A stretch of DNA of 64,000 nucleotides from an uncultured delta proteobacterium (GTDB lineage: Bacteria; Desulfobacterota; Desulfobacteria; Desulfobacterales; JAFDCJ01). Position numbers and translations under genes: made by a program. Below are positions 1 through 64,000 of the stretch, piece after piece; positions within the stretch are counted from its first letter, which is position 1; the number at the start of each line of letters is the position of its first letter. The notes under the pieces were generated by a model. It ran no database searches. It had not been told where the DNA came from and saw only the letters and a list, made by a program, of their open reading frames with translations. The DNA is taken from positions 32,001 through 96,000 of the forward strand of contig CAVYNY010000001.1 in NCBI GenBank assembly GCA_963769935.1, in the 5' to 3' direction.

Positions 1-557
1 TCGATGCCGGCGCTTTCGAACAGCGCGGCATTCAGATATTTGTCGGCGGCACCGGGCGCCAGATAAACGGACGCATCAAAATAGCGGCAGATCTCAAGCA
101 GCAGCCGATCGCCGCCGGCGTCGATATTCAGTTCGGACAGCCGGAGGATCTCGGTTTCAAGGCCGAGATTCAGCATCAGATGCCGGAGAATGGCGAGATT
201 AAAATCAATGAGCCGGCCGGAAGCCGTTGAAAATATATTCTCGATAAACTGAAGATGTTCATAAAAATAAGGGGCAGCGGCATAGGCCTGTTTCAGGCTG
301 GCCGGGTGTTTGCGCGGCCAGCTGCCTTCACGGCACAGGCGCACGTCATCGATAGATTGCAGTCCCAGACCTTTTTTCCAGACGGGAATCGTCATCCACA
401 GAGTCCCCTGGTCGTTTTTAAAGCGATTGCGGGTAATCCAGGTAGTTGCCCTGGGAAACTGAACACAGTCGAGGACGACAAAAACATCGGCCAGATGAAC
501 GCGGTAAAAAAATCCGGGAAAGGGGGCGAAATAGGGTCGGCTGGCGGAAATGATCAT
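1..557 (-). CDS. WbqC-like family protein (runs off the window start)
   Basis: Manual minus-strand translation from ATG 557: MIISASRPYFAPFPGFFYRVHLADVFVVLDCVQFPRATTWITRNRFKNDQGTLWMTIPV...YLAPGAADKYLNAALFESAGI, matching the WbqC pattern (P..P..G.F, D..Q, RN, LT.PV). Missing from the ORF track because it has no stop in the window. Confidence 0.8.
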   Translation of the reverse strand, partial: MIISASRPYFAPFPGFFYRVHLADVFVVLDCVQFPRATTWITRNRFKNDQGTLWMTIPVWKKGLGLQSIDDVRLCREGSWPRKHPASLKQAYAAAPYFYEHLQFIENIFSTASGRLIDFNLAILRHLMLNLGLETEILRLSELNIDAGGDRLLLEICRYFDASVYLAPGAADKYLNAALFESAGI

Positions 558-561
558 GGGT

Positions 562-1485
562 TCAACCGGAATTGATAATCTGCAGTAATTCTTTTACCAC
601 ATGGTCGGCCTCAGCGCGCTTTACCTGGCAGGTGCCGACCTCCCGGTGGCCTCCGCCGCCGTATTTCAGGACCAGAGATCCCACGTCCACCCGGCAAGTT
701 CGGTTAATGATGCTGTGCCCGATGGAGATCATCGTAAACGCATTATTTCTTCCATCGACCATGCGCAGGGAGATGTTGGGCTCAGGATACATCACATATT
801 CCAGAAAACGGTTGCCTACCGGAATATCTTCGATACCGCGGAAATCAATGACGATGGCATCGCCTTCGATCCGGGTATGCTGCCTGAGCAGCGCTTTATA
901 ATTCTGCGTTTCCTCGGAATACACCTGAACCCGCTCCTGAAAATCCGGCAGGGACAGGATTTCTGCCACGGTTTTTGAGCGCAGCAAGCCGGGCAGCTGC
1001 TTCATCAGCTCGAAATTACTGATACGGAAGGTGCGTTTATATCCCAGTCCGGTGCGCGGATCCGCAAGAAAGGACAGCAGCACCCATCCCCGGGGATTTA
1101 ATATATCATCCCGGCTGAATCGGGCGGAATCCGCTATACCGACAATTCGTATCAGTTCTTTAAATTTTTTTAATTTCTCCGCATAGGCGTCATTGTCTTT
1201 ATAGTAGTTATAAATAACCTGGGCCGCACTGGGCAGGAGTTCACTGGCGCCCTTGAATTTGCCTTTCATACCCAACCGTTGGTGTTCACTGGAATGATGA
1301 TCAAACCACAATCCGCACCCCTCGACATGCGGCACGTTGGCAATAATGTCATTTTCGGATACTTCTACTTTATTATCCTGTAAATCCTTGGGGTGAATAT
1401 ACAGGATTTCATCCACCAGGCCCAGCTCCTGCAATATGGCCGCACACGCTGAACCGTCAAAATCAGAACGGGTTAGCAGTCTCAC
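562..1485 (-). CDS. DHH/DHHA1-family phosphoesterase (exopolyphosphatase/NrnA-like)
   Basis: Motifs RLLTRSDFDG, WFDHH and GGGGH...GTC. Likely GTG start at 1485 (ORF track starts at 1500); overlaps the 3' end of the kinase. Confidence 0.8.
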   Translation of the reverse strand: MRLLTRSDFDGSACAAILQELGLVDEILYIHPKDLQDNKVEVSENDIIANVPHVEGCGLWFDHHSSEHQRLGMKGKFKGASELLPSAAQVIYNYYKDNDAYAEKLKKFKELIRIVGIADSARFSRDDILNPRGWVLLSFLADPRTGLGYKRTFRISNFELMKQLPGLLRSKTVAEILSLPDFQERVQVYSEETQNYKALLRQHTRIEGDAIVIDFRGIEDIPVGNRFLEYVMYPEPNISLRMVDGRNNAFTMISIGHSIINRTCRVDVGSLVLKYGGGGHREVGTCQVKRAEADHVVKELLQIINSG

Positions 1486-4297
1486 ATTTCCACCTTTCAT
1501 CCAGCACTTTGCGAACCGTTACGGCAAGCTCACTCATGATGATGGGTTTGAGAACGAACTCCCTGATTCCGATCGCTTGGGCCTTTTCTTTGGAAATTCG
1601 TTCACTGTAGCCGGTACAAAGGATTACCGGGATATCGGATCGGATTGCCATCAGTTTGCGGGCCAGTTCGTCACCGGTCATGTTGGGCATGGTCATATCG
1701 GTGATGACCAGATCGAATTTGGGAGGCTGGGCGATGAACAGCTCCAATGCTTCGATGCTGCTCGTGCGGGTGGTGACATCGTAACCCAGGCGTTCCAGCA
1801 TCTGATAACCCAGATCCACCAGGGCTTTTTCATCGTCGATAAATAAAATCTTTTCGTTCCCGGTGGGCATGGCCATCTTCGGCCTGGTTTCAGTATCGAC
1901 TTCACGCTCGATGACAGGCAGATATATATCAAAACTGGATCCCTGATCGACGGAACTTTCCACCGTAATCGTTCCGCCGTGGCTTTTTACGATACCCAGT
2001 ACCACGGCCAGGCCCATGCCGGTCCCTTCTCCGCGCTCCTTGGTTGTAAAGAAAGGGTCGAAAATGCGGTCGGTGATTTTCTTGTCCATACCGTGCCCGG
2101 TATCTCTCACCCTCAGTTTTAAATAAGTTCCGGCCGATAAATAGGGATGCTGTTCAAGAAAATCTTTCTGCAGTTCGACCTCGGAGAGTTCAATTTTCAG
2201 CTGCCCACCTTTTTCCCGCATGGCGTGGGCGGCGTTGGTGCAAAGATTCATCATCACCTGATGAATTTGGGTTGGATCAGCCATCACGGCGGAATTACTC
2301 CGCAGGTTCGGCTCGATTCTGATTGTCGTCGGCAAGGAGGCCCGCAGCAATTTAAGGGTTTCGATGACAATCTGGCTTATCTGGACGGGTTTTAGTTCCT
2401 TGTCCGTTTGACGGCTGAACATAAGAATCTGCTTCACGAGATCCCGGGCACGATTGCCGGCTTTAAGCACTTCCTGCAGGTTCCTATGCTGCTGAGATCC
2501 ATCGGCCGTATCTGCCAGCACAATTTCGGTATAGCCGATGACGGCCGACAGGATATTATTGAAATCATGCGCAATGCCCCCCGCCAGGGTGCCGATGGCT
2601 TCCATTTTCTGGGCCTGCTGCAACTGGGCCTGGATGTGAAGGCTTTCTTTTTCGAGATCTTTGATGCGCGTAATATCGGTGGCGATTTCCAGACGCACCA
2701 ACCGGCCGTCCACCCACTTGATCGCCCGATCGTAATTGAGGTACCACCTGCCGGTAGCGCGGTTTTTGGCTTCCCAGACACAGGGTCCGGCCGGTTGGCC
2801 TTTTGAATCAATTAACTGCTCATTGGTACAGTCGCTGCACGGGCCGGAGAAATTACGAAACACCTCGTAGCAGGTCTTGCCCACGACGTCCTCGCCGAAG
2901 CTTTCGTGCATATGCTTATTGACCAGCAAAATTTCATAGGTGTCCATGTCGGCCACATAAATATCGGCATCGATACTGTCTAAAACCGTAAGAAACCGCA
3001 CATGGGAATCGATCAGCGCTTTTCTTGACCGATTGCGTTCGCTGATATTGGTTGCGATAATAGTCAGCCCGCGCGCCGTGCTCTCCGATCTCAAGGGCGA
3101 GACGCTGATGTGCGCCGGAAACAAAGCCCCGCCTTTGCGAATGGCGGCGGTCTCGAAATTTCGGGCGGTTTCCTGCTTGAAGCAGCTGGTGATTTGGGCT
3201 CTCTGGTTCGAGGTGAAGTCAAATATATTTTCGATATTCTGCCCCACCAGTTCTTCCTTCCGATAGCCGCAGAAGTTCAGGCTGGCGGCATTGGCATACA
3301 CGATCCGGCCATCGGCATCGGCCGCAATGGCACACTCCTCTACATTTTCAATCATGGAGGATATCAACGAAAGCTGCTGGGAAAGCTGGTGGTGCTCAAC
3401 TGCCTGGTCCAACCGGATGTCTGATTCGAAAGAATCGATATTATCCCGGGTGACTACAATAAAACCGGTGTCGATATTGCCGGGGATGTTGATGGCCCCC
3501 GGCGTATGGCCGGTTACCCTGGATCCATGGTTATAGTCGTAGAGCAATTGAAAAGCCATATAGGTGGAGACTTCGCTCTTCTGGAAAAAGGCTGCATCGA
3601 TTACGCCTGATCTAACCAGCTGGAAATGTGGCGCATCGGCATCCACACAAATCAGCTTTACGGAACCGATCAACCCCATTTTTTCCAAAGCTCGCGCCGC
3701 CGCAGGGCCGCAGTCACCGTTAAATCCCACAATGCCCTTCAGATCCGTACAATGGCGCAGAAATTCCTCGATGACGGGCTCTTCCAGCCTGGGATCCGCA
3801 TCCGGCTCCTCAACCGCTGCCAACACTTCGATATCGGGATAACGGGAGATGTGCTGCCGGAAACCCGTGACACCCAGCTTGACATTTTCAAGGTCAAAAG
3901 CTCCCAGAGTCAAAACCCGGCCCTGGTTTGTCAGTAAAGCTGCCATTTTTTCGGCCATGGTGGTTCCCATGCGGTACCAATCCGATCCGACATAGGCATG
4001 CCGCTTGCTCCGGGGAATATCCCGATCGACACAGACGACCGGAACGCCGTTGTCGACGGCTGCATCAACAGCCGATACGATTTCCGCCTCGCCCCAGCCG
4101 ATGAGCATAATGCCGGCGACCTTGCGCTGAACAGCATCATACACCGCTTTCACATAGGGCTCGGTAGCGGTGTCTTCCGGTCCGGCAATCGATATTTTGA
4201 CATGATAGTGTCCTGCCAGGCGCAGCAGTATCGGATGGGAGCGGCCGCTAAAGACGGGATGGTGGGCAACCTTGGAAATCCAGACATATTCTTCCAT
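1463..4297 (-). CDS. Hybrid sensor histidine kinase: N-terminal sugar-binding (periplasmic-binding-protein type I) domain, PAS domains, HisKA, HATPase, receiver
   Basis: GVPVVCVDRD..YVGSDWYRMG (RbsB-like); PAS IVYANAAS..GYRKEELVG; H-box GGIAHDFNNIL; NLCTNA, DTGHGM, FDPFFTTK, GTGMGL; receiver FIDDE, DMTMP, KP. Confidence 0.9.
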   Translation of the reverse strand: MEEYVWISKVAHHPVFSGRSHPILLRLAGHYHVKISIAGPEDTATEPYVKAVYDAVQRKVAGIMLIGWGEAEIVSAVDAAVDNGVPVVCVDRDIPRSKRHAYVGSDWYRMGTTMAEKMAALLTNQGRVLTLGAFDLENVKLGVTGFRQHISRYPDIEVLAAVEEPDADPRLEEPVIEEFLRHCTDLKGIVGFNGDCGPAAARALEKMGLIGSVKLICVDADAPHFQLVRSGVIDAAFFQKSEVSTYMAFQLLYDYNHGSRVTGHTPGAINIPGNIDTGFIVVTRDNIDSFESDIRLDQAVEHHQLSQQLSLISSMIENVEECAIAADADGRIVYANAASLNFCGYRKEELVGQNIENIFDFTSNQRAQITSCFKQETARNFETAAIRKGGALFPAHISVSPLRSESTARGLTIIATNISERNRSRKALIDSHVRFLTVLDSIDADIYVADMDTYEILLVNKHMHESFGEDVVGKTCYEVFRNFSGPCSDCTNEQLIDSKGQPAGPCVWEAKNRATGRWYLNYDRAIKWVDGRLVRLEIATDITRIKDLEKESLHIQAQLQQAQKMEAIGTLAGGIAHDFNNILSAVIGYTEIVLADTADGSQQHRNLQEVLKAGNRARDLVKQILMFSRQTDKELKPVQISQIVIETLKLLRASLPTTIRIEPNLRSNSAVMADPTQIHQVMMNLCTNAAHAMREKGGQLKIELSEVELQKDFLEQHPYLSAGTYLKLRVRDTGHGMDKKITDRIFDPFFTTKERGEGTGMGLAVVLGIVKSHGGTITVESSVDQGSSFDIYLPVIEREVDTETRPKMAMPTGNEKILFIDDEKALVDLGYQMLERLGYDVTTRTSSIEALELFIAQPPKFDLVITDMTMPNMTGDELARKLMAIRSDIPVILCTGYSERISKEKAQAIGIREFVLKPIIMSELAVTVRKVLDERWKCETANPF

Positions 4298-4561
4298 CTG
4301 TTGTACCCTTCACGAATGGTTAATGAGCCCTACCCAAAAGTGCAGCCCTTGGGCAGCATGCAGTCGGCAGTCTGCACAGCTGCAGGAATCAGAGAACAGA
4401 TTTGTTGACCGGAAATTCAAGACCAGGTAAAGCAGTCGAATTAAAGATAATATATCATATCAAAGACTTGGTGACAAGGTGTAAACGTGAAGAGATAGGA
4501 AGGCGTCATTTAAACAAAAAATTGATTGATACGAAAATTACCTTGCTTAATAAAAATCATG

Positions 4562-4873
4562 AAAACTCCAAGCATCAAAATACAAACCCCAAACAAATCC
4601 CAATGACCTAAATTAAAAATTCCAAACAGATAATCCGTTTATCGCTTGGCCCGAAGGCATAATCCCCAGCAAACCAGGGGGGTGAAGGGATGCGACGCAA
4701 TTGTAGTGAGTGTTTTGGTCATTGAAAATTGAGATTTACCTGCCCTGTTAAATCATCTTGCAAGGATTAACGGAATAGGTCAATAATGTGATCTTCATAA
4801 CTCAGACCGATGCACCCTCAGCCGAATAATTTAACAGGGTAAATAATTTGGTGCTTGGGATTTGGAATTTTTT
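4562..4873. repeat. Intergenic element with inverted degenerate heptamer arms (AAATCCC/AAATTCC type) and a nested palindromic insert
   Basis: Left arm 4562-4629 (..aaacaaatcccaatgacctaaattaaaaattccaaacag); right arm 4711-4738 plus 4843-4873 (taatttggtgcttgggatttggaatttt); same family as 12143-12210 and 15571-15786. Confidence 0.75.
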
Positions 4874-4935
4874 CGTCTTACATAACCTTCTGAGGCAACT
4901 GAACCCAGGACCCAGTACCCTGACCCGTTGCAAGT

Positions 4936-7900
4936 CTAGCGCAACTTTATTTCCCGATAAGGCAACCCCAGCGACTGTGCCAGGTCCATCAGGGCCTTTT
5001 CCAGAGTCACTTCTTCCCCGCGACTGTTTTTCACTTTAATGAGCTTATCCGCCACCACAAAAATCTGGATTTTGTGCGGATCGAGGTATTCTTCCGCCAG
5101 CCGGCGCAGATCGTCTCTATCGGCCGTGAAAAATGCATCCTGGATTTTATCCAGCGTGTCAAGGGGCTCTTGACGCATGTAATATCGGCCGTAAACATTT
5201 ACCAGATCCGCCGGGGTGTCCACGTTAAAAACAAAGCTGTTTAATGCATCCAGCCTTTTTTGTTCAAGCTCATCTTGCGGGACATCCCGGCCCAGCAATT
5301 TCATAATGTTGAGCGTCTCTTCCAGGGCCGGCACGGTTTTATCACCTTTGCAGCCGATATAGCCGATGAGAACACCGGCCGACCACTTGTATGTCTCATA
5401 AAAAGCGGCGGAGTAAACCAGGCCGAGATCATCGCGCAAACGGGTATACATCATGGAATCGTTGCCGCCGAAAATGTGCATCAGCAAGTTGATTTTCCAG
5501 TAGTCCGGCTGCCGGCGATTAACGCTGGGCAGGCTCAGCGCAATCTGAGACTGCACCTGACCGGGCTTGGGAATCAGGGCCAACACCGGCGGTGTTGGCC
5601 CGGGATCAGGCAGCTTCCGCTGCGGCGCCGGTGTCTGGGGCAAGGCTTTAAAAAGCTGCTCTAATCCCGTTAGGGCTTCCTGCCTATCGATATCGCCGGC
5701 TATAGCGGCGACCATGTTGGACGGCACAAAATATGTATGCAGAAATTGCTTAAGATCCTCGCCGGTAATTGCCGGAATGGTTTTAAGCGCAGATAGAGGA
5801 TCGCGACCGTACGGATGGCCCTGGAAGTGCCAGATATCCCTTTCGCGCGCGGCCACCGACTGGGCATCTTCTCCCTGCCGTTCAAGGCCGGTCATTTCCT
5901 GAGCTTTGACGACCGCCAACACCCGGGAATCAAATGCGGGCCGGGTCAAAATTTCCTGCAATATGCGCAAGCCCGCCTGCCAGTCTTTTTTGAGCACCGA
6001 TAACTGAATGGCCGTGTCTTCCTCCCCGCCTTCAATGCTGATCCGAATGGCATTTTCATCAAGCAACCGCGCCAGCTCAGCCGGTGCGTGGGATGCGGTT
6101 CCGCCCAGGACGAGGCTGCCGTTCAGCAAATCGATCAAACCGCTCCTGGAATCAGGCACATCAACCGAACCGGCCTTGACCAATAAGGTTAAATCCACCA
6201 CCGGCAGCTCCCTGTCCGGCAAATAAAAGACTCTGCTGCCGCCGATAGGCAGGTCTTCGGCGGCGGGGTATTCGATTTTCTGGGGATGACGCTGAAAAGA
6301 CAGCGGATGTTTCCAGCCGACGGGCGTCGGATATTGGGAAATGTTGGTAAAATCAGGCGGACGTTCCATTTTGGCGGATCTGCTGCCGGCAATTGAACGA
6401 ACCTCCGAATAATTCTCGGGGGGTCGTTCCGGCTGTCCCCCGGGAATGACATACACGCTGGTTTGATTGTCCGTTTGAATGTACTTGTTGGCGGCCTGAA
6501 GGATATCCTCGGGCGTGATGCTTGCAATGTTCTCCAGATAACGCAGCAGGTAGCGCCAACCCACCTGAACCTCGAGCGTGGCCAGGGTGCCGGCCAGGCT
6601 TTCGTTGCTGCGCATGCCGTCAATAAAGTCGCGCTGGTTGAGCTTCTTAATACGCTGAAGCTCGCCGGCGGAAACCGGCTCGGTTTTAATTTTCTCGACT
6701 TCCGCTAAAAGCAGCCCTTCCAGTTCCTGACAGGCCTTAAGGTACGCCCGGCGCTTTTCTGCATCGCTCACCCCTTCTTTCCCGGTGATCTCCGGCTGAT
6801 TGGGCGACCCGCCCAGAATGATCATTCCGCCGTAGCGGTTGTCGGGGTTATAAGACCAGGCCACCTGGGCCAGTCCTTTGTTGGTGATATTTTGGGTCAG
6901 GCGGGCGCTGAGGCCATGGCTCAAGATCATGGTCATGGCGTCCAGAGCATAAAAATCCCTGGTATCCATGGGGGCAGCGTGGAAACCGATCCTAACCAGA
7001 GGCGTGCGGGCGCCTTTCAAGTAGCGGATGCTTTGTCGCGGACCCTTCTGCACCGGTTCCTCGGTGACATTTTCAGAGGCGCGCTTACCGGCCGGATAGC
7101 GTTCGAAGTAGATTTCAGCAAACCGGCGGGCCCTCTCCAGTGAGACATCACCCACCAGAACACAGACGGCATTCGTGGGATTATAATAGGTCTTATGGAA
7201 CGCGGCGGCATCCTGTGTATTGAATTTTTCCATATCGGATTTCCAGCCGATGGTCGGATTGCGATAGGGGTGGGCGCTGTAAGCTGTCGCGTCAAGATCC
7301 AGCCAGGCCGCGCCGTTGGGGTCGTTGATATAGCGAAACGCCCATTCCCGCTGGACGACTTCTTTTTCGACGTAAAACTCGCGCCAGGCCGGTTCGAACA
7401 CCTGTTCGCTAACAATTGAAAACCACTGCTCCAACATGTCGGAGGGCACGGAAGCGACATACTGCGTCTGGTCCTTGGTGGTGAATGCGTTGACGCCCAC
7501 CGCACCATTTTGGCCGAGCTGGGAAGAAAACACCTGGGGAATATATATTTTTTGCACCTCCAGCCGCAGTTCATTCATTTCGGCCGTCTTTTTCGCGATC
7601 AAGTCCTGATCGGGGTTTCGTTTGCTCTGTTCCGCGAGCACGACCTGGTAAGCGGCCTCGATGCGGGCCTGCAGCTGTTCATCTTTTTTGTAGTCCAGCG
7701 ACCCGAAATTTTTGGTGCCTTTAAACATCATGTGCTCCAGCAGATGGGCGATGCCGGTTTTGCCGGTTTCCTCGAGCGCCGAGCCCGCACGAATCGCCAG
7801 ACGAACGGCAACCTGAGGCGTTGCCGGCCGTTCGACCACCAGAAACAGCATACCGTTTTTAAGCTTAAAATGCTGGACGTCGATGTTGAGATCATAAGCT

Positions 7901-7977
7901 GTGTCACCGGCGGCATAAACGTTGCCGGTAAACACCAGCAAAAAGAGCGTCAATATAAAAAGTTTAAGGGTGCGCAT
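4936..7977 (-). CDS. M16 family zinc metallopeptidase (pitrilysin/PqqL-like), secreted
   Basis: Signal peptide MRTLKLFILTLFLLVFTGNVYA; inverted zinc motif GIAHLLEHMMFKGT; NAFTT; second M16 half with LRDDLGLVY. Confidence 0.9.
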   Translation of the reverse strand: MRTLKLFILTLFLLVFTGNVYAAGDTAYDLNIDVQHFKLKNGMLFLVVERPATPQVAVRLAIRAGSALEETGKTGIAHLLEHMMFKGTKNFGSLDYKKDEQLQARIEAAYQVVLAEQSKRNPDQDLIAKKTAEMNELRLEVQKIYIPQVFSSQLGQNGAVGVNAFTTKDQTQYVASVPSDMLEQWFSIVSEQVFEPAWREFYVEKEVVQREWAFRYINDPNGAAWLDLDATAYSAHPYRNPTIGWKSDMEKFNTQDAAAFHKTYYNPTNAVCVLVGDVSLERARRFAEIYFERYPAGKRASENVTEEPVQKGPRQSIRYLKGARTPLVRIGFHAAPMDTRDFYALDAMTMILSHGLSARLTQNITNKGLAQVAWSYNPDNRYGGMIILGGSPNQPEITGKEGVSDAEKRRAYLKACQELEGLLLAEVEKIKTEPVSAGELQRIKKLNQRDFIDGMRSNESLAGTLATLEVQVGWRYLLRYLENIASITPEDILQAANKYIQTDNQTSVYVIPGGQPERPPENYSEVRSIAGSRSAKMERPPDFTNISQYPTPVGWKHPLSFQRHPQKIEYPAAEDLPIGGSRVFYLPDRELPVVDLTLLVKAGSVDVPDSRSGLIDLLNGSLVLGGTASHAPAELARLLDENAIRISIEGGEEDTAIQLSVLKKDWQAGLRILQEILTRPAFDSRVLAVVKAQEMTGLERQGEDAQSVAARERDIWHFQGHPYGRDPLSALKTIPAITGEDLKQFLHTYFVPSNMVAAIAGDIDRQEALTGLEQLFKALPQTPAPQRKLPDPGPTPPVLALIPKPGQVQSQIALSLPSVNRRQPDYWKINLLMHIFGGNDSMMYTRLRDDLGLVYSAAFYETYKWSAGVLIGYIGCKGDKTVPALEETLNIMKLLGRDVPQDELEQKRLDALNSFVFNVDTPADLVNVYGRYYMRQEPLDTLDKIQDAFFTADRDDLRRLAEEYLDPHKIQIFVVADKLIKVKNSRGEEVTLEKALMDLAQSLGLPYREIKLR

Positions 7978-7993
7978 TAAAAAAGCCTCCTGA

Positions 7994-8135
7994 TAAGGTC
8001 CAAAAGTTTGGGGTTTGGGACTCCGCCCTTTGGGCTTCGCTTTCAGCTACGACCCAAAAGGTCGGGCTTCCGACTTCGCTCTTCGAGCTACGACGGGACA
8101 AGTCCACCCCACACGCAGGGTTCAAAGGTTCGAGA
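7994..8135. repeat. Two REP-like CTTCGC..GCTACGAC units between heptamer-like (AGGTTCA) flanks
   Basis: gggcttcgctttcagctacgacc and gacttcgctcttcgagctacgacg in tandem; flanks aaggtccaaaagtttggggtttgg and gggttcaaaggttcgag. Confidence 0.5.
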
Positions 8136-8411
8136 TCGAGTTTTTACCCCGGTCTGCGATTAGCGATAAACTTATATACAAAAGCATGGGATTTCAAGAC
8201 CACCCGGCGTATTTTTTGGCGTTTGGCCCCAACCGTCGCCTATGGTATAAGGGACAGGCCGGCCTCCGGTATGGCGAATTTTTGCTGGAAACCGGTGGGA
8301 GCCGATTTTGAATTTGCTCCGCTGATACGACAGTGCACCTTGATTTTTCATTAACAAGATTATAATAGTATTTTTTCGAATTATAAAATAAAATCATTGA
8401 AGAGTGTGGGT

Positions 8412-9398
8412 ATGATTAGTGCTGTTGTAATGGCGGGCTACAACAACAAGCGTGAAGTTAAACGATACAGCCGCATTGTGGCTGAACATTACGGCGAAAA
8501 GTTTATCGAGTCGGGATACAAGCCGCTGCGGGAGTTTCGGACAGTCCTCAACGGCGTGACGGTCAGCAAACCCCTGATTCAATATACCCTTGAAAAACTT
8601 TTCGAAAACGAATTTATCGATGAGATCATCATTGTGGGCCACCAAATGCTGCTCGAGCAAAGGCTGCGCAAATTCATCCGACAATTTGAAAAGCCCTGTC
8701 ACGTTGTAAACCAGAATTCAAAAATTCCCGGTGATATCGTCCGTCAATTCAGGATCAAACCCCGCAAAGTAAAATACAACTCGATTGCCGGTAATTTTAT
8801 CAAAGGATATGCCGCCAGCAAGTCCTGCCGGGAAAAAAGACATGCCTTGTTTGTGGCCTCCGACTCTCCGCTGACCACCAAAGAATTTATCAGTCGGTTT
8901 ATTAACGTGGCCGCCCAATACTGGGACGAAACCGCCATCATTGTGCCGGCGATCCTTATCAATGATAAAAGGGACAAGCTTGGCAGGCTGCCCATAAGGC
9001 TTCAAAATGACTCGCAGTTTCAGCTGGCCGATCAAAAAGATGAATACGGCCGGCAGGGTTTTCGCCTCTCCTCCTTAATTTCGGCCAATCCACATTGCTT
9101 TGATGTGAACACGGCCAACACGGCTTACAGTCTGCGTAAATGCCTGAGTCCCAAAGTTCAAATAAAGCTGTTTAAGATTACGCGCGGTCTGGGATATACA
9201 AATGTGTATTCCAAGTATTTTATAAGAAAGCATTTGAGTGTCGTCGAAGTCGAAAACATCGTTTCGGCGCATTTCGGGGGCAGGCTGAAAATAATTCCGA
9301 TGCTCGGTGAAGATGCCACCTATGACTACGACGGAACGGATCTGGAGTTTCGCATGATCAGCACAATGCTGAAATCCGATACCGAGGCATCGGAGTAA
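8412..9398 (+). CDS. Nucleotidyltransferase-like (NTP-transferase fold) protein of unknown specificity
   Basis: N-terminal ISAVVMAG, YKPL..KPLIQYTLEKL, IDEIIIVG, FVASDSPL and a C-terminal DYD. ATG at 8412 preferred over TTG at 8397. Confidence 0.6.
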   Translation: MISAVVMAGYNNKREVKRYSRIVAEHYGEKFIESGYKPLREFRTVLNGVTVSKPLIQYTLEKLFENEFIDEIIIVGHQMLLEQRLRKFIRQFEKPCHVVNQNSKIPGDIVRQFRIKPRKVKYNSIAGNFIKGYAASKSCREKRHALFVASDSPLTTKEFISRFINVAAQYWDETAIIVPAILINDKRDKLGRLPIRLQNDSQFQLADQKDEYGRQGFRLSSLISANPHCFDVNTANTAYSLRKCLSPKVQIKLFKITRGLGYTNVYSKYFIRKHLSVVEVENIVSAHFGGRLKIIPMLGEDATYDYDGTDLEFRMISTMLKSDTEASE

Positions 9399-9674
9399 CC
9401 TTATATGATTACTTCACGCTGCCGTCTGCCGGCTTGAACCGTGTAGCTCGAACTGTCAACCAGCACCTCGTACCCCGCAACGCACAACGCAGCCTTGTCC
9501 TCCTGCCGTTATCTTCCCTTTAACTTCCTGAGATATATTTCGCTTCACCCTGGTTGAGAACGCCGCCATGACATTTTGGTCATCTGTCCGCCATCTTTCC
9601 GTTAACTGAGTAATTTATATTGACTGACACTAAGGCCGATTCCGGCCGAAACTTTAAAATGGAGGTAAGAGAAA

Positions 9675-11111
9675 ATGAAACAGACATTCAGGTTCACAAG
9701 GTACATTTTGGTAGTTATGATGGTCGGGCTTATGCTGGGTGCCGGTCTTCCGGCAGTGCAGGCATCTACGAATGCGCCGGTTCGGATGGTTCCGCAAAAT
9801 TTCAGCGAGCTGGCCGAAACCGTCAGTCCCGCAGTGGTTCACATCCGGGTGGAAAAGACAGTTAAGGGCGGCGGCCCCGCAATGGGTCCATTCGGTCAAA
9901 ATCCCTTTGGCGACAATGAGCAGTTCAAAGAATTCTTCGGCCGACATTACGGTAATCAGAGCCAGCCGGAGTTTAAACAACCGGCTCAGGGCTCCGGGTT
10001 TATCATCGACAAGTCCGGCTTAATTGCCACCAACAACCACGTTGTAGAGGGCGCCGATAAGATTACGGTTATTCTAAAGAATGAATCCGAGTACGACGCC
10101 AAAGTCGTCGGACTTGATCCGGTAACCGATATCGCCCTGATAAAGATAGATCCCAAGAAGGATCTGCCCGCGGTGAAACTGGGAAGCTCCGACGACCTGA
10201 AAGTGGGCGAATGGGTGGTCGCCATCGGCGCCCCGTTCGGTTTGGAGCATACGGTAACCGCCGGTATTGTCAGCGCCAAGGGTCGCGTCATCGGCTCCGG
10301 GCCCTATGATGATTTTATCCAGACAGATGCTTCCATCAACCCGGGCAACAGCGGCGGCCCCCTGATCGATATGAAGGGTGAGGTCGTGGGCATCAACACC
10401 ATGATCATCGCCGGCGGTCAGGGAATTGGTTTTGCCATCCCCGTCGACCAGGCCAAGAGCATCATTGCCCAGCTGGAAACCAACGGCGAAGTGACCCGCG
10501 GCTGGCTCGGTGTTACCATTCAGGATGTTAATGAGAATATGGCCGACTATTACGGGCTCAAAGGTAAAAGCGGTGCCATGGTTGCCGATGTCGCCCCCGG
10601 GGATCCCGCAGACAAGGCCGGCATCAAACCCAAGGATATCATCACGGAAGTCAACGGCAAAGCGATCACCAACAGCCATGATCTGACCAACCTGGCTGCC
10701 AATCTACAGGTCGGCGAAACCGCCAACGTGACGGTTTTGCGCAATGGCAAGTCGCAGACCCTGGAAGTTAAAATCGGCAAGCGGCCTTTGACCATCGCCG
10801 CTGCTTCCCAGGGTAATCGTCAGGAAAATGAAGGTCAATACGGCTTTCAGGTGACGAATTTAACACCGGAACTTGCCCGTCGGTATGACATTCAGGACAA
10901 CGCGGGGATCATGGTGGTCGGCGTGGCACCCGACAGCAAAGCCGATGCAGCCGGCGTCAAAAAAGGCGACGTCATCCTGGAGGTCAACCGGGTAAGCGTT
11001 GCATCAGTGAATGACTTCAAAAATCTGCTTGACCAGAATAAAAAGAATGACGGTATAAATTTGCTCGTCAAGCGCATGAATGCGGGCTTAATGGTGATTC
11101 ATCTGGCATAG
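9675..11111 (+). CDS. degQ: DegQ/DegP (HtrA/Do) periplasmic serine protease with two PDZ domains
   Basis: TNNHVV, DIALIK, IQTDASINPGNSGGPL triad; signal peptide; two PDZ domains; RBS ggagg upstream. Confidence 0.93.
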   Translation: MKQTFRFTRYILVVMMVGLMLGAGLPAVQASTNAPVRMVPQNFSELAETVSPAVVHIRVEKTVKGGGPAMGPFGQNPFGDNEQFKEFFGRHYGNQSQPEFKQPAQGSGFIIDKSGLIATNNHVVEGADKITVILKNESEYDAKVVGLDPVTDIALIKIDPKKDLPAVKLGSSDDLKVGEWVVAIGAPFGLEHTVTAGIVSAKGRVIGSGPYDDFIQTDASINPGNSGGPLIDMKGEVVGINTMIIAGGQGIGFAIPVDQAKSIIAQLETNGEVTRGWLGVTIQDVNENMADYYGLKGKSGAMVADVAPGDPADKAGIKPKDIITEVNGKAITNSHDLTNLAANLQVGETANVTVLRNGKSQTLEVKIGKRPLTIAAASQGNRQENEGQYGFQVTNLTPELARRYDIQDNAGIMVVGVAPDSKADAAGVKKGDVILEVNRVSVASVNDFKNLLDQNKKNDGINLLVKRMNAGLMVIHLA

Positions 11112-11295
11112 CTGCAGACAACGGATCACCTTCATCCACTGCAGCCGGAGCAATATTCATATAACGGAATTTGCTCCGGTTCAGTGAGTATGAATCCCGC
11201 GGCACGATAATTGAATTTCCGGCCTTTACAATACTGCCAAAAGAGTTATAATAGATCATTAATGCGGAATACTTTGGTCGGCGGATAACAAAAGG

Positions 11296-12033
11296 ATGCG
11301 ATTTCTCCTGTATAATATACGTTACGCAGCCGGAATTGGGAAAAAATTTCACTTTCCGGTACCGTACAGCGGCTATTTCAAACATACCAACGGTAATCTA
11401 AAAAGAATCCTGGATTTCATTAAATCGGTGAATCCGGACATTATTGGATTGATCGAGGTGGACAGCGGGTCTTTTCGATCCCAAAAAAACAACCAGGCCG
11501 AGGGAATCGCTTGGGAACTGCAGCTCGATCACATTTACCGGTCAAAATACCCTGTCAATTCCGTAGCCCAGAAACTGCCGTTGCTGAATAAACAGGGCAA
11601 TGCGATATTGACCAACCGGGAAATTGTTTCTCAAAAGTTTCATTATTTCCGCCAGGGTGTCAAACGGCTGGTGATTGAACTGGAACTGGCGGATCTATCG
11701 GTTTTTCTGGTACACCTGTCGATCAAATTCCGTCATCGTCATGACCAGCTGCAGGACCTTCACAACATCATAAAAGACATTAAAAAACCGCTCATCGTAG
11801 CGGGAGATTTCAATTCCCTGTGGGGCGATCGCGAACTGGAGTTGTTCCTGGCCGCCACAGGTTTAATAAATGCCAACACAAACGGGCAGCCTTCCCATCC
11901 CAGCCGCGCCCCGCGGCGGCAGCTGGACTACATTTTCCACAGCCCCCAAATACGGGTCACTGATTTCGAAATCCCGCAGGTTAAATTCTCCGACCATACG
12001 CCCCTGGTTTGCGAGTTTGACATCGCCGCCTAA
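11296..12033 (+). CDS. Endonuclease/exonuclease/phosphatase (EEP) family protein
   Basis: YNI, PDIIGLIEV, GNAILT, VHL, AGDFN, LDYIF and SDH motifs. Confidence 0.88.
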   Translation: MRFLLYNIRYAAGIGKKFHFPVPYSGYFKHTNGNLKRILDFIKSVNPDIIGLIEVDSGSFRSQKNNQAEGIAWELQLDHIYRSKYPVNSVAQKLPLLNKQGNAILTNREIVSQKFHYFRQGVKRLVIELELADLSVFLVHLSIKFRHRHDQLQDLHNIIKDIKKPLIVAGDFNSLWGDRELELFLAATGLINANTNGQPSHPSRAPRRQLDYIFHSPQIRVTDFEIPQVKFSDHTPLVCEFDIAA

Positions 12034-12142
12034 TTAATCCAAATTGATCCGCTCTGGAAAATATTCCATTCAAGGTTGTTGACTGTTATTTGATAACTGA
12101 AGAAATTTGCTAACTCAAAGGTCCGGCGGGTTAATCAAACAA

Positions 12143-12670
12143 AAAATTCCAAATAACAAATCCCAAATAACAAACAAATCACAATTACCAAAATTCCAAA
12201 TCCCAAACCTTTGAACCCTTATATGAAACTACATCTCACACAGAGCGCTCAGAGGTCACAGAGGTAAGGGTTGGCAGCCGCCTGCGGCGAAAGAAAAATA
12301 TTCTCCGCGGTCTCTGTGAGCTCTAACGAAGTGGGCGTGATAGTAAATCCAACTGTGTCCGAATTCCCAAAAGTTTCTTTCTCGATTAATCTGGCCGTCT
12401 TTTTGGCCAGCGGCCCGGCTCGTGTGAAACTTCATTAAATTCCATGCCATTTTTAGGATTGAGCTAATGGCGGGTGGGAGTGGTTTTTAACCACGATTAC
12501 AGATGTTGACCCGACCGAGTTGATCGCGGTTAAAAACCGCTCCCACGAGGTTCATAAACTGTTAGGAAGTTCAAAAGCGGAGTCTTTTGACTATGAGCTA
12601 TCAGCTTTGAGCTTTTTTATCTGACCCCTGAAACCTTTACCCTTTCACCTTTCACCTTTCACCTTTACCT
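12143..12670. repeat. Stack of several repeat types between convergent genes (heptamer arm, CACAGAG nonamer inverted pair, REP-like palindromes, CCTTTCA heptamer run)
   Basis: aaattccaaataacaaatcccaaataacaaac (12143-); cacagagcgctcagaggtcacagag..ctctgtgagctct (12238-12324); ctggccgtctttttggccag (12391-12410); (cctttca)n at 12635-12670. Confidence 0.75.
12474..12546. repeat. Inverted REP doublet (REPIN-like), GTGGGAG-headed
   Basis: GTGGGAGTGGTTTTTAACCACGAT (12474-12497) and ATCGCGGTTAAAAACCGCTCCCAC (12523-12546) are reverse complements at 22/24 positions; each unit is itself a hairpin. Confidence 0.75.
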
Positions 12671-13308
12671 TAACCTTCGTATACAACGGCCAGAATGGTT
12701 GCCCGGCCGCTCTTGGCCGCAATATGATGGGGTATGGTAGACAGGTAGTAGGCGCTGTCCCCCGGTTCCAGTTGGAATTTATCGTCACCGATTTCCAGCG
12801 CAACCTCACCGTCCAGCACGAAAATGAATTCCTCGCCTTCATGCACCGAAATCTCCTTTTCAGGGTCCTCCTCAAGCCTGACGATCAAGGCCTCCATATG
12901 ACGGCCCTTAACATCAGGGGCCAGGCTTTTGTAAGTGTAAACCTGTTTTTGACCTTTCCTGGATGTCGATCGGGAAACAGTCCGGCGCTCATTCTTTCTG
13001 GTGATCGAATAGAGCTTGTCGCCGATGCCTGAGACCAATCTGCCGAAAGCACTGTCCAGGGCCTTGGATAATTTGATCACGGTACCCAGTTGGGGCTGCG
13101 CTTCATTTTTTTCAAGACTCGCTAAAAAGCCCACCTCAAATCCGGTCAAGCGGGATAATTCTTCCAGGGAAAGCCCCTTTTCCTCCCTTATTTTGCGAAT
13201 GCGCACACCGATGTCTTCCATGCCTCTGCGGGGCTCGGCCGGTATCTCGCCGGTTAAATCCTCAAAAAAATCAAAGTGAACAAAAGTTCTGCGACTTTTT
13301 TCTTCCAT
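12670..13308 (-). CDS. XRE-family HTH transcriptional regulator with C-terminal cupin domain
   Basis: IGVRIRKIREEKGLSLEELSRLTG HTH; cupin HEGEEFIFVLDG..LEPGDSAYYLSTIPH. Confidence 0.92.
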   Translation of the reverse strand: MEEKSRRTFVHFDFFEDLTGEIPAEPRRGMEDIGVRIRKIREEKGLSLEELSRLTGFEVGFLASLEKNEAQPQLGTVIKLSKALDSAFGRLVSGIGDKLYSITRKNERRTVSRSTSRKGQKQVYTYKSLAPDVKGRHMEALIVRLEEDPEKEISVHEGEEFIFVLDGEVALEIGDDKFQLEPGDSAYYLSTIPHHIAAKSGRATILAVVYEG

Positions 13309-13436
13309 ATTAATTCCCCTTCATTTAGTCTTCTTTATCTGTGATGAAAGTCTTGGCCTCTATGATGGATGAAATATGATAAGGGCGCTTATGTTTTGGG
13401 ATTGTCAACCGACAACAATCAATGTCCCGTTATTTT

Positions 13437-14594
13437 TTATGAACACTTGGCGCCGATATGCCTGGCGATAACTATGCGCTGAACCTCGGAGGTCCCCTCA
13501 CCGATGTCCAGCAATTTCTGGTCTCTGTAGAATCGCTCCACGTCGTACTCTTTCATCAAGCCGTACCCGCCGTGCAGCTGGACGGCGTGGTTCGCACATC
13601 GATACATGACTTCCGAGCAATACAGTTTGGCCATGGCCGCTTCCTTGGAAAACGGCCGTTCGTTGTCCCTCAGCCAGCAGGCCTTATACAGCAGCAGACG
13701 GGCACATTCGATTTCCATCGCCATGTCGGCCAGCTTAAAGGCATTGGCCTGGAAAGTGGCGATGGGTCGGCCGAACTGCTCCCGTTCGTTGCTGTATCGA
13801 ATCGCCATGTCAAAGCATCCCTGGGCGCCTCCCAGTCCCATGGCCCCGATGGACAGACGCCCGCCGTCCAGGGTCTGCATCATCTGGTGAAATCCGTGGC
13901 CGCGCGGGCCTAATAGATTTTCCTTGGGCACCCGGCAATCCTCAAAATAGAGTTCACTCGTATTGGAGCCCCGCCACATCATTTTATCGTGCATCACTTT
14001 GGGGGTATAGCCGGGCGTACCTGCTTCAACAATTATGCAGGAAAGTTCGGGCCGGCCGTCATCCCGGGCACCGGTGCGGGCCAGGACCGTCACGCCGGCG
14101 GATATGTCGGTGGAGGCATTGGTGATAAATATCTTGCTGCCGTTGATCACCCACTCATTCCCGTCCAGCACCGCTCTGGTCGCACTATTGGCGGCATCGG
14201 AACCGGCATTGGGTTCGGTCAGGCCGAAACCCCAGAGAGCTTCACCGCTGCACAGCTTCGGCAGATATTTTTTCTTTTGGGCTTCATTGCCGAAATAGTA
14301 AAGCGGACCGATGCCCAAGGAGTTTTCGGCGGCCACCGTAGCGGCATGGGAACCGTCTACCCGGGCAACCTCTTCAACGGCAATGATGTAGGACAGGTAA
14401 TCCATTCCCTGCCCACCGTATTGTTCGGAAACAAAAACACCGAAAAGGCCGAGCTCTGCCATTTTTTGCATCGTATCATAGGAAAATTCCTCTTTTTCAT
14501 CCAGCTCCCGGGCAACAGGCTTGATCTCATTTTCAGCAAAGCTGCGAACTGAATCCCGCAATATTTCATGATCGGTTGAAAGGCTAAAGTCCAT
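13437..14594 (-). CDS. Acyl-CoA dehydrogenase (butyryl-CoA dehydrogenase-like)
   Basis: FGLTEPNAGSD, INGSKIFITN, REQFGRPI, QLHGGYG, IGEGTSEVQR. Confidence 0.93.
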   Translation of the reverse strand: MDFSLSTDHEILRDSVRSFAENEIKPVARELDEKEEFSYDTMQKMAELGLFGVFVSEQYGGQGMDYLSYIIAVEEVARVDGSHAATVAAENSLGIGPLYYFGNEAQKKKYLPKLCSGEALWGFGLTEPNAGSDAANSATRAVLDGNEWVINGSKIFITNASTDISAGVTVLARTGARDDGRPELSCIIVEAGTPGYTPKVMHDKMMWRGSNTSELYFEDCRVPKENLLGPRGHGFHQMMQTLDGGRLSIGAMGLGGAQGCFDMAIRYSNEREQFGRPIATFQANAFKLADMAMEIECARLLLYKACWLRDNERPFSKEAAMAKLYCSEVMYRCANHAVQLHGGYGLMKEYDVERFYRDQKLLDIGEGTSEVQRIVIARHIGAKCS

Positions 14595-14720
14595 GCTTGC
14601 TCCTTATGCTTTGGTTTATCTAATAATATTATTTGACGAAAACAGCAGGCCTGTCGTATTAATGCGGTAATTTATAGGAAGATGCCCTGAAATTGTCAAC
14701 GTAAAACAGTGGAAAACAAA

Positions 14721-15551
14721 ATGCCCGAATTGCCTGAGGTTCAAACCATTGTCAACGATCTGATAGCGGCAGATTTGATCGGTATTCCCATAAGCAGGGC
14801 CAGGGTCTACTGGCCGGGTACCATTGCGGAACCGTCGGCGAAATTATTCTGTCAACAGATTTGCAATCGGCATTTTACCGCTATCGGGCGCCGCGGGAAA
14901 TTCCTCGTTTTTGATTTGAGCAACGACAGCTTTCTGCTGCTGCATCTGAGGATGTCCGGTCGCCTTCATCTGGTACCGGCGGACACGCCGCGGATCAAAC
15001 ATGAACATGTGGTCCTCAGCTTCAATGACGGCCGGCAATTAAGATTTCACGATACCCGCAAATTCGGACGAATACACCTGGTTGAAGATCCGCATAAAAT
15101 TTTAGACCGCCTGGGGCCGGAGCCTCTGGATAAAAGTTTTACGGTAAAGGGGCTGGCCGGGCAGCTCAAACGGCACCGGCGGCTTCTCAAACCGCTGCTG
15201 CTGGACCAGGCATTTATCGCCGGCCTGGGGAATATATACGTCGATGAAGCCCTGTGGGATGCCGGATTGCATCCCAAACGCATTGCCGTTTCCCTGTCGC
15301 TGTCCGAAATTAAAGCGCTGCACCGCGCCATTCAGAGGGTTCTCAACCGCGGTTTAAAAAATCTCGGCACAACGCTGGGAACCGGGGAGACCAATTTCTA
15401 TTCGGTGGCGCACCACCGAGGGCGCAACAAAGATGAATTGAAAGTATTTCGCCGCACGGATCTTCCCTGTCCGCGCTGTAAATCGCCCATCGAGCGCATC
15501 ATCGTCGCTCAACGAAGTACACATATATGCTCAAAATGTCAAAAAATCTAA
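14721..15551 (+). CDS. mutM: Formamidopyrimidine-DNA glycosylase (Fpg)
   Basis: MPELPEV start, RRGKFL, HLRMSG, DTRKFG, AGLGNIYVDE, C-terminal CPRC..CSKCQ zinc finger. Confidence 0.96.
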   Translation: MPELPEVQTIVNDLIAADLIGIPISRARVYWPGTIAEPSAKLFCQQICNRHFTAIGRRGKFLVFDLSNDSFLLLHLRMSGRLHLVPADTPRIKHEHVVLSFNDGRQLRFHDTRKFGRIHLVEDPHKILDRLGPEPLDKSFTVKGLAGQLKRHRRLLKPLLLDQAFIAGLGNIYVDEALWDAGLHPKRIAVSLSLSEIKALHRAIQRVLNRGLKNLGTTLGTGETNFYSVAHHRGRNKDELKVFRRTDLPCPRCKSPIERIIVAQRSTHICSKCQKI

Positions 15552-15570
15552 GATGACAGTATGATGGAAT

Positions 15571-15786
15571 AAATTCCAAATAACAAATCACAAATAACAA
15601 ACAAATTCCAATGACCTAAATTCGAAATCCCAAACAGATATCTGACAATGTACAATGAACCCAAAGTAGACAGGCTTCTCAGAAATAATGCAGACCAATC
15701 CGATGCCAAAGGAACATTTTGTCATTGGATTTTGAGATTTAGAATTTACTTGGAATTTGGTGCTTGAAATTTGGAATTTTAGAATT
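15571..15786. repeat. Complete inverted heptamer-arm element (about 215 bp)
   Basis: Left arm 15571-15637 aaattccaaataacaaatcacaaataacaaacaaattccaatgacc; right arm 15717-15786 ttttgtcattggattttgagatttagaatttacttggaatttggtgcttgaaatttggaattttagaatt; unique core of about 80 bp. Confidence 0.8.
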
Positions 15787-15848
15787 CTGTTACGCGGATC
15801 AATATTGAGGTTCGCTGAACGTTTTTTGAAATATGATTGAGGTGATCC

Positions 15849-16805
15849 ATGCCCACCGGTGCCTGTGGCATAAACTGTGACGTCTGCAAGCTGAATCTGC
15901 TGGAAACCTGTTCTTCCTGCGGTCCCGGAACCAGTCTTCAGGCAGGCAGGAAACTGGCTGCTCAGCAGCGGCTGTTGGGAAGCACCTGCCCCATCCTGGA
16001 CTGTACCCGGATGAATGAGATCGAATACTGTATGCGCGACTGCAACCAATTTCCCTGCCGCAATTTCAACACAGGCCCCTATCCCTTCAGTCAAGGATTT
16101 TTGATGATGCAGGAAAGACGATTAAAGCAAAGACCGCCGGCATTTGCCCCGGACGGATCGCGCGTCAGCGTGGCCGCCGGATTCTGGGACGAATTACAGC
16201 AAAAAGATATCACGTCTCTGTGCAATTTAACCCTTTTCGAACCATTTTCATCCCATCAGATCCTTTTTCGCTTCTTGAACGAAGACGTGCTGGTGGATAT
16301 AGAACACCGCTGCCTGAAACGCCGCACAGAACGGCAGTGGCATCATACAGCAGATCCGCTGCTTGAGCTGGCAACAGTTTTATACTTGATTAACGTAAAA
16401 GATATCTACCCCGTCGGCAGGGACATCGTTGGGATAAAGGATCTGAAGGAGGGTCATTTTTTCCAGGGTCCCCATGCCCTCAAAACCGATCCCCTGCTGA
16501 GGCGCTACGGCAAGGATGTGAAGGGCTTCCGGGAAGCGGCCGAGTACCTGGCAGGCGAATCGGTGGATATGGCCGATGCCGCCTACAGGCTGCGGCCCTT
16601 TCCGCGGGTGGGGTTGTATTTTCTGCTTTGGCAGGGGGACCAGGAATTTGCACCGCAAATGACGGTGCTGTTTGATCGATCCATTGAAGCGATCTTCGCG
16701 GCGGATGCCATCTGGGCGCTGGTTAACCGGGTAGCCACCGCACTTTTGGAAGGAGCACAGAGCAAAGCGCAAAGCGTAGAAAAAGACAGCGGCGGAGGTA
16801 GATAG
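15849..16805 (+). CDS. DUF3786-like protein with N-terminal Cys-rich (DUF3795-like) domain
   Basis: GACGINCDVC..CSSC..CPILDC..YCMRDCNQFPC, then GHFFQGPH, FPRVGLYFLLWQGDQEFAP..VLFD typical of DUF3786. Confidence 0.7.
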   Translation: MPTGACGINCDVCKLNLLETCSSCGPGTSLQAGRKLAAQQRLLGSTCPILDCTRMNEIEYCMRDCNQFPCRNFNTGPYPFSQGFLMMQERRLKQRPPAFAPDGSRVSVAAGFWDELQQKDITSLCNLTLFEPFSSHQILFRFLNEDVLVDIEHRCLKRRTERQWHHTADPLLELATVLYLINVKDIYPVGRDIVGIKDLKEGHFFQGPHALKTDPLLRRYGKDVKGFREAAEYLAGESVDMADAAYRLRPFPRVGLYFLLWQGDQEFAPQMTVLFDRSIEAIFAADAIWALVNRVATALLEGAQSKAQSVEKDSGGGR

Positions 16806-16956
16806 AATCGCGTTTCTTCGATTTTGGATTTCTGATTTCGAATTTTGGCTTAACGATCTAGCGTATCGTCAACGACTTTCAACGCGATACCCTATGCCTT
16901 TTTAACTTACACCCCGGGTTTGCCCCGTTGTTACGGATCAGGCTACTGATAGCATT

Positions 16957-18309
16957 CTAAAAATTACATATACCCGTATAATCCTCAGGTGTAATCCTCA
17001 ACAGTTCCTCTTTAACCTTGCGGGAAACATCCAGAGATTCAATAAATTCGGCGATGGCCTGCTGATCGATAACGGCATGAGTGCGGGTGAAGGCCTTCAG
17101 CGCTTCGTAAGGTTGCGGATAGTTCTCGCGACGCAAAACGGTCTGGATGGCTTCGCTCACCACCGCCCAGTTTTTTTGCAGGTCGGCCCGGATCGCACCG
17201 GCATTTAAAATCAGTTTGTTCAAACCGCGCAGCAACGATTTCAAACCGATGAGGGTGTGGGCTACCGGGACCCCGAGGTTGCGCGTTACGGTCGAATCGG
17301 TCAGGTCCCGCTGTAATCTGGAAATAGGCAGTTTGGCAGCCAGATGCTCCAGAATGGCATTGGCAATCCCCAGGTTGCCCTCCGAATTTTCGAAATCGAT
17401 GGGGTTGACTTTGTGCGGCATGGTTGACGAGCCGACCTCGCCGTTTTTGATCTCTTGCTTGAAGTAATCCAGCGAAATATAGGACCAGATATCGCGGTCC
17501 AGATCGATCAGGATGGTGTTGATCCGCTTCAGATTATCGCAAAATGCTGCCAGGTTGTCGTAGTGCTCGATCTGGGTGGTTACCCTGGAGCGGCTGAGCC
17601 CCAAGGTGGTGTTGACCAGTCGGTCGGCAAAAGCCGGCCAGTCGATATCCGGGTACGCAACATGATGGGCATTGAAGTTGCCGGTGGCACCGCCGAATTT
17701 GGCCGAGAAGGGGATGGTATTCAACTGCGCAACCTGGACGAGCAGACGTTCTACAAACACGTAAATTTCTTTGCCCAATCGGGTGGGTGAAGCCGGCTGG
17801 CCATGGGTGCGGGCCAGCATAGAGACATCCAGCCAGTCGCGGGCTTTGGCCTGCAGCACTTCAATGACTTCATTTAAAGCGGGCTGAACCACCTCCGCCC
17901 AGGCCTTTTTCAATGAAAGGGGCGTGGCGGTATTATTGATGTCCTGAGATGTCAGGCCGAAGTGGATAAATTCCTTGTAATCCTGCAATTGCAATTCATC
18001 GAATTTCTCCTTCAGGAAATACTCGACTGCTTTGACATCATGATTGGTAATTTTTTCAATGTCTTTAACCCGTCCGGCATTTTCGGGAGTAAAATCATTA
18101 TAGACAGCCCTGAGCGCCGCAAACAGGTTTTTATCGAATTTTTTCAATTGAGGCAGCGGCAGTTCGCACAGGGCGATAAAATACTCCACCTCCACCAGCA
18201 CCCGGTATTTGATCAGGGCGCCTTCGGAAAAATAATGCGCCAGCTTCCGGGTTGCCCCTCGATAGCGGCCGTCCACCGGAGAGATGGCCTCCAAGGATGT
18301 AAATTCCAT
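16957..18309 (-). CDS. purB: Adenylosuccinate lyase
   Basis: AISPVDGRY, TNHDVKAVEY, RTHGQPA, GSSTMPHKVNPIDFEN, SRLQRDLTDS. Confidence 0.97.
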   Translation of the reverse strand: MEFTSLEAISPVDGRYRGATRKLAHYFSEGALIKYRVLVEVEYFIALCELPLPQLKKFDKNLFAALRAVYNDFTPENAGRVKDIEKITNHDVKAVEYFLKEKFDELQLQDYKEFIHFGLTSQDINNTATPLSLKKAWAEVVQPALNEVIEVLQAKARDWLDVSMLARTHGQPASPTRLGKEIYVFVERLLVQVAQLNTIPFSAKFGGATGNFNAHHVAYPDIDWPAFADRLVNTTLGLSRSRVTTQIEHYDNLAAFCDNLKRINTILIDLDRDIWSYISLDYFKQEIKNGEVGSSTMPHKVNPIDFENSEGNLGIANAILEHLAAKLPISRLQRDLTDSTVTRNLGVPVAHTLIGLKSLLRGLNKLILNAGAIRADLQKNWAVVSEAIQTVLRRENYPQPYEALKAFTRTHAVIDQQAIAEFIESLDVSRKVKEELLRITPEDYTGICNF

Positions 18310-18330
18310 GATATTTACCTGTCTTTTAAA

Positions 18331-18410
18331 CCGTTGGCCCGTTGACCCGTTGATCCGTTAGCCCGTTAACCCGTTAGAACTGAAGCAAACCGGCTAACCG
18401 GCACACCGGA
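18331..18410. repeat. Octamer tandem repeat (CCGTTRRC) followed by AACCGG-type inverted units, upstream of purB
   Basis: ccgttggc ccgttgac ccgttgat ccgttagc ccgttaac ccgttag, then aaccggct aaccggca caccgga. Confidence 0.75.
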
Positions 18411-18547
18411 TAGTTGCCGGGGAGTATAGGCGAAGCCGGCCATGGTGTCAAGACGGGGAACCTCGCAACCCAGGGCATTGTCCACGGTAGCTCTAAATTC
18501 GATTCGCGGGGTTCTGCCAACGAAAATCCGCCCGAGACAGTAAAAAG

Positions 18548-18583
18548 TCCAGGCCCGGAGGTCCAGGCTTTCAATGTTGGAGT
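18548..18583 (+). repeat. Dispersed 35-bp REP-like unit (other copies at 24788-24823, 59597-59632 reverse, 59867-59901)
   Basis: tccaggcccggaggtccaggctttcaatgttggagt versus tcctggcccagaaggccaggctttcaatgctggaat. Confidence 0.65.
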
Positions 18584-18995
18584 GAATTTTTTCATCTTGC
18601 AAAATCGCCGTTAATTCTTTAGATGTTTGGCAGCCATTTTATTATTGAAAGGTATATCCTGTGCGCCTTGCAAAAGCCTTGAATTGAGAAAGGGTCCAAA
18701 TCAAGGTAATATAATTTAGACTGCATCCCGCTTTCAGCCGAATGAAAGAAGAAAATAAGACGATTGAGATCTATAGATGGGTTTGGGAAAAGCTATTTGA
18801 AAAGAGAGACCGCGAAAAGAAAAAGAAATAGCACTAACCGACCATCGAGAAACTACTTTCTCTATGTATATCTCTCAGGCGGGTGGGATATAAATTCGAT
18901 CTAATTTTTCCCGTCAACATACTACAACCAACAAACAACACACACCCTGCTCGAGCCATCAAGCTCGAGCAGGGTATTACCCAAGGAGACAAACT

Positions 18996-19895
18996 ATGCG
19001 ACTGGGAATGCACACGTATAGTTTATATCATCACGGCATCGCCGAGGATTGGGCCGGTTTTCGATTGCCCTGGCCCGGACAGATGGATATATGGCAGCTG
19101 ATGGATTACATGGTGGAACTCGGTCTGGAGGGAATACACCTCGACGATAAGGCTTTTGACGCCATGGATGAAGCGTATTTCAGCCGGGTTCGTGATTATG
19201 CCCGAGCGCGAAATCTGTATCTTGAATATAACTTTGCACTGCCCAGCAAAAAATATGATTCCAGTGTCCAGCACGAAATAGAGCAAGGTATTGGTATTGC
19301 CCGAGCAATCGGGGCCGATGTTGCCAAAATCGGTATGAATTTAAGCCGCCCCCAACCGGTAGCAGCAAGCAAGTTTCATCCTCAAGTCATAGCGCAGCTT
19401 GAAGGTGTCGTAAAAAAATTGAAGAAGGCGGCATCGCTGGCCGAGCAATCAGGAGTTAAGCTTGCCGTCGAAAATCATACGGACGCATTTTCGGAAGAAG
19501 TCATCTGGGTATTGGACCGGGTCAATCATCCATTTGTCGGCGCATGCATTGACACGGTCAACGGTTTGCACGTCACCGAGAACCCGATTACGGCCGTCGA
19601 AAATTTAGCGCCCAGAGCGTTTACCAATCACTTCAGGGACAACAAAATCATCATTAAACCTTACGGGTTCGAAATGACCGGCGCTGCCGTCGGAGAAGGC
19701 GATCTCGACATGCAGCGTGCCTATGAACTGATACACCGGAATCCGGATGTGAATCGGATAAACATCGAACTGGATCTGCAGTGCCCGCTGGATAACATGC
19801 AGGAAGCGCTGCGCATCGAACGCGAGGCTCTGCAAAGAAGTATCCGGTATTGTCGGGAAATACTGGGTATCGGGAGAAAGAATCAGGGCACCTGA
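18996..19895 (+). CDS. Sugar phosphate isomerase/epimerase-like TIM-barrel protein (xylose isomerase/AP endonuclease 2 fold)
   Basis: GVKLAVENH, CIDTVN, NHFRD, VGEGDLD metal motifs; RBS aaggag. Confidence 0.82.
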   Translation: MRLGMHTYSLYHHGIAEDWAGFRLPWPGQMDIWQLMDYMVELGLEGIHLDDKAFDAMDEAYFSRVRDYARARNLYLEYNFALPSKKYDSSVQHEIEQGIGIARAIGADVAKIGMNLSRPQPVAASKFHPQVIAQLEGVVKKLKKAASLAEQSGVKLAVENHTDAFSEEVIWVLDRVNHPFVGACIDTVNGLHVTENPITAVENLAPRAFTNHFRDNKIIIKPYGFEMTGAAVGEGDLDMQRAYELIHRNPDVNRINIELDLQCPLDNMQEALRIEREALQRSIRYCREILGIGRKNQGT

Positions 19896-20026
19896 AAAAC
19901 GACTACCGGAAGTGAACGGTTCATCGGTCAGGGGTCAGGGAGCAAGGGTTAGAAAATATTGAAATAATTCGTGGTTGTTCGTGTCAATTCGTGGTTAATA
20001 AATTTTTAAAGGGCTGAAATCATATT

Positions 20027-20902
20027 TTAGGGGTTATTGTCCCGTTTTTGATGCAGGTGTTGCCGCAGCAGCTGCACGACCTCCTGATTACCCTTTTGAG
20101 ATGCCGTATGCAAAGGCGTCACACCGTTATTATTTCTGGCATTGACATCCGCGCCCGCGGCAATGAGCAGGGCGACCGTTTCCCTGTCACCGGCCAGCGC
20201 AGCCGCATGCAAAGGGGTCATGCCCTCCGCGTTTTTAACATTGACATCCGCCCCCCTGGCAATGAGCAATGCGACGGTCTCGCTGCGTCCGGCCAAAGCC
20301 GCCGCATGCAGGGGGGTCACCCCGTCTTCATCTCTGGCATTGATATCGGCGCCCTTATCGATAAGCAATGCAACGACCTCATTGTTGCCGCTCCACGCTG
20401 CTGCATGCAACGGCGTCAAGCCCTGTACATCACCGCTATTGACATCCGCGCCCTTGGCGATCAGCATTGCAGCGACCTCCAGATAGCCTCTTACCGCCGC
20501 AATATGCAAGGGCTTTTCTCCAAGTTCATCCGCAACATTTACGTCGGCACCGGCCTCAAGGAGCGCTTTGACCTGGTCGATATCATTTAATTTCACGGCT
20601 TCGCCGAGCGACAGTTTGACAGGCGGTTCTTTGGCATTCAACCGGAATTTGGTCAGCTCATCTAATTGCCCGGTCTCCGGCATGCCATCGTCTTGTTGAA
20701 AGCTCTTTACTGCTTCGGCGGTCTTCTTTCCCCAAACTCCATCGGGTTTTCCGACATCGTATCCCAGTTCGTTCAGTTTTTTCTGCGCATTATAAACCGC
20801 ATCGTCATAGCAGACCGCAGTTTCAATTCCCAAAAGCACTGCACTGCAAATGATCACCAGAATTATTATCCAAAAATTTCTCAATTGCCTGAAATTTTGC
20901 AT
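20027..20902 (-). CDS. Secreted protein with peptidoglycan-binding domain and about 6 ankyrin repeats
   Basis: Hydrophobic N-terminus; AQKKLNELGYDVGKPDGVWGKKTAEAVKSFQ..TGQLD (PG_binding_1); repeated G.TPLHAAA..G..ETVALLI..GADVN (99-bp DNA repeats). Confidence 0.9.
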   Translation of the reverse strand: MQNFRQLRNFWIIILVIICSAVLLGIETAVCYDDAVYNAQKKLNELGYDVGKPDGVWGKKTAEAVKSFQQDDGMPETGQLDELTKFRLNAKEPPVKLSLGEAVKLNDIDQVKALLEAGADVNVADELGEKPLHIAAVRGYLEVAAMLIAKGADVNSGDVQGLTPLHAAAWSGNNEVVALLIDKGADINARDEDGVTPLHAAALAGRSETVALLIARGADVNVKNAEGMTPLHAAALAGDRETVALLIAAGADVNARNNNGVTPLHTASQKGNQEVVQLLRQHLHQKRDNNP

Positions 20903-21180
20903 TGCCGACTTGCTTAAAATACCAGGGCAGTTGATCCGAGCCCGCGTGATTAACTGCCCAATTAATTTTTGGAGAGTCTGAATTTTTTCTCAATTCTTAA
21001 ATAAAAATAGCAAAAACCCTAATTTTAGTCAAGTGATCAGCCGCAAGCCGTCATTGGCGTTGCACCGTCGATGACCCCAAATGCTTTATAGCGACCACCC
21101 GGTCATGCGCCATAGAAAGCCATAATCCCCTTCCGGCAGCGGGCGAGCGACCCATCAGTTCGATCATGGATGAACTCCCG

Positions 21181-21633
21181 TCAGAGGCTTCGTTCCAGGT
21201 TAATGGTTTTGGAGGGGCTAAACCGGTTCGCGCTGAAGAAATGTATCAGTTTGGAATCATTCCAGTCGACTAAGGTATTTACTTTTTGAACGCCGAGTTT
21301 TCTCAAATGATCCATAAATTCATTAATCAACTGCTCACCGATACCCTTATGCTGGCAATTGGGATCAACGCCGATGGTATCCAGGGTCGCTTTTTCCTGG
21401 AAAATACCATATTCTCCCATATATAGCTCCCCCATTACAAACCCCACCACCGTTCCGTCTTCTTCCTCTGCCACAAGCGAAGCGGGCAAATAATCTTTGG
21501 AATTAAAAAGTTTTTCAAACTTCATTTCATAGTAATCCGGCCGGGAAGCCTTGAGTACTTTCTCGTCAATCCCAACCACCGCGTCAAAATCTTCAGCCTT
21601 CATGAGTCTGATTTTAATGGTGCTCGCGTTCAT
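21181..21633 (-). CDS. GNAT-family N-acetyltransferase
   Basis: IRLMKAEDFDAV, LDTIGVDPNCQHKGIGEQL acetyl-CoA motif A, FFSANRF; RBS aggagg. Confidence 0.88.
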   Translation of the reverse strand: MNASTIKIRLMKAEDFDAVVGIDEKVLKASRPDYYEMKFEKLFNSKDYLPASLVAEEEDGTVVGFVMGELYMGEYGIFQEKATLDTIGVDPNCQHKGIGEQLINEFMDHLRKLGVQKVNTLVDWNDSKLIHFFSANRFSPSKTINLERSL

Positions 21634-21658
21634 GGTGCCTCCTTTATCTCAATTGAAT

Positions 21659-23524
21659 TTACATCCTGACCCGTGCGCTTTGCGGGTCGTACGGCGGCTT
21701 GAGATGAACTTTGATGGGAAACAGTCGGCCGGCAACATTTATTTCGTATCTGCCCGACAGGATCCAGTCATCTCGGATGCCTGCCGGGTTTTCCAGATAG
21801 CACATGCCGATGGCACAGCCGAGCAGGTGGGAAAAGGATCCATGGGTGTTTTCGCCGATGGGTTTACCATCGCGGTAAACCGGCTCATCATGGTAGATCA
21901 ATGGCTCGGGATCTTCTATGGTAAACGTCACCAGCTTGCGCTTGATGCCGGTATCCAGCTGTTTTTTTAATGCCGCCCGGCCGATAAAATCTCCCTTGTC
22001 CATTTTAACGCAAAATCCAAGACCGGCCTCAAAGGGCGTATCGTCCGGTGTAATATCGGCGCCCCAGTGTTTATAGCCTTTTTCCAGGCGCAGCGAGTCC
22101 AGGGCATGCAGCCCCACCAGTTTGAGGTTATGCTTTTCGCCGGCGGCCATCAGAGTATCGAACACATTATTTGAAAATTCAGTCGGAATGTAAAGCTCCC
22201 ATCCCAGTTCACCGACAAAGGAAATTCTGATGGCCAGGGGTCTGGCATAGGCCGCATCGATCTCCTGTGCGGTCGCAAAGGGGAAGGCCTCGTTGGAAAG
22301 GTCGGCATACAGATTGCCGACGGCTTCGGTGACGCGGTCATAAAGATACCGGTGGTTCGCCTGCCAGCCGTGAAAGCGACGGATGTCGACCGCCCACAGG
22401 TCCTCTTCCGGATACCCCTGATCCATCCACTGGGCCAGGGCCTTGCCGGCACCGCCGGCACTGGTGATCCCCACCGAATTCATCCCGGCGGCCACGAAAA
22501 AGTTTTTCACCCCCGGGGCTTCCCCCAGCATGTAAGCTGTATCCGGCGTAAAACTCTCCGGAACGGTGGTCAAGCTGTTGACTTCCGCCTCCTCGAAGGC
22601 CGGCACTCTTTTGATGGCGTTTTTCATGAAAATTTCAAACTGGTCCCAATCTTCCTGCAGCTGGGTATAGGCAAAATCTTCGGGGATGCCTTGCGCGCCC
22701 CAAGGCTTGGCCACGGGTTCGAATCCGCCCATCAACAAACCGCCCATTTCTTCCTTGACGTAGATATAGCCGTCCATGTCCCTCAGATAGGGCATGCCTT
22801 TGTAAGTGCCCTCAATCGGGTTGGTGGACAGGTGCATGTGCTCGGCCGCGTGCAGGGGAATGCCGACCCCGACCATTTTACCGACTTGCCGGGCCCACAT
22901 GCCGGCACAGTTGACGACATATTCGCAGACGATGTCGCCCCGGTCGGTGCGAACGCCGGCAACAGCCCCTTTTTTAAGGTGAATATCGATAACCTTAATC
23001 CCTTCAATAAGGTTGGCACCCCCCATTCGAGCACCTTTGGCAAGGGCCTGGGTGGTGTCCTCCGGATTGGTGTGTCCGTCATTGGCTTGAAACCAGGCAG
23101 CCACCAAATCTCTGGTATTTAACAGCGGAAACAGCCGGCGCGCCTCCTCGAGGCTGATTTCTTCCATCGGGATGCCGAATGAGTGCGCCATGGCCATGGA
23201 ACGGTCGAACTCGCTCTTGCGGGCCTTGGTCTGGGCAACCCGGATGGAGCCGGGACGCTGATAGCCGGTTGGCTGTCCGGTTTCCGCTTCCAGGCGTGCG
23301 TACAGCTCAGCACCGTACACAGCCAGTTTGGTCAGCGCACTGTCGGACCAGAGCTGGCCCAGCAAGCCGGCCGCGGCCCAGGAAGTGCCGGAGGCAATGG
23401 TTTTACGCTCAAGTAAAACCACTTCCTGCCAGCCGATTTTGCACAAATGGTACGCAACACTGCAGCCGACTATCCCCCCGCCGATGATGACCACCCTGGC
23501 ATGGGTGGGCAGCTGTTTGGACAT
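21659..23524 (-). CDS. GcvT-family FAD-dependent (dimethylglycine/sarcosine dehydrogenase-like) oxidoreductase with an apparent in-frame internal deletion; possibly non-functional
   Basis: GGGIVG FAD motif, SGTSWAAAG, PESFTPD, FVGELGWELY, LRLEKGY, PYDP. It is 621 aa versus about 800 for the family; junction NLYAD|LSNEAFPF. Confidence 0.85.
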   Translation of the reverse strand: MSKQLPTHARVVIIGGGIVGCSVAYHLCKIGWQEVVLLERKTIASGTSWAAAGLLGQLWSDSALTKLAVYGAELYARLEAETGQPTGYQRPGSIRVAQTKARKSEFDRSMAMAHSFGIPMEEISLEEARRLFPLLNTRDLVAAWFQANDGHTNPEDTTQALAKGARMGGANLIEGIKVIDIHLKKGAVAGVRTDRGDIVCEYVVNCAGMWARQVGKMVGVGIPLHAAEHMHLSTNPIEGTYKGMPYLRDMDGYIYVKEEMGGLLMGGFEPVAKPWGAQGIPEDFAYTQLQEDWDQFEIFMKNAIKRVPAFEEAEVNSLTTVPESFTPDTAYMLGEAPGVKNFFVAAGMNSVGITSAGGAGKALAQWMDQGYPEEDLWAVDIRRFHGWQANHRYLYDRVTEAVGNLYADLSNEAFPFATAQEIDAAYARPLAIRISFVGELGWELYIPTEFSNNVFDTLMAAGEKHNLKLVGLHALDSLRLEKGYKHWGADITPDDTPFEAGLGFCVKMDKGDFIGRAALKKQLDTGIKRKLVTFTIEDPEPLIYHDEPVYRDGKPIGENTHGSFSHLLGCAIGMCYLENPAGIRDDWILSGRYEINVAGRLFPIKVHLKPPYDPQSARVRM

Positions 23525-23534
23525 GTTGACCTCC

Positions 23535-23653
23535 TTACGGCTGCTTCGGTTTCATTTCCGCCGTTTTGATAGTGATGCCGAAAAACTTAATAAGTTCCTT
23601 CATCTTCTTTCATTCAATGTTCAATGTTGGACGTTCGAGGTTCGATGTTCATT
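23535..23653 (-). mobile_element. Heptamer arm plus 22-codon remnant resembling a four-helix-bundle protein C-terminus (putative non-autonomous element)
   Basis: Minus strand aatgaacatcgaacctcgaacgtccaacattgaacattgaatg, followed by ORF 23603-23535 MKELIKFFGITIKTAEMKPKQP. Confidence 0.45.
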
Positions 23654-23777
23654 TTTTCAGTTCCTGCCACTTCAAAACAATTTACCGCTTATGGGAGGCC
23701 GCCATCCGCCCTCCTGAAGTGCAGCAAATCAAATTTTTTAATTTTATTAACAGGCAAAACCTGGTAAAGTCAATAAG

Positions 23778-24770
23778 ATGTCTCTTTCAAACGACTCAAA
23801 TCAAATCCCACAGGCTTCTGCCGCCAAAGATCCCATCAGCGCCCACCGCGCTTTTGTCTATGGTGCCTGCGGCCCCGGCTTCGGGGAAATATATGCCGGC
23901 GCCCGCCTGCGGGGCTATGCCACGCTGCTGCTGTTCATGTTTTTCACGGCCTGGTTTACCTGGTCGCTGGTCGGGGTCATAAGAGTCTTCGTGGGCCAGG
24001 TATTTGACAGCCTCAACGGTATGGCGCCGTTTGCTCTGCCGCAGATGTCTTTTACCACTGTGGCAGTTTCTTTTTTTGGGATCTATTTTACCTGGTTATG
24101 GGCCATGATCTCCTCAGTCGAGGCGGCGATCAGCAGCCGTCAAAAAGCCGGCGCAGAAGCCCAGGCCAGCGTCGGGTGGGCTGCCGCGATCGCCTGGTTT
24201 TGCCCCGGCGCCGGTCAGATTTACACGGCTGAGCGTCGCTTCGGGTTTATCCTGTTCGGGGTGTATCTTCTGGGAATACTGCTCGTTGTTCCGGCTTACC
24301 TGCAATTGTTCCAAAGCCTGTCCGAACTGGCCAAAAGCGGAAAGCTGTCGGCCCACGATCCCTTTGCAGTTATCGCCATCGTCCATGAGCTTATCGCCCG
24401 GGTGAATTACAGCTTCGGCAAGCTCTTTCAGGACGCCGTAAAGTATTTTTCAGTCGCCGGCGCTTTGGCCGCCTTAAGGCAAGGCCCCCTGATAACCGAC
24501 ACAAAATGGTTAAGGCCGTCAATGGCCTACGGCGCCGCCCTTTTGGGTCTCGGTTGGCTCTGTCCGGGCTCCGGGCAGCTGCTGCAGGGGCGCAACAGGC
24601 TCGGATGGGGCCTTTTTACCGGATATGTCGCCAGTAAGATTCTCATCGGAATTTTGCTGGGCCGGGACTTCATAACCGTTCAAAATGCGGATGCGCTGGC
24701 CTGGGTGTCCGTGATTGTGCAGTGGGTCGCCATGATCGAGGCACCGCTGGCAATGAGGAAAGCCAAATAG
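23778..24770 (+). CDS. Multi-pass membrane protein with three PG.G[EQ] (TM2/DUF5683-like) repeats
   Basis: CGPGFGEIYAG, FCPGAGQIYTA and LCPGSGQLLQG, each followed by hydrophobic helices. Confidence 0.65.
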   Translation: MSLSNDSNQIPQASAAKDPISAHRAFVYGACGPGFGEIYAGARLRGYATLLLFMFFTAWFTWSLVGVIRVFVGQVFDSLNGMAPFALPQMSFTTVAVSFFGIYFTWLWAMISSVEAAISSRQKAGAEAQASVGWAAAIAWFCPGAGQIYTAERRFGFILFGVYLLGILLVVPAYLQLFQSLSELAKSGKLSAHDPFAVIAIVHELIARVNYSFGKLFQDAVKYFSVAGALAALRQGPLITDTKWLRPSMAYGAALLGLGWLCPGSGQLLQGRNRLGWGLFTGYVASKILIGILLGRDFITVQNADALAWVSVIVQWVAMIEAPLAMRKAK

Positions 24771-24839
24771 GAAAGGGAAGTAAAGAATCCTGGCCCAGAA
24801 GGCCAGGCTTTCAATGCTGGAATAAAAAGGCCTCAATGG

Positions 24840-24893
24840 CAAGGGGCCGGATCGCTGTTTGAGCCGGCGCATGGGCCTGGATCCAGCCCCTTG
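24840..24893. terminator. Hairpin between convergent genes
   Basis: caaggggccggatc ... gatccagccccttg imperfect inverted repeat. Confidence 0.35.
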
Positions 24894-24960
24894 ACCTTTT
24901 CGGATCAACGGCTTCTATGGTTTGACAAATCGTACTGAACTTGATCGATGAATATGCGAC

Positions 24961-25338
24961 TCATCCACCCAGCTGCAGTTTGATCCATTCTGCAGGGCGG
25001 CCCCGCTCATCATCTACAAATCTAACCTCGGCCGACATACCTTTTTTGCAATCTGCCAGTGCGCCGTAAACATTTTTTTGATTCAGTCTGCTCTTGTCCA
25101 GGTATATCTTCGTATTTTCAGTCACCTGGACGTTGTAACTGCCGGTGGCGTTCGACAGGGTAAGGGCGCCATTTTGAGCATCAACACGCTCGATTTTTCC
25201 GATAACCGTTAATTTTCCGGACACCCCGGGCGACTGGCCGAGTGGAATATACAACTCCGTTGTTTTCTCGGCGAGTGCCTGGGACAGGACACCCACCAGA
25301 CCAACTATAATTGCGACGAATAGAATTCGTTTCAGCAT
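24961..25338 (-). CDS. Small secreted hypothetical protein (OB-fold-like pattern)
   Basis: Signal peptide ending QALA; GKIERVD..LTL..VTENTKIY..LADCKKGMSAEV; RBS ggaggtg. Confidence 0.65.
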   Translation of the reverse strand: MLKRILFVAIIVGLVGVLSQALAEKTTELYIPLGQSPGVSGKLTVIGKIERVDAQNGALTLSNATGSYNVQVTENTKIYLDKSRLNQKNVYGALADCKKGMSAEVRFVDDERGRPAEWIKLQLGG

Positions 25339-25377
25339 GGCTGTTCACCTCCCTTGGGTTTACCTTGCAAGATATAT

Positions 25378-26733
25378 TCAGGAAGCTTCAACGAGTTCAT
25401 TGCGGGCTTTTTCCTGCAGTTTGATAGCCTCCCGGGCATGACGCGCTTTTAAAAATATGCTGTGCTTCGCTTTCTTGGTCGAGTTCATGGCTTCTTCCAA
25501 ATAGATCACGGCCGCAGGATGCAGCCCGCCGCCCTTGAGCACCCTGATGCTGTTTCCGGTTTCAACCAGCGCTGAATCCAGCAGATCTTCGCCGGCCTGC
25601 ACGGATTGGAAATTTTTGGCTGCAAATTTCTCCAGCATTTCAATACTCTCACGAATATTTTCCAGCGTATTGATAACCCGCAGGAAGGCGGCGATCTCGA
25701 CGATCTGGGTGCCGTCCAGTTCAATACCGCTGCCGGTGGCGTTTATGATCAGCTGCGCTGCAGGTGAATTGTTAAAGGATTCCCCATCGTAGAAGCCGAC
25801 CGCCCCCTCGATGGTTTCAATCGAATTGTTGTGGAAAAACGGTCCGCTGTCGGCTGCCTCGACCAGTGAAGGCACATTGAAAGTGCCGTCGCCGGGCGTG
25901 CCGAATCCGTCATCGGGCGGCACCAGCTCTCCGGTCAGACGGGCGGGCTGATCGGGCAGATCCTCCACGCCGGTATTAAAATTCTGATTGCCGGTATTTT
26001 GACCAAAAACAGCCGGATCTGCGTTGGCACCGGCATTGAAGTGGCACGCAAAGCATTTGCCCTCCGTCGGACTGAGGAAAATCTCCTGTCCTCGCTTGGC
26101 AACCGTGCCTTTGAGCGGCAAGGGCAAAGTCAATTCACTCTGCCGGCCGAGGGATAATTGAAACGCTTCCAGGGCGTCGAGTTCCTCGTCGGTGGGGAGA
26201 CGGAAATCCACACCGGGAATCCGATTGAGTGTTTTGGTGAAGTGTTGGATGACCGCGCCGGTGGCAAATGACCGCAGGGAACCGTCACCCGGCGCGCCAT
26301 CGCCCGACCATCCGGTTCGCGGCCCCTTGTTGCTGTTCACTGAAAACCGAAGGCCCCGCAGGTGGGGTATCCCGCGCTGGGTGAATTTGTTGGCTAGATC
26401 GTCGAAGCCGTCCAGGTTTTCGATAATTAATCCAAATTCCCGCATCAGCCGGGGATTCTCGAAATTTTCTTTCAGCGCCGGATTGAATTCGGCGACAAAC
26501 AGCGGATTATCGGCCGGCAAGGCGGCAATAAAGGCGGGGTCGATGGTGAAGTTGTTTTCCGCCGGGTGGCAGGAGCCGCAGGTTCGGCCATTGCCGCCAA
26601 ATGTTTCATTGAAGAAAATTTCCTTGCCTTTGGCGATCAGCGCCTCATTCGGATCCGGAGGTTGCGGCGGCGACGGCAGGTGGCAGCCGGCGGCCAGTAA
26701 TACCCCGCAAATGAGCACTCCAATCTTTTTCAT
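25378..26733 (-). CDS. Di-heme cytochrome c lipoprotein, bacterial cytochrome c peroxidase/MauG superfamily
   Basis: Lipobox LLAAG-C; two CxxCH motifs (CGSCH, CFACH); FNVPSL..GPFFHNNS; RBS aaggag. Confidence 0.8.
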   Translation of the reverse strand: MKKIGVLICGVLLAAGCHLPSPPQPPDPNEALIAKGKEIFFNETFGGNGRTCGSCHPAENNFTIDPAFIAALPADNPLFVAEFNPALKENFENPRLMREFGLIIENLDGFDDLANKFTQRGIPHLRGLRFSVNSNKGPRTGWSGDGAPGDGSLRSFATGAVIQHFTKTLNRIPGVDFRLPTDEELDALEAFQLSLGRQSELTLPLPLKGTVAKRGQEIFLSPTEGKCFACHFNAGANADPAVFGQNTGNQNFNTGVEDLPDQPARLTGELVPPDDGFGTPGDGTFNVPSLVEAADSGPFFHNNSIETIEGAVGFYDGESFNNSPAAQLIINATGSGIELDGTQIVEIAAFLRVINTLENIRESIEMLEKFAAKNFQSVQAGEDLLDSALVETGNSIRVLKGGGLHPAAVIYLEEAMNSTKKAKHSIFLKARHAREAIKLQEKARNELVEAS

Positions 26734-28934
26734 TTTGTTCTCCTTTCAGTTGCAAATTTCAATCGGGCTTGCAATCCCGTGTAGCGGCGCTGCGTTTTGT
26801 TGTTGCTCACCCCGATGGCCAACGCTTTTTTGCTGCCCACGATGACGACCAGCCGTTTGCCGCGGGTGACGGCCGTATAAAGCAGGTTGCGCTGCAGGAG
26901 GATATAGTGCTGGGTAACAAGGGGTATAATCACAGCCGGATATTCGGATCCCTGGGATTTATGCACGGACACGGCATAAGCCGGCACGATTTCGTCCAGA
27001 TCGCTGAAGTCGTACCGCACCTGGCGGCCGTCGAAAGTGATCAGGACTTCCCGCTCTTCCCCGGCAATGGAAGTAATTCGACCGATATCCCCGTTAAATA
27101 CTTCCTTGTCATAGTTGTTTCTGATCTGCATAACTTTATCGTTGATCCGGAAGGTGCGATCGCCGCGCGTGATCCCGCCCTCGCCGGGGTTTAAAACCGC
27201 CTGCAGCTGCTGATTCAGGTTGCCGGCACCGACGACGCCCCGGTGCATGGGGGTCAATATCTGGATCTCGTCAACCGGGTCCAGACCAAAGCGCCGGGGG
27301 ATGCGCTTTTTACTCAGCTCCAGGATAATCTCCAGCACTTTTTCAGGATCCTCCTGCTCGATAAAATAAAAATCATTGCGCGGGTCGGTTGAATCGGCGG
27401 TGTTAAGGGAGGGCAAAATGCCTTCGTTGATTTTATGGGCATTGACAATGATGTTGCTGGTCATGGCCTGGCGAAAAATCTTATCCAGGGTCACCACCGG
27501 CACGGCAGCCGATGCAATGATATCATTGAGAACATTTCCGGCGCCCACTGAAGGCAGCTGGTTCACATCGCCGACCAGAATAAAAGTGGCAAAAGGCGGG
27601 ACCGCCCGCAGCAGGAAGTACATCAGGATGGTATCGATCATCGACGCCTCATCGATAACCAGCACATCACAGTCGAGCGGTTTGTCCTCATTACGCTGAA
27701 AGCCGCCTTTCTGCGGGCTGTATTCCAGCAACCGGTGAATTGTTTTGGCTTCCAGGCCGGTGGTCTCCCCCATCCGTTTGGCGGCCCGACCGGTGGGTGC
27801 GGCCAGCATCATGCGGGCTTTGATTCGGGCGTAGATCTTCAGAACTGCGTTGATGATGGTCGTTTTTCCGGTACCCGGGCCGCCGGTAATCACCATGACT
27901 TTGTTTTCAATGGCCCGCCGCACGGCCTCAATCTGCTTGCCGGCCAAGGTGATGGCAAGCTGGCCCTGAACCCAGTCAATGGCCTTTTGAGAGTCAATAT
28001 CCCGCAGGGATTTGGGAGCGTCGATCAGGCTTTTTACACTCTGGGCAATGCCCGTTTCACACAGGTGGAACCGGCTTAAAAACACAGCTTTATGATTTTC
28101 CGGCAACGCATCGCGGCCGTGATTCAAATCTTCGATGACGATCTTCTGATTATGCGCCAGCGCCTCCAGGGACTTAACCACGGCCTCGCGCTCGACCGCG
28201 AGGATTTCACAGCTTTTTAAAATCAGCGACTCATAGGGGAAGTAAACATGGCCCTCGTCGGACAGTTGATTTAAGACATAAAGAATCCCGGCTTCAACCC
28301 GGATGCCGGCGTCTTTGGCAATACCCAGTTTGGCCGCGATCTGGTCGGCGGTGACAAATCCGATGCCGAAGATATCCGTCGCCAGCCGATACGGATTTTC
28401 CTTGACCACGGCAATGGAACGGCTGCCGTAGTGTTTGAAGATTTTAGCGGCATATCCGGAGCCGACGCCGTGGCTTTGCAAAAAAAGCATGACATCCCGG
28501 ATGTCTCTTTGCGCATCCCAGGCGGTTGCAATCATGCCGATTCGTTTTTTGCCGATGCCCGCCACTTCGGCCAGCCGCTGGATATCGCTTTCGATAATCT
28601 CCAGCGTCTCTTTCCCGAATGTATCCACAATGCGGCCGGCCATCACGGGGCCGAGTCCTTTGATCAGACCCGAGCCCAGATATTTGCGGATACCGTAGAC
28701 AGTCGCCGGAACCTCGGTGCGATATTCGAGTACCTTAAACTGCTCGCCGAATTTGGGGTGGTGGGACCACTCCCCTTGCATGTCAAGAATTTCACCGGGC
28801 ATGGGCGCCATCAGCGTTCCCACCACCGTTACAAGATCGCGCCGTCCGGGCACCTTCACCTTGGCGATGGTAAAACTGTTTTCTTCGTTGGTGAACGTTA
28901 TGCGTTCGATCTGGCCGGTGAGTTCAGTTGGCAT
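26730..28934 (-). CDS. recD2: ATP-dependent RecD2 (RecD/TraA family) DNA helicase
   Basis: HhH GIGKKR, ITGGPGTGKTT, APTGRAAKR, DEASM, GDVNQLPSVG, HKSQGSEY, YTAVTRGK. Confidence 0.95.
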   Translation of the reverse strand: MPTELTGQIERITFTNEENSFTIAKVKVPGRRDLVTVVGTLMAPMPGEILDMQGEWSHHPKFGEQFKVLEYRTEVPATVYGIRKYLGSGLIKGLGPVMAGRIVDTFGKETLEIIESDIQRLAEVAGIGKKRIGMIATAWDAQRDIRDVMLFLQSHGVGSGYAAKIFKHYGSRSIAVVKENPYRLATDIFGIGFVTADQIAAKLGIAKDAGIRVEAGILYVLNQLSDEGHVYFPYESLILKSCEILAVEREAVVKSLEALAHNQKIVIEDLNHGRDALPENHKAVFLSRFHLCETGIAQSVKSLIDAPKSLRDIDSQKAIDWVQGQLAITLAGKQIEAVRRAIENKVMVITGGPGTGKTTIINAVLKIYARIKARMMLAAPTGRAAKRMGETTGLEAKTIHRLLEYSPQKGGFQRNEDKPLDCDVLVIDEASMIDTILMYFLLRAVPPFATFILVGDVNQLPSVGAGNVLNDIIASAAVPVVTLDKIFRQAMTSNIIVNAHKINEGILPSLNTADSTDPRNDFYFIEQEDPEKVLEIILELSKKRIPRRFGLDPVDEIQILTPMHRGVVGAGNLNQQLQAVLNPGEGGITRGDRTFRINDKVMQIRNNYDKEVFNGDIGRITSIAGEEREVLITFDGRQVRYDFSDLDEIVPAYAVSVHKSQGSEYPAVIIPLVTQHYILLQRNLLYTAVTRGKRLVVIVGSKKALAIGVSNNKTQRRYTGLQARLKFATERRTK

Positions 28935-28940
28935 GGCTTA

Positions 28941-29122
28941 TTAAGCTCTTAAGTTGGTAAGCTGTTAAGCTGATGAGCTCACAAGAATGAGAATAGCTGA
29001 TAAGTTCATGAACCGGCAAGTTCATAGGTTGTGAACGGATCTTATTTTAGCTTTCCTGCTAACGAACTTACCAGCTTATCAGCTCATCAGCTCATCAGCT
29101 TACTAGCTTACCAGCTCATCAA
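28941..29122. repeat. Inverted octamer-arm element (AGCTYAYC / GRTRAGCT)
   Basis: Left arm taagttggtaagctgttaagctgatgagct..gctgataagtt; right arm aacttaccagcttatcagctcatcagctcatcagcttactagcttaccagctcatcaa, which runs into the tsaA stop. Confidence 0.8.
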
Positions 29123-29532
29123 CTATTCCCCACCCAATCCGGCAGCTGCACCTCCGATACCGAGAACGGGATGTAGCATTTGATGTCAACAACCGGTGAT
29201 CCGTCGATGGCATCGATGGCTTCGATATGAATTTTGTTGCCTTCAATTGACAGTATTCTGCAGACGGCGAGTCCGATAAGATTGGGTCTTTGGGGCGAAT
29301 GGGTGGCAAAAACGCCGGTTAACGGAATACCCGGATCTTTTCTGGGATGAACTTGAAGGGTTCGGCGTTTATCCGGCGCATCATTCTGATGAAACCAGTA
29401 AAGCACGAGAATATGCGAAAAGCCGTCGAGTCCCAGCAGGCCGTCTGAAAACTCGTCAAATATTTCGATCCAAATTCTTCCATCGCTTTTCCCGACAATC
29501 CCCACCGGATTCAGATAAAAAGATGCCGTCAT
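29119..29532 (-). CDS. tsaA: tRNA m6t6A37 methyltransferase TrmO/TsaA
   Basis: GLDGFSHILVLYWFH, GVFATHSPQRPNLIGL, DAIDGSPVVDIKCY. Confidence 0.9.
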   Translation of the reverse strand: MTASFYLNPVGIVGKSDGRIWIEIFDEFSDGLLGLDGFSHILVLYWFHQNDAPDKRRTLQVHPRKDPGIPLTGVFATHSPQRPNLIGLAVCRILSIEGNKIHIEAIDAIDGSPVVDIKCYIPFSVSEVQLPDWVGNS

Positions 29533-29550
29533 TGAATGCCTTTCTGGATG

Positions 29551-29853
29551 GAGGTTCGAAGGTTAAAGGCTAAAGGTTAAAGGTCCGGGCGAATTAATGC
29601 CGGGTAATTAGTCCTTAGCGCCTGAATTTTTCAACACCCATCCGCCTTGCGCCGTGAGCCGTGCGCCATGCGCCAGTTTAAACTCCCGGCCCGCACCCCG
29701 CAACAATCTCGCTTCGTCTCGCTCCCTTACACCCTGCTCTAGGCGCTATGCCCTCTGCAATTGAATCCCGTAACTCGCATCCCGCATCGCGCGGTCGTTT
29801 GAGAATTTTTTAAAACAGATAGAATTCCTTCATTCGACATTCGTCATTTCATT
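29551..29853. repeat. Cluster of short degenerate heptamer runs
   Basis: aaggttaaaggctaaaggttaaagg; ccttgcgccgtgagccgtgcgccatgcgcc; cccgtaactcgcatcccgcatc; cattcgacattcgtcatttcatt. Confidence 0.6.
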
Positions 29854-29870
29854 AGTCCCCGCACCGCGGC

Positions 29871-31826
<1,956 letters not shown>

Positions 31827-31941
31827 GATCATCCCCCTTTATGAACGTTACTCAGAAAATCCAAATTTTCACGAAATTAATTATGTGTCTTACATGCTCC
31901 GGCAACCATAAGTCAAGATGATTGAATTGGTTCGCCGATTC

Positions 31942-31983
31942 GTTTCCGAATATCAAGACGGAGTTTCCGAATATCAAGACGGA
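31942..31983. repeat. Perfect 21-bp tandem duplication
   Basis: gtttccgaatatcaagacgga x2. Confidence 0.9.
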
Positions 31984-32097
31984 TCGGATCAGAGCCGTTT
32001 TTAATGCTTGCAGGGCCTGTGGATTTCAGCTATCACTATAAGCCGTTGAGAGTTTTAACAAAGTAACCTGAAAAAATTTCCATTGAGGAGAATCAGC

Positions 32098-33135
32098 ATG
32101 CGAGTAGTTGATCTGAGATCCGACACCATGACCCGACCCACCCCGGCGATGCGGCGGGCCATGTCTGAGGCGGAAGTTGGCGATGATGTGTTCGGAGAAG
32201 ACCCGACCGTTAACAAACTGGAGCAGATGGCAGCCGAGCGGATGGGTAAGGAAGCGGCATTGTTCGTTGCCAGTGGGACCATGGGCAACCTGGTCAGCAT
32301 ACTGGCCCACTGCGGCCGTGGTGATGAGATAATCCTGGGCAGCCTTTCGCACACCTTTTTTTTCGAACAGGGCGGATCGGCCGCCGTCGGCGGGATTCAT
32401 CCCCGCACGGTTGCTAATCTGCCGGACGGCACCCTGCCGCCGGCTGAAATCGAAGCCGCGATTCGAACCGACAATGTTCACTTTCCGATCACGCGCCTGA
32501 TCGTGCTTGAAAACACCCAAAATCTTTGCAGCGGTTATCCCCTGGATGTGGATTACATGCAGGCAGTGGGTGAGATTGCCCGTCGCCACGGCTTGAAAAT
32601 ACATGTTGACGGCGCCCGGTTTTTTAATGCGGCCGTCGCACTGGGAGTGAGCACCGACAGGTTGGCGGCCGAAGCCGATTCGGTATCCTTTTGTCTGAGT
32701 AAAGGCCTGGCGGCCCCCGTCGGCTCGCTGGTGTGCGGCAGCCGGGATTTCATTTACCGGGCCCGGCGTGCCCGCAAAGTGCTGGGCGGCGGCATGCGGC
32801 AGGCCGGTGTGCTGGCGGCCGCCGGAATCGTAGCGCTTGATGAAATGGTGGATCGTCTGGCGGTTGATCATGCCAATGCCCGCAAACTCGCCGAAGGTCT
32901 GGCCCGGATACCCGGACTGTCCATCGATCCTGCGGGAATTAAGACCAACATCGTCTATTTCGGCGTGACCCGCGCCGACATGGCCGCCGAGCAGCTAACG
33001 ACGCGTCTGAATGAGCAAGGCGCCCGTATGCTGCCAGTGGGAACCGGCCGCATCAGAGCGGTTACCCATTACCACATCACCGACGATGATATCGATTATA
33101 CCCTGGAGGTGTTCGCGAAAGCGATGGCGGCATAG
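32098..33135 (+). CDS. ltaE: Low-specificity L-threonine aldolase
   Basis: DLRSDTMT, VGDDVFGEDPT, SGTMGN, HVDGAR, CLSKGLAAPVGS, GGGMRQAG; RBS gaggag before ATG 32098. Confidence 0.93.
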   Translation: MRVVDLRSDTMTRPTPAMRRAMSEAEVGDDVFGEDPTVNKLEQMAAERMGKEAALFVASGTMGNLVSILAHCGRGDEIILGSLSHTFFFEQGGSAAVGGIHPRTVANLPDGTLPPAEIEAAIRTDNVHFPITRLIVLENTQNLCSGYPLDVDYMQAVGEIARRHGLKIHVDGARFFNAAVALGVSTDRLAAEADSVSFCLSKGLAAPVGSLVCGSRDFIYRARRARKVLGGGMRQAGVLAAAGIVALDEMVDRLAVDHANARKLAEGLARIPGLSIDPAGIKTNIVYFGVTRADMAAEQLTTRLNEQGARMLPVGTGRIRAVTHYHITDDDIDYTLEVFAKAMAA

Positions 33136-33285
33136 GGGAAAAGACTTGGCCCAGGGGACAAGGCGCATGGCGCAAGGTGTCAGGAGTGCTTTATAGGGTG
33201 TAGGATGTGATATACGGAAGATGCGCAGCGTGGAAGGTACGCTAGGCTGCATGAACGTTTTACTAGAATCGCGCTGCATTTAAAG

Positions 33286-33318
33286 AAAAAAACCCCGTTG
33301 GAAAGCAGCGGGGTTTTT
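33286..33318. terminator. Intrinsic terminator (possibly bidirectional) after ltaE
   Basis: AAAAACCCCGTTG-GAAAG-CAGCGGGGTTTTT. Confidence 0.75.
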
Positions 33319-33551
33319 AATATAACTAAAATAAGTTGAAAATATGGCCCTCTGGCTAAAAAGCGAATATTGACTATTAGTCCCGTCTATGATATTTGAC
33401 CAACCGTTCCCCTTCAATTAAGATTTTCATGTCCTGGGCTGCAGTCGAATCAGATAAAAAAATCGGCATTCTCACTAAAGACGCTTCCAAAAAGGGAACT
33501 CATTTCAGCACTTTATCATATACTTCTGCTTCTTTCAGGAAAAATCCCGCC

Positions 33552-34037
33552 ATGAAAAAGCAAAATATTCTTCACAAGTATCCGCCCTCGATGGAAAACG
33601 TACTTCTTATACTGCACGATTTTCAGAACAACAATCCGCGCAATTACTTATCTGAAATAGATATGGCAATGATTGCCAAGTACTTAAATGTGACTTTCAG
33701 CTCGATTTGCGGAATTGCAAGCTATTATACTCTGTTTAGTTTAAAGCCTAGAGGTAAACACATTATCAGAATCTGCAATTCGCCGGTATGCGATATGGCC
33801 GGTTCAAAGGTTATTTTGGCGGACCTTCGCAGGAATCTTAAAATAGAAATCGGTGAAACGACTGCCGAAAAATTGTTCACGTTGGAAACAACAGAATGTT
33901 TGGGACAATGCAACACCGCACCGGGCATGGCGATCGATGAGAAATTTTATGGGAATCTGACCGCAAAAAAGATTAAGGCTATTCTCCAAATATATCGGAA
34001 CAACGGAAAGCGTACGAGGAGAAAAAAGGGGTGTTGA
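33552..34037 (+). CDS. NuoE-like [2Fe-2S] subunit of a NAD-linked formate dehydrogenase
   Basis: ASYYTLFSLKPRGKH, RICNSPVC, ECLGQCNTAP; ATG at 33552 after agga. Confidence 0.88.
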   Translation: MKKQNILHKYPPSMENVLLILHDFQNNNPRNYLSEIDMAMIAKYLNVTFSSICGIASYYTLFSLKPRGKHIIRICNSPVCDMAGSKVILADLRRNLKIEIGETTAEKLFTLETTECLGQCNTAPGMAIDEKFYGNLTAKKIKAILQIYRNNGKRTRRKKGC

Positions 34038-35293
34038 TAGAACGTCGGATCGCATTAAAAAACGTGGGACGGATCAACCCCGCAAAAATAGAAGATTATA
34101 TTGCGGCGGGCGGCTACAAAGCGTTGAAACAGGCCTTGCAAATGCCTCCGGAAAAGATCGTTTACGAACTGATTCAATCCGGCTTGAGAGGCAGGGGCGG
34201 CGCCGGATTTTCTGCGGGATTGAAGAAGAAATTCACCAGTGAAGCAACCTGTGTCCTGCTCGAATGCATGCACTATATTGTCTGCAATGCCGATGAAGGC
34301 GAACCGGGAACCTTCAAAGATCGCGCCATCATGGAGGGCGACCCGCATCTGTTGATCGAGGGCATGATCATCGCGGCCTATGCTGTCGGTGCTCAAAGAG
34401 GCTATATCTATATACGCGGCGAGTACCATAAATCGATCGACATGATCCGCAAAGCGCTGGGTCCGGCCAAAGCGCACGGTTTCCTGGGAGATGATATTTT
34501 AGGGTCCGGGTACTCACTGGACATCGAGGTCAAGCTGGGAGGCGGGTCTTATCTTTGCGGTGAGGAATTTACCCTGCTGGAATCCATCGAAGGCAAAAGA
34601 GGCTATCCGCGGATTAAACCGCCCTACCCGGCCGAAAAGGGTTTGTTCGGCATGCCCACCTTAATCAACAATGTCGAAACGCTGGCCCATGTTCCCGCCA
34701 TCCTTCTGAATGGGGCGCAATGGTACAAAAGCATCGGAACCGACCAATCTCCCGGGACAAAAATATTCTCTGTCAGTGGTGATGTGAACAATCCGGGAAA
34801 TTTTGAAGTCGAAATGGGTGCCAGCCTAAAGCAGCTTGTTTTTAATTTGGCCGGCGGCATAAAAAACGATAAAAAGCTTAAAGCCGTATTGATTGGGGGT
34901 GCTGCCGGAACGTTCATGCCGGAACCTTTTTTAGATGTCGGTCTGGACTTTGAATCCTTAAAGGCCAATGATGCTGTTTTGGGCTCCGGCGCTGTCATTG
35001 TGCTGGCTGAAGATAAATCCATTCTGGATATGCTGCTTTCGATCCTGCGGTTTTTCGGCCACGAATCATGCGGCAAATGTGTCCCTTGCCGTGTGGGAAC
35101 CCGGCACCTGGTTATTTTGCTGGCAAAGATTCTGGCCGACGGACCTGCCGGCAGTTCCAACATTGATGCCTTGCTTGAGCAGTCCGAACTCATGGCCAAA
35201 ACATCATTGTGCCCCCTTGGCCAATCCCCGGTTCTGCCGATTAGGAGCGCCGTGCGGCACTTTCGCCGAGAGCTGGAGCAACCTAATAATTAG
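34031..35293 (+). CDS. NuoF-like FMN/NADH-binding subunit
   Basis: SGLRGRGGAGF, NADEGEPGTFKDR, YIRGEY, YLCGEE, NNVET, ESCGKCVPCRVG..SLCPLG. Confidence 0.92.
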   Translation: MLIERRIALKNVGRINPAKIEDYIAAGGYKALKQALQMPPEKIVYELIQSGLRGRGGAGFSAGLKKKFTSEATCVLLECMHYIVCNADEGEPGTFKDRAIMEGDPHLLIEGMIIAAYAVGAQRGYIYIRGEYHKSIDMIRKALGPAKAHGFLGDDILGSGYSLDIEVKLGGGSYLCGEEFTLLESIEGKRGYPRIKPPYPAEKGLFGMPTLINNVETLAHVPAILLNGAQWYKSIGTDQSPGTKIFSVSGDVNNPGNFEVEMGASLKQLVFNLAGGIKNDKKLKAVLIGGAAGTFMPEPFLDVGLDFESLKANDAVLGSGAVIVLAEDKSILDMLLSILRFFGHESCGKCVPCRVGTRHLVILLAKILADGPAGSSNIDALLEQSELMAKTSLCPLGQSPVLPIRSAVRHFRRELEQPNN

Positions 35294-35340
35294 TTGATAT
35301 TAAATGTTATTTCTTTTCATTTTAGGAAAAAATTTTTTCA

Positions 35341-35420
35341 TCACGAAAACACGAAAATCTAGAAAGCACGAAATTTTTCTTATCTCCTTTTCGTGTCTTC
35401 GTCCTTTCGTGCTTTCGTGA
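35341..35420. repeat. Inverted CACGAAA-arm element inside the fdh operon
   Basis: tcacgaaaacacgaaa..agcacgaaa versus tttcgtgtcttcgtcctttcgtgctttcgtga. Confidence 0.75.
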
Positions 35421-35514
35421 TTAATTTCTTTTTTAGCTCTCCGCCTCCGGCGGATCCGAGTTAGGCGCTTCCTCCCTTTTGGAATGATGGAAAGCTGGAA
35501 AAACGATTTTTAGA

Positions 35515-38244
35515 ATGAGCGACATGGCAGCCATAAATATCGACGGTAAAATAATCAGCGCCCGCTGCGGTGAAAACCTGCTGGCAGTGGCGAGGCAAAA
35601 TAAAATATTGATTCCCGGCCTCTGTTATCACCGCAAACTGACGCCGACCGGAGCCTGCCGCTTATGTATCACCAAAATAAAGGGCATGAACGGGCTTATC
35701 CCCGCCTGTACGGTAACGGTTTCGGATGGAATGGAGGTGACGGCCTTTGATGAGGAGTTGGAAGACACCCGCCGATATTTATTGGACTATCTGTTGTCCG
35801 AACATAACGAAGCGTCGGATTTAAGCTATGAAGATGAATTCAAGGTGCTGGTCGGCAGATACGGGCTGAACGATCCGGCGCAAAGACAATTTCCCTCCCT
35901 CTGGCAGTCGCTCGGATACCCGGTCGACGACAGTTCGCCGGTGCTTACCTACGATGCTTCCAAGTGTATAAAATGCTTTCGATGCATCAAGGCCTGCGAC
36001 GAAGTGCAGGGTAAAAATGTTCTGTCTTTTACCAATCGCGGCATCACATCCTATATCATCGGCGGATTCGGCGTTTGGGGGAAGTCGGAGTGTGACGGCT
36101 GCGGCGAATGTATTCAACTTTGCCCCACCGGTGCGATTGTTGAAAAGCCCAACAGGGGTATTCTCCAAACCGCCGGGGCGGCTAAACGCGTCAAAACCAT
36201 TTGTCCCTACTGCGGCGTGGGCTGCCAGATAGAGGTGGTAGTCAAAAACAACCGCATCGTCCGCGTCAATGGGGTAGAGGGTATAAAACCAAATGATGGA
36301 AAGCTTTGCGTTAAGGGGCGCTTCGGCTATGAGTTTGTCGGCAGCCGGGACCGGTTGACCCGGCCTTTGATTAAACGCAACGGTCAATTCGTGGCGGCCG
36401 ACTGGGATGAAGCGCTGGATCTGATAGCCTCTAAATTTAACGCCGTCAAACAAAAACACGGCAATGACGCCCTGGCAGGTTACACATCGGCCAAATGTAC
36501 CAACGAAGATAATTATATTTTTCAAAAATTTATCCGCACCGCATTCGGAACCAATAATGTGGATTATTGCACCCGGCTCTGCCATGCGTCGACCGTCACC
36601 GCGATGCTGCGGTCTTTGGGGGACGGTGCCGGATCCAACTCGATCGAAGATTATGAGAAGGCCGATTGTATTCTGGTTATCGGCAATAATATGATTGAAA
36701 CCCACCCGGTTACCGCCACCTTTGTCAAACGGGGCGTCGCCAATGGCGCTAAACTCATCATCATTGATCCCCGCTGGACGCCGCTGGTGAAATTTGCCGA
36801 CATCTGGCTGCAACCCCGGCTCGGCACCGACGTGGCCCTGCTCAACGGACTCATTCATATCATTATCAGCGAAGACCTGTTTGATAAAGATTTTATCCTC
36901 AATCGAATTGAGGGCGGACTGCAGGCTTTCGAAAAACTCAAAAAGTTGGCCTCGAAATATCCGCCTGATCATGTATCGGCCATCACGGGAATTGACCCGT
37001 CCAAAATTCCGGCGGCCGCCAGGCTTTACGCCCGGGCAAATCGAGCGTTGATTGCCACCGGCATGGGTATCAGCCAGCAGGTGACCGGTACTCATACCGT
37101 TTTTTCACTCATCAATATGTGCTTGATCGCCGGACAAATCGGCAAAGTCGGCGCGGGATTAAATCCACCGCGGGGCCAAAACAACGTCCAGGGAGCATCG
37201 GATGTGGGCTGTTCGCCTCTCATTTACCCGGGCTATATCCCGGTCACGGATGATGAAAACCGCAAAAGAGTCGCCGCGGTCTGGAATTTTCCCTATGAAG
37301 CGCTTTCCGACAGGATCGGGCTTACCACCGTCGAGATCATGCAGGCCGCCCAAGAGGGAACGGTCAAGGGCATGTACATCATGGGCGAAAACCCGATGTT
37401 GACCGACCCCGATCAGAATCATACCCGCGCAGCCCTCGAGAAGCTGAAATTTTTGGTGGTGCAGGATATTTTCCCGACCGAAACCACCGCCTTCGCCGAT
37501 GTCATCCTGCCGGGGGTTGCGTTCGCAGAAAAAAACGGCACCTTTGTGAACAGCGATCGCCGGGTGGGCCGCGTGAGAAAGGCCGTGGCGCCTCCCGGAA
37601 AAGCCCGGCAGGATTGGGAGGTGCTATTGGAGGTCGCCCAACGGATGGGCTGTCCCACGAAATCCTATCAGGATGAATCGGAAATTTTTGATGAGATTGC
37701 CGCGGTGACACCGATTATGGCCGGCATCTCCTATGATAGAATTGAACAGGAAGGTATCCAATGGCCGTGCCCGACAAAAGACCATCCGGGAACCGCCACA
37801 CTTTTTTTGGATAAATTCAACACGCCCAGCGGCAGGGCAATCCTCAACCCGGTAGAATACGTTCCGCAAACCGAAAAATCGACGCCCGCCTATCCGTTTC
37901 TACTGAACACGGGCCGAATCCTCTACCAGTACCATACCTGCACCATGTCCAGACGCAATAAAGCGCTTACGGATTTTGCCAATCAGTCTTACGTGCTGAT
38001 GCACCCTGATGATGCCACGAAGTTGGGTCTGGAAAAAGGTGAGCGCCTCAGGATCGTCTCCAGGCAAGGGGAAATTGATACCCGACTTAAGGTCAGTGCG
38101 GAGGTATTACCCGGCGAGCTCTTCATGCCGTTTCACTATGGAGAATCTCCTGTAAATGCCCTCACCCGCCATGAAATGGATCCGCTCTCCAAAATCGCAC
38201 CGTTTAAGCTGACAGCCTGTCGAGTGGAAAAATTCATGCCATAA
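35515..38244 (+). CDS. fdhA: Formate dehydrogenase alpha subunit (Mo/W-bisPGD, Cys ligand) with N-terminal Fe-S domains
   Basis: IPGLC..GACRLC..C; CIKCFRC..C; CDGCGECIQLCP; CPYCGVGC..LCVKGRFG; DYCTRLCHAS; RGQNNVQG; LNTGR. Confidence 0.92.
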   Translation: MSDMAAINIDGKIISARCGENLLAVARQNKILIPGLCYHRKLTPTGACRLCITKIKGMNGLIPACTVTVSDGMEVTAFDEELEDTRRYLLDYLLSEHNEASDLSYEDEFKVLVGRYGLNDPAQRQFPSLWQSLGYPVDDSSPVLTYDASKCIKCFRCIKACDEVQGKNVLSFTNRGITSYIIGGFGVWGKSECDGCGECIQLCPTGAIVEKPNRGILQTAGAAKRVKTICPYCGVGCQIEVVVKNNRIVRVNGVEGIKPNDGKLCVKGRFGYEFVGSRDRLTRPLIKRNGQFVAADWDEALDLIASKFNAVKQKHGNDALAGYTSAKCTNEDNYIFQKFIRTAFGTNNVDYCTRLCHASTVTAMLRSLGDGAGSNSIEDYEKADCILVIGNNMIETHPVTATFVKRGVANGAKLIIIDPRWTPLVKFADIWLQPRLGTDVALLNGLIHIIISEDLFDKDFILNRIEGGLQAFEKLKKLASKYPPDHVSAITGIDPSKIPAAARLYARANRALIATGMGISQQVTGTHTVFSLINMCLIAGQIGKVGAGLNPPRGQNNVQGASDVGCSPLIYPGYIPVTDDENRKRVAAVWNFPYEALSDRIGLTTVEIMQAAQEGTVKGMYIMGENPMLTDPDQNHTRAALEKLKFLVVQDIFPTETTAFADVILPGVAFAEKNGTFVNSDRRVGRVRKAVAPPGKARQDWEVLLEVAQRMGCPTKSYQDESEIFDEIAAVTPIMAGISYDRIEQEGIQWPCPTKDHPGTATLFLDKFNTPSGRAILNPVEYVPQTEKSTPAYPFLLNTGRILYQYHTCTMSRRNKALTDFANQSYVLMHPDDATKLGLEKGERLRIVSRQGEIDTRLKVSAEVLPGELFMPFHYGESPVNALTRHEMDPLSKIAPFKLTACRVEKFMP

Positions 38245-38256
38245 CCCGCAAGGGCT

Positions 38257-38372
38257 TGAATTGAAAATTGAAGATTGCAAATTGTATAATTGTAACTGTC
38301 GCTTTGCTCCTCTTTTTTAAAATCGAAAAAATTCCACTAATATTCAATATTGAATCGAAAATATTCAATCAT
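38257..38372. repeat. Inverted heptamer-arm element (AAAATTG / CAATATT) between convergent fdhA and glyA
   Basis: gaattgaaaattgaagattgcaaattgtataattg ... aatattcaatattgaatcgaaaatattcaatc. Confidence 0.6.
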
Positions 38373-38382
38373 TTAGTACCCC

Positions 38383-39657
38383 CTACCCGGCCGGGATGGG
38401 GAATTCTGTACAGAGTTGTTCGACTTTTTGTTTAATGTTTTTTTGCAATTCCCAGTTATTTGGTTCTTGGATAATGGAAGCTACCCAATTGCCGATCTTG
38501 ACCATTTCTTTCATTTTCATTCCACGGGTGCTAACGGCAGGCGTGCCAATTCTGATCCCGGATGGTTTAAAGGGTGAACTCGGATCATAGGGGATCGGGT
38601 TGGCGTTGGTGACGATACCTGCATTTTCTAATGCGACGGCCGCGGGTTTTCCCAAGCCGATACCGAAAGGCAGCAAATTGATCAATATCATATGATTGTC
38701 GGTCCCACCGGTGACAAGCTTGATTCCCCTGCTCGTTAGCTCACCAGCCAGGGCTATTGCATTTTCCGTAATATTTTTAGTATAGGTTTTGAATTCTTCC
38801 GAAAGTGCTTCCTTCAATGCAACGGCCTTGGCGGCCGTCACATGATTATGCGGGCCGCCCTGGCTGCCCGGGAAAACTGCCCGGTCAATTTGCTTTGCAT
38901 ATTTTTTCCTGCAAAGAATAATTGCACCGCGCGGGCCGCGAAGTGTTTTGTGGGTTGTCGTCATGGCCACATCGCAAAACGGAAATGGACTTGGGTGAAC
39001 GCCGCCGGCAATCAAACCGGCGACATGACTGATGTCCGCAAAATGTAGTGCTCCGATCTCTTCGGCAATTTTCTGAAAGGCTCCAAAATCGATTTCACGT
39101 GGATACGCTGTTAGCCCGGATACGATCATTTTGGGTCTGTGCGTAAGCGCTAACCGGCGGACGTCATCCATATCGATTCTTTCGGAATTTTTATTTACGC
39201 CATAATTGACGGCTTTGTAGGTTTTACCCGAAAAATTGACAGGATTACCATGGGTTAGATGGCCGCCGCAGGAAAGGTCGAAGCCGATAAACGTATCACC
39301 CGGATCCAAAAATGCCATATAAACCGCCGCGTTGGCTGGGCTCCCGGAATATGGCTGCACATTGGCATGCTCGGCGCCAAAAAGCTTTTTAGCACGCTCG
39401 ATGGCAATGATCTCTATGGCATCAACGATGGCATTGCCCTGGTAGTATCGCTGCCGCGGGTAGCCTTCACTGTATTTATTCGTCAGGGCAGATGCCGTTG
39501 CCTCCAGAACGGAAGGACTTGCAAAGTTTTCACTGGCAATGAGGTTGATGGTCAATTGCTGTCGCAATTTCTCCTTCTCGAGCAACGAGTTGATTTCCGG
39601 ATCAGTTTTTTCTAATTCCATTTTCTCCAACTCCAACGAATTCTTCACTAAAGTCAT
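38383..39657 (-). CDS. glyA: Serine hydroxymethyltransferase
   Basis: LIASEN, NKYSEGYP, NVQPYSGSPAN, GGHLTHG, TTTHKTLRGPRG, GGTDNH, SGIRIGTP. Confidence 0.97.
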   Translation of the reverse strand: MTLVKNSLELEKMELEKTDPEINSLLEKEKLRQQLTINLIASENFASPSVLEATASALTNKYSEGYPRQRYYQGNAIVDAIEIIAIERAKKLFGAEHANVQPYSGSPANAAVYMAFLDPGDTFIGFDLSCGGHLTHGNPVNFSGKTYKAVNYGVNKNSERIDMDDVRRLALTHRPKMIVSGLTAYPREIDFGAFQKIAEEIGALHFADISHVAGLIAGGVHPSPFPFCDVAMTTTHKTLRGPRGAIILCRKKYAKQIDRAVFPGSQGGPHNHVTAAKAVALKEALSEEFKTYTKNITENAIALAGELTSRGIKLVTGGTDNHMILINLLPFGIGLGKPAAVALENAGIVTNANPIPYDPSSPFKPSGIRIGTPAVSTRGMKMKEMVKIGNWVASIIQEPNNWELQKNIKQKVEQLCTEFPIPAG

Positions 39658-39687
39658 TGTACAATAGATGAGAATTCGGAGGCCATT

Positions 39688-40938
39688 CTAGTGTTTAAAA
39701 CTCCGTTGACCCGTATATACCATCGTCGCCCCGGCTTCGTTGCAGGCCTCGATGGACTGATAGTCATTGCCGGAGCCGCCGGGCTGAATCACGGCCGTAA
39801 TCCCTTCGCGCAGGCCGACGTCCACCCCGTCCCGAAACGGGAAAAACGCATCGCTGACCATGGCCGCGCCGATCAATCCGCCTTTTTCCCGCGCCACCCG
39901 CGCATCGAGCTCCGCCTTTTGCCCGGCGTCTTTTAAATCATTGTAAGGGATGCCCAGACTTTCGAAGCAATAGCGATCGGCCAGTTTACGGTAGGCCTTG
40001 TCCCTGGCAATCTGGGCGACACCGACCCGATCCTGCTCGCCGGTCCCAATGCCGACCGTAACCAGATCCTTGACATAGATAACCGAATTGGAGGTAACGC
40101 CGGATTCCACCAGCCAGCCGAACAGCAGATCCTCGTATTCCTTATCCGTCGGCGCGCGGTTGATTTTATACTGTTGGCCCTTGTATTCGGATTCCGCCGG
40201 TTTGAGCTCGGCTTTGCTGCGGCTGACCGGCACAAAAGACCACTGGGTGATGATACCCCCGTCGATCAGACTTTTAAATTCCACGCAGCGCTGACCGACA
40301 AATGACTGCAGCCGCTCGATGTTTGCGATCTTAATTACCCGCAGATTCTTCTTGGCGGCAAAAACGTCCATCACTCCCGCTTCGTAATCCGGTGCGACCA
40401 CAACTTCGGCATATTGCCCGGTGATGGCCTCCGCGGCGGCCTTGTCCACCGGGCGGTTCAGGGCAATACATCCGCCGAAGGCGGCGACCCGATCGGCCAT
40501 ATTGGCTTTGAGGTAGGCGTCGACCAGGGAATCGGCCAGGGCCACCCCGCACGGATTGTTGTGTTTGACAATGACCGCTGCGGGCTTGTCGGTAAAGTAC
40601 CGCAGGATGTTCAGCGCATTGTCGGCATCGGTTAAGTTGGTTTTGCCGGGATGTTTGCCGGATTGCAGCAATTCGATGTCGGATGCCAGATACCGGCCCG
40701 GTTGAATGGTGTGGGTTTCGCCCAATACCAGGTTGCCGTTGGCCAGCCGGTAAAGGGCGGCCTCCTGTCCCGGATTCTCGCCGTAGCGCAGACCTTTTTG
40801 CACATTGTCGATGGTCCAGGTAACTTTCTCGTAAAAAAGGGTTTGCCGCTGATTTTTATCGACAAAGCTGATCTCCATTCGGGGAGGAAAATGATCATCC
40901 ATGATCGTACGATACATTTTTTTGAGATCTTCGGCCAT
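39688..40938 (-). CDS. purH: AICAR transformylase domain of PurH encoded as a separate gene
   Basis: LRYGENP, VIVKHNNPCGVA, AFGG, GIGTGEQDRV, SDAFFPFRDG, IQPGGS, RSFKH; no IMP cyclohydrolase domain. Confidence 0.85.
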   Translation of the reverse strand: MAEDLKKMYRTIMDDHFPPRMEISFVDKNQRQTLFYEKVTWTIDNVQKGLRYGENPGQEAALYRLANGNLVLGETHTIQPGRYLASDIELLQSGKHPGKTNLTDADNALNILRYFTDKPAAVIVKHNNPCGVALADSLVDAYLKANMADRVAAFGGCIALNRPVDKAAAEAITGQYAEVVVAPDYEAGVMDVFAAKKNLRVIKIANIERLQSFVGQRCVEFKSLIDGGIITQWSFVPVSRSKAELKPAESEYKGQQYKINRAPTDKEYEDLLFGWLVESGVTSNSVIYVKDLVTVGIGTGEQDRVGVAQIARDKAYRKLADRYCFESLGIPYNDLKDAGQKAELDARVAREKGGLIGAAMVSDAFFPFRDGVDVGLREGITAVIQPGGSGNDYQSIEACNEAGATMVYTGQRSFKH

Positions 40939-40959
40939 GCGGATTCTCCTTTGCGCGGG

Positions 40960-41238
40960 ATATTGGAATTTCGGTAATTGGGATATGTTTGGTATTTGAT
41001 TATTCGATATTGGACCTATTTAAATGGGTGTCAGGTGTCAGCGGCGGCGCTGGCAGCCGCAGTTCCCAGTTTAAAAGGAAGTCATTCTGTCTATTTTATA
41101 AAAAAAGCTGAGCGACACGCGGCACACACCCCGCGCAGGTGCCGGCGTTGCGCGAGCGAATCCACCCTTTGAAATTCTGCGGTGTCTTTTAACTATGAGC
41201 TATCAGCTATCAGCTTTTTTATCTGACACCTGAAACCT
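40960..41238. repeat. Composite intergenic repeats between the two purH halves
   Basis: Heptamer arm attggaatttcggtaattgggatatgtttggtatttgattattcgatattgg; ggtgtcaggtgtcag..ctgacacctgaaacc inverted pair; 41179-41238 is 55/60 identical to 12577-12636. Confidence 0.7.
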
Positions 41239-41298
41239 CTAAATAAAGCAACTCGCCCGCATCGACAAAAAGTTGCCGACACGGCACTTAAAAGCGCC

Positions 41299-41970
41299 CT
41301 AGTAGCAACCTGAAACCTCGGCAAACGACCGGGCGCCCAAAAATTCGGCAATGGTACGATCGTAAACGGCGGTGTGCTCGAAAGCCTTTTGCGCCAGGCG
41401 GAAGCGCAGATTTAAAGACAGCGCTCCATTATGGGCTTTCAGTTCGCTGATGATCATGCCGTAATCGCCGGGATCCACTACGGGGGCCACCCGGATAAAA
41501 TTTTTAGCCGCTGCCCGGATCATGCACGGACCGCCGATATCGATATTGCCCCGGGCCTTTTCAACCGTGACATCGGGTTTGGCGATCGTTTCTTTGAATG
41601 GGTAGAGGTTCACGACGACCATGTCGATGGGCACGCTGCCGGTTCGCCTCAGATCATTCTGATGCGCTTCATTGTAAGTTTCGGTGAGTAGCCCGAGATA
41701 GATCTTAAAATCCAGCGTTTTTACCAGACCCCCCTGAGTTTCCGGCTGACCCGTGTAATCGGAAACCTGGCTGAGATGCGAGCCGCTCGAGTCGCCCAGA
41801 ATCTCCTGGAGCCTGGCGTATGTACCGCCGGTGGAAAATATTTTTAAATCCGGATTAACGGCCATAAGCTCCGGTACAAAGGTATCCAAGCCGCTTTTGT
41901 CGGATACGCTCATCAGCACGTGGCGAACGGGTACCAGGTGATCGATTTTCTCAACAATGTTAATAGCCAT
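41299..41970 (-). CDS. IMP cyclohydrolase (MGS-like) domain of PurH encoded as a separate gene
   Basis: LMSVSDKSGL, STGGT, DYTGQPE..GGLVKTL, IDMVVVNLYPF, NIDIGGPCMIRAAAKN, AFEHTAVYD. Confidence 0.85.
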   Translation of the reverse strand: MAINIVEKIDHLVPVRHVLMSVSDKSGLDTFVPELMAVNPDLKIFSTGGTYARLQEILGDSSGSHLSQVSDYTGQPETQGGLVKTLDFKIYLGLLTETYNEAHQNDLRRTGSVPIDMVVVNLYPFKETIAKPDVTVEKARGNIDIGGPCMIRAAAKNFIRVAPVVDPGDYGMIISELKAHNGALSLNLRFRLAQKAFEHTAVYDRTIAEFLGARSFAEVSGCY

Positions 41971-41975
41971 AATTT

Positions 41976-42608
41976 TCACCTCGTTCCTTCGTATTCTTCT
42001 AAAAATCGGTTAAAAAATTCCACCATAATTCGGTGGCGATCGACGGCTAATTTTTGACCTTCACGCGTCAGAATGCGATCCTTTATTTTACCGAGCTTGA
42101 CTTTAAATTCCCGATAGCCGGTGTCGTCGATTGAATAGGGTTCGGTCGCTTCAATATTCGTGTCACCGCTATGGAGCCGGGCTCCCACCTCTCCGGCAAA
42201 GAGAAAGGCACGCGCCACACCCACCGCCCCAATAGCATCGAGCTTGTCGGCATCGAACAATACCCTGGCTTCCGGAGTTCTGGGCCTGTGATGGCCCCGA
42301 TAGCGATGAGACCGAATGCAGTGCAGGACATTTGCTTTTTGGTCCGCCGTCAGGGCCAACTGCTCCAGGATGGCGCCTGCGAGGTGAGCGCCTTTTTCGG
42401 CGTGGCACACTGCTCCGTGGGATTCATCCTGGAAACTGCGGCCGATATCATGCAGGTAGGCCGCCACCAGCAGCACGTCCATATCCACCCCTTCGACACT
42501 GCCGATGCGTTCACACAATCGGCAGACCCTGAGGGTGTGCTCCCAGTTGTGACTGCCTCGGGCGCCCTGAAAGTATTTGCGGGCCATTTGTTCGACTGCG
42601 ATCAGCAT
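41976..42608 (-). CDS. HD-domain metal-dependent phosphohydrolase
   Basis: SHNWEHTLRV, AYLHDIGR, HAEKGA, DADKLDAIGAVGVARAF. Confidence 0.9.
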   Translation of the reverse strand: MLIAVEQMARKYFQGARGSHNWEHTLRVCRLCERIGSVEGVDMDVLLVAAYLHDIGRSFQDESHGAVCHAEKGAHLAGAILEQLALTADQKANVLHCIRSHRYRGHHRPRTPEARVLFDADKLDAIGAVGVARAFLFAGEVGARLHSGDTNIEATEPYSIDDTGYREFKVKLGKIKDRILTREGQKLAVDRHRIMVEFFNRFLEEYEGTR

Positions 42609-43075
42609 GGTGAAAAGTTATAAAAGTTTTTCCAAAACCGGTGTCCAGGTACATACACTATTTCAATTCAGGCATGCAATAGACAATGTCATGATTGCTC
42701 AGCGGAAGGCCGCGCTTTGGTTACATCCCGCAGGGGCTGGGGAATTCAATCGCATGGGGATAAGAATGATGTAGGATTTCGTACAATCCAGGCCGATGCG
42801 AATCGCAGTCTTGTATAAATGCCTGCAATTCTTCACTTTGGAAATGCCGGCCCGCCATCGGCCCTTTGCCGGCCGGCGGTTGCCGGCAAATTCGCATGGC
42901 TCGGTCTTAACCCCTAAGCCAATGATTTCATAGCCACAATAATCAGTGATTGTCTTTTTTCAGACGGAGTGATAAAATTTTAACATGAGTATATTTCCAG
43001 GCGGATGGCGGATGAAAAGCTGGGACGCCTCAACTTTAAAAAAAACAGCCGGGTAATTAGGCTCGGTTAAATATC

Positions 43076-43990
43076 GTGACGCAACAAAATTATATCCGAG
43101 TTCGCAACTCACAGATCAATTATTATAAAAAGGTCGCCCTGTTCTACCAGACCGGCACCGACGTGTTCGGATTGTACAAACCGGCGGGCACCAAGCTTTC
43201 TGAAATGCGCCTCACCCAGGAAAGACATCCTCCCTTATACATCCAGGAGAAAGACCGCATCATCGCGATTAAAGAAATTCAAAAAAATTCAACAAACACA
43301 TTGCGGACAGCATTAAAACCGGCAATGCTTTCAAGGTTAAAGCAACCCTTTGCGACCTGGTTGAAGAAACCCTGGCAGAACCCCGCAGCGGAACGCTGCA
43401 GGCCTTGCCCCAAACGGTTGACTCCCTGATCGCAGGGTATTCAAAACATCCTGAGATCATAAAAACCTTTGCTTCCATTTCCTTTAAGGACTACACAACG
43501 GTTATACATTCCATAAATGTCATGGCCTAACCCTCGGATTTTGCTTTCACTCCAATTTTCCAACTCAAAAAACCAGAAAACTGGGCTTGAGTGCGCTGCT
43601 GCATGATGTCGGAAAAACCGAGATCCCATCGAAATTTTAAAGGCGCCCCGCAAACTGAGTGACGAGGAGTTCAAGCTGATGAAAACCCATCCGACCATCG
43701 GCCATGAAATCATCCGACTAAAAAATAAAATCGGCGGCGAGGTTGCCCTGGGAGCGTTGGAACATCATGAAAAACTGGACGGCAGCGGCTATCCCAAAGG
43801 AACCCGCAACATATCCTATGTCGGTCAGTTGCTGGGTATTATCGACTGTTATGAAGCTCTGACCAATGAGGACCGACCCTACCGCAGAGCCCGACAGCCC
43901 TTGGAAACATTGAAATTTCTCAAAGATGATGTGGAAGGTTCCAAATTCAACCGGGAAATTTTTGAAAAATTCTGCTACAGTTTAATTTAA
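43076..43990 (+). pseudogene. HD-GYP c-di-GMP phosphodiesterase interrupted by three apparent single-base deletions (pseudogene or sequencing error)
   Basis: Joining frames gives ..KEIQK/FNKHIADS..KDYTTVIHSINVMA/LTLGF..LLHDVGKTEIP/EILKAPRKLSDEEFKLMKTHP..HHEKLDGSGYP..DRPYR; shifts near 43285, 43526 and 43630. Confidence 0.8.
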
Positions 43991-43992
43991 CT

Positions 43993-45058
43993 ATGGTGCT
44001 GCGGGTAAAACGGAATCTGGTATATATCGCTTTCGTGCTTCTTGCGCTGGTTTTATGCGGCTGCGAAACCATGCAATACTACGGCCAGGCAATCCACGGC
44101 CAGTGCAGTATTCCTTTAAAGCGCAGAGCCGATATCGGAAATTATCGCGGATCCCAAATCGCCGGCATTCCTGCGGGAAAGGCTGGCGTTTATTCTGGCG
44201 GTGCGGCAATTTGCCGACAGCGAACTTCACCTTCCCGTAAAAGACAACTACCTCACCTATGTGGACCTGGAGCGGCCTTATGTCGTCTGGAACGTGTTTG
44301 CTGCACCGGAGTTCTCCCTGACGCCGAAAACATGGTGTTACCCTGTGGTGGGATGTGCTTCGTACCGCGGCTATTTCTCGGAACACAATGCACACCAATA
44401 CGCCGCCGGATTGACCGACAGGGGCTATGACGTATATGTGGGCGGCGTGACGGCTTATTCAACGCTGGGCTGGTTTGATGATCCGGTGTTAAGCACCTTC
44501 ATTCAGTATTCCAAGGCCCAATCGGCCGGGCTGATCTTTCACGAACTGGCCCACCAGATTCTTTATGTAAAAGATGATACCGTGTTTAATGAAAGTTTTG
44601 CTACGGCCGTAGAGCAGGAAGGGCTGCGAAGGTGGCAGAAGGCAGCGTCCGACCCGCAAATTTATCGGGAGTATTTAGCCGGGTACCAGCGCCAGGAACA
44701 ATTTGTGCATTTGATCGTACAATACCGTCAGCTGCTCGAAATCCTTTACCGGACCGACGCATCACCATCGGTTAAAAGAGATAAGAAAGCATCCATTTTC
44801 TCGCAGCTTCGCAACGAGTTTGATCGGATGCAGACAAACGAAAAGGGCTTATCCGTCTATGCCGATTGGATCCAGCAAGATTTAAACAATGCTAAAATCG
44901 GCAGCGTGGCTGCCTACCATGATTTAGTGCCGGCATTTCAAAAAATGCTGGCGCAAGACGACGGGGATCTCAAACATTTTTATCAGGCCTGCCGTGAGTT
45001 GGGGCAAAAAAAGAAAGAGGAAAGAGATCGCATTTTAAACGCCTATTTACCTGAGTAA
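43993..45058 (+). pseudogene. Putative zinc aminopeptidase lipoprotein (DUF2265-like) with one frameshift
   Basis: Lipobox VLCG-C ETMQYYGQA in frame 1; continues EPISEIIADP..RQFA..WCYPVVGCASYRGYF..IFHELAHQ..FNESFA in frame 2; extra base near 44124. Confidence 0.78.
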
Positions 45059-45077
45059 CCGTCCCGGGTATTCAACC

Positions 45078-45106
45078 TTGACAGGGAAGTGCGATTTTTT
45101 TAATAT
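45078..45106 (+). promoter_or_regulatory. Putative sigma70 promoter of exeAB
   Basis: TTGACA-17 nt-TAATAT. Confidence 0.5.
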
Positions 45107-45190
45107 TTTATTGCGAGGCATCAATCCGCTATTCAAAGGCACCAGGATTTCGTTGGAGGCGGAGCCCGCGGTTTTTGAGGTTCAATTTCC

Positions 45191-47029
45191 ATGTATGAAA
45201 ACTTTTTCGGGTTCAAAGAGAAACCCTTTAAACTGGTCCCAAATCCGGATTATCTTTTCCTGAGCAAAAGCCATGAGGAAGCTCTGGCCCACCTGAACTA
45301 CGCGCTTTCCCAGGGTGATGGTTTTGTGGAGATTACCGGAGAAGTAGGAACAGGCAAAACCACGCTTTGCCGTGCTTTTCTTGAAAATCTGGATGACAGC
45401 ACCATCGCGGCTTACATTTTCAACCCCACCCTGGGCCCTAAACAGCTTATTAGAACCATCTGTGATGAACTGGCAATTCAAAGCAAACCCGAGAATACCA
45501 AAGATTTAATTGACAGTCTGAATAATTTTCTCATGCGCCAGAAGACGCAGCGCAACAAGGTAATTCTGCTCATCGACGAGGCTCAAAATCTGAGCAAAAA
45601 TGTGCTGGAGCAGCTGAGGTTGCTGTCGAATCTGGAAACCAACAAAGAAAAACTGCTGCAGATTATTCTGGTCGGGCAGCCGGAGCTCGGCGATATCCTG
45701 GATTCCCATGAGCTCAGACAGCTCGGGCAGCGAATTACTCTGCGGTACCGGCTAAGCCCCCTAACCTCCAGGGAAACGGCTGACTATATTCAATATCGCA
45801 TTAACAAAGCCTCCCAGAAATCGGGAATTAAATTCGATCGACCTGCATTTCGACGGATATATCGATACTCGCGGGGAATTCCACGCGTCATTAACATAGC
45901 CTGCGATCGGGTGTTGCTGACGGCTTTCGGCCTCAGCAAACAAAAAATTACCGGAAGCATCGCGCGGGATGCCATCCGGGAATTAAAAAGCCGGGGGGCC
46001 GCCAGGCGGTACGAACTTGTCGACTGGAAAAAAATCCTCAGCATCGGCGCGGCAGCGGGGGTCGTGTTGGCCGCTGCTGTTTTCCACCAGCCGCTGATTC
46101 AGGGAATCAGCTCTTTACTGCAACCTGCCGCATACCGGAATTCCGAGGCATCAATTGTCAAAGTTCCCGAACCTGCCCCTGGCGAAGATTTCCGTGCAAG
46201 CGTGTCCGCTAACCGGGATACAACCTTGAATATAAACCCCGCTCCTGCCGAATCCATGGATACCGGTCTGAGCGCTGCCCAGGAAAACGAGTCGGATAAT
46301 TCCGCGCCGGCAGCTGCAGTCGATCCCGCCGCCCGGCCGGAAACACGGGATGAAGAATCGGTTTCCACTCCGCCTGAAGCCATGAAATTGGCGGACTTTC
46401 TGACGGCCATGGACATTCGATCTTCCCGTTTCAATGCCCTTAGGTATGCCATGGAATTATGGCAGACACCTATTGAAGATCAGCCCTATCTGAACAGTCT
46501 GGATGACGATCAGTCATTTTTCCGGCTGACGACCAAGTCCAAGGGAGTCTCCATCCAGCGGCTTGAAACAAACCTTGATATGCTGAAACGTTTGAATCTG
46601 CCTGCGATTCTGGAGCTTTTCCCAACGGGCAGCGAAGAGCCCGGCTACCTGACCCTCAGCCAAATTAAAGACGATTTGTATATCTTCGGCAGCCCCGACG
46701 GCTCTGCGCCTGTCGTATCCGGTCCCGCTGAGATCAATTTGTACTGGTCCGGAATCGCTTATGTGCCTTGGAAAAACTATCTTTCCATCTGGGGCATCAT
46801 ACCGCGGAATAGTACCAAGGATTCCATCATTACCCTGAAACTTCTTTTGCACGAACTGGGCTATGGCGGCGTGGCCTTAAATGATGAATACGACCAACCG
46901 ACCCGCTTGGCAATCGAAGAAATCCAGGCTAAATACGGCGTGCCCGTCGATGGTTTCGTGGGCCCCCTGACAAAAATGATACTGTATCAGGAGAAAAAAG
47001 CTTTTGAGATGCCGCATCTGATCCGCTAA
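45191..47029 (+). CDS. exeA: ExeA/GspA-type AAA ATPase with TM segment and C-terminal peptidoglycan-binding domain
   Basis: MYENFFGFKEKPF, TGEVGTGKTT, LIDEAQNL, LVGQPEL, GIPRVIN; C-terminal IQAKYGVPVDGFVGPLT. Confidence 0.88.
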   Translation: MYENFFGFKEKPFKLVPNPDYLFLSKSHEEALAHLNYALSQGDGFVEITGEVGTGKTTLCRAFLENLDDSTIAAYIFNPTLGPKQLIRTICDELAIQSKPENTKDLIDSLNNFLMRQKTQRNKVILLIDEAQNLSKNVLEQLRLLSNLETNKEKLLQIILVGQPELGDILDSHELRQLGQRITLRYRLSPLTSRETADYIQYRINKASQKSGIKFDRPAFRRIYRYSRGIPRVINIACDRVLLTAFGLSKQKITGSIARDAIRELKSRGAARRYELVDWKKILSIGAAAGVVLAAAVFHQPLIQGISSLLQPAAYRNSEASIVKVPEPAPGEDFRASVSANRDTTLNINPAPAESMDTGLSAAQENESDNSAPAAAVDPAARPETRDEESVSTPPEAMKLADFLTAMDIRSSRFNALRYAMELWQTPIEDQPYLNSLDDDQSFFRLTTKSKGVSIQRLETNLDMLKRLNLPAILELFPTGSEEPGYLTLSQIKDDLYIFGSPDGSAPVVSGPAEINLYWSGIAYVPWKNYLSIWGIIPRNSTKDSIITLKLLLHELGYGGVALNDEYDQPTRLAIEEIQAKYGVPVDGFVGPLTKMILYQEKKAFEMPHLIR

Positions 47030-47083
47030 CCATTCGGGCCAAGGGCGACCATCCGCATGTTCTTAGCCTTTTAAAATTAAGTT

Positions 47084-47197
47084 AGCCACGAATTGAAACG
47101 AATAACCAACGAATAACCACGAATTATGGCAATCGGCGAAAGCAGGGTCATTTAACGCAAAATTTAATTTCGATAAAATTCGTGTTAATTCGTGGCT
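47084..47197. repeat. Inverted ACGAAT nonamer-arm element between exeA and exeB
   Basis: agccacgaattgaaacgaataaccaacgaataaccacgaatt ... aattcgtgttaattcgtggct; a related half element lies at 19965-19997. Confidence 0.75.
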
Positions 47198-47254
47198 TCT
47201 CTCAAAAAGCTAAATTGTTACGACCATCCGAAATCGCCTCAAAGGATTACAAAA

Positions 47255-48130
47255 TTGAGCTCCATCCTAAAAGCCCTGAAAAAAATAGAGGAGGAATCAC
47301 CGCCTCCGGAAGCATTTCCATCACTGCCGCAACCCATTGATTCAAGAAAGGTCATCAATTCAAAAACCATAAAAAGACGCCGCCTTCGCAGAACTTTAAC
47401 TGTTTTAATCCTCCTGGCGGTGTTGGTGGCTGCGGCCGGCATTTTATTCAGCCAGCGCCGCCTGATTATCGCAAAAATATTGCCGACCGCCGCCCCGACC
47501 AATAGAAGCGCCGGGACGGCCGAAACTCCCCCGGCGAATAAGATTTATAAAGCTAAAATCACTGCCGCCCCTGGAAAATCCGCCCAAATGCGGCCGGCAG
47601 AAAGCCGACAACCGAAAAACCAAACGAAATCGTCAAAAACCCGCAGCCTTGCGAATAAATCTCAGGCCGCTCAATCATCTTTTCCGACGGGCACCGCTGC
47701 CGGTCAACGTGAGTCAAAATCGTCACCTCTCAGACCGTTGTCCCCTCCCGGACCGGAGGAAAAGACGCAGTTTGATGCGAAAGCCGAAAAACCGCTGAAG
47801 AAGACGCCTGCTTTAATGCGCGCCCAGCCGGCTGAAAAATCGGTCACCCGCCAGCCCAATCTCCCGATTGAGCCTGCCGCGGCAGTGCCTATCAAACCGG
47901 CCCGCCCACCGGCCAAGGTCGCCTATGATCGAATCGCAGATTCCAAATTGAAGCTTCAGGCGCTGGCGTGGTCTGCTGAGGATGCCCGTCGGATGGCCGT
48001 GATCAACGGTCGAATTGTGCGGGAAGGAGAATCGGTGGATGGCTACCAGGTAATGCAGATCCGCGAGGAAGATGTGGTGGTTAACGACGGCGGAAAATCA
48101 TGGCGCTTGGAGTTCGGGATGCAGCGCTGA
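47255..48130 (+). CDS. exeB: ExeB/GspB-type protein
   Basis: TTG start giving MSSILKALKK; one TM segment; Pro-rich linker; C-terminal LKLQALAWS..RMAVING..REGE; directly downstream of exeA. Confidence 0.8.
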   Translation: MSSILKALKKIEEESPPPEAFPSLPQPIDSRKVINSKTIKRRRLRRTLTVLILLAVLVAAAGILFSQRRLIIAKILPTAAPTNRSAGTAETPPANKIYKAKITAAPGKSAQMRPAESRQPKNQTKSSKTRSLANKSQAAQSSFPTGTAAGQRESKSSPLRPLSPPGPEEKTQFDAKAEKPLKKTPALMRAQPAEKSVTRQPNLPIEPAAAVPIKPARPPAKVAYDRIADSKLKLQALAWSAEDARRMAVINGRIVREGESVDGYQVMQIREEDVVVNDGGKSWRLEFGMQR

Positions 48131-48222
48131 ACACATCGGAATTCATAAAAAAATTTTCCTGAATCACATTATATTTCAGAAAGTTATAAACCACTGCCGA
48201 CTGGTTTAACGCGTGAACGACA

Positions 48223-48251
48223 TTGACACTGGAGCCGTTTTTTTCTATAAT
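48223..48251 (+). promoter_or_regulatory. Perfect-consensus sigma70 promoter
   Basis: TTGACA (48223-48228), 17 nt, TATAAT (48246-48251). Confidence 0.8.
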
Positions 48252-48311
48252 TTTATTAAAACATCACGGCCTTTGATATTTAGGGTAAACGGATTAAAAA
48301 ATAAAAAATCG

Positions 48312-48351
48312 AACCGGGTCGTCTTGGAATCGGGTGGTCCGGTTTTTTTTT
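48312..48351 (+). terminator. Intrinsic terminator in the leader of the Ser/Thr kinase gene
   Basis: AACCGGGTCGTCTTG-GAAT-CGGGTGGTCCGGTT, a G:U-rich stem ending in a run of nine T. Confidence 0.65.
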
Positions 48352-48387
48352 GCCCAACTCAAGCTCGGACACTATTAAGACTCTAAT

Positions 48388-50916
48388 ATGCTGCGTGGAA
48401 AACTGCCTTTTTCAACTCTGGTACTGGTTGCCATAACCGTTGCGTTTATTGCGGGCCATATCCTCTTTGATGTGGATTTGCTGCAGCCTTTGGAATACAG
48501 GGTGTACGATTGGATGAGCCGCCTGCGCCAGCGCAAGGCCGGCGACCAGGTTATCGTCCTGGCGATAGACGACCAAAGCATCCAACAGCTCGGCGGCTGG
48601 CCCTGGCCCCGCTCCTACATCGCAGAAATGGTTCGCCTGCTCTCAGACAGTGGCGCTCACACGATTGGCCTTTCACTTTTGTATCCCAGCCGCGAGTTAA
48701 ATCCCGGTCTGCAGGAAATTGAAAATATTAAAGCAACACTGAATGATTTACCGTCAAAGTCCGACCGCAAATCACTGAGCAAAATTACCGGCATGCTGGC
48801 GGAAGCCGAAGAAAAGCTAAACCATGATAATCAGCTGATATCAGCCATCCGCAGTGCGCGCAATGTCGTCCTGCCGCTGTGGTTTACCCTCGGCGGTTTG
48901 GCGGATGACAAATCTGAACGGCTGTCGGGTTGGCTGAAAATGAATTCCATTGAATTAAACGACACTGCGGATAATAAGGATCGCCTGCTTGCGGCCGATA
49001 GCGGTTTTCGCGGCATTTTAAATAATCACCGGATAACCGCCAGCCGGATTACGGAACCATACGATGATTTGTCCACCAAAGCCGGTGCCCTGGGACACAT
49101 CAACCTGATCAGCGACCAAGACGGCATCGTTCGCAAAATGCCGCTGTTGATTTCCTATCAGGACAGGGAATTCGTATCCTTTGCTTTCCAGGTAGCCAGA
49201 AAATATGCGGGCGGCCGCTTGAGCGATACAAAGGTGGAACCGACCCGACTCGTCTTAAGGCACCTGCAGATTCCCACAGAGAATAACCACCGGATGTTAA
49301 TCGATTACGGAGGACAAAATTCCAATATTAAACAGTTTTCATTTGCGGATGTCCTCAAAGGCAAAATAAATCCGGATGAATTCCGTAAAAAAGTCGTCCT
49401 GTTAGGGGTTACGGCCGGGGGGGTGTCCCAACAGTACCACACGCCTCTCCTATCCGACGTTCCGGGCCTGACCATCGAAGCCAATGTCGTGGAAAATATC
49501 ATCAACGGCAAATTTATCGCGCGTCCTGCCTGGGTCTTTTTCCTGGAGATTCTGGCGTTATTGTATTTCAGCATTTTTCTAATTTTCGTCATCCCGAAAG
49601 TTTCACCCCGGATCGCAATGCTGATTTTAGGGATCTTTTTGCTGACCTGGGTCGGAGCCGGTATAATTTTGTTTGTCGCCAATGGTACCTGGCTGAAAAT
49701 TCTCGCACCTGTATTTCTATCGATCATTGGTTTTGCCCTTACCAGCCGCCAACGCAACATCGCCGAAAAGCAGGATGAAAATGTGGAGCTCAACAAGAGC
49801 CTGGGCTTGGCCTTGCAAGGCCAAGGTATGCTGGACATGGCTTTTGAGAAGTTTTTAAAGTGTCCGATCGAAGATAAAGCCGTGCAGAACCTGTTGTACA
49901 ATCTCGGCTTGGATTTTGAACGCAAACGAATGACCAACAAGGCGCTTTCCGTCTATCGCCACATTTTGAAGGCTGATAACTTCAAAGACGTCAAGGAGCG
50001 CATAAAGAAGCTCATTTCGCTGGAAAATACGCTGTCGATGTCCGGGGCAGCCGCCAAAAAAGAAACCACCTTTTTATTGCAAAACGGCACCACCAAGCCC
50101 ACCCTCGGGCGGTACGAGATCCTGGAGGAACTGGGGCAGGGAGCCATGGGCACGGTTTACCTCGGCCGGGATCCGAACATCAATCGCGAGGTCGCCATCA
50201 AGACCGTCAACTACGCGGAAATTGCCGTCGATGAATTAAACGATGTCAAAGCACGGTTTTTTCGGGAAGCTGAAGCGGCCGGCAAGCTTTCCCATCCAAA
50301 CATCGTAACGATCTATGATATGGGTGAGGACCACGACATGGCCTACATTGCCATGGAACTGCTAAAGGGCAAAGAACTGACCCACTATTCTCAGAAAGCG
50401 AATCTGCTGCCGTTAAAAAGGGTTATTAAAATAGTCGGTGCGGTAGCCGACGCCCTGGGATATGCACACAGCCAAGAGGTGGTGCACCGCGACATCAAAC
50501 CGGCTAATATAATTCTGTTGGACGACGATCTGGTCAAAGTTGCCGATTTCGGCATCGCGCGGGTCATGTCTTCATCCAAAACGCAGACAGGCGTCATATT
50601 CGGCACACCCAATTATATGTCCCCGGAACAGATTGCAGGCAAAAAAGTGGATGGCCGATCGGATCTTTTTTCGCTCGGGGTGGTTTTTTACGAACTGCTT
50701 ACCGGTGAAAAACCATTTAAAGGGGATAGCATGACGGCCCTGCTGTACGCCGTATCCAATACAGAGTATGTCCCGCTGTCTGAAACCGCTCCCAAAACCC
50801 CCCCCTGCTGCACCGAAATTGTCGAGCGGCTGCTCTCCAAAGGCGTCTCCAAACGTTATCAGACGGCTTCCCAGGTGATCAAAGAGGTCCAGTTGTGCCT
50901 GGAGACCTTGAATTAA
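48388..50916 (+). CDS. CHASE2-domain membrane Ser/Thr protein kinase (Hanks type)
   Basis: CHASE2 LAIDDQSI..GWPWPRS, DQDGIVRK, KKVVLLG; three TM helices; kinase LGQGAMG, VAIK, HRDIKPAN, DFG, YMSPEQ, DLFSLG. Confidence 0.93.
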   Translation: MLRGKLPFSTLVLVAITVAFIAGHILFDVDLLQPLEYRVYDWMSRLRQRKAGDQVIVLAIDDQSIQQLGGWPWPRSYIAEMVRLLSDSGAHTIGLSLLYPSRELNPGLQEIENIKATLNDLPSKSDRKSLSKITGMLAEAEEKLNHDNQLISAIRSARNVVLPLWFTLGGLADDKSERLSGWLKMNSIELNDTADNKDRLLAADSGFRGILNNHRITASRITEPYDDLSTKAGALGHINLISDQDGIVRKMPLLISYQDREFVSFAFQVARKYAGGRLSDTKVEPTRLVLRHLQIPTENNHRMLIDYGGQNSNIKQFSFADVLKGKINPDEFRKKVVLLGVTAGGVSQQYHTPLLSDVPGLTIEANVVENIINGKFIARPAWVFFLEILALLYFSIFLIFVIPKVSPRIAMLILGIFLLTWVGAGIILFVANGTWLKILAPVFLSIIGFALTSRQRNIAEKQDENVELNKSLGLALQGQGMLDMAFEKFLKCPIEDKAVQNLLYNLGLDFERKRMTNKALSVYRHILKADNFKDVKERIKKLISLENTLSMSGAAAKKETTFLLQNGTTKPTLGRYEILEELGQGAMGTVYLGRDPNINREVAIKTVNYAEIAVDELNDVKARFFREAEAAGKLSHPNIVTIYDMGEDHDMAYIAMELLKGKELTHYSQKANLLPLKRVIKIVGAVADALGYAHSQEVVHRDIKPANIILLDDDLVKVADFGIARVMSSSKTQTGVIFGTPNYMSPEQIAGKKVDGRSDLFSLGVVFYELLTGEKPFKGDSMTALLYAVSNTEYVPLSETAPKTPPCCTEIVERLLSKGVSKRYQTASQVIKEVQLCLETLN

Positions 50917-51057
50917 AAAAGAGGTAAAGATCCGCGCGGAATGTACCGATAGTAATTTTTAAAGCGACCGGCCGAGCCAACCGCAAGATCAAACCACCGG
51001 CAAATAATTCAACACCTGGAAAATTTCTATAACTGGATAAAAATCAATGGAGGGACC

Positions 51058-51399
51058 ATGCTCAAAATTTTAGTGAAATTAAAAGACAAGGAGCTCAAAA
51101 CCTTGGAAACAGATAAAACGGAAATTACCATTGGGCGTAATGAAAACAGTGATATTCCCATCAATAACCTGGGGGCCTCGAAAAAGCATGCCAGGATTTT
51201 CCAGCGCAACGGGGAGTATATTCTTGAGGATCTAAAAAGCACCAACGGCACCCTCCTGAATAACAAAGGCATTATCACCGCCAAGTTAACCGGCAATGAT
51301 GTCGTAACTATTGGTAAACATCAGCTTTTTATAACCATAGAGGATGGCAGAGATGCCACCACAGCCTTTGCCGAGAAGACCATCAAAATTTCATTCTGA
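51058..51399 (+). CDS. Stand-alone FHA-domain protein
   Basis: ITIGR, SKKHARI, DLKSTNGTLLN. Confidence 0.92.
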   Translation: MLKILVKLKDKELKTLETDKTEITIGRNENSDIPINNLGASKKHARIFQRNGEYILEDLKSTNGTLLNNKGIITAKLTGNDVVTIGKHQLFITIEDGRDATTAFAEKTIKISF

Positions 51400-51503
51400 A
51401 AATTTGTAATTATCCGTCGATACGTTCTCAAGAAAAAATATTCGATGTTACTAGAAATACTTTCGTATAATAAGTTCATACTAGTGCGGAAGGAGGATTG
51501 GCC

Positions 51504-52022
51504 GTGGGCGTGAGAATGTATCCGATCGAAATCGATGAGAAAATGTGGCATTTCCTGCAGCAAAATGCCGAACCGTTTGTGGATACACCCAATTCGGTGC
51601 TGAACCGGATTTTGTTCGGAGCGGACGGAAAAAAAGACGATGCGGCCGCTCTGTATACGATTCCTTCGGTTAACATCGAGGGATTGCCCAAATCCCTCTC
51701 ACAAATTTTGGAAGTCGTTTATGAAATGGAGGTCAACGGCTACAGCCGCATCGAGGCCACCAACCGCGTGGCAAAAAAGCGCGGCACGGCCCCGCAAACC
51801 ATTACCGATAAATATTGCCGCCAGCTGGGTAAAAGAGCCCACGAGATCGATGAATTATTGACGGAGCCGGGTTACCACAGTTTTAAAGATCTTCTGACCA
51901 GCAAATTTTCCGGCCATAGCGGTCTCGTCGACATGTATTTTGACAGCATGCTGTCGGATGCCGATGATGCGGAATTTGTCGCGCCGCAAATCCAGGAGTT
52001 CGAGCCGGCATCCGATGAATAG
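51504..52022 (+). CDS. Hypothetical protein with N-terminal ribbon-helix-helix (SeqA-N-like) pattern
   Basis: IEIDEKMWHFLQQNAEPFVDTPNSVLNRIL; RBS aggagg at 51491-51496; start could be 51498, 51504 or 51516. Confidence 0.55.
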   Translation: MGVRMYPIEIDEKMWHFLQQNAEPFVDTPNSVLNRILFGADGKKDDAAALYTIPSVNIEGLPKSLSQILEVVYEMEVNGYSRIEATNRVAKKRGTAPQTITDKYCRQLGKRAHEIDELLTEPGYHSFKDLLTSKFSGHSGLVDMYFDSMLSDADDAEFVAPQIQEFEPASDE

Positions 52023-52030
52023 CATAAACT

Positions 52031-53215
52031 TTACTTCGACCCCGCCCCACTCGATTTCTTATATAAGGGCGAGATTTCGCGCAAGGTGGCAACCACCTTC
52101 TTTAACGATTCCAACAGTAAATCTACCTCGTCTTCCGTGTTGTCCACCCCAAATGAAATCACAAGTGTTCCCTGGGCATCAGCATGACTAAGGCCCAATG
52201 ACAGCAGCACGTGCGATGCTCTCAGAGAACCGGTGGCGCAAGCCGACCGGGTCGATACCGCAATACCGTCATCATCCAGCATCAGCACCACGCTTTCCCC
52301 TTCTATATACTTGATGGAAACTGAAACCAGGTTCGGCAAACTGAATTGATCGTGGGAGTTTATGATGTATTCATCGACATAACCGGGCAATTCAGCAATG
52401 AACTTATCTTTGAGCCTCCTTAAATGCGCCAGACGTGCGTTGAGATCTCGTTCGGCAATCTCAGCGGCTTTTCCCATGGCAATGATCCCGATCAAATTTT
52501 CAGTTCCGGCCCGCTTGTTGTTTTCCTGGACGCCGCCGTCCAGCAGCGGAAATACCCGGGTTCCACGGCGAATATACAGTCCCCCGACCCCGCCGGGCCC
52601 ATAAAAGGTATTGGCGGCCAGGCTCAGCAGATCAACGCCGAGCGCCTGAACATCGATGGGCACAACTCCGACTGAATCGACGGCATCCGTATGAAATATC
52701 ACTTTTTTTCGGCGGGTAATGCGTGCAATCTCCTCAATCGGCTGCATGGTACCGGTTTCGTTATTGCTGTGCATGATGGAAACCAGAATGGTCTCATCCG
52801 TAATGGCCTCGGATACGTCCTGCGGGTTTACCCGTCCGGCTGTATCCACCGGCAATGAGGTTACCCGGAAGCCCGCCGAATTTAAACGGCGCAGGCTTCG
52901 GATGACCGCATTGTGTTCAATGTTGGAGGTGATGATGTGTTTGCCTTTTTCGGAATTGGCCAGCGCTGCGCCTTTTATGGCATGATTTATAGATTCGGTG
53001 CCGCCGGATGTGAACACAATTTCCTTGGGTGCATCCGCGTTGATCAGCTTTGCCACCGACCGGCGCGCCTGTTCGATGGCTTCGGCGGCCTGCTCACCGG
53101 CCCGATGCTGGCTGGAAGGATTGTGATAATCCCTTTTTATGGCTTCAATCATCGTTTCCTTGACTTCCGGCAGAAGGGGGTTTGCTGAGATATGATCGAA
53201 ATTAATAAATTTCAT
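52031..53215 (-). CDS. iscS: IscS/NifS-type cysteine desulfurase homologue lacking the PLP lysine
   Basis: HNPSS, FTSGGTES, IEHNAV, MHSNNETG, RAGTEN, STRSACATG..SHVL; ATG at 53215 overlaps the iscU stop (TAATG). Confidence 0.88.
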   Translation of the reverse strand: MKFINFDHISANPLLPEVKETMIEAIKRDYHNPSSQHRAGEQAAEAIEQARRSVAKLINADAPKEIVFTSGGTESINHAIKGAALANSEKGKHIITSNIEHNAVIRSLRRLNSAGFRVTSLPVDTAGRVNPQDVSEAITDETILVSIMHSNNETGTMQPIEEIARITRRKKVIFHTDAVDSVGVVPIDVQALGVDLLSLAANTFYGPGGVGGLYIRRGTRVFPLLDGGVQENNKRAGTENLIGIIAMGKAAEIAERDLNARLAHLRRLKDKFIAELPGYVDEYIINSHDQFSLPNLVSVSIKYIEGESVVLMLDDDGIAVSTRSACATGSLRASHVLLSLGLSHADAQGTLVISFGVDNTEDEVDLLLESLKKVVATLREISPLYKKSSGAGSK

Positions 53216-53727
53216 TAGTGATCCTCTTCCAGACTCGACTGGCACGCATCGCAAAATGTCGCATTTTCGGCCAGCTCGACATCGCAGTACGGGCAGTAGC
53301 ATTTATCCCCGTGGGTGTGCTCGTGTTCATCCTTGCGCCTGGGTTCGGCCCGAATAATACCGGCTTGGCGGTCCTCATAATTTTTGATCGCCATGTGCAG
53401 CGCATCGGCCCCTAGGTTGGAGCAGTGCAGCTTGTTTTTGGGCAACCCCTCCAGTGCGGCAGCCACGTCTTTGTTGGTAATTTTTTTGGCTTCTTCAATA
53501 GTTTTGCCGGCGGCAATTTCAGTCAGCATACTTGACACGGCAATCGCAGACCCGCAGCCAAAGGTCTGAAACTTGATATCTGCTATGCGCTCGTCCGCCA
53601 CTTTCAGATAAATCGTCATCATGTCGCCGCACAGGGGATTGCCGACCTCTCCGATCCCGTCGGCATTTTCGATCACTCCCACGTTTCTGGGATTACGGAA
53701 ATGATCCATAACCGTTTCGTTGTACAT
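53215..53727 (-). CDS. iscU: IscU/NifU-N Fe-S scaffold with C-terminal His-rich and zinc-ribbon extension
   Basis: MDHFRNPRNVG, GNPLCGD, FGCGSAIA, LPKNKLHCS; tail HEHTHGDKCYCPYC..FCDAC; RBS ggagga. Confidence 0.92.
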   Translation of the reverse strand: MYNETVMDHFRNPRNVGVIENADGIGEVGNPLCGDMMTIYLKVADERIADIKFQTFGCGSAIAVSSMLTEIAAGKTIEEAKKITNKDVAAALEGLPKNKLHCSNLGADALHMAIKNYEDRQAGIIRAEPRRKDEHEHTHGDKCYCPYCDVELAENATFCDACQSSLEEDH

Positions 53728-53770
53728 GCAGGCTCCTCCTCCATTGTTGGTTGATTGCTGCTGTCAATAT

Positions 53771-54802
53771 TCAATCTGCAATCTTCAATACTTTGGCGCC
53801 TCTGATTTTCCCCTCTTTCAGCTCTACCAGCGCCTGGTTTGCATCTTGCAGAGCGAATTCCTGGACCTCCGGTTTGATGGGAATCCGCGCGGCCAGCTCT
53901 AGAAATTCAGCGACATCACGCCGGGTCACGTTGGCCACACTTTTAATTTCCTTTTCCATCCATAGATGTCCCGGATAATCGATATCCAAGAGCGACTTCT
54001 TGTCGGATTCTTCTTTGCGAATCGCATTTATAACCAATCTGCCGCCACTTTTCAAGTTATTCAAAGCTTCAACCACCGGTTGCCAAGCCGGGGTGGTATC
54101 AATGATGCAATCCAGTTTTTCCGGTGCCGGCGTCTGCGTGGCCCCGGCCCAGCAAGCGCCGAGTTGCCGGGCAAAATCTCTTTCGGTTTTGCTCCTGGCA
54201 AAAACGAAGACCCTGGTGTTGGGAAATTTATGCCTGGCCATTTTCAAAACCAGATGGGCTGACGCACCAAAGCCGGTCAATCCCAAACTCAAGCCATCCT
54301 GAATCCCGGTCAGGTGCAGGGACCGATATCCGATGGCGCCGGCACACAGCAGCGGGGCCGCCTGGGAATTCGTGAAGGTCTCTGGAATCTGATGGGCAAA
54401 GTCTTCCGATACCGCGGCAAATTCGGCATACCCGCCCTGGGCGTCCCGACCGGTGGCCCTGAACTCATCACATAGATTTTCAGAACCATTTTTGCAGCTG
54501 GCGCAGTGACCGCAGGCCGAATAAATCCAGGCCATTCCGACGCGGTCGCCTATTTTGAGGCGATGGGCCTCGCTGCCCTTTTGTATTACCCGACCGACGA
54601 CCTGATGACCTAAAATAATCGGCAAATGCGGCGGCGGCGTGCGGCCCTCGATTTCATCGAGTTCGGTGTGGCAAACACCACAGGTAGATACTCTTATCAG
54701 AATCTCGTTGGCGCCCGGGACCGGCTCCCGAAGATTCACAAGCTCCAGCGGGTTTTTATTTGAGTCCATGCTGCTGATTCGATTCAATACCATGGCTTTC
54801 AT
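53771..54802 (-). CDS. Zinc-dependent alcohol dehydrogenase family protein
   Basis: CGVCHTE, GHQVVG, CGHCASC..NLC, APLLCAG, GFGASAH. Confidence 0.92.
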   Translation of the reverse strand: MKAMVLNRISSMDSNKNPLELVNLREPVPGANEILIRVSTCGVCHTELDEIEGRTPPPHLPIILGHQVVGRVIQKGSEAHRLKIGDRVGMAWIYSACGHCASCKNGSENLCDEFRATGRDAQGGYAEFAAVSEDFAHQIPETFTNSQAAPLLCAGAIGYRSLHLTGIQDGLSLGLTGFGASAHLVLKMARHKFPNTRVFVFARSKTERDFARQLGACWAGATQTPAPEKLDCIIDTTPAWQPVVEALNNLKSGGRLVINAIRKEESDKKSLLDIDYPGHLWMEKEIKSVANVTRRDVAEFLELAARIPIKPEVQEFALQDANQALVELKEGKIRGAKVLKIAD

Positions 54803-54839
54803 AAAAGCCGGCCCTCCCGTTTAATTTTATTTTCAGCTT

Positions 54840-55358
54840 TTATCTTTCCATGGCAAGATCACCATTGTAGAAAGATTCAAGCCGCAGCTGCTGTGAACGC
54901 CAGGAATTGTTATCGTTGGCAAAGGTTTCGATGTTGACCTCCGTCAGATGGGTTACCATCCGGATGTCTTCCGTGGCTTGCTCTGAATTTCCCAGCTTGT
55001 TGTAAAGATTGGCACGGCTGAAATACGCAGCCCCATAGTTGGGGGCCAATTCTAGCGTTCGGTTAAAGTCCTGAAGCGCTTTATCGTTATCCCCGGATTT
55101 CTCATAGGCCAGGCCCCGCAAGTGATAAGCTCTGGCATTGCCGGGCTTCAACTCAACGACCGCGCTAAAGTCGGCAATAGCTTCGCCGGCCTTATCCAGT
55201 CTCAGATAGGCGGCACCCCGGCTTTTAAATGCCAGCGTAAATTCAGGGTCGAGCGCAATGGCCTGGGATAAACGTTCAATGCTCTGGCCATAGTTATGAT
55301 TGACAAACTCCACCATTCCCTCTTCAAACATTATTTGCGCGGTATGGTTAGCGGACAT
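54840..55358 (-). CDS. Tetratricopeptide-repeat protein
   Basis: Repeated A...RG.AY..L....AI.DF..A..L.P units; RBS ggagg before ATG 55358; candidate promoter TTGACA-17-TAGCCT at 55502-55474. Confidence 0.88.
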   Translation of the reverse strand: MSANHTAQIMFEEGMVEFVNHNYGQSIERLSQAIALDPEFTLAFKSRGAAYLRLDKAGEAIADFSAVVELKPGNARAYHLRGLAYEKSGDNDKALQDFNRTLELAPNYGAAYFSRANLYNKLGNSEQATEDIRMVTHLTEVNIETFANDNNSWRSQQLRLESFYNGDLAMER

Positions 55359-55740
55359 GGAACTTCCTCCATCAAACACCGATAGTTCAATTTATGAAAA
55401 TTTCCCCCCGGATATTTGCTGCGGTCCAGCGGGAAGGTCAATTCTCAGAGCAACCGCATAGGTTGCATCAAAGAGGCTAACTATCCAATCCGGCGGTGTC
55501 AAGAACTCTTCTGAAATACCATCATTTAAAAAATCAGCTTGACCAAAAATGCACCCTTGATTATGCTGAAAGATTCATTTCGATATTCCCGCCAGGCCCT
55601 GCGTGGATTGATATTGCCGAACGGCATCTGAATCGGCCCAATGGATGCACTCCGGTCGATATATAGGCAAGTTCCGGACGACATCCTTGCCGTACCCGGA
55701 ATTTTCCCCTGGCATCATAACTGCATATAAAATAGCCACA

Positions 55741-58700
55741 ATGCCCAATCGCAAAAATATAATCAGCTTTTTAACCAGGAGCCTGCTGGTTTTCATTTTT
55801 CTGGCCGTCGTCGTGATGGTATTTACGCCTGGTCTGATCAACCTGGAAATGGTGAAAAAGACCATCAAAGAAAATATTTCCAGCAATGTCGGCGGCCGGA
55901 TCACCTACCGGAATTTGAAGCTCTCGTATTTCCCACGTCCCCATGTGGTAATCCGTGAAGCAGAGATATCCCTTCCTGAAAGCTACACGATCAACATCCA
56001 GTGGATGCGGATTTATCCAAAAATATGGCCCTTGTTCAAGGGGCGGCTGCAATTCGATTATATCAAGCTCGATTATGCCGATTACTTTATGAAGCTGCCG
56101 CGTATCCAGGATGCGGCACCCGCACAGCCTGAAAGACGTCGGTCCTGGGACGAAATGGCCAAAGCCTTTACCGAGGCCGTCCGCAATCTTCCAGAATTCA
56201 AGTTGCCGGACCTGGATTTGAGGGTAAATAACGGCAGGGTAAATCTGATCGATCCTTCCGGGCAAAAATTCATGCTCCGTGAACTGCAGGCACGATATGT
56301 ACGCAGTCGGGCCGGGCTTGACTTCTCTCTCCAGTGCAAATCGAATCTCTGGGAACGAATCGATATCAGCGGATTGCTCGACCCGGCCGACTTCAAGGGC
56401 CACGGCCGGGTGCAGCTCTCCGGTTTCCGCCCCCAGACGTTAATTGCCTATCTCTTCCCCGATTCAGCGCTGCGGATGACCGACACCAGGGCCAGCGTGA
56501 ATATTGATTTTCAATCCGACGGTGCCGGAAGCATACAGGCGGATGTCATCGGAACCATGCCCTTGCTTGAATTTAACCGCCGCAGCGCGAAGCTGGTTGT
56601 TAAAGGCGTCCGGTTAAAAGGCGCCGTCCGGGTGGATGGAAATTCGGCCCGGGCCGACCTCACCGAGTTGGGGCTGGAGTATCCCGCCCTGAATACGACC
56701 GGAACGTTTTCCTATGATGAAAATTTACATGATATTCAACTCGCTCTGAACGGCTCCCGCATTGATGCGGATTCGGTGAGACAGGCGGCGCTGGCACTGT
56801 TGGGCGAATCAGAAACGGTGCGGGCTATATTTGAGGTTATCAGAGGCGGCCGGGTTCCCTGGATGACAGTCCGGGTCCGGGGACGGACGATCCGCGATTT
56901 CGGCTTGCTGGACAACATCGTCATTCAGGGAAGGATGACCCGGGGCAGAATTTTTATCCCCGGTGCGAAACTGGATCTGGAAGAAGTTTTTGGGGATGCC
57001 GATATTTCAAACGGCATCCTGAAGGGAGAGAAACTGCAGGCGCGTTTTGGAAAATCTTACGGGCAGGATGGTTCGATGGCCCTGGGTCTGAATCAAAAAC
57101 TGGCGCCCTTTCACCTCGACATCGGTGTCAACGCCGACCTTTCCCAGCTATCGCCGGTTTTAAACCGTATCGTTGCCGACCGGGATTTTTTAAGCGAGCT
57201 GGAACGGATTAAAGACGTTGCGGGCACCGCCCAGGGAAAGTTAACGCTTGGTGATGACCTGGAAAATTTAAGCGCCCGGGTGGAAGTTACCCAGGTTCAA
57301 GCCGACATTCGCTACAACCGCATTCCCTATCCGATTAAAATCAGCGGCGGCCGCTTCTTTTTCGAGGCCAACCGCATTGCAATCCACAATTTTAATGCCG
57401 CAATCGGCAATTCCTCGCTCTCGCAGCTTTCAGCCACCATCGACTGGGCACAAACGCCCACCCTCAAAACCATTTCCAAAACCGCGCACTTCGATCTGGC
57501 TGAACTCCATGCCTGGCTGCTGTCTTTTGAAACCTTTAAAACCAGCCTGGCAGATATTCGTTCGCTCAACGGCATGATCGCGGCTGAAGACCTCAGCATC
57601 AGGGGACCCATGTTCAATCCCCGGAATTGGGACTTTCAAACCCGGGGAGCAATCGGCAAACTGACCTTGACTTCCAGCCGCCTGCCCCAAACACTGCGGA
57701 TTGACCGGGGTAATTTCACCTGCCGGGGCAGGCAACTGGATTTCAGCCAAGTAGATGCATCCCTGGGCAAATCTTCAGTCGCCCGGGTCTTCGGCAATGT
57801 GAATTGGGGGGGGAAAGCCATTGTTTCAGCCACCTCGGGCGCATCGCTATTCAACCTGGAAGATATAAATCCGGTGTTTTTTTCTGATAAAGATCTTGCC
57901 ACCGCCCTCAAAGGGTTTAGACCTTTGACGGGCAAACTGGCTTTTGATCGCCTGACATTCAGCGGTCCTGTTTCCGAACCGACATCCCGGCAAGTCTCAT
58001 TTTCAGCGGATGTCAGGCAACTGACAATTCATTCCCGGCGATTTCCGGGCGCTCTGCGCATTAATCGGGGACAATTTACCTGGCACAACAACCAGCTGGA
58101 TTTAAAAAATATTGAGGCTGCATTCGGAAAATCCACCATTTCACGGCTTTCCGCCAGCTATCATCCGGATCGCAACGCCTGGTTTGAGTTGCATTGCGGT
58201 ATGGCTCAGCTTGCCGCCGGCGAAATCCACCCTTTTCTATCCTCCTTTGGAGAACTTCAACCTGTTGTCCGGGATTTTTCAACATCAGAAGGTATTCTAA
58301 CACTCACCGACTTCGGCCTGAGCGGTCCCTTTCATGAACCGGCCGCATGGCAGTATGATTCAACCGGCAAAATGCAAAATGTCCTGGTTCATTCCGAAGC
58401 GTTGACAGAGCCGGTAACCGTCAACAGCGGCACGTTTAAACTATCCACCGAGACCTCGGCCGGAATTACCCGCCGCAGGATCAGCATAGAAAAAGCGAAG
58501 CTGACATGGAATGATAAACCCCTTACAATTGCGGGCACCCTGAGTTCATCGGCAAGTGAAACCCTGCTGGATATTTCGATTGACGCCGATGGTCCGGAAT
58601 GGAATCAGATCACTAAATTTTTGGATTATGCCGGCCGGCGAAAAACGCTGTCGGACAAAAGCGGCCACCGCCGCAATCTGAGGGGGTCGATCAGGTTTTC

Positions 58701-59553
58701 AGCGCAAAACTTTTATTATGAGACCTTTAATATAAGGCCCCTGCAGGCTGAAATTGCGTTTCAGCAGGATAAAACGGTTATAGCCGTCACCAAAGCAGAT
58801 GTTTGCGGCCTATCATTGCGGGGATTGGTGAATGTAGCGGACAAGGCATTGGATTTGTATTTTGTTCCGACGCCCGTCGATCATAACCTGGATTCCACCC
58901 TTGCCTGTTTGACCGCTAAAAAGAGTCTGGCTACCGGCACGTACAACCTCAGCGGGGAAATCATGGCAAAAACCAAGCCGGAAGCACTTTCACGCTCTCT
59001 CACCGGTAAGCTGGCTTTTTCAGCCGAAAAAGGCCGCATTTACCGATTCGGTTTGCTGGCTAAGCTCCTGGCTATTTTGAACCTCACCGAAATTTACCGC
59101 GGAAATATTCCGGACCTGGCCGGTGAGGGATTTGCCTACCACAGCATGTCGGCCAGTGCCAAGCTGCAGGGGGGTAAAATTACCATGGAAGACTGTACTA
59201 TTGACGGCGCCTCAATGGGGATTGCCTGCAAGGGCGACATTGATCTGGCCCGCAAAGAGATGGATTTGATTATCCTGGTGGCACCGTTTAAAACCGTTGA
59301 TCGCATTGTGGACATCCTGCCTTTGATCGGCCGCGTTTTAGGGGGCAAACTGATCTCCATCCCGTTTCGGGCCAAAGGCGATCTGGATGATCCTGAAGTG
59401 TATCCGCTGCCGCCGACGGCGGTGGGCTCGGGTCTGCTGGGAATACTGGAACGAACATTGAAACTGCCGCTTACCATAATCCAACCGGTGATTTCGGGCC
59501 TAAAAAACGGCAAGCCCCGGCAACCGACCGTCGAGGGTGAATCGCCCTACTAG
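55741..59553 (+). CDS. AsmA-like (AsmA/YhdP/TamB superfamily) intermembrane protein
   Basis: N-terminal TM anchor; long beta-repeat body; C-terminal G.IDL..MDL..LVAP..DILPLIGRVL..F..KGDLDDPEV. Confidence 0.8.
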   Translation: MPNRKNIISFLTRSLLVFIFLAVVVMVFTPGLINLEMVKKTIKENISSNVGGRITYRNLKLSYFPRPHVVIREAEISLPESYTINIQWMRIYPKIWPLFKGRLQFDYIKLDYADYFMKLPRIQDAAPAQPERRRSWDEMAKAFTEAVRNLPEFKLPDLDLRVNNGRVNLIDPSGQKFMLRELQARYVRSRAGLDFSLQCKSNLWERIDISGLLDPADFKGHGRVQLSGFRPQTLIAYLFPDSALRMTDTRASVNIDFQSDGAGSIQADVIGTMPLLEFNRRSAKLVVKGVRLKGAVRVDGNSARADLTELGLEYPALNTTGTFSYDENLHDIQLALNGSRIDADSVRQAALALLGESETVRAIFEVIRGGRVPWMTVRVRGRTIRDFGLLDNIVIQGRMTRGRIFIPGAKLDLEEVFGDADISNGILKGEKLQARFGKSYGQDGSMALGLNQKLAPFHLDIGVNADLSQLSPVLNRIVADRDFLSELERIKDVAGTAQGKLTLGDDLENLSARVEVTQVQADIRYNRIPYPIKISGGRFFFEANRIAIHNFNAAIGNSSLSQLSATIDWAQTPTLKTISKTAHFDLAELHAWLLSFETFKTSLADIRSLNGMIAAEDLSIRGPMFNPRNWDFQTRGAIGKLTLTSSRLPQTLRIDRGNFTCRGRQLDFSQVDASLGKSSVARVFGNVNWGGKAIVSATSGASLFNLEDINPVFFSDKDLATALKGFRPLTGKLAFDRLTFSGPVSEPTSRQVSFSADVRQLTIHSRRFPGALRINRGQFTWHNNQLDLKNIEAAFGKSTISRLSASYHPDRNAWFELHCGMAQLAAGEIHPFLSSFGELQPVVRDFSTSEGILTLTDFGLSGPFHEPAAWQYDSTGKMQNVLVHSEALTEPVTVNSGTFKLSTETSAGITRRRISIEKAKLTWNDKPLTIAGTLSSSASETLLDISIDADGPEWNQITKFLDYAGRRKTLSDKSGHRRNLRGSIRFSAQNFYYETFNIRPLQAEIAFQQDKTVIAVTKADVCGLSLRGLVNVADKALDLYFVPTPVDHNLDSTLACLTAKKSLATGTYNLSGEIMAKTKPEALSRSLTGKLAFSAEKGRIYRFGLLAKLLAILNLTEIYRGNIPDLAGEGFAYHSMSASAKLQGGKITMEDCTIDGASMGIACKGDIDLARKEMDLIILVAPFKTVDRIVDILPLIGRVLGGKLISIPFRAKGDLDDPEVYPLPPTAVGSGLLGILERTLKLPLTIIQPVISGLKNGKPRQPTVEGESPY

Positions 59554-60030
59554 GGCTGTCTCCTGCACACCGCCGGCCAAAAACGGCGGTCGATTTTTCC
59601 CAACCTTGAAAACCTGGTCCTTGGAGGCCAGGCCGCAGATAATAAGCTTTTCCGTAAATGAATGCCGCGGGGTATTGGCCCGCCCTGGCGCGACGTAATG
59701 AGAATTTACGGCAGATTTGTCCTTTTCAGGAAAAAAAATATCTAAAATTCAATTTAGGTAAAAGGCGGTCTGGGGTGAAGTCAGGATTCAGAATTCGATT
59801 TTCACTGACACCTGAAACCTGAAACCATGAACAGATTTGGCCTATGGCAAAGCCAATATCCTCTGACCTGGCCCACAGGACCAAGTTTGCAACTTTGGAA
59901 TCAAAGCCCGACCTTCCGGGCGAGGGATGATTTTCCCGGTTGACTTTTGCACGAGAGTACACATATTCACTTAAATGAATTTTAGTGATTTCATTTAGTT
60001 ACAATCCACCAACCAAAAAGGAGAATAGCG

Positions 60031-60252
60031 ATGGCGTACACATGTAAAAATTGCGGTGCCGTGGCCGATGCGCCGGGACATTTGTGCAATCCCTGCGGCG
60101 ACCGGAAAAAATGCAGCTTCTGCGGAGCTCCCAGTGTCGATCATACCCATATATGTAAAGATAAACTGGCAGCAATGAAATATGTCTGCGAAGGCTGCGG
60201 GCGGGTAGCCATGCAGGCGGAACATCTGTGCAAACCGTCAGCCATTGGTTGA
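60031..60252 (+). CDS. Small Cys/His-rich protein with three CxxC..HxC motifs
   Basis: CKNCG..HLC, CSFCG..HIC, CEGCGR..HLCKP; RBS aaggag; terminator immediately downstream. Confidence 0.8.
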   Translation: MAYTCKNCGAVADAPGHLCNPCGDRKKCSFCGAPSVDHTHICKDKLAAMKYVCEGCGRVAMQAEHLCKPSAIG

Positions 60253-60277
60253 CAGAATCGATCCATATAGTATAACT

Positions 60278-60302
60278 AGCGGCAGATTCCTGCCGCTTTT
60301 TT
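60278..60302 (+). terminator. Intrinsic terminator after the small Cys-rich gene
   Basis: AGCGGCAG-ATTC-CTGCCGCT followed by a T run. Confidence 0.75.
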
Positions 60303-60493
60303 CTTGGCCAATCGGCTATGGCAGCCAGGCGGCCGGCGGCGGCGTACGGGCAATAGTCGATGCTGTGCCAAGGGCGCCGTTTCTTGCCGGCATCGTCGGC
60401 AGAACGTTTAATCCCTTGCATGATCATGCGCCAAGTTGATATGAAGGGCAGTTGAACCAGGTCATTCAAGACGCTCAGCGGAGATGTCATAGC

Positions 60494-61483
60494 ATGGATT
60501 CAATCAGGATCTTGGGGACAGGCTCATATTTACCGGCCAATGTATTAACCAATTATGATCTTGAAAAAAGTGGATTGGATACCTCCCACGACTGGATTGT
60601 CCAGCGCACGGGAGTGAGTGCAAGACGAATCGCCGATGCCGACGCCACGACTTCCGATCTGGCCTACGAGGCCAGCCTCAAGGCCCTGGAAATGGCCGGC
60701 AAGCGCGTCGCAGACATCGATCTGATTATTGTGGCCACGATCACGCCCGACACGTGCTGCCCTTCGGCCGCCAATTGGCTTCAAGCCAAACTGGATGCCC
60801 CCCAGGCGGTGACGTTTGATGTGACGGCAGCCTGCTCGGGGTTTATTTTCGCTCTGAATGTTGCCGAACAATATCTGAAAAACAAAACCGTGAAACATGT
60901 TCTGGTAGTCGCCGCTGAAGTCATGTCCCGCACCCTTAACTGGAAAGATCGCACCACGTGTATTCTCTGGGGAGACGGCGCCGGCGCGGCGCTTCTGACC
61001 TTGGGGACTGAGGGCCACGAACTGCTCTCAACCCACTTGCATACCGACGGCGCCAAAGGTCAGGATCTTCTGTTGCCCGGCGGCGGGTCCAAAACCACAC
61101 CGATTTCCCACGAAAGTGTAGACAAGGGCCTGCATTACCTGAACATGATCGAGGCCAATCTCAGTTTTCGAGCGGCCGTCAGAGGGTTTATGGACGGCAT
61201 CAAGGAAGCGACCGAATTCAACAACGTGAATATCGCAGATATCGACTGGTTCATCCCGCATCAGGCCAATATCCGCATGTTTCAGCATATCGGCAAGTCC
61301 CTGAACATCCCGTTCGAGAAATTTTATTTGACCCTGCAAAAATACGGCAATATGTCATCGGCCTCCTGCGCCGTTTCGCTGGACGAAGCCGTGCGCGACG
61401 GCAGTATAAAGCCCCGGGATCTGGTCTGTCTGCCGGTCTTCGGCGGTGGTTTGACCTGGGGCAGTGGACTGATTCGGTGGTAA
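60494..61483 (+). CDS. fabH: 3-oxoacyl-ACP synthase III
   Basis: GTGSYLP, RTG..RR, AACSGF (Cys), GDGAGA, PHQAN (His), YGNMSSAS (Asn), FGGGLTWG. Confidence 0.93.
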   Translation: MDSIRILGTGSYLPANVLTNYDLEKSGLDTSHDWIVQRTGVSARRIADADATTSDLAYEASLKALEMAGKRVADIDLIIVATITPDTCCPSAANWLQAKLDAPQAVTFDVTAACSGFIFALNVAEQYLKNKTVKHVLVVAAEVMSRTLNWKDRTTCILWGDGAGAALLTLGTEGHELLSTHLHTDGAKGQDLLLPGGGSKTTPISHESVDKGLHYLNMIEANLSFRAAVRGFMDGIKEATEFNNVNIADIDWFIPHQANIRMFQHIGKSLNIPFEKFYLTLQKYGNMSSASCAVSLDEAVRDGSIKPRDLVCLPVFGGGLTWGSGLIRW

Positions 61484-61561
61484 CCTTACCTATCTTTAAC
61501 CAAAGTCATGGAATGTATTCAATTTTTGCCGCACTGAATCCTTGGCAAAAATGGAGGAAAA

Positions 61562-63718
61562 ATGCTCAAAGTAGGGCTGGGCCAAAGCGAGAACATCGAT
61601 ACCTTGAGTGCAGTGCGAAATGCCATTGAACAGTGCCGGCAACAGCTGGGACGGCTGATTCCCCAGGCCGGATTTGTGTTTGCGGGAATTGATTTCGATC
61701 ATGAGCTGATGGTGCAGGAAATTTATCACCAATTCCCGGGCCTGGCACTCACCGGTTGTACCACCGGCGGGGAGCTTTCATCGAATTTCGGTTTCAGCGA
61801 CGACTCCATCAGCCTGCTTCTTTTTTATGCGGATCGCATCAAATTTGCGGTGGGCAGGGGGTTAAATGCCTCCGAAAATCCCGCGGCAGCGGTGAAAACG
61901 GCCCTGGATCAGGCGCGCCAAGACCTGGCGGAAAAAGAATCTTTGTGTTTTCTGTTTCCGGATGCCTTTTCCGGGACGCTCAACGAAATTTTGCTCGCCT
62001 TGAATAACAGCCTCGGACCGCAATGTCCGATATTCGGAGGCGCAGCGGGGCGTCAGCTGGACACCGAGAAAGCGCCCAGGCAATTCTTTCGTGACACGGT
62101 CATGCAAGACGCCGTATCGTTGATGCTGGTGGCCGGCAAATTTGAATTAGAATTTTGCATCAGCAACAGCTGGGAACCGATCGGCATGCGGGAGAAAGTC
62201 ACCCAGGTCGCCGGCAAGGAAATCCTTCGCATCGGCGCGCAAACGGCGCTGGATTTTTACCGGTACTATTTGGGCCGCCATTTCGATCCGGTGCCGGAAA
62301 TGCCGCTGGCGGTTTTCGAAAAAAATGACATTGATTTTTATATCCGCACGCCGCTGGAATTCAATGAAGAACGCGGCAGCATTTCGTTTACGGCCCCGAT
62401 TCCGCTGGGAGCCACCGTCCAGCTAACGGAGGCCACGCGCGAACGGATTCTCGAAAATACCCGCACATCCTTGCAGTCGGTAGTTAAAAAAGTATCCCGC
62501 AGCTGGCACCCGTCAGCCGCCCTGATGTTTTCCTGTTTTTCCCGCAAACAGATTCTGGGCACCCGCACCCGGGAAGAACTTCAAATCCTGGAAAATCTGC
62601 TGCCCGACCGGACCCCGATCAGCGGTTTTTATTCCTGGTCTGAATTCAGCCCGCTGCAGCCCAATCAGTCCAGCCGGCTGCATAATTGCACCCTGGTTAC
62701 GGTAATCCTCGGCGAGCGGAATTCGGTGCCGCCGACGGAAAAAATGGCCGAAAATACACAGCCTTCGATAAAACCGGCCCCTGACGGGAACAGCCGTCCG
62801 GCAAAACTGGTGCAGGAAAACCGGTTTTTACGAAAAAAGCTGGAACGCTCGGAAAAATATCGCGAGCGGCTCGAGTTGACCAAAGATTTCAATGCCCTGC
62901 TGCTGAAACAGATCAACCGGGACATCAATAATGCCCGGCTGGAAATTCAGCGCAAAAATGAACTGCTGCGCCAGACCCTGAGCCTGGCGGATGAAATTCA
63001 AAAAAATATGCTGCCCGGAGAAAATCCGGATACCCGCTACTTTCAAATTGCCGGTAAAAGTATCTATTGCAGTGAAACCGGCGGGGATTACTATGACTAT
63101 CTTAATATCGGTGACGACAGCGCTCCTTTCAGCATTGTCATCGGTGATGTAACCGGCCACGGAATCGAGGCCGCTTTGCTGATGACAACCGCCCGAGCCC
63201 TCATCCGCAGCCACCCCGCTCAGCCCGGCACCATTTCCGAAATCATCACCGATGTCAACCGCCACCTGACTTCAGACATCGCTGCCTCCGGCCACTTCAT
63301 GACCTTGTTTTATCTGGTGCTGGATCCGATAAAGCGCTGCCTGCACTGGGTTCGAGCAGGTCACGATGCGGCAATTTCTTATGATCCGACCGGCGACCGG
63401 TTTGAGGAACTAGGAGGACCTGGTCTGGCCCTCGGCGTGGATGCTTCCTTTTTCTATGAAGAACACAAAAAGGATGGGTTGGCCAAGAATCAAATCCTTT
63501 TTATGGGAACCGACGGTATCTGGGAAACCCGTAACCCGAAGGGGGACATGTTCGGCAAGGCGCCGATTTATGACATCATCCGGCAGAAGGCATCCTGCGA
63601 CGCTGTCGAAATTGTTGACAGCGTCATCGGTGCCATGAACGCTTTTCGGCAGGATCTGGAGCCCAATGACGATGCCACACTGGTAGTGGTCAAGGTGAAG
63701 AGGAGCCTATCGGATTAA
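61562..63718 (+). CDS. FIST sensor domains fused via a coiled coil to a SpoIIE/RsbU-type PP2C phosphatase
   Basis: GCTTGGE, IFGGAAG, WEPIG, FSCFSRK, GFYSWSE..LHN (FIST); ADEIQ..LP, TGGDYYD, GDVTGHG, AGH, TDGIWE, DDAT (PP2C). Confidence 0.9.
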   Translation: MLKVGLGQSENIDTLSAVRNAIEQCRQQLGRLIPQAGFVFAGIDFDHELMVQEIYHQFPGLALTGCTTGGELSSNFGFSDDSISLLLFYADRIKFAVGRGLNASENPAAAVKTALDQARQDLAEKESLCFLFPDAFSGTLNEILLALNNSLGPQCPIFGGAAGRQLDTEKAPRQFFRDTVMQDAVSLMLVAGKFELEFCISNSWEPIGMREKVTQVAGKEILRIGAQTALDFYRYYLGRHFDPVPEMPLAVFEKNDIDFYIRTPLEFNEERGSISFTAPIPLGATVQLTEATRERILENTRTSLQSVVKKVSRSWHPSAALMFSCFSRKQILGTRTREELQILENLLPDRTPISGFYSWSEFSPLQPNQSSRLHNCTLVTVILGERNSVPPTEKMAENTQPSIKPAPDGNSRPAKLVQENRFLRKKLERSEKYRERLELTKDFNALLLKQINRDINNARLEIQRKNELLRQTLSLADEIQKNMLPGENPDTRYFQIAGKSIYCSETGGDYYDYLNIGDDSAPFSIVIGDVTGHGIEAALLMTTARALIRSHPAQPGTISEIITDVNRHLTSDIAASGHFMTLFYLVLDPIKRCLHWVRAGHDAAISYDPTGDRFEELGGPGLALGVDASFFYEEHKKDGLAKNQILFMGTDGIWETRNPKGDMFGKAPIYDIIRQKASCDAVEIVDSVIGAMNAFRQDLEPNDDATLVVVKVKRSLSD

Positions 63719-63837
63719 GGGCGGAGATCCGAACACCGGCAAAAGGTTTCGCCTGGTGCGAACATTATGAAAATTCCAAGCACGCTGTTGCCAGTCAGGT
63801 TGATATTGACATAGACCTGAACAAACAGATCGGTTCC

Positions 63838-63866
63838 TTGACACCTGCGCCGAATTTATTTATAGT
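63838..63866 (+). promoter_or_regulatory. Putative sigma70 promoter for a gene at or beyond the window end
   Basis: TTGACA-17 nt-TATAGT. Confidence 0.55.
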
Positions 63867-64000
63867 GAGTCGATCGCAAATGCCGGCTGCTTCATTTTTA
63901 CGGATATCCCATACCGCCGCCCAAATTCGCAAATGCCATGAAATCGGCAATCATGTCATTTGAATTGAACGCCGGCGAATGCGTCTTTGAAAATAACATG

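Follow-up and report, generated by a model that had tools for sequence, protein, structure and literature searches.

Repeat elements in the window

The stretch of DNA analyzed here (the window, 64,000 nucleotides, from a sediment bacterium) carries short-period tandem repeats in the gaps between its genes, among them the tsaA/recD2, NuoF-like/fdhA and ExeA-like/T2SSB-like gaps, and no ORF is interrupted by them, in agreement with the placement given by an earlier, sequence-only reading (Table 1). Gene positions are those of a crude longest-ORF model rather than of a gene caller. Arrays were detected with Tandem Repeats Finder (TRF) at a score of at least 30, and a row was accepted if it had the proposed period or its double. 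By this measure, the periods proposed in that reading were recovered in 12 of 16 intervals and missed in the other four. All three intervals listed as period 8 showed that period, and eight of ten did so for period 7, the exceptions being 4562-4873 (an 11-nt row only) and 40960-41015 (no row). Among the three intervals described as having a period of about nine, one did; 47084-47197 has a period of 11, and 19965-19997 gave no row. The repeat family noticed earlier is partly confirmed.

Comparison with 20 dinucleotide shuffles of the window revealed 19 period-7 rows (shuffle mean 0.6, maximum 3) and nine period-8 rows (mean 1.7, maximum 4), while the five period-9 rows (mean 1.5, maximum 5) were at the level of chance. 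It had also been claimed that many of the elements possess a reverse-complement arm. This holds only in part: four of the 16 intervals (15571-15786, 28941-29122, 35341-35420 and 47084-47197) fold at z <= -4 relative to shuffles, and the remainder are solo or decayed arrays. From sequence alone, the elements are predicted to be transcribed inside operons and to fold. No match to any Rfam family, including rRNA, was found anywhere in the window. At the purH spacer, the gene is split at AICARFT positions 59/63, as judged from Pfam.

Table 1. Repeat elements of the window, in window coordinates; z compares folding with shuffled sequence.
Position	Strand	Feature	Basis	Fold z	Remarks
4562..4873	.	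Degenerate member of dispersed 'CCAAAT...CCAATGACC' arm family	Sequence reading, BLAST	-1.2	11-nt TRF row only; encloses nested small inverted-repeat insert; flanked by sensor kinase gene and M16 peptidase gene
12136..12207	.	Solo period-7/14 array, left arm of 'CCAAAT...CCAATGACC' family	TRF
12239..12324	.	Short hairpin, 9-nt unit arms (CACAGAGGT type)	TRF row 12239-12265	-1.6	Weak inverted partner at 12312-12324
12586..12671	-	Two solo period-7 arrays abutting HTH-cupin gene stop codon	TRF, sequence reading		Units contain stop triplets on sense strand
15571..15786	+	Hairpin, period-7 arms, between fpg and DUF3786 gene	TRF, fold	-4.0	TRF rows 15577-15601, 15750-15779
16820..16845	.	Solo period-7 array 3' of purB	TRF		No inverted partner found
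18326..18409	.	Two adjoining period-8 arrays, unlike units, 5' of purB	TRF	-0.3	No inverted partner found
23613..23651	.	Solo period-7 array	TRF		No inverted partner found
28942..29121	-	Hairpin, period-8 arms, filling entire tsaA-recD2 spacer	TRF, fold	-7.4	First unit overlaps tsaA stop codon; inverted score 42-44; sense-strand RNA fold -77.1 kcal/mol
29559..29853	.	Several period-7 arrays, differing units, tsaA to acetyl-CoA synthetase gene	TRF	+1.1	Not a hairpin; TRF rows 29559-29584, 29638-29675
35342..35419	+	Hairpin, period-8 arms (CACGAAAA type), NuoF-like gene to fdhA	TRF, fold	-6.1
38259..38372	.	Period-7 array and weak complementary stretch, fdhA to glyA	TRF 38259-38284	+0.3	Inverted score 19
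40939..41298	-	Repeat-filled spacer between halves of split purH	Pfam, TRF		TRF rows 41027-41041, 41193-41215
47084..47197	+	Hairpin, 11-nt unit arms, ExeA-like to T2SSB-like gene	TRF 47097-47124	-4.4
59805..59831	.	Solo period-7 array, CTGAAAC unit family	TRF

Abundance and inverted arrangement across the genome

Genome-wide, the 1.45 Mb of intergenic DNA defined by the crude ORF model contained 1179 period-7 arrays, compared to 35-42 in five shuffles (an approximately 30-fold excess), 626 period-8 arrays (38-46 in shuffles, approximately 15-fold) and 364 period-9 arrays (26-35 in shuffles). The proposed excess over shuffled DNA was thus borne out for periods 7 and 8 in both window and genome, and for period 9 across the genome and not within the window. 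Under the same crude model, 1235 period-7 rows fell in 1.46 Mb of non-ORF DNA versus 318 in 6.5 Mb of ORF DNA.

Neighboring arrays have a pronounced tendency to be inverted, with 149 inverted versus 13 direct pairs for period 7 and 54 versus 19 for period 8; in this respect the earlier expectation failed for period 9, whose neighboring arrays showed no such bias (10 versus 8). An inverted partner at a score of at least 30 was found for 257 of 1079 period-7 arrays, and a direct partner for 61, so that, by the period-7 count, about three quarters of arrays have no inverted partner detectable at that score. Genome-wide, the tandem repeats have units of 7 or 8 bases, less often of 9, and roughly one in four belongs to an inverted pair of arms.

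Units and arms shared between loci

The elements had been described as sharing an architecture and not a sequence. This is partly incorrect, as the same units, and even entire arms, are found again at numerous loci; for example, the exact unit of one cassette arm (see below) is found in 44 other arrays. The 73-nt arm of the element at 15571 has 53 matches in the genome at 83-96% identity, non-repeat motif included. One match, at 91%, is C1:36590-36632 (window 4590-4632), within the first element of Table 1, and another, at 91% over 65 nt, is C1:44144-44208, in the array at 12136..12207. Relatives of the CTGAAAC unit are also widespread, as canonical AAACCTG, ACACCTG and AACCCTG head 43, 56 and 35 arrays, respectively. 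In total, 294 canonical heptamer units were counted in the genome. Across 23 genomes of the genus, the copy number of a 21-nt pattern of three GCTGGAT units ranged from 0 to 602, and the same pattern read backwards, as a control, had no occurrences in any of them. Copy number of this one unit family therefore differs greatly between lineages.

Turnover at orthologous spacers

Empty sites in relatives had been suggested as a check on mobility, and these were found at the tsaA-recD2 spacer, which measures 10 bp in G013 (empty) and 52 bp, with no repeats, in G011. Elsewhere the spacer holds one of three unit families: four genomes have 8-mer arms, two have arms of CAGAAGA and one has CGAACAT. According to the RecD2 tree, the spacer was occupied on no fewer than three occasions. 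In RNA-library contigs from two runs, position 28943 was joined to 29113, the two sides having five letters in common that the repeat unit also contains. This joint is the only precise "empty" form near this strain; it comes only from the RNA libraries of one study and may have been produced by reverse transcriptase skipping the hairpin.

Other spacers have also gained, lost or replaced elements. Each of five genomes has its own arm pair in the purH spacer; in four relatives this spacer measures 262-461 bp and its heptamer arm pairs differ, and in eight other genera it measures 28-203 bp. At the spacer of 47084..47197, G008 has 0 bp and G018 has 59 bp; that of 12136..12207 is 636 bp here versus 102-246 bp in three relatives, and that of 29559..29853 differs in four of four relatives. 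G018 carries a different hairpin in the spacer of 35342..35419, and the center of this element was swapped for 15 other letters in RNA-library contigs from runs X9 and X11. Both G008 and G018 carry a homologue of the element at 15571..15786 in the corresponding spacer, and G013 has a 58-bp remnant there. Repeat number also varied among relatives where orthologous spacers were compared. No target-site duplication was found; alignment of element ends provided a single usable pair.

Arm mismatches and stop triplets

The sequence-only reading offered long mRNA hairpins as one explanation. Isolated arm mismatches between co-directional genes comprised 217 sense-strand G·U and 226 A·C, showing no G·U excess (p 0.70), in addition to 696 transversions. 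The same count applied to 116 terminator-like hairpins did detect an excess (G·U 30 versus A·C 12, p 0.008). Selection for an RNA stem is therefore unsupported by this wobble test. Transversions outnumbered transitions among the arm mismatches, unlike what simple decay of an exact inverted copy would give.

The arrays have a polarity relative to the upstream gene. Where an array starts 1-10 nt past a stop codon, stop triplets were confined to the sense strand of the unit in 49 cases and to its antisense strand in 16 (p 5e-5). Overlap with the upstream stop codon was observed for 70 of 819 arrays, and stop triplets are frequent in arrays nearby.

Cassettes enclosing four-helix-bundle genes

It had been suggested that similar arms flank genes of the four-helix-bundle family TIGR02436, and this proved correct. 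All seven PF05635 genes in the genome have period 7-9 arrays on both sides, compared to 252 of 6866 ORFs and 35 of 1758 small ORFs, and five of five tested pass TIGR02436. All seven lie between protein-coding ORFs, five have inverted arm scores of 37-54, and one has a fold in which the arms pair and enclose the ORF (z -7.8). The association extends to other genomes: among 20 PF05635 loci from 20 of these, arrays were present on both sides in 12 and a flanking inverted repeat scoring at least 33 in 13. Gene-less arrays with the exact unit of cassette arms numbered 44, 111, 78, 21 and 16. The window elements are themselves gene-less because none of the seven PF05635 matches is on the window's contig. 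TIGR02436 is the sole gene family consistently found within such arms; other enclosed ORFs are ordinary genes, and no known transposase was found among them. A second proposed association, with GxxExxY genes, did not hold. The genome has one full GxxExxY gene (PF13366) and one fragment, and the full gene has direct repeats of 113 nt and 72 nt at its flanks and no inverted pairs.

The coupling of the arrays to the four-helix-bundle gene is loose. Cassette-arm families do not exceed in size that of an array drawn at random, and combined period-7 and period-8 density did not track PF05635 copy number in 29 genomes of the order (Spearman 0.17, p 0.39, from samples of 7.6-40 kb). In the fragmented assembly of G015, the GCTGGAT pattern had 253 matches and the protein of the GCTGGAT cassette had none at E <= 1e-10. 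G007, G010 and G012, also fragmented assemblies, have this protein at 73-80% identity and only 7-14 pattern matches.

Comparison with known systems

REP/BIME elements, with their RAYT transposases, are non-autonomous palindromes that occupy the gaps between genes, those inside operons included. The elements described here are likewise palindromic, intergenic and present within operons; unlike REP/BIME they have no conserved REP consensus, and none of 11 Y1 transposase loci is enclosed by their arms. MITEs are short, gene-less elements with inverted arms that form dispersed families and show lineage-specific bursts. Terminal inverted repeats, the lack of a gene, dispersal and lineage-specific copy number are all shared with MITEs, but the arms are built of periodic units and vary in length, and neither a transposase-bearing parent nor, with one usable pair of element ends, a target-site duplication was found.

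STRR is the name for short repeats with a cyanobacterial history, which include the heptamer repeats of filamentous cyanobacteria. Similar long simple sequence repeats (5-11 nt) include the GGGNATC repeats that PMC4692102 describes in Xanthomonas and Nostoc, and the TAACTGA repeats of marine Beggiatoaceae, where PMC4679880 gives one inverted set among 170. As in those systems, head-to-tail units occur far above chance, with 7 nt commonest, and the arrays are strongly intergenic, numerous, variable in repeat number and often tens of bases from stops or starts. The differences are that hundreds of units are in use here, with periods 8 and 9 besides 7, that inverted pairs are strongly favored, and that the same arms surround TIGR02436 genes.

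The ORF-bearing intervening sequences (IVSs) of 23S rRNA in Coxiella and Leptospira encode S23p, which is PF05635, and PMC4990558 reports their distribution as sporadic, regards them as selfish and describes their excision by RNase III. Like these IVSs, the cassettes have a small four-helix-bundle ORF within a long stem of complementary ends, with tandem heptamers 5' of the ORF and a sporadic distribution; stems of complementary ends are present in four window elements and five of the seven cassettes. In contrast to the IVSs, cassettes and window copies lie between protein genes and not in a 23S rRNA helix, most window copies have no ORF, and long tandem arrays make up the arms. Excision by RNase III has been shown for the IVSs; the RNA data consulted for the elements here are assembled library contigs.

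Origin of the elements

The hairpins could instead be functional parts of polycistronic mRNAs, under selection as RNase III-type processing sites, stabilizers or translational insulators, with periodic arms that would permit the stem to pair in several registers. Their exact placement from stop to start codon within operons is consistent with this, as are their strong sense-strand folding (z -7.4, and z -4 to -6.5), the retention of one element at the same spacer in three species, and the stop-triplet polarity, which indicates some filtering relative to translation. Furthermore, PMC4990558 describes cutting of the Coxiella IVS by RNase III at the first of three tandem heptamers. We nevertheless consider such a role unlikely. 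This is because the arms have no sense G·U excess whereas terminator-like hairpins do, same-site spacers are empty (10-52 bp) in sister species, unit families substitute for each other at one site, about three quarters of arrays have no partner, and the window is without any Rfam match.

It is also quite unlikely, in our view, that nothing moved and that each array was born in situ when the polymerase slipped on a local seed (in many cases around the stop codon), with inverted arms arising by template switching at the fork, leaving neutral simple-sequence DNA. The differing copy numbers among relatives, the arrays that overlap stop codons or are nearby and plentiful in stop triplets, and the neutral wobble test would all fit, and PMC4679880, summarizing earlier work, presents heptamers as the most frequent long simple repeats of many bacteria, with slippage proposed as the cause. 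Local birth does not readily account for a 21-nt pattern with up to 602 copies in one genome and none in sister genomes or the reversed control, for 60-70 nt arms repeated 53 times at 83-96% identity with a non-repeat motif, for the occupation of one orthologous spacer by differing unit families, or for the enclosure of a specific gene family by the same build seven out of seven times. Movement of REP/BIME-like palindromes by a RAYT (Y1 transposase), or of MITEs of a known transposon family, appears extremely improbable. The genome does have 11 Y1_Tnp matches, and the elements, as palindromes that lie between genes and belong to dispersed families, would fit; however, period 7-9 arrays flank none of the 11 loci on both sides, flanking inverted-repeat scores there are mostly low, no transposase-linked full-length copy or target duplication was found (from one usable end pair), and the arms are tandem arrays of many differing units with no single conserved REP sequence.

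On balance, the intervals probably belong to dispersed families of DNA-level selfish hairpins, as members that lack a gene and share the build of the arms around TIGR02436 genes. The mobile or selfish reading proposed earlier is consistent with the dispersed arm families, the 0-602 pattern copies across the genus and the empty versus differently filled spacers. The TIGR02436 link is supported as well, while unshared sequence, the GxxExxY link and selection for mRNA hairpins are not. We hypothesize that a copy of an element would be pasted into the short gap from a stop codon to the next start, after which its arms may grow and shrink through replication slippage. The complementarity of the arms would derive from DNA copying, as an inverted duplicate or by template switching, rather than from any selective advantage of a stem in the RNA. 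Survival of copies would be expected where translation is undisturbed. The arm on the side of the upstream gene tends to carry stop triplets, which a period of 7 or 8 would put in all three frames. No transposase or integrase was found for the elements.

A bolder proposal, which we think very unlikely, is that TIGR02436 cassettes and gene-less hairpins form one new transposase-less mobile class that is the source of ORF-bearing rRNA IVSs, with the Avd-like protein acting in trans on arms that it recognizes by their periodicity, possibly via an RNA intermediate copied by a host reverse transcriptase. Overall, the repeats of this genome are likely selfish DNA elements akin to the small gene cassettes of rRNA spacers, and not finely tuned RNA signals.

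Periodic Arrays in the Window and Across the Genome

Tandem Repeats Finder (TRF) returned 53 rows in the window, 19 of period 7 and nine of period 8, compared with means of 0.6 (maximum 3) and 1.7 (maximum 4), respectively, in 20 dinucleotide-preserving shuffles. The five rows of period 9 were inside the range of the same shuffles. The sequence-only reading had named 16 intergenic intervals of period 7, 8 or about 9, and at 12 of the 16 there was a TRF row of the stated period or its double, whereas four were missed. Its description of inverted arms held for four of the 16, which fold far beyond shuffles, the remainder being solo arrays or decayed ones. With window genes named via Pfam, the elements were found where they had been placed, in spacers, three of them within apparent operons, and no ORF was interrupted. 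An Rfam scan of the window matched no families.

Features of the window, with fold z-scores relative to shuffles
Position	Feature	Fold z	Observation
4562-4873	Intergenic array		Sole TRF row is of 11 nt, yet its arm matches that of 15571-15786 at 91%
15571-15786	Hairpin, fpg-DUF3786 spacer	-4.0	
19965-19997	Proposed array		No TRF row found
20103-20375	99-bp tandem repeat within ankyrin-repeat gene		2.8 copies, corresponding to the protein's ankyrin units
28941-29122	Period-8 hairpin, tsaA-recD2 spacer	-6.5	Sense strand z -7.4
31942-31983	Perfect 21-bp tandem duplication		Directly upstream of acetyl-CoA synthetase gene
33131-38103	Formate-dehydrogenase (fdh) genes		
35341-35420	Hairpin	-6.1	
39688-41979	purH, two ORFs, minus strand		
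40960-41015	Proposed array		No TRF row found
43993-45058	Aminopep (PF10023) ORF		Begins at profile position 43; overlapping ORF upstream in another frame
47084-47197	Hairpin	-4.4	TRF period 11, against the claimed period of about 9

Three other features of the window were noted. The repeat in the ankyrin gene is unrelated to the intergenic arrays, and the 21-bp duplication may be a regulator binding site. The start of the Aminopep ORF could reflect a frameshift or a mis-set start; relatives align with the 285-aa ORF almost end to end.

The whole genome (7.99 Mb, 41 contigs) has 1553, 873 and 868 TRF rows of periods 7, 8 and 9, and 186 and 387 of periods 6 and 10. Under a crude longest-ORF model (6866 ORFs, 82% of bases), 1235 of the period-7 rows are outside ORFs, in 1.46 Mb, and 318 are within them. 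The proposed comparison with shuffled intergenic DNA revealed a strong enrichment, as 1179 intergenic rows of period 7 were observed versus 35-42 in five shuffles, 626 versus 38-46 for period 8, 364 versus 26-35 for period 9 and 149 versus 48-66 for period 10. Among neighboring arrays (at most 600 bp apart, units alike within one mismatch), inverted pairs outnumbered direct pairs for period 7 (149 versus 13) and period 8 (54 versus 19), but not appreciably for period 9 (10 versus 8). Local alignment (within 2.5 kb, score of at least 30) gave an inverted partner to 257 of 1079 period-7 arrays and a direct partner to 61, and core sizes peaked at 50-100 bp (328 pairs). Both the repeats and their bias toward inverted pairs are real; they belong to a class already known, heptameric simple repeats.

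The sequence-only reading gave the elements a common architecture but unshared sequence, and the latter proved partly incorrect. The 73-nt arm of the fpg-DUF3786 hairpin has 53 matches in the genome (83-96% identity, both strands, a non-repeat motif included), with three further copies on the window's contig, two of them within the window. Such matches indicate that part of the array population consists of dispersed sequence families. The 1531 arrays examined represent 294 canonical heptamers, the commonest of which heads 112 arrays.

Four-Helix-Bundle Genes Are Enclosed by the Same Arms

An association of such arms with TIGR02436 four-helix-bundle genes, suggested in the sequence-only reading, was confirmed. 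The genome has seven matches to PF05635, none on the window's contig, and all seven genes have period 7-9 arrays directly on both sides, the background being 252 of 6866 ORFs, or 35 of the 1758 ORFs of at most 160 aa. The five PF05635 proteins tested all passed the TIGR02436 cut-off. Five of the seven cassettes have inverted arm scores of 37-54, and in one the predicted fold pairs the arms around the ORF (z -7.8, 20 shuffles). The arm units of these cassettes recur in gene-less arrays, with 44, 111, 78, 21 and 16 exact-unit arrays elsewhere for five arms, and these families do not exceed in size the family of an array drawn at random (median 45.5, allowing one mismatch). We also examined the best-scoring PF05635 loci elsewhere in the order, 20 loci from as many other genomes, with one locus cut by a contig end. 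Arrays were on both sides at 12 and on at least one side at 18, and 13 had a flanking inverted repeat of score at least 33.

The equivalent proposal for GxxExxY genes (PF13366) was not supported. The genome has one full gene and one fragment, and the full gene (G000:C8:188300-189300) is between direct repeats with no inverted pairs. Those repeats are 113 nt (97% identical) and 72 nt (93%) long, and a 9-nt repeat taken from the 72-nt stretch recurs nearby every ~250 bp, once ~760 bp, an arrangement different from that of inverted arms. No second cargo family was found among the 15 ORFs enclosed by same-unit arms. Nine of these belong to ordinary families (rhodanese, FliJ, NuoE-like, old yellow enzyme, glycosyltransferase, phosphatase, permease) and six have no family; five small ORFs tested from this set had no NCBIfam match. 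In an all-against-all BLAST, the 252 doubly flanked ORFs were mostly singletons.

Unit Families and Spacers in Related Genomes

To follow one unit family, we searched for a 21-nt pattern of three GCTGGAT units with up to two mismatches. There were 71 occurrences in this genome and 0-602 in each of 22 other genomes of the genus; the pattern read backwards, as a control, was absent from the genomes of the genus. The protein of the GCTGGAT-armed cassette has close relatives (73-85% identity, one a fragment) in five other genomes, all of which hold the pattern (7-602 matches). It had no match at E <= 1e-10 in two relatives with 253 and 70 pattern matches (G015 and G002), whose assemblies are fragmented and 85-87% complete. 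Across the order, PF05635 is present in 63 of 81 genomes. The density of period 7 and 8 arrays was ~0-28 per 100 kb in order samples versus 26-50 in syntenic samples from the genus, and it was unrelated to PF05635 copies per Mb (Spearman 0.17, p 0.39; 29 genomes, samples of 7.6-40 kb). Thus, although cassettes of this build are widespread, the bloom of arrays lacking a gene is a trait of this genus, and it is not explained by the number of four-helix-bundle genes.

Orthologous spacers differ in their contents. RecD2 orthologues were taken from ten genomes of the genus (73-80% identity), and the tsaA-recD2 spacer is a 188-bp hairpin of 8-mers in this genome (G000), an 8-mer arm pair in G015, only the left arm in G008 and G018, a heptamer CAGAAGA arm pair in G002 and G012, and another heptamer in G017; it is repeat-free (52 bp) in G011 and empty (10 bp) in G013. 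The RecD2 tree grouped (G015,(G008,G018)) and (G002,(G017,G012)), and together these data require at least three separate occupancy events, with bootstrap support that is not fully settled. In syntenic DNA of four relatives (about 45-70 kb each), G008 and G018 carry homologues of the fpg-DUF3786 element, of which G013 retains a remnant of 58 bp. At the ExeA/ExeB-like position the spacer measures 162 bp in G000 and 59 bp in G018, and it is absent (0 bp) in G008.

No two of five genomes share a heptamer arm pair in the spacer that separates the purH halves. In the window the gene is split inside AICARFT (profile positions 1-59 and 63-311), with a separate ribosome-binding site for the second half. 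The split is old and order-wide: of 60 matched genomes in the order, 59 have an N-terminal ORF of 212-301 aa. The halves are 28-203 bp apart in eight other genera, with periodic hairpins in some and only a ribosome-binding site in others. Repeat hairpins have landed in this spacer recurrently.

Strain Differences in Public Sequencing Runs

Parts of window 28500-38400 were present in 20 public runs, three of them metatranscriptomes from a single study. In two RNA libraries, contigs join 28943 to 29113, leaving out a 169-bp element with five letters shared at the joint. These contigs are from a close relative (five differences in 287 letters in one piece, a few per cent elsewhere), and the joint may represent either a strain without the element or a jump of reverse transcription across the stem. 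The element-bearing form was present in a DNA run; no contig of DNA runs X10, X12 and X13 showed the joint, but cover there is thin and from more distant relatives. Other joints at arrays (18327-18419, 18351-18385, 15634-15754 and 12266-12409) were left out because their sides are short or undetermined letters lie between them. The RNA-library contigs with the 28943-29113 joint also lack the fdh genes and have 15 other letters in place of the center of the 35342-35419 hairpin, which shows that they are from a different strain. Depth peaks over repeat-bearing bins were rejected as a measure of expression because they mix many loci and organisms.

The fdh genes are also absent at this place in G017, and in an RNA-library contig of a close strain 16 other letters link 33131 directly to 38103. 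In its behavior the operon is therefore a block that can be inserted.

RNA or DNA

If stems were selected as mRNA, sense-strand G·U mismatches should be favored over A·C. We counted mismatches in 509 periodic-arm hairpins between co-directional ORFs (score of at least 30), and G·U and A·C were nearly equal overall (1183 versus 1160). There was no G·U excess at isolated mismatches, defined as flanked by two pairs on either side (217 versus 226 A·C, p 0.70; transversions 696). The same procedure applied to 116 terminator-like hairpins without arrays, as a positive control, gave 30 G·U versus 12 A·C (p 0.008), so the arms are without an RNA-pairing signature. The terminator-like hairpins were substituted for ARAGORN stems, which were unfit as a control because ARAGORN marks none but fitting pairs, making A·C impossible.

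Arrays near stops have a polarity relative to translation. Of those starting 1-10 nt past the upstream stop, 49 have units with a stop triplet exclusively on the sense strand and 16 exclusively on the antisense strand (p 5e-5), although TRF boundaries are fuzzy and the stop codon itself may supply part of this signal. A further 70 arrays overlap the upstream stop codon.

Our data lead us to favor, at a little above even confidence, dispersed selfish elements acting at the DNA level. This is because of the hairpin build, the identity with TIGR02436 cassette arms, the turnover in spacers and the absence of any RNA-pairing signature. Functional RNA hairpins would be in keeping with folding beyond shuffles, but the mismatch counts speak against selection on RNA pairing, and we regard this explanation as unlikely. 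Purely local slippage would suit the arrays that overlap the upstream stop codon; the dispersed families point the other way, and we consider it somewhat less likely again.

That a known transposon system moves the arms is very improbable. The genome has ten reverse-transcriptase loci and 11 Y1 transposase loci, the latter rejected as candidates since none has such arms. When BLAST hits of one arm were paired to locate element ends and target duplications, one pair only resulted, as an element's two arms are not exact copies. At two loci (G000:C11:462316-463941 and G000:C17:221555-223181), reverse-transcriptase and Y1 transposase matches are ~700 bp apart with identical reverse-transcriptase scores, a pairing that looks like a repeated composite mobile element.

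Implications

Heptamer repeats have been noted for decades in cyanobacteria, xanthomonads and sulfur bacteria, and to our knowledge they have no accepted origin; nor do we know of a means by which rRNA intervening sequences (IVS) spread. A report on the Coxiella IVS (PMC4990558) describes three tandem heptamers 5' of the S23p ORF, with RNase III cutting at the first heptamer repeat, and terms the IVS selfish. Among other sources, PMC4692102 deals with GGGNATC repeats, PMC4679880 with TAACTGA repeats, and PMC3936711 reports 23S_rRNA_IVP genes in cas loci. In the literature covered, which was that outside subscription journals, we found nothing that connects heptamer arrays with four-helix-bundle cassettes located in operon spacers.

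For annotation, these arrays can pass for tRNAs or CRISPR-like repeats, and split or spaced genes of this lineage frequently contain such inserts. At least one ARAGORN "tRNA" in this genome is made of units from a heptamer array (GGTTC-type) and is apparently a false call, so such arrays can mislead RNA gene finders.

Heptamer repeats and IVS-like cassettes are united in this one genome, the same arm build enclosing all four-helix-bundle genes and forming hundreds of gene-less hairpins, and between sister species unit families grow from zero to hundreds of copies. Orthologous filled and empty spacers, and the 169-base element missing in some RNA-library contigs, offer sites for tests. With a shared arm build, expansion of unit families and no sign of selection for RNA pairing, the question narrows to a process of copying at the DNA level.

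Follow-up and report, generated by a model that had tools for sequence, protein, structure and literature searches.

Cysteine desulfurase-like proteins in known Fe-S assembly systems

Cysteine desulfurases rely on a Lys, a carboxylate-binding Arg and a loop Cys, to which distinct roles are assigned in the accessible text of PMC8918507. An inactive, Lys-less IscS of the kind discussed here is already known from one archaeon, Archaeoglobus fulgidus. According to the same text, A. fulgidus IscS2 is inactive and PMP-bound, and its D199K variant still holds PMP; one Cys ligand was proposed to come from the protein, sulfide was put forward as a hypothetical source of sulfur, and the mechanism was left open (PMC8918507). 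The available parts of PMC7585200 likewise describe it as an inactive donor of a Cys ligand. In what is accessible of PMC8918507 and of bioRxiv 10.1101/2024.03.20.586028, this IscS is treated as an oddity, and its mechanism, cofactor and sulfur source are open.

Two other systems are relevant for comparison. MIS (MisS-MisU; IscS2-IscU2 in Methanosarcina acetivorans) contains an active desulfurase and is presented, in the accessible part of PMC13066941, as the least studied system. In the accessible text of PMC7585200, M. acetivorans IscS1 is also Lys-less, and it is insoluble without its IscU. SufB/SufC-only systems (SMS), conversely, are proposed to assemble clusters from sulfide without a desulfurase, and as far as the available text of bioRxiv 10.1101/2024.03.20.586028 goes they complement Escherichia coli only with sulfide. 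In the same text, A. fulgidus iscS2U2 failed to complement an isc/suf mutant of E. coli, also when Na2S was supplied. Since the canonical M. thermoacetophila iscSU pair failed as well, the complementation test may be insensitive.

A literature search, from which subscription journals were mostly absent, returned no account of a bacterial Lys-less IscS family or of a tailed IscU. What is new here is the breadth of the Lys-less form in Desulfobacterota, a five-Cys tail on its IscU, an R323 variant of the mobile loop and a partly complementary distribution of SufB.

The Lys-less IscS-like gene and its family

The window, that is, the whole stretch of 64,000 nucleotides analysed, belongs to a Desulfobacterota genome and carries on its minus strand, at 52031..53215, an IscS-like gene for a protein of 394 aa with a type I cysteine desulfurase fold. 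The window translation gives a single open frame without stop from 53215 to 52031, and the HTDAVD and DHISANP motifs and the loop STRSACATGSLRASHVL, all of them reported in the initial annotation together with the intact frame, are present as described. The loss of the Schiff-base Lys was its main observation, and it is borne out: the codons AAT ACC at 52612-52607 encode N202-T203 within SLAANTFYGPGGVG, and the canonical S-x-H-K reads A-A-N-T. The eroded PLP motif, L199-A200-A201-N202-T203 (52607..52621, minus strand), corresponds to a canonical x-S-G/A-H-K, in which S200 and H202 are presumably the phosphate-binding residues; these are replaced together with the Lys.

The other features lie on the same strand. 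D177, which we take to be the Asp contacting the PLP ring, and D180, at the position of the Gln that is presumably bound to PLP-O3', span 52676..52687, and H101, the presumed ring-stacking His, is encoded at 52913..52915. V352 (52160..52162) occupies the position of the substrate-carboxylate Arg, and the mobile loop T322-V336 (52208..52252) contains C326 and, in place of a canonical Gly, R323. These last two changes, the missing Arg and the Gly-to-Arg replacement, had escaped the first reading. Taken together, T203, V352 and D180 stand where an active enzyme has the Schiff-base Lys, the substrate-binding Arg and the PLP-O3' Gln, and the phosphate His/Ser are gone as well. The most conserved surface is formed by Y303-I-E305-G-E307 (52295..52309) and R379-x-x-S382-P383-L384 (52064-52081), which we assume to be the IscU-binding face of IscS.

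A fold-type I aminotransferase class V fold was found for the window protein by an AF2 model (pLDDT 80.9, with loop 324-347 below 50) and Foldseek, with TM 0.87-0.90 to NFS1 and E. coli IscS and 0.86-0.89 to A. fulgidus IscS. Its scores stay below the curated cut-offs of TIGR03402 (449.4 versus 530.75), TIGR02006 (366.7 versus 643.2) and NF002806 (286.8 versus 304). The best PDB sequence matches (9WEP, 9WEW, 9WFE) belong to a variant series of a Lys-bearing desulfurase; some of its members (9WEW, 9WFE) show, at position 9 and at the carboxylate Arg, the A>I and R>V changes that are natural in the window protein. The literature search found no paper that explains these variants. A scan for promoters and terminators gave nothing above chance.

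Likeness to A. fulgidus IscS2 (4eb5, 4eb7, 4hvk; D199K, 4r5f) extends beyond the fold. The two proteins share 42-44% identity, a DxxSAxP start and the loop Cys. Both have lost the Schiff-base Lys and, just before it, the His, which is N in either protein, and neither has the O3' Gln or the carboxylate Arg; in the PDB sequence 4eb5 the same four positions show Q>A, H>N, K>D and R>L. Differences concern the substitutes, since the window protein has K>T rather than K>D and Q>D rather than Q>A, and the loop Gly, which is Arg in the window. The available text of PMC7585200 and PMC13066941 defines MisS by its activity as a PLP cysteine desulfurase, whereas the window protein is without the residues for it and scores below the NifS/IscS cut-offs; a reported Lys-less exception is M. 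acetivorans IscS1, described as uncharacterised in the accessible part of PMC7585200.

Losses of several catalytic residues, with a canonical copy elsewhere in the genome, might be expected of a sequencing error or a recently decaying pseudogene. Close homologues that all retain Lys would fit such a decay, and the opposite is seen. In an alignment of the query with its 120 best matches (77-99% identity, n=121), Lys occurs at position 203 in 0/121, T being present in 120 and N in one; position 202 is N and position 180 is D in 121/121, Arg at position 352 is found in none (V in 115, L in 6), R323 is present in all and C326 is invariant. The gene is also covered by contigs from one DNA run and three RNA-library runs, independent of the assembly. 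Two contigs across the motif (X4 record 16, X5 record 25), for which all differences were listed, have zero at 52607-52612, so neither carries the CAT AAA by which the initial annotation would have recognised an error. Within the gene, 9/12 listed contig differences are silent. The three RNA libraries, from one sediment study, cover both genes in a slightly different strain, although such libraries can contain DNA. The agreement of independent contigs at the motif and the absence of Lys in 121/121 exclude an assembly error. Purifying selection is also evident: among the first 40 of 80 related loci, 39 of them long enough for comparison, dN/dS is 0.030-0.087, hence below 0.09, in 29/39 pairs, synonymous sites being saturated in the other 10. 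With a clade that covers at least 33 families, the chance of error or decay is negligible; the Lys-less gene is real and conserved.

The same pattern holds in a pooled set of 178 Lys-less and 51 Lys-bearing copies, drawn from two collections that may have some genomes in common, after removal of duplicates, type II enzymes and fragments below 330 aa. Each of the Lys-bearing copies (51/51) has K, R, Q and H. Conversely, R352 and Q180 occur in 0/178 Lys-less loci and H202 in 9, while C326, H101, D177, E305 and E307 are kept in 178/178, R379, S382 and P383 in nearly all, and G72, T73, T238 and N152 in most. Position 180 is occupied by D/A/G/T/S/C and position 203 by Q/T/P/S/A/N in the Lys-less loci, a wide variation that fits relaxed sites.

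These residues bear on the possibility that some B6 chemistry persists, with a non-covalent PLP or PMP acting on a substrate other than L-cysteine (e.g., an amine without carboxylate) and R323 or D180 substituting for the lost groups, so as to charge C326. The invariant H101 and D177, the mostly kept G72, T73, T238 and N152 and the fixation of R/K323 in 120 loci could be so explained, as could the A>I and R>V changes shared with the Lys-bearing variants 9WEW and 9WFE. However, no catalytic Lys is conserved: no substitute is fixed near the site and the sole near-invariant Lys, K81 (97%), is common to normal enzymes. Moreover, positions 180 and 203 vary freely, as relaxed rather than re-tasked sites would, R323 does not co-occur with D180, and A. 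fulgidus IscS is inactive although PMP-bound, its D199K variant still holding PMP (accessible text of PMC8918507); an activity of this kind is quite improbable. A self-plugging D180-R323 salt bridge was also considered and rejected, since the occurrence of R323 does not follow that of D180 across subclades and the loop is modelled with pLDDT below 50.

The Lys-less form is annotated in databases as an ordinary cysteine desulfurase. Among the best 150 cluster representatives, 129 have K, R and C, 14 have C without K and R, and 7 show other patterns or are fragments; named members in the Lys-less clusters (10 clusters looked up) include Nitrospirae, Latescibacterota and Odinarchaeum. A FastTree phylogeny of 193 rows places 104 Lys-less sequences and P0126, which is Lys-bearing and Arg-less, in one clade (support 99), and five other Lys-less sequences in a separate one; the latter includes P0143, the stand-in nearest A. 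fulgidus IscS (431.6 bits to 4eb5). An IQ-TREE analysis of 48 rows agrees with these clades (97 and 99). A constraint that joins both groups in one clade is not rejected (p-AU 0.674) and has a likelihood 7.6 lnL higher, in a data set with the trait columns kept and A. fulgidus IscS itself absent. The subclade of the window, characterised by R/K323, iscU as first gene and a tailed IscU, is supported at 100 by FastTree and IQ-TREE alike.

P0126 keeps the Lys without the Gln and the Arg, while several basal members (L203, L204, L207, L218, L227 and L229-L231) have the His without the Lys. P0126 and the His-keeping basal members are possible intermediates, which suggests, as far as extant sequences can, that the substrate pocket was eroded before the Lys. 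Archaeoglobus-like copies with an SSND motif occur in two Desulfobacterota genomes (L226:1705-2880, L233:1646-2857), with IscU partners of 261-262 aa that carry an unrelated C-terminal domain.

The IscU partner and its five-cysteine tail

Directly upstream of the Lys-less gene, on the same strand, lies iscU/misU (53215..53727), which encodes a scaffold of 170 aa. It passes the TIGR03419 cut-off (197.3 versus 187.9) and has the complete NifU_N ligand set, C33, D35, C58, K99, H101 and C102, invariant in 26/26 aligned sequences; in this respect it corresponds to the MIS scaffold, which has all ligands. Its best structural match in Foldseek is A. fulgidus IscU, with 67% identity, the listed matches covering the scaffold domain only. 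As in MIS, the window pair consists of iscS and iscU only, with no chaperone, ferredoxin or carrier gene in the unit; as in A. fulgidus, the IscU has a single scaffold domain and the host is a sulfate reducer.

The initial annotation had suggested checking the linkage to iscU in homologues, and an iscU is adjacent, directly upstream of the Lys-less gene, in 76/76 informative loci among the 80 closest; in the other 4/80 no more than 84 bases separate the start of the gene from the end of the locus. It had also described translational coupling, which stands for the window, where the iscU stop overlaps the start of the IscS-like gene by one base (TAATG), but not for the relatives, in which the iscU stop precedes the aligned start by 2-343 bases. 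The overlap is therefore local to this genome, and conserved coupling is ruled out. The order iscU then iscS of the window subclade differs from that of A. fulgidus.

A further difference is found at the C-terminus. After a flexible, His-rich linker, the window IscU ends in a five-cysteine tail, CxCPxC-x10-CxxC (C143, C145, C148, C159 and C162; 53242..53301, minus strand), unmatched by the 135-138-residue A. fulgidus PDB chains. The tail is zinc-ribbon-like, with CPYC and CxxC knuckles, although its PF13240 score of 18.6 bits is below the cut-off of 25; it is modelled at pLDDT about 59-71, and an Atlas search with it returned one low match (0.80), which is uninformative. The five Cys are invariant in the 26/26 tail-bearing sequences chosen for alignment. 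More broadly, among 161 partner ORFs of Lys-less copies scaffold motifs are complete in 153 and the tail motif is present in 131. In the phylum sample described below, at least four tail Cys are found in 64/82 partners of Lys-less copies versus 1/25 partners of Lys-bearing ones, this single case being a different, NifU-like domain; a Cys-rich tail is absent in 18/82 partners of Lys-less copies. No single-domain partner of a normal IscS showed the five-cysteine tail. In the short flanks fetched, no iscU was present at 16/98 Lys-less and 27 Lys-bearing loci.

Once shadow frames are discounted, every neighbour other than iscU is confined to at most 27 of these 80 loci. A zinc-type alcohol dehydrogenase-like gene on the same strand (53771-54802), 43 bases upstream of iscU, has counterparts in 18/80 related loci and can be considered a lineage-level association. 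Converging on the IscS-like gene is an ORF of 174 aa (51498-52022, plus strand), with relatives in 18/80 related loci and no NCBIfam or above-cut-off Pfam match; its N-terminus recalls, to our eye, the SeqA N-terminal domain. Further away, at 48388-51399 on the plus strand, a membrane protein ends in a Ser/Thr-kinase-like domain and is followed by a small ORF that appears FHA-like by eye.

In family f30 (L139, L165, L166, L168) a hypC-like gene follows the Lys-less gene in place of iscU, and at L105:2782-3695 a sulfite-reductase-like gene comes directly after the Lys-less iscS. In some genomes (G071, G134, G195, G163) two or three Lys-less copies coexist, and their partners differ.

Another reading is that of a regulatory or chaperone subunit, which would keep IscU stable or in reserve, or pair with active NifS as a heterodimer, C326 having no role in cluster formation. 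Conservation of the fold and of the presumed IscU face speaks for it, and the insolubility of the Lys-less M. acetivorans IscS1 without its IscU (accessible text of PMC7585200) is in line with this idea. However, C326 is kept in 178/178 loci, the 80 closest loci have one IscS-like match each and no canonical desulfurase gene, and five carrier genomes are without a second type I match, hence this function is very improbable. A heterodimer operon with a tandem canonical iscS was looked for in the 80 closest loci and none was seen.

Genome context, sulfur source and significance

The host genome (G000) is 96.68% complete. A search for a canonical desulfurase, suggested in the initial annotation, found a three-domain nifU-nifS at C19:39118-41132; a second Lys-bearing type I enzyme is encoded on C20, and two further, more distant type II-like enzymes both have HK. 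Thus, the Lys-less pair is a second system in this genome and not the only one. dsrA is present, and no match to the SufB/SufD core was found in the host genome, while A. fulgidus is described with sufCB in the accessible text of bioRxiv 10.1101/2024.03.20.586028.

In one fixed set of 301 Desulfobacterota genomes, a Lys-less copy was verified by residue in at least 95 (94 in 33 families, plus G245). dsrA was found in 73/95 carriers versus 81/206 other genomes; all returned matches were examined for the 154 dsrA-positive genomes and only the top-ranked ones for the 147 dsrA-negative genomes, so the 22 carriers in the latter group are a lower bound and the enrichment in dsrA may be overstated. 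The 81 dsrA-positive genomes without the Lys-less form comprise 74 with Lys-bearing copies only and 7 without a match. Within the dsrA-positive genomes, a SufB core is present in 24/73 carriers versus 60/81 others, and by family majority in 8/22 carrier versus 24/29 other families; these counts pool SMS and full SUF, most positives having a single SufB-like gene. P values for co-occurrence overstate the association, since related genomes are not independent and no species tree was used. Of the dsrA-positive genomes, 21 have neither the Lys-less form nor SufB, 24 have both, and dsrA was not found in at least 22/95 carriers; the counts show tendencies only, and both strict dependence on dsrA and strict exclusion with SufB are rejected. 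SMS, with proteins unrelated to the window pair, is a proposed functional analogue of partly complementary distribution among dsrA-positive genomes, and of the two it is SMS that has in vivo evidence for the use of sulfide.

Other desulfurases also have to be considered. A further type I desulfurase-like match is present in 89/94 carriers, verified by residue as Lys-bearing in 23, so a donor of cysteine-derived sulfur is nearly always at hand; no second type I match was seen in five carrier genomes. The Lys-less copy is the sole type I match in G025, G063, G099 (85% complete) and G277, and three of these four hold an intact TIGR01977-like enzyme (two of them scanned).

The main alternative is a persulfide relay, in which C326 of a catalytically dead protein would take sulfane sulfur from an active desulfurase (canonical NifS or a TIGR01977 enzyme) or from TusA, DsrE or polysulfide, and pass it to IscU. 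The invariant C326, the additional desulfurases in most carriers and in three of the four genomes just named, and C143, the fifth invariant tail Cys, which could carry sulfur, are compatible with such a transfer, which would also account for the failure of the Archaeoglobus pair with sulfide alone. Some relatives point in the same direction: DsrE2-like and TusA-like genes follow the Lys-less copy, without iscU, at L173:166-2206, L174 and L179, and a DsrE2-like gene follows the Lys-less copy and iscU at L129 and L136. Nevertheless, the surroundings of the gene in the 80 closest loci show no conserved gene for a sulfur carrier, the relay leaves unexplained why SufB is less frequent in dsrA-positive carriers, and a relay onto a second scaffold would be redundant where NifU-NifS is complete. 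We regard it as a rather unlikely explanation.

The reading that we prefer, and hold to be moderately probable, is that of a non-catalytic IscU partner, whose loop Cys serves as a transient cluster ligand in a sulfide-fed assembly that runs beside the cysteine-fed NifU-NifS. A desulfurase-dead assembly partner of the A. fulgidus type had been proposed in the initial annotation, and residues, selection, linkage and the published work on Archaeoglobus favour it. Judged from sequence, the window protein falls outside the active IscS/NifS family and would work like A. fulgidus IscS2-IscU. That it is desulfurase-dead is very likely; that it binds the adjacent IscU is, by linkage and conservation, very likely too. 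The weak step is the source of sulfur, probably sulfide: the evidence is correlative (dsrA in this genome and the co-occurrence), and the negative published test with Archaeoglobus speaks against it.

In the mechanism we propose, the Lys-less protein and the adjacent tailed IscU would form an (IscS-IscU)2 complex, in which C326, in line with the proposal for A. fulgidus, may swing to the IscU site and transiently coordinate the growing [2Fe-2S] cluster. The retention of H101, D177 and G72-T73 suggests that the protein probably continues to hold a B6 vitamer (PMP or PLP) without a covalent bond. Sulfide would come from the cell's own Dsr pathway or from the habitat. Assembly from Fe(II) and sulfide needs an oxidation, while persulfide needs a reduction; for this reason the IscU tail, more speculatively, might hold Fe or Zn and accept electrons or supply iron. 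The Lys-less pair would operate alongside the canonical NifU-NifS of the same genome.

Since at least 95/301 genomes carry a form annotated as an ordinary desulfurase, inventories of Fe-S systems in these organisms are probably miscounted. The window pair, mesophilic and with a self-contained Cys-rich tail, offers a direct route to testing sulfide-fed assembly, and it may be for want of such a tail that the Archaeoglobus pair did not work in E. coli. More tentatively, the pair may represent a widespread, sulfide-fed branch of MIS, in which a pseudo-desulfurase lends a Cys ligand to an IscU with a built-in metal or redox tail; in many Desulfobacterota that reduce sulfate or live syntrophically, such a branch could functionally stand in for the SufB/SufC-only system, and a single ancient loss of catalysis, common to it and to Archaeoglobus and other archaea, may lie at its origin.
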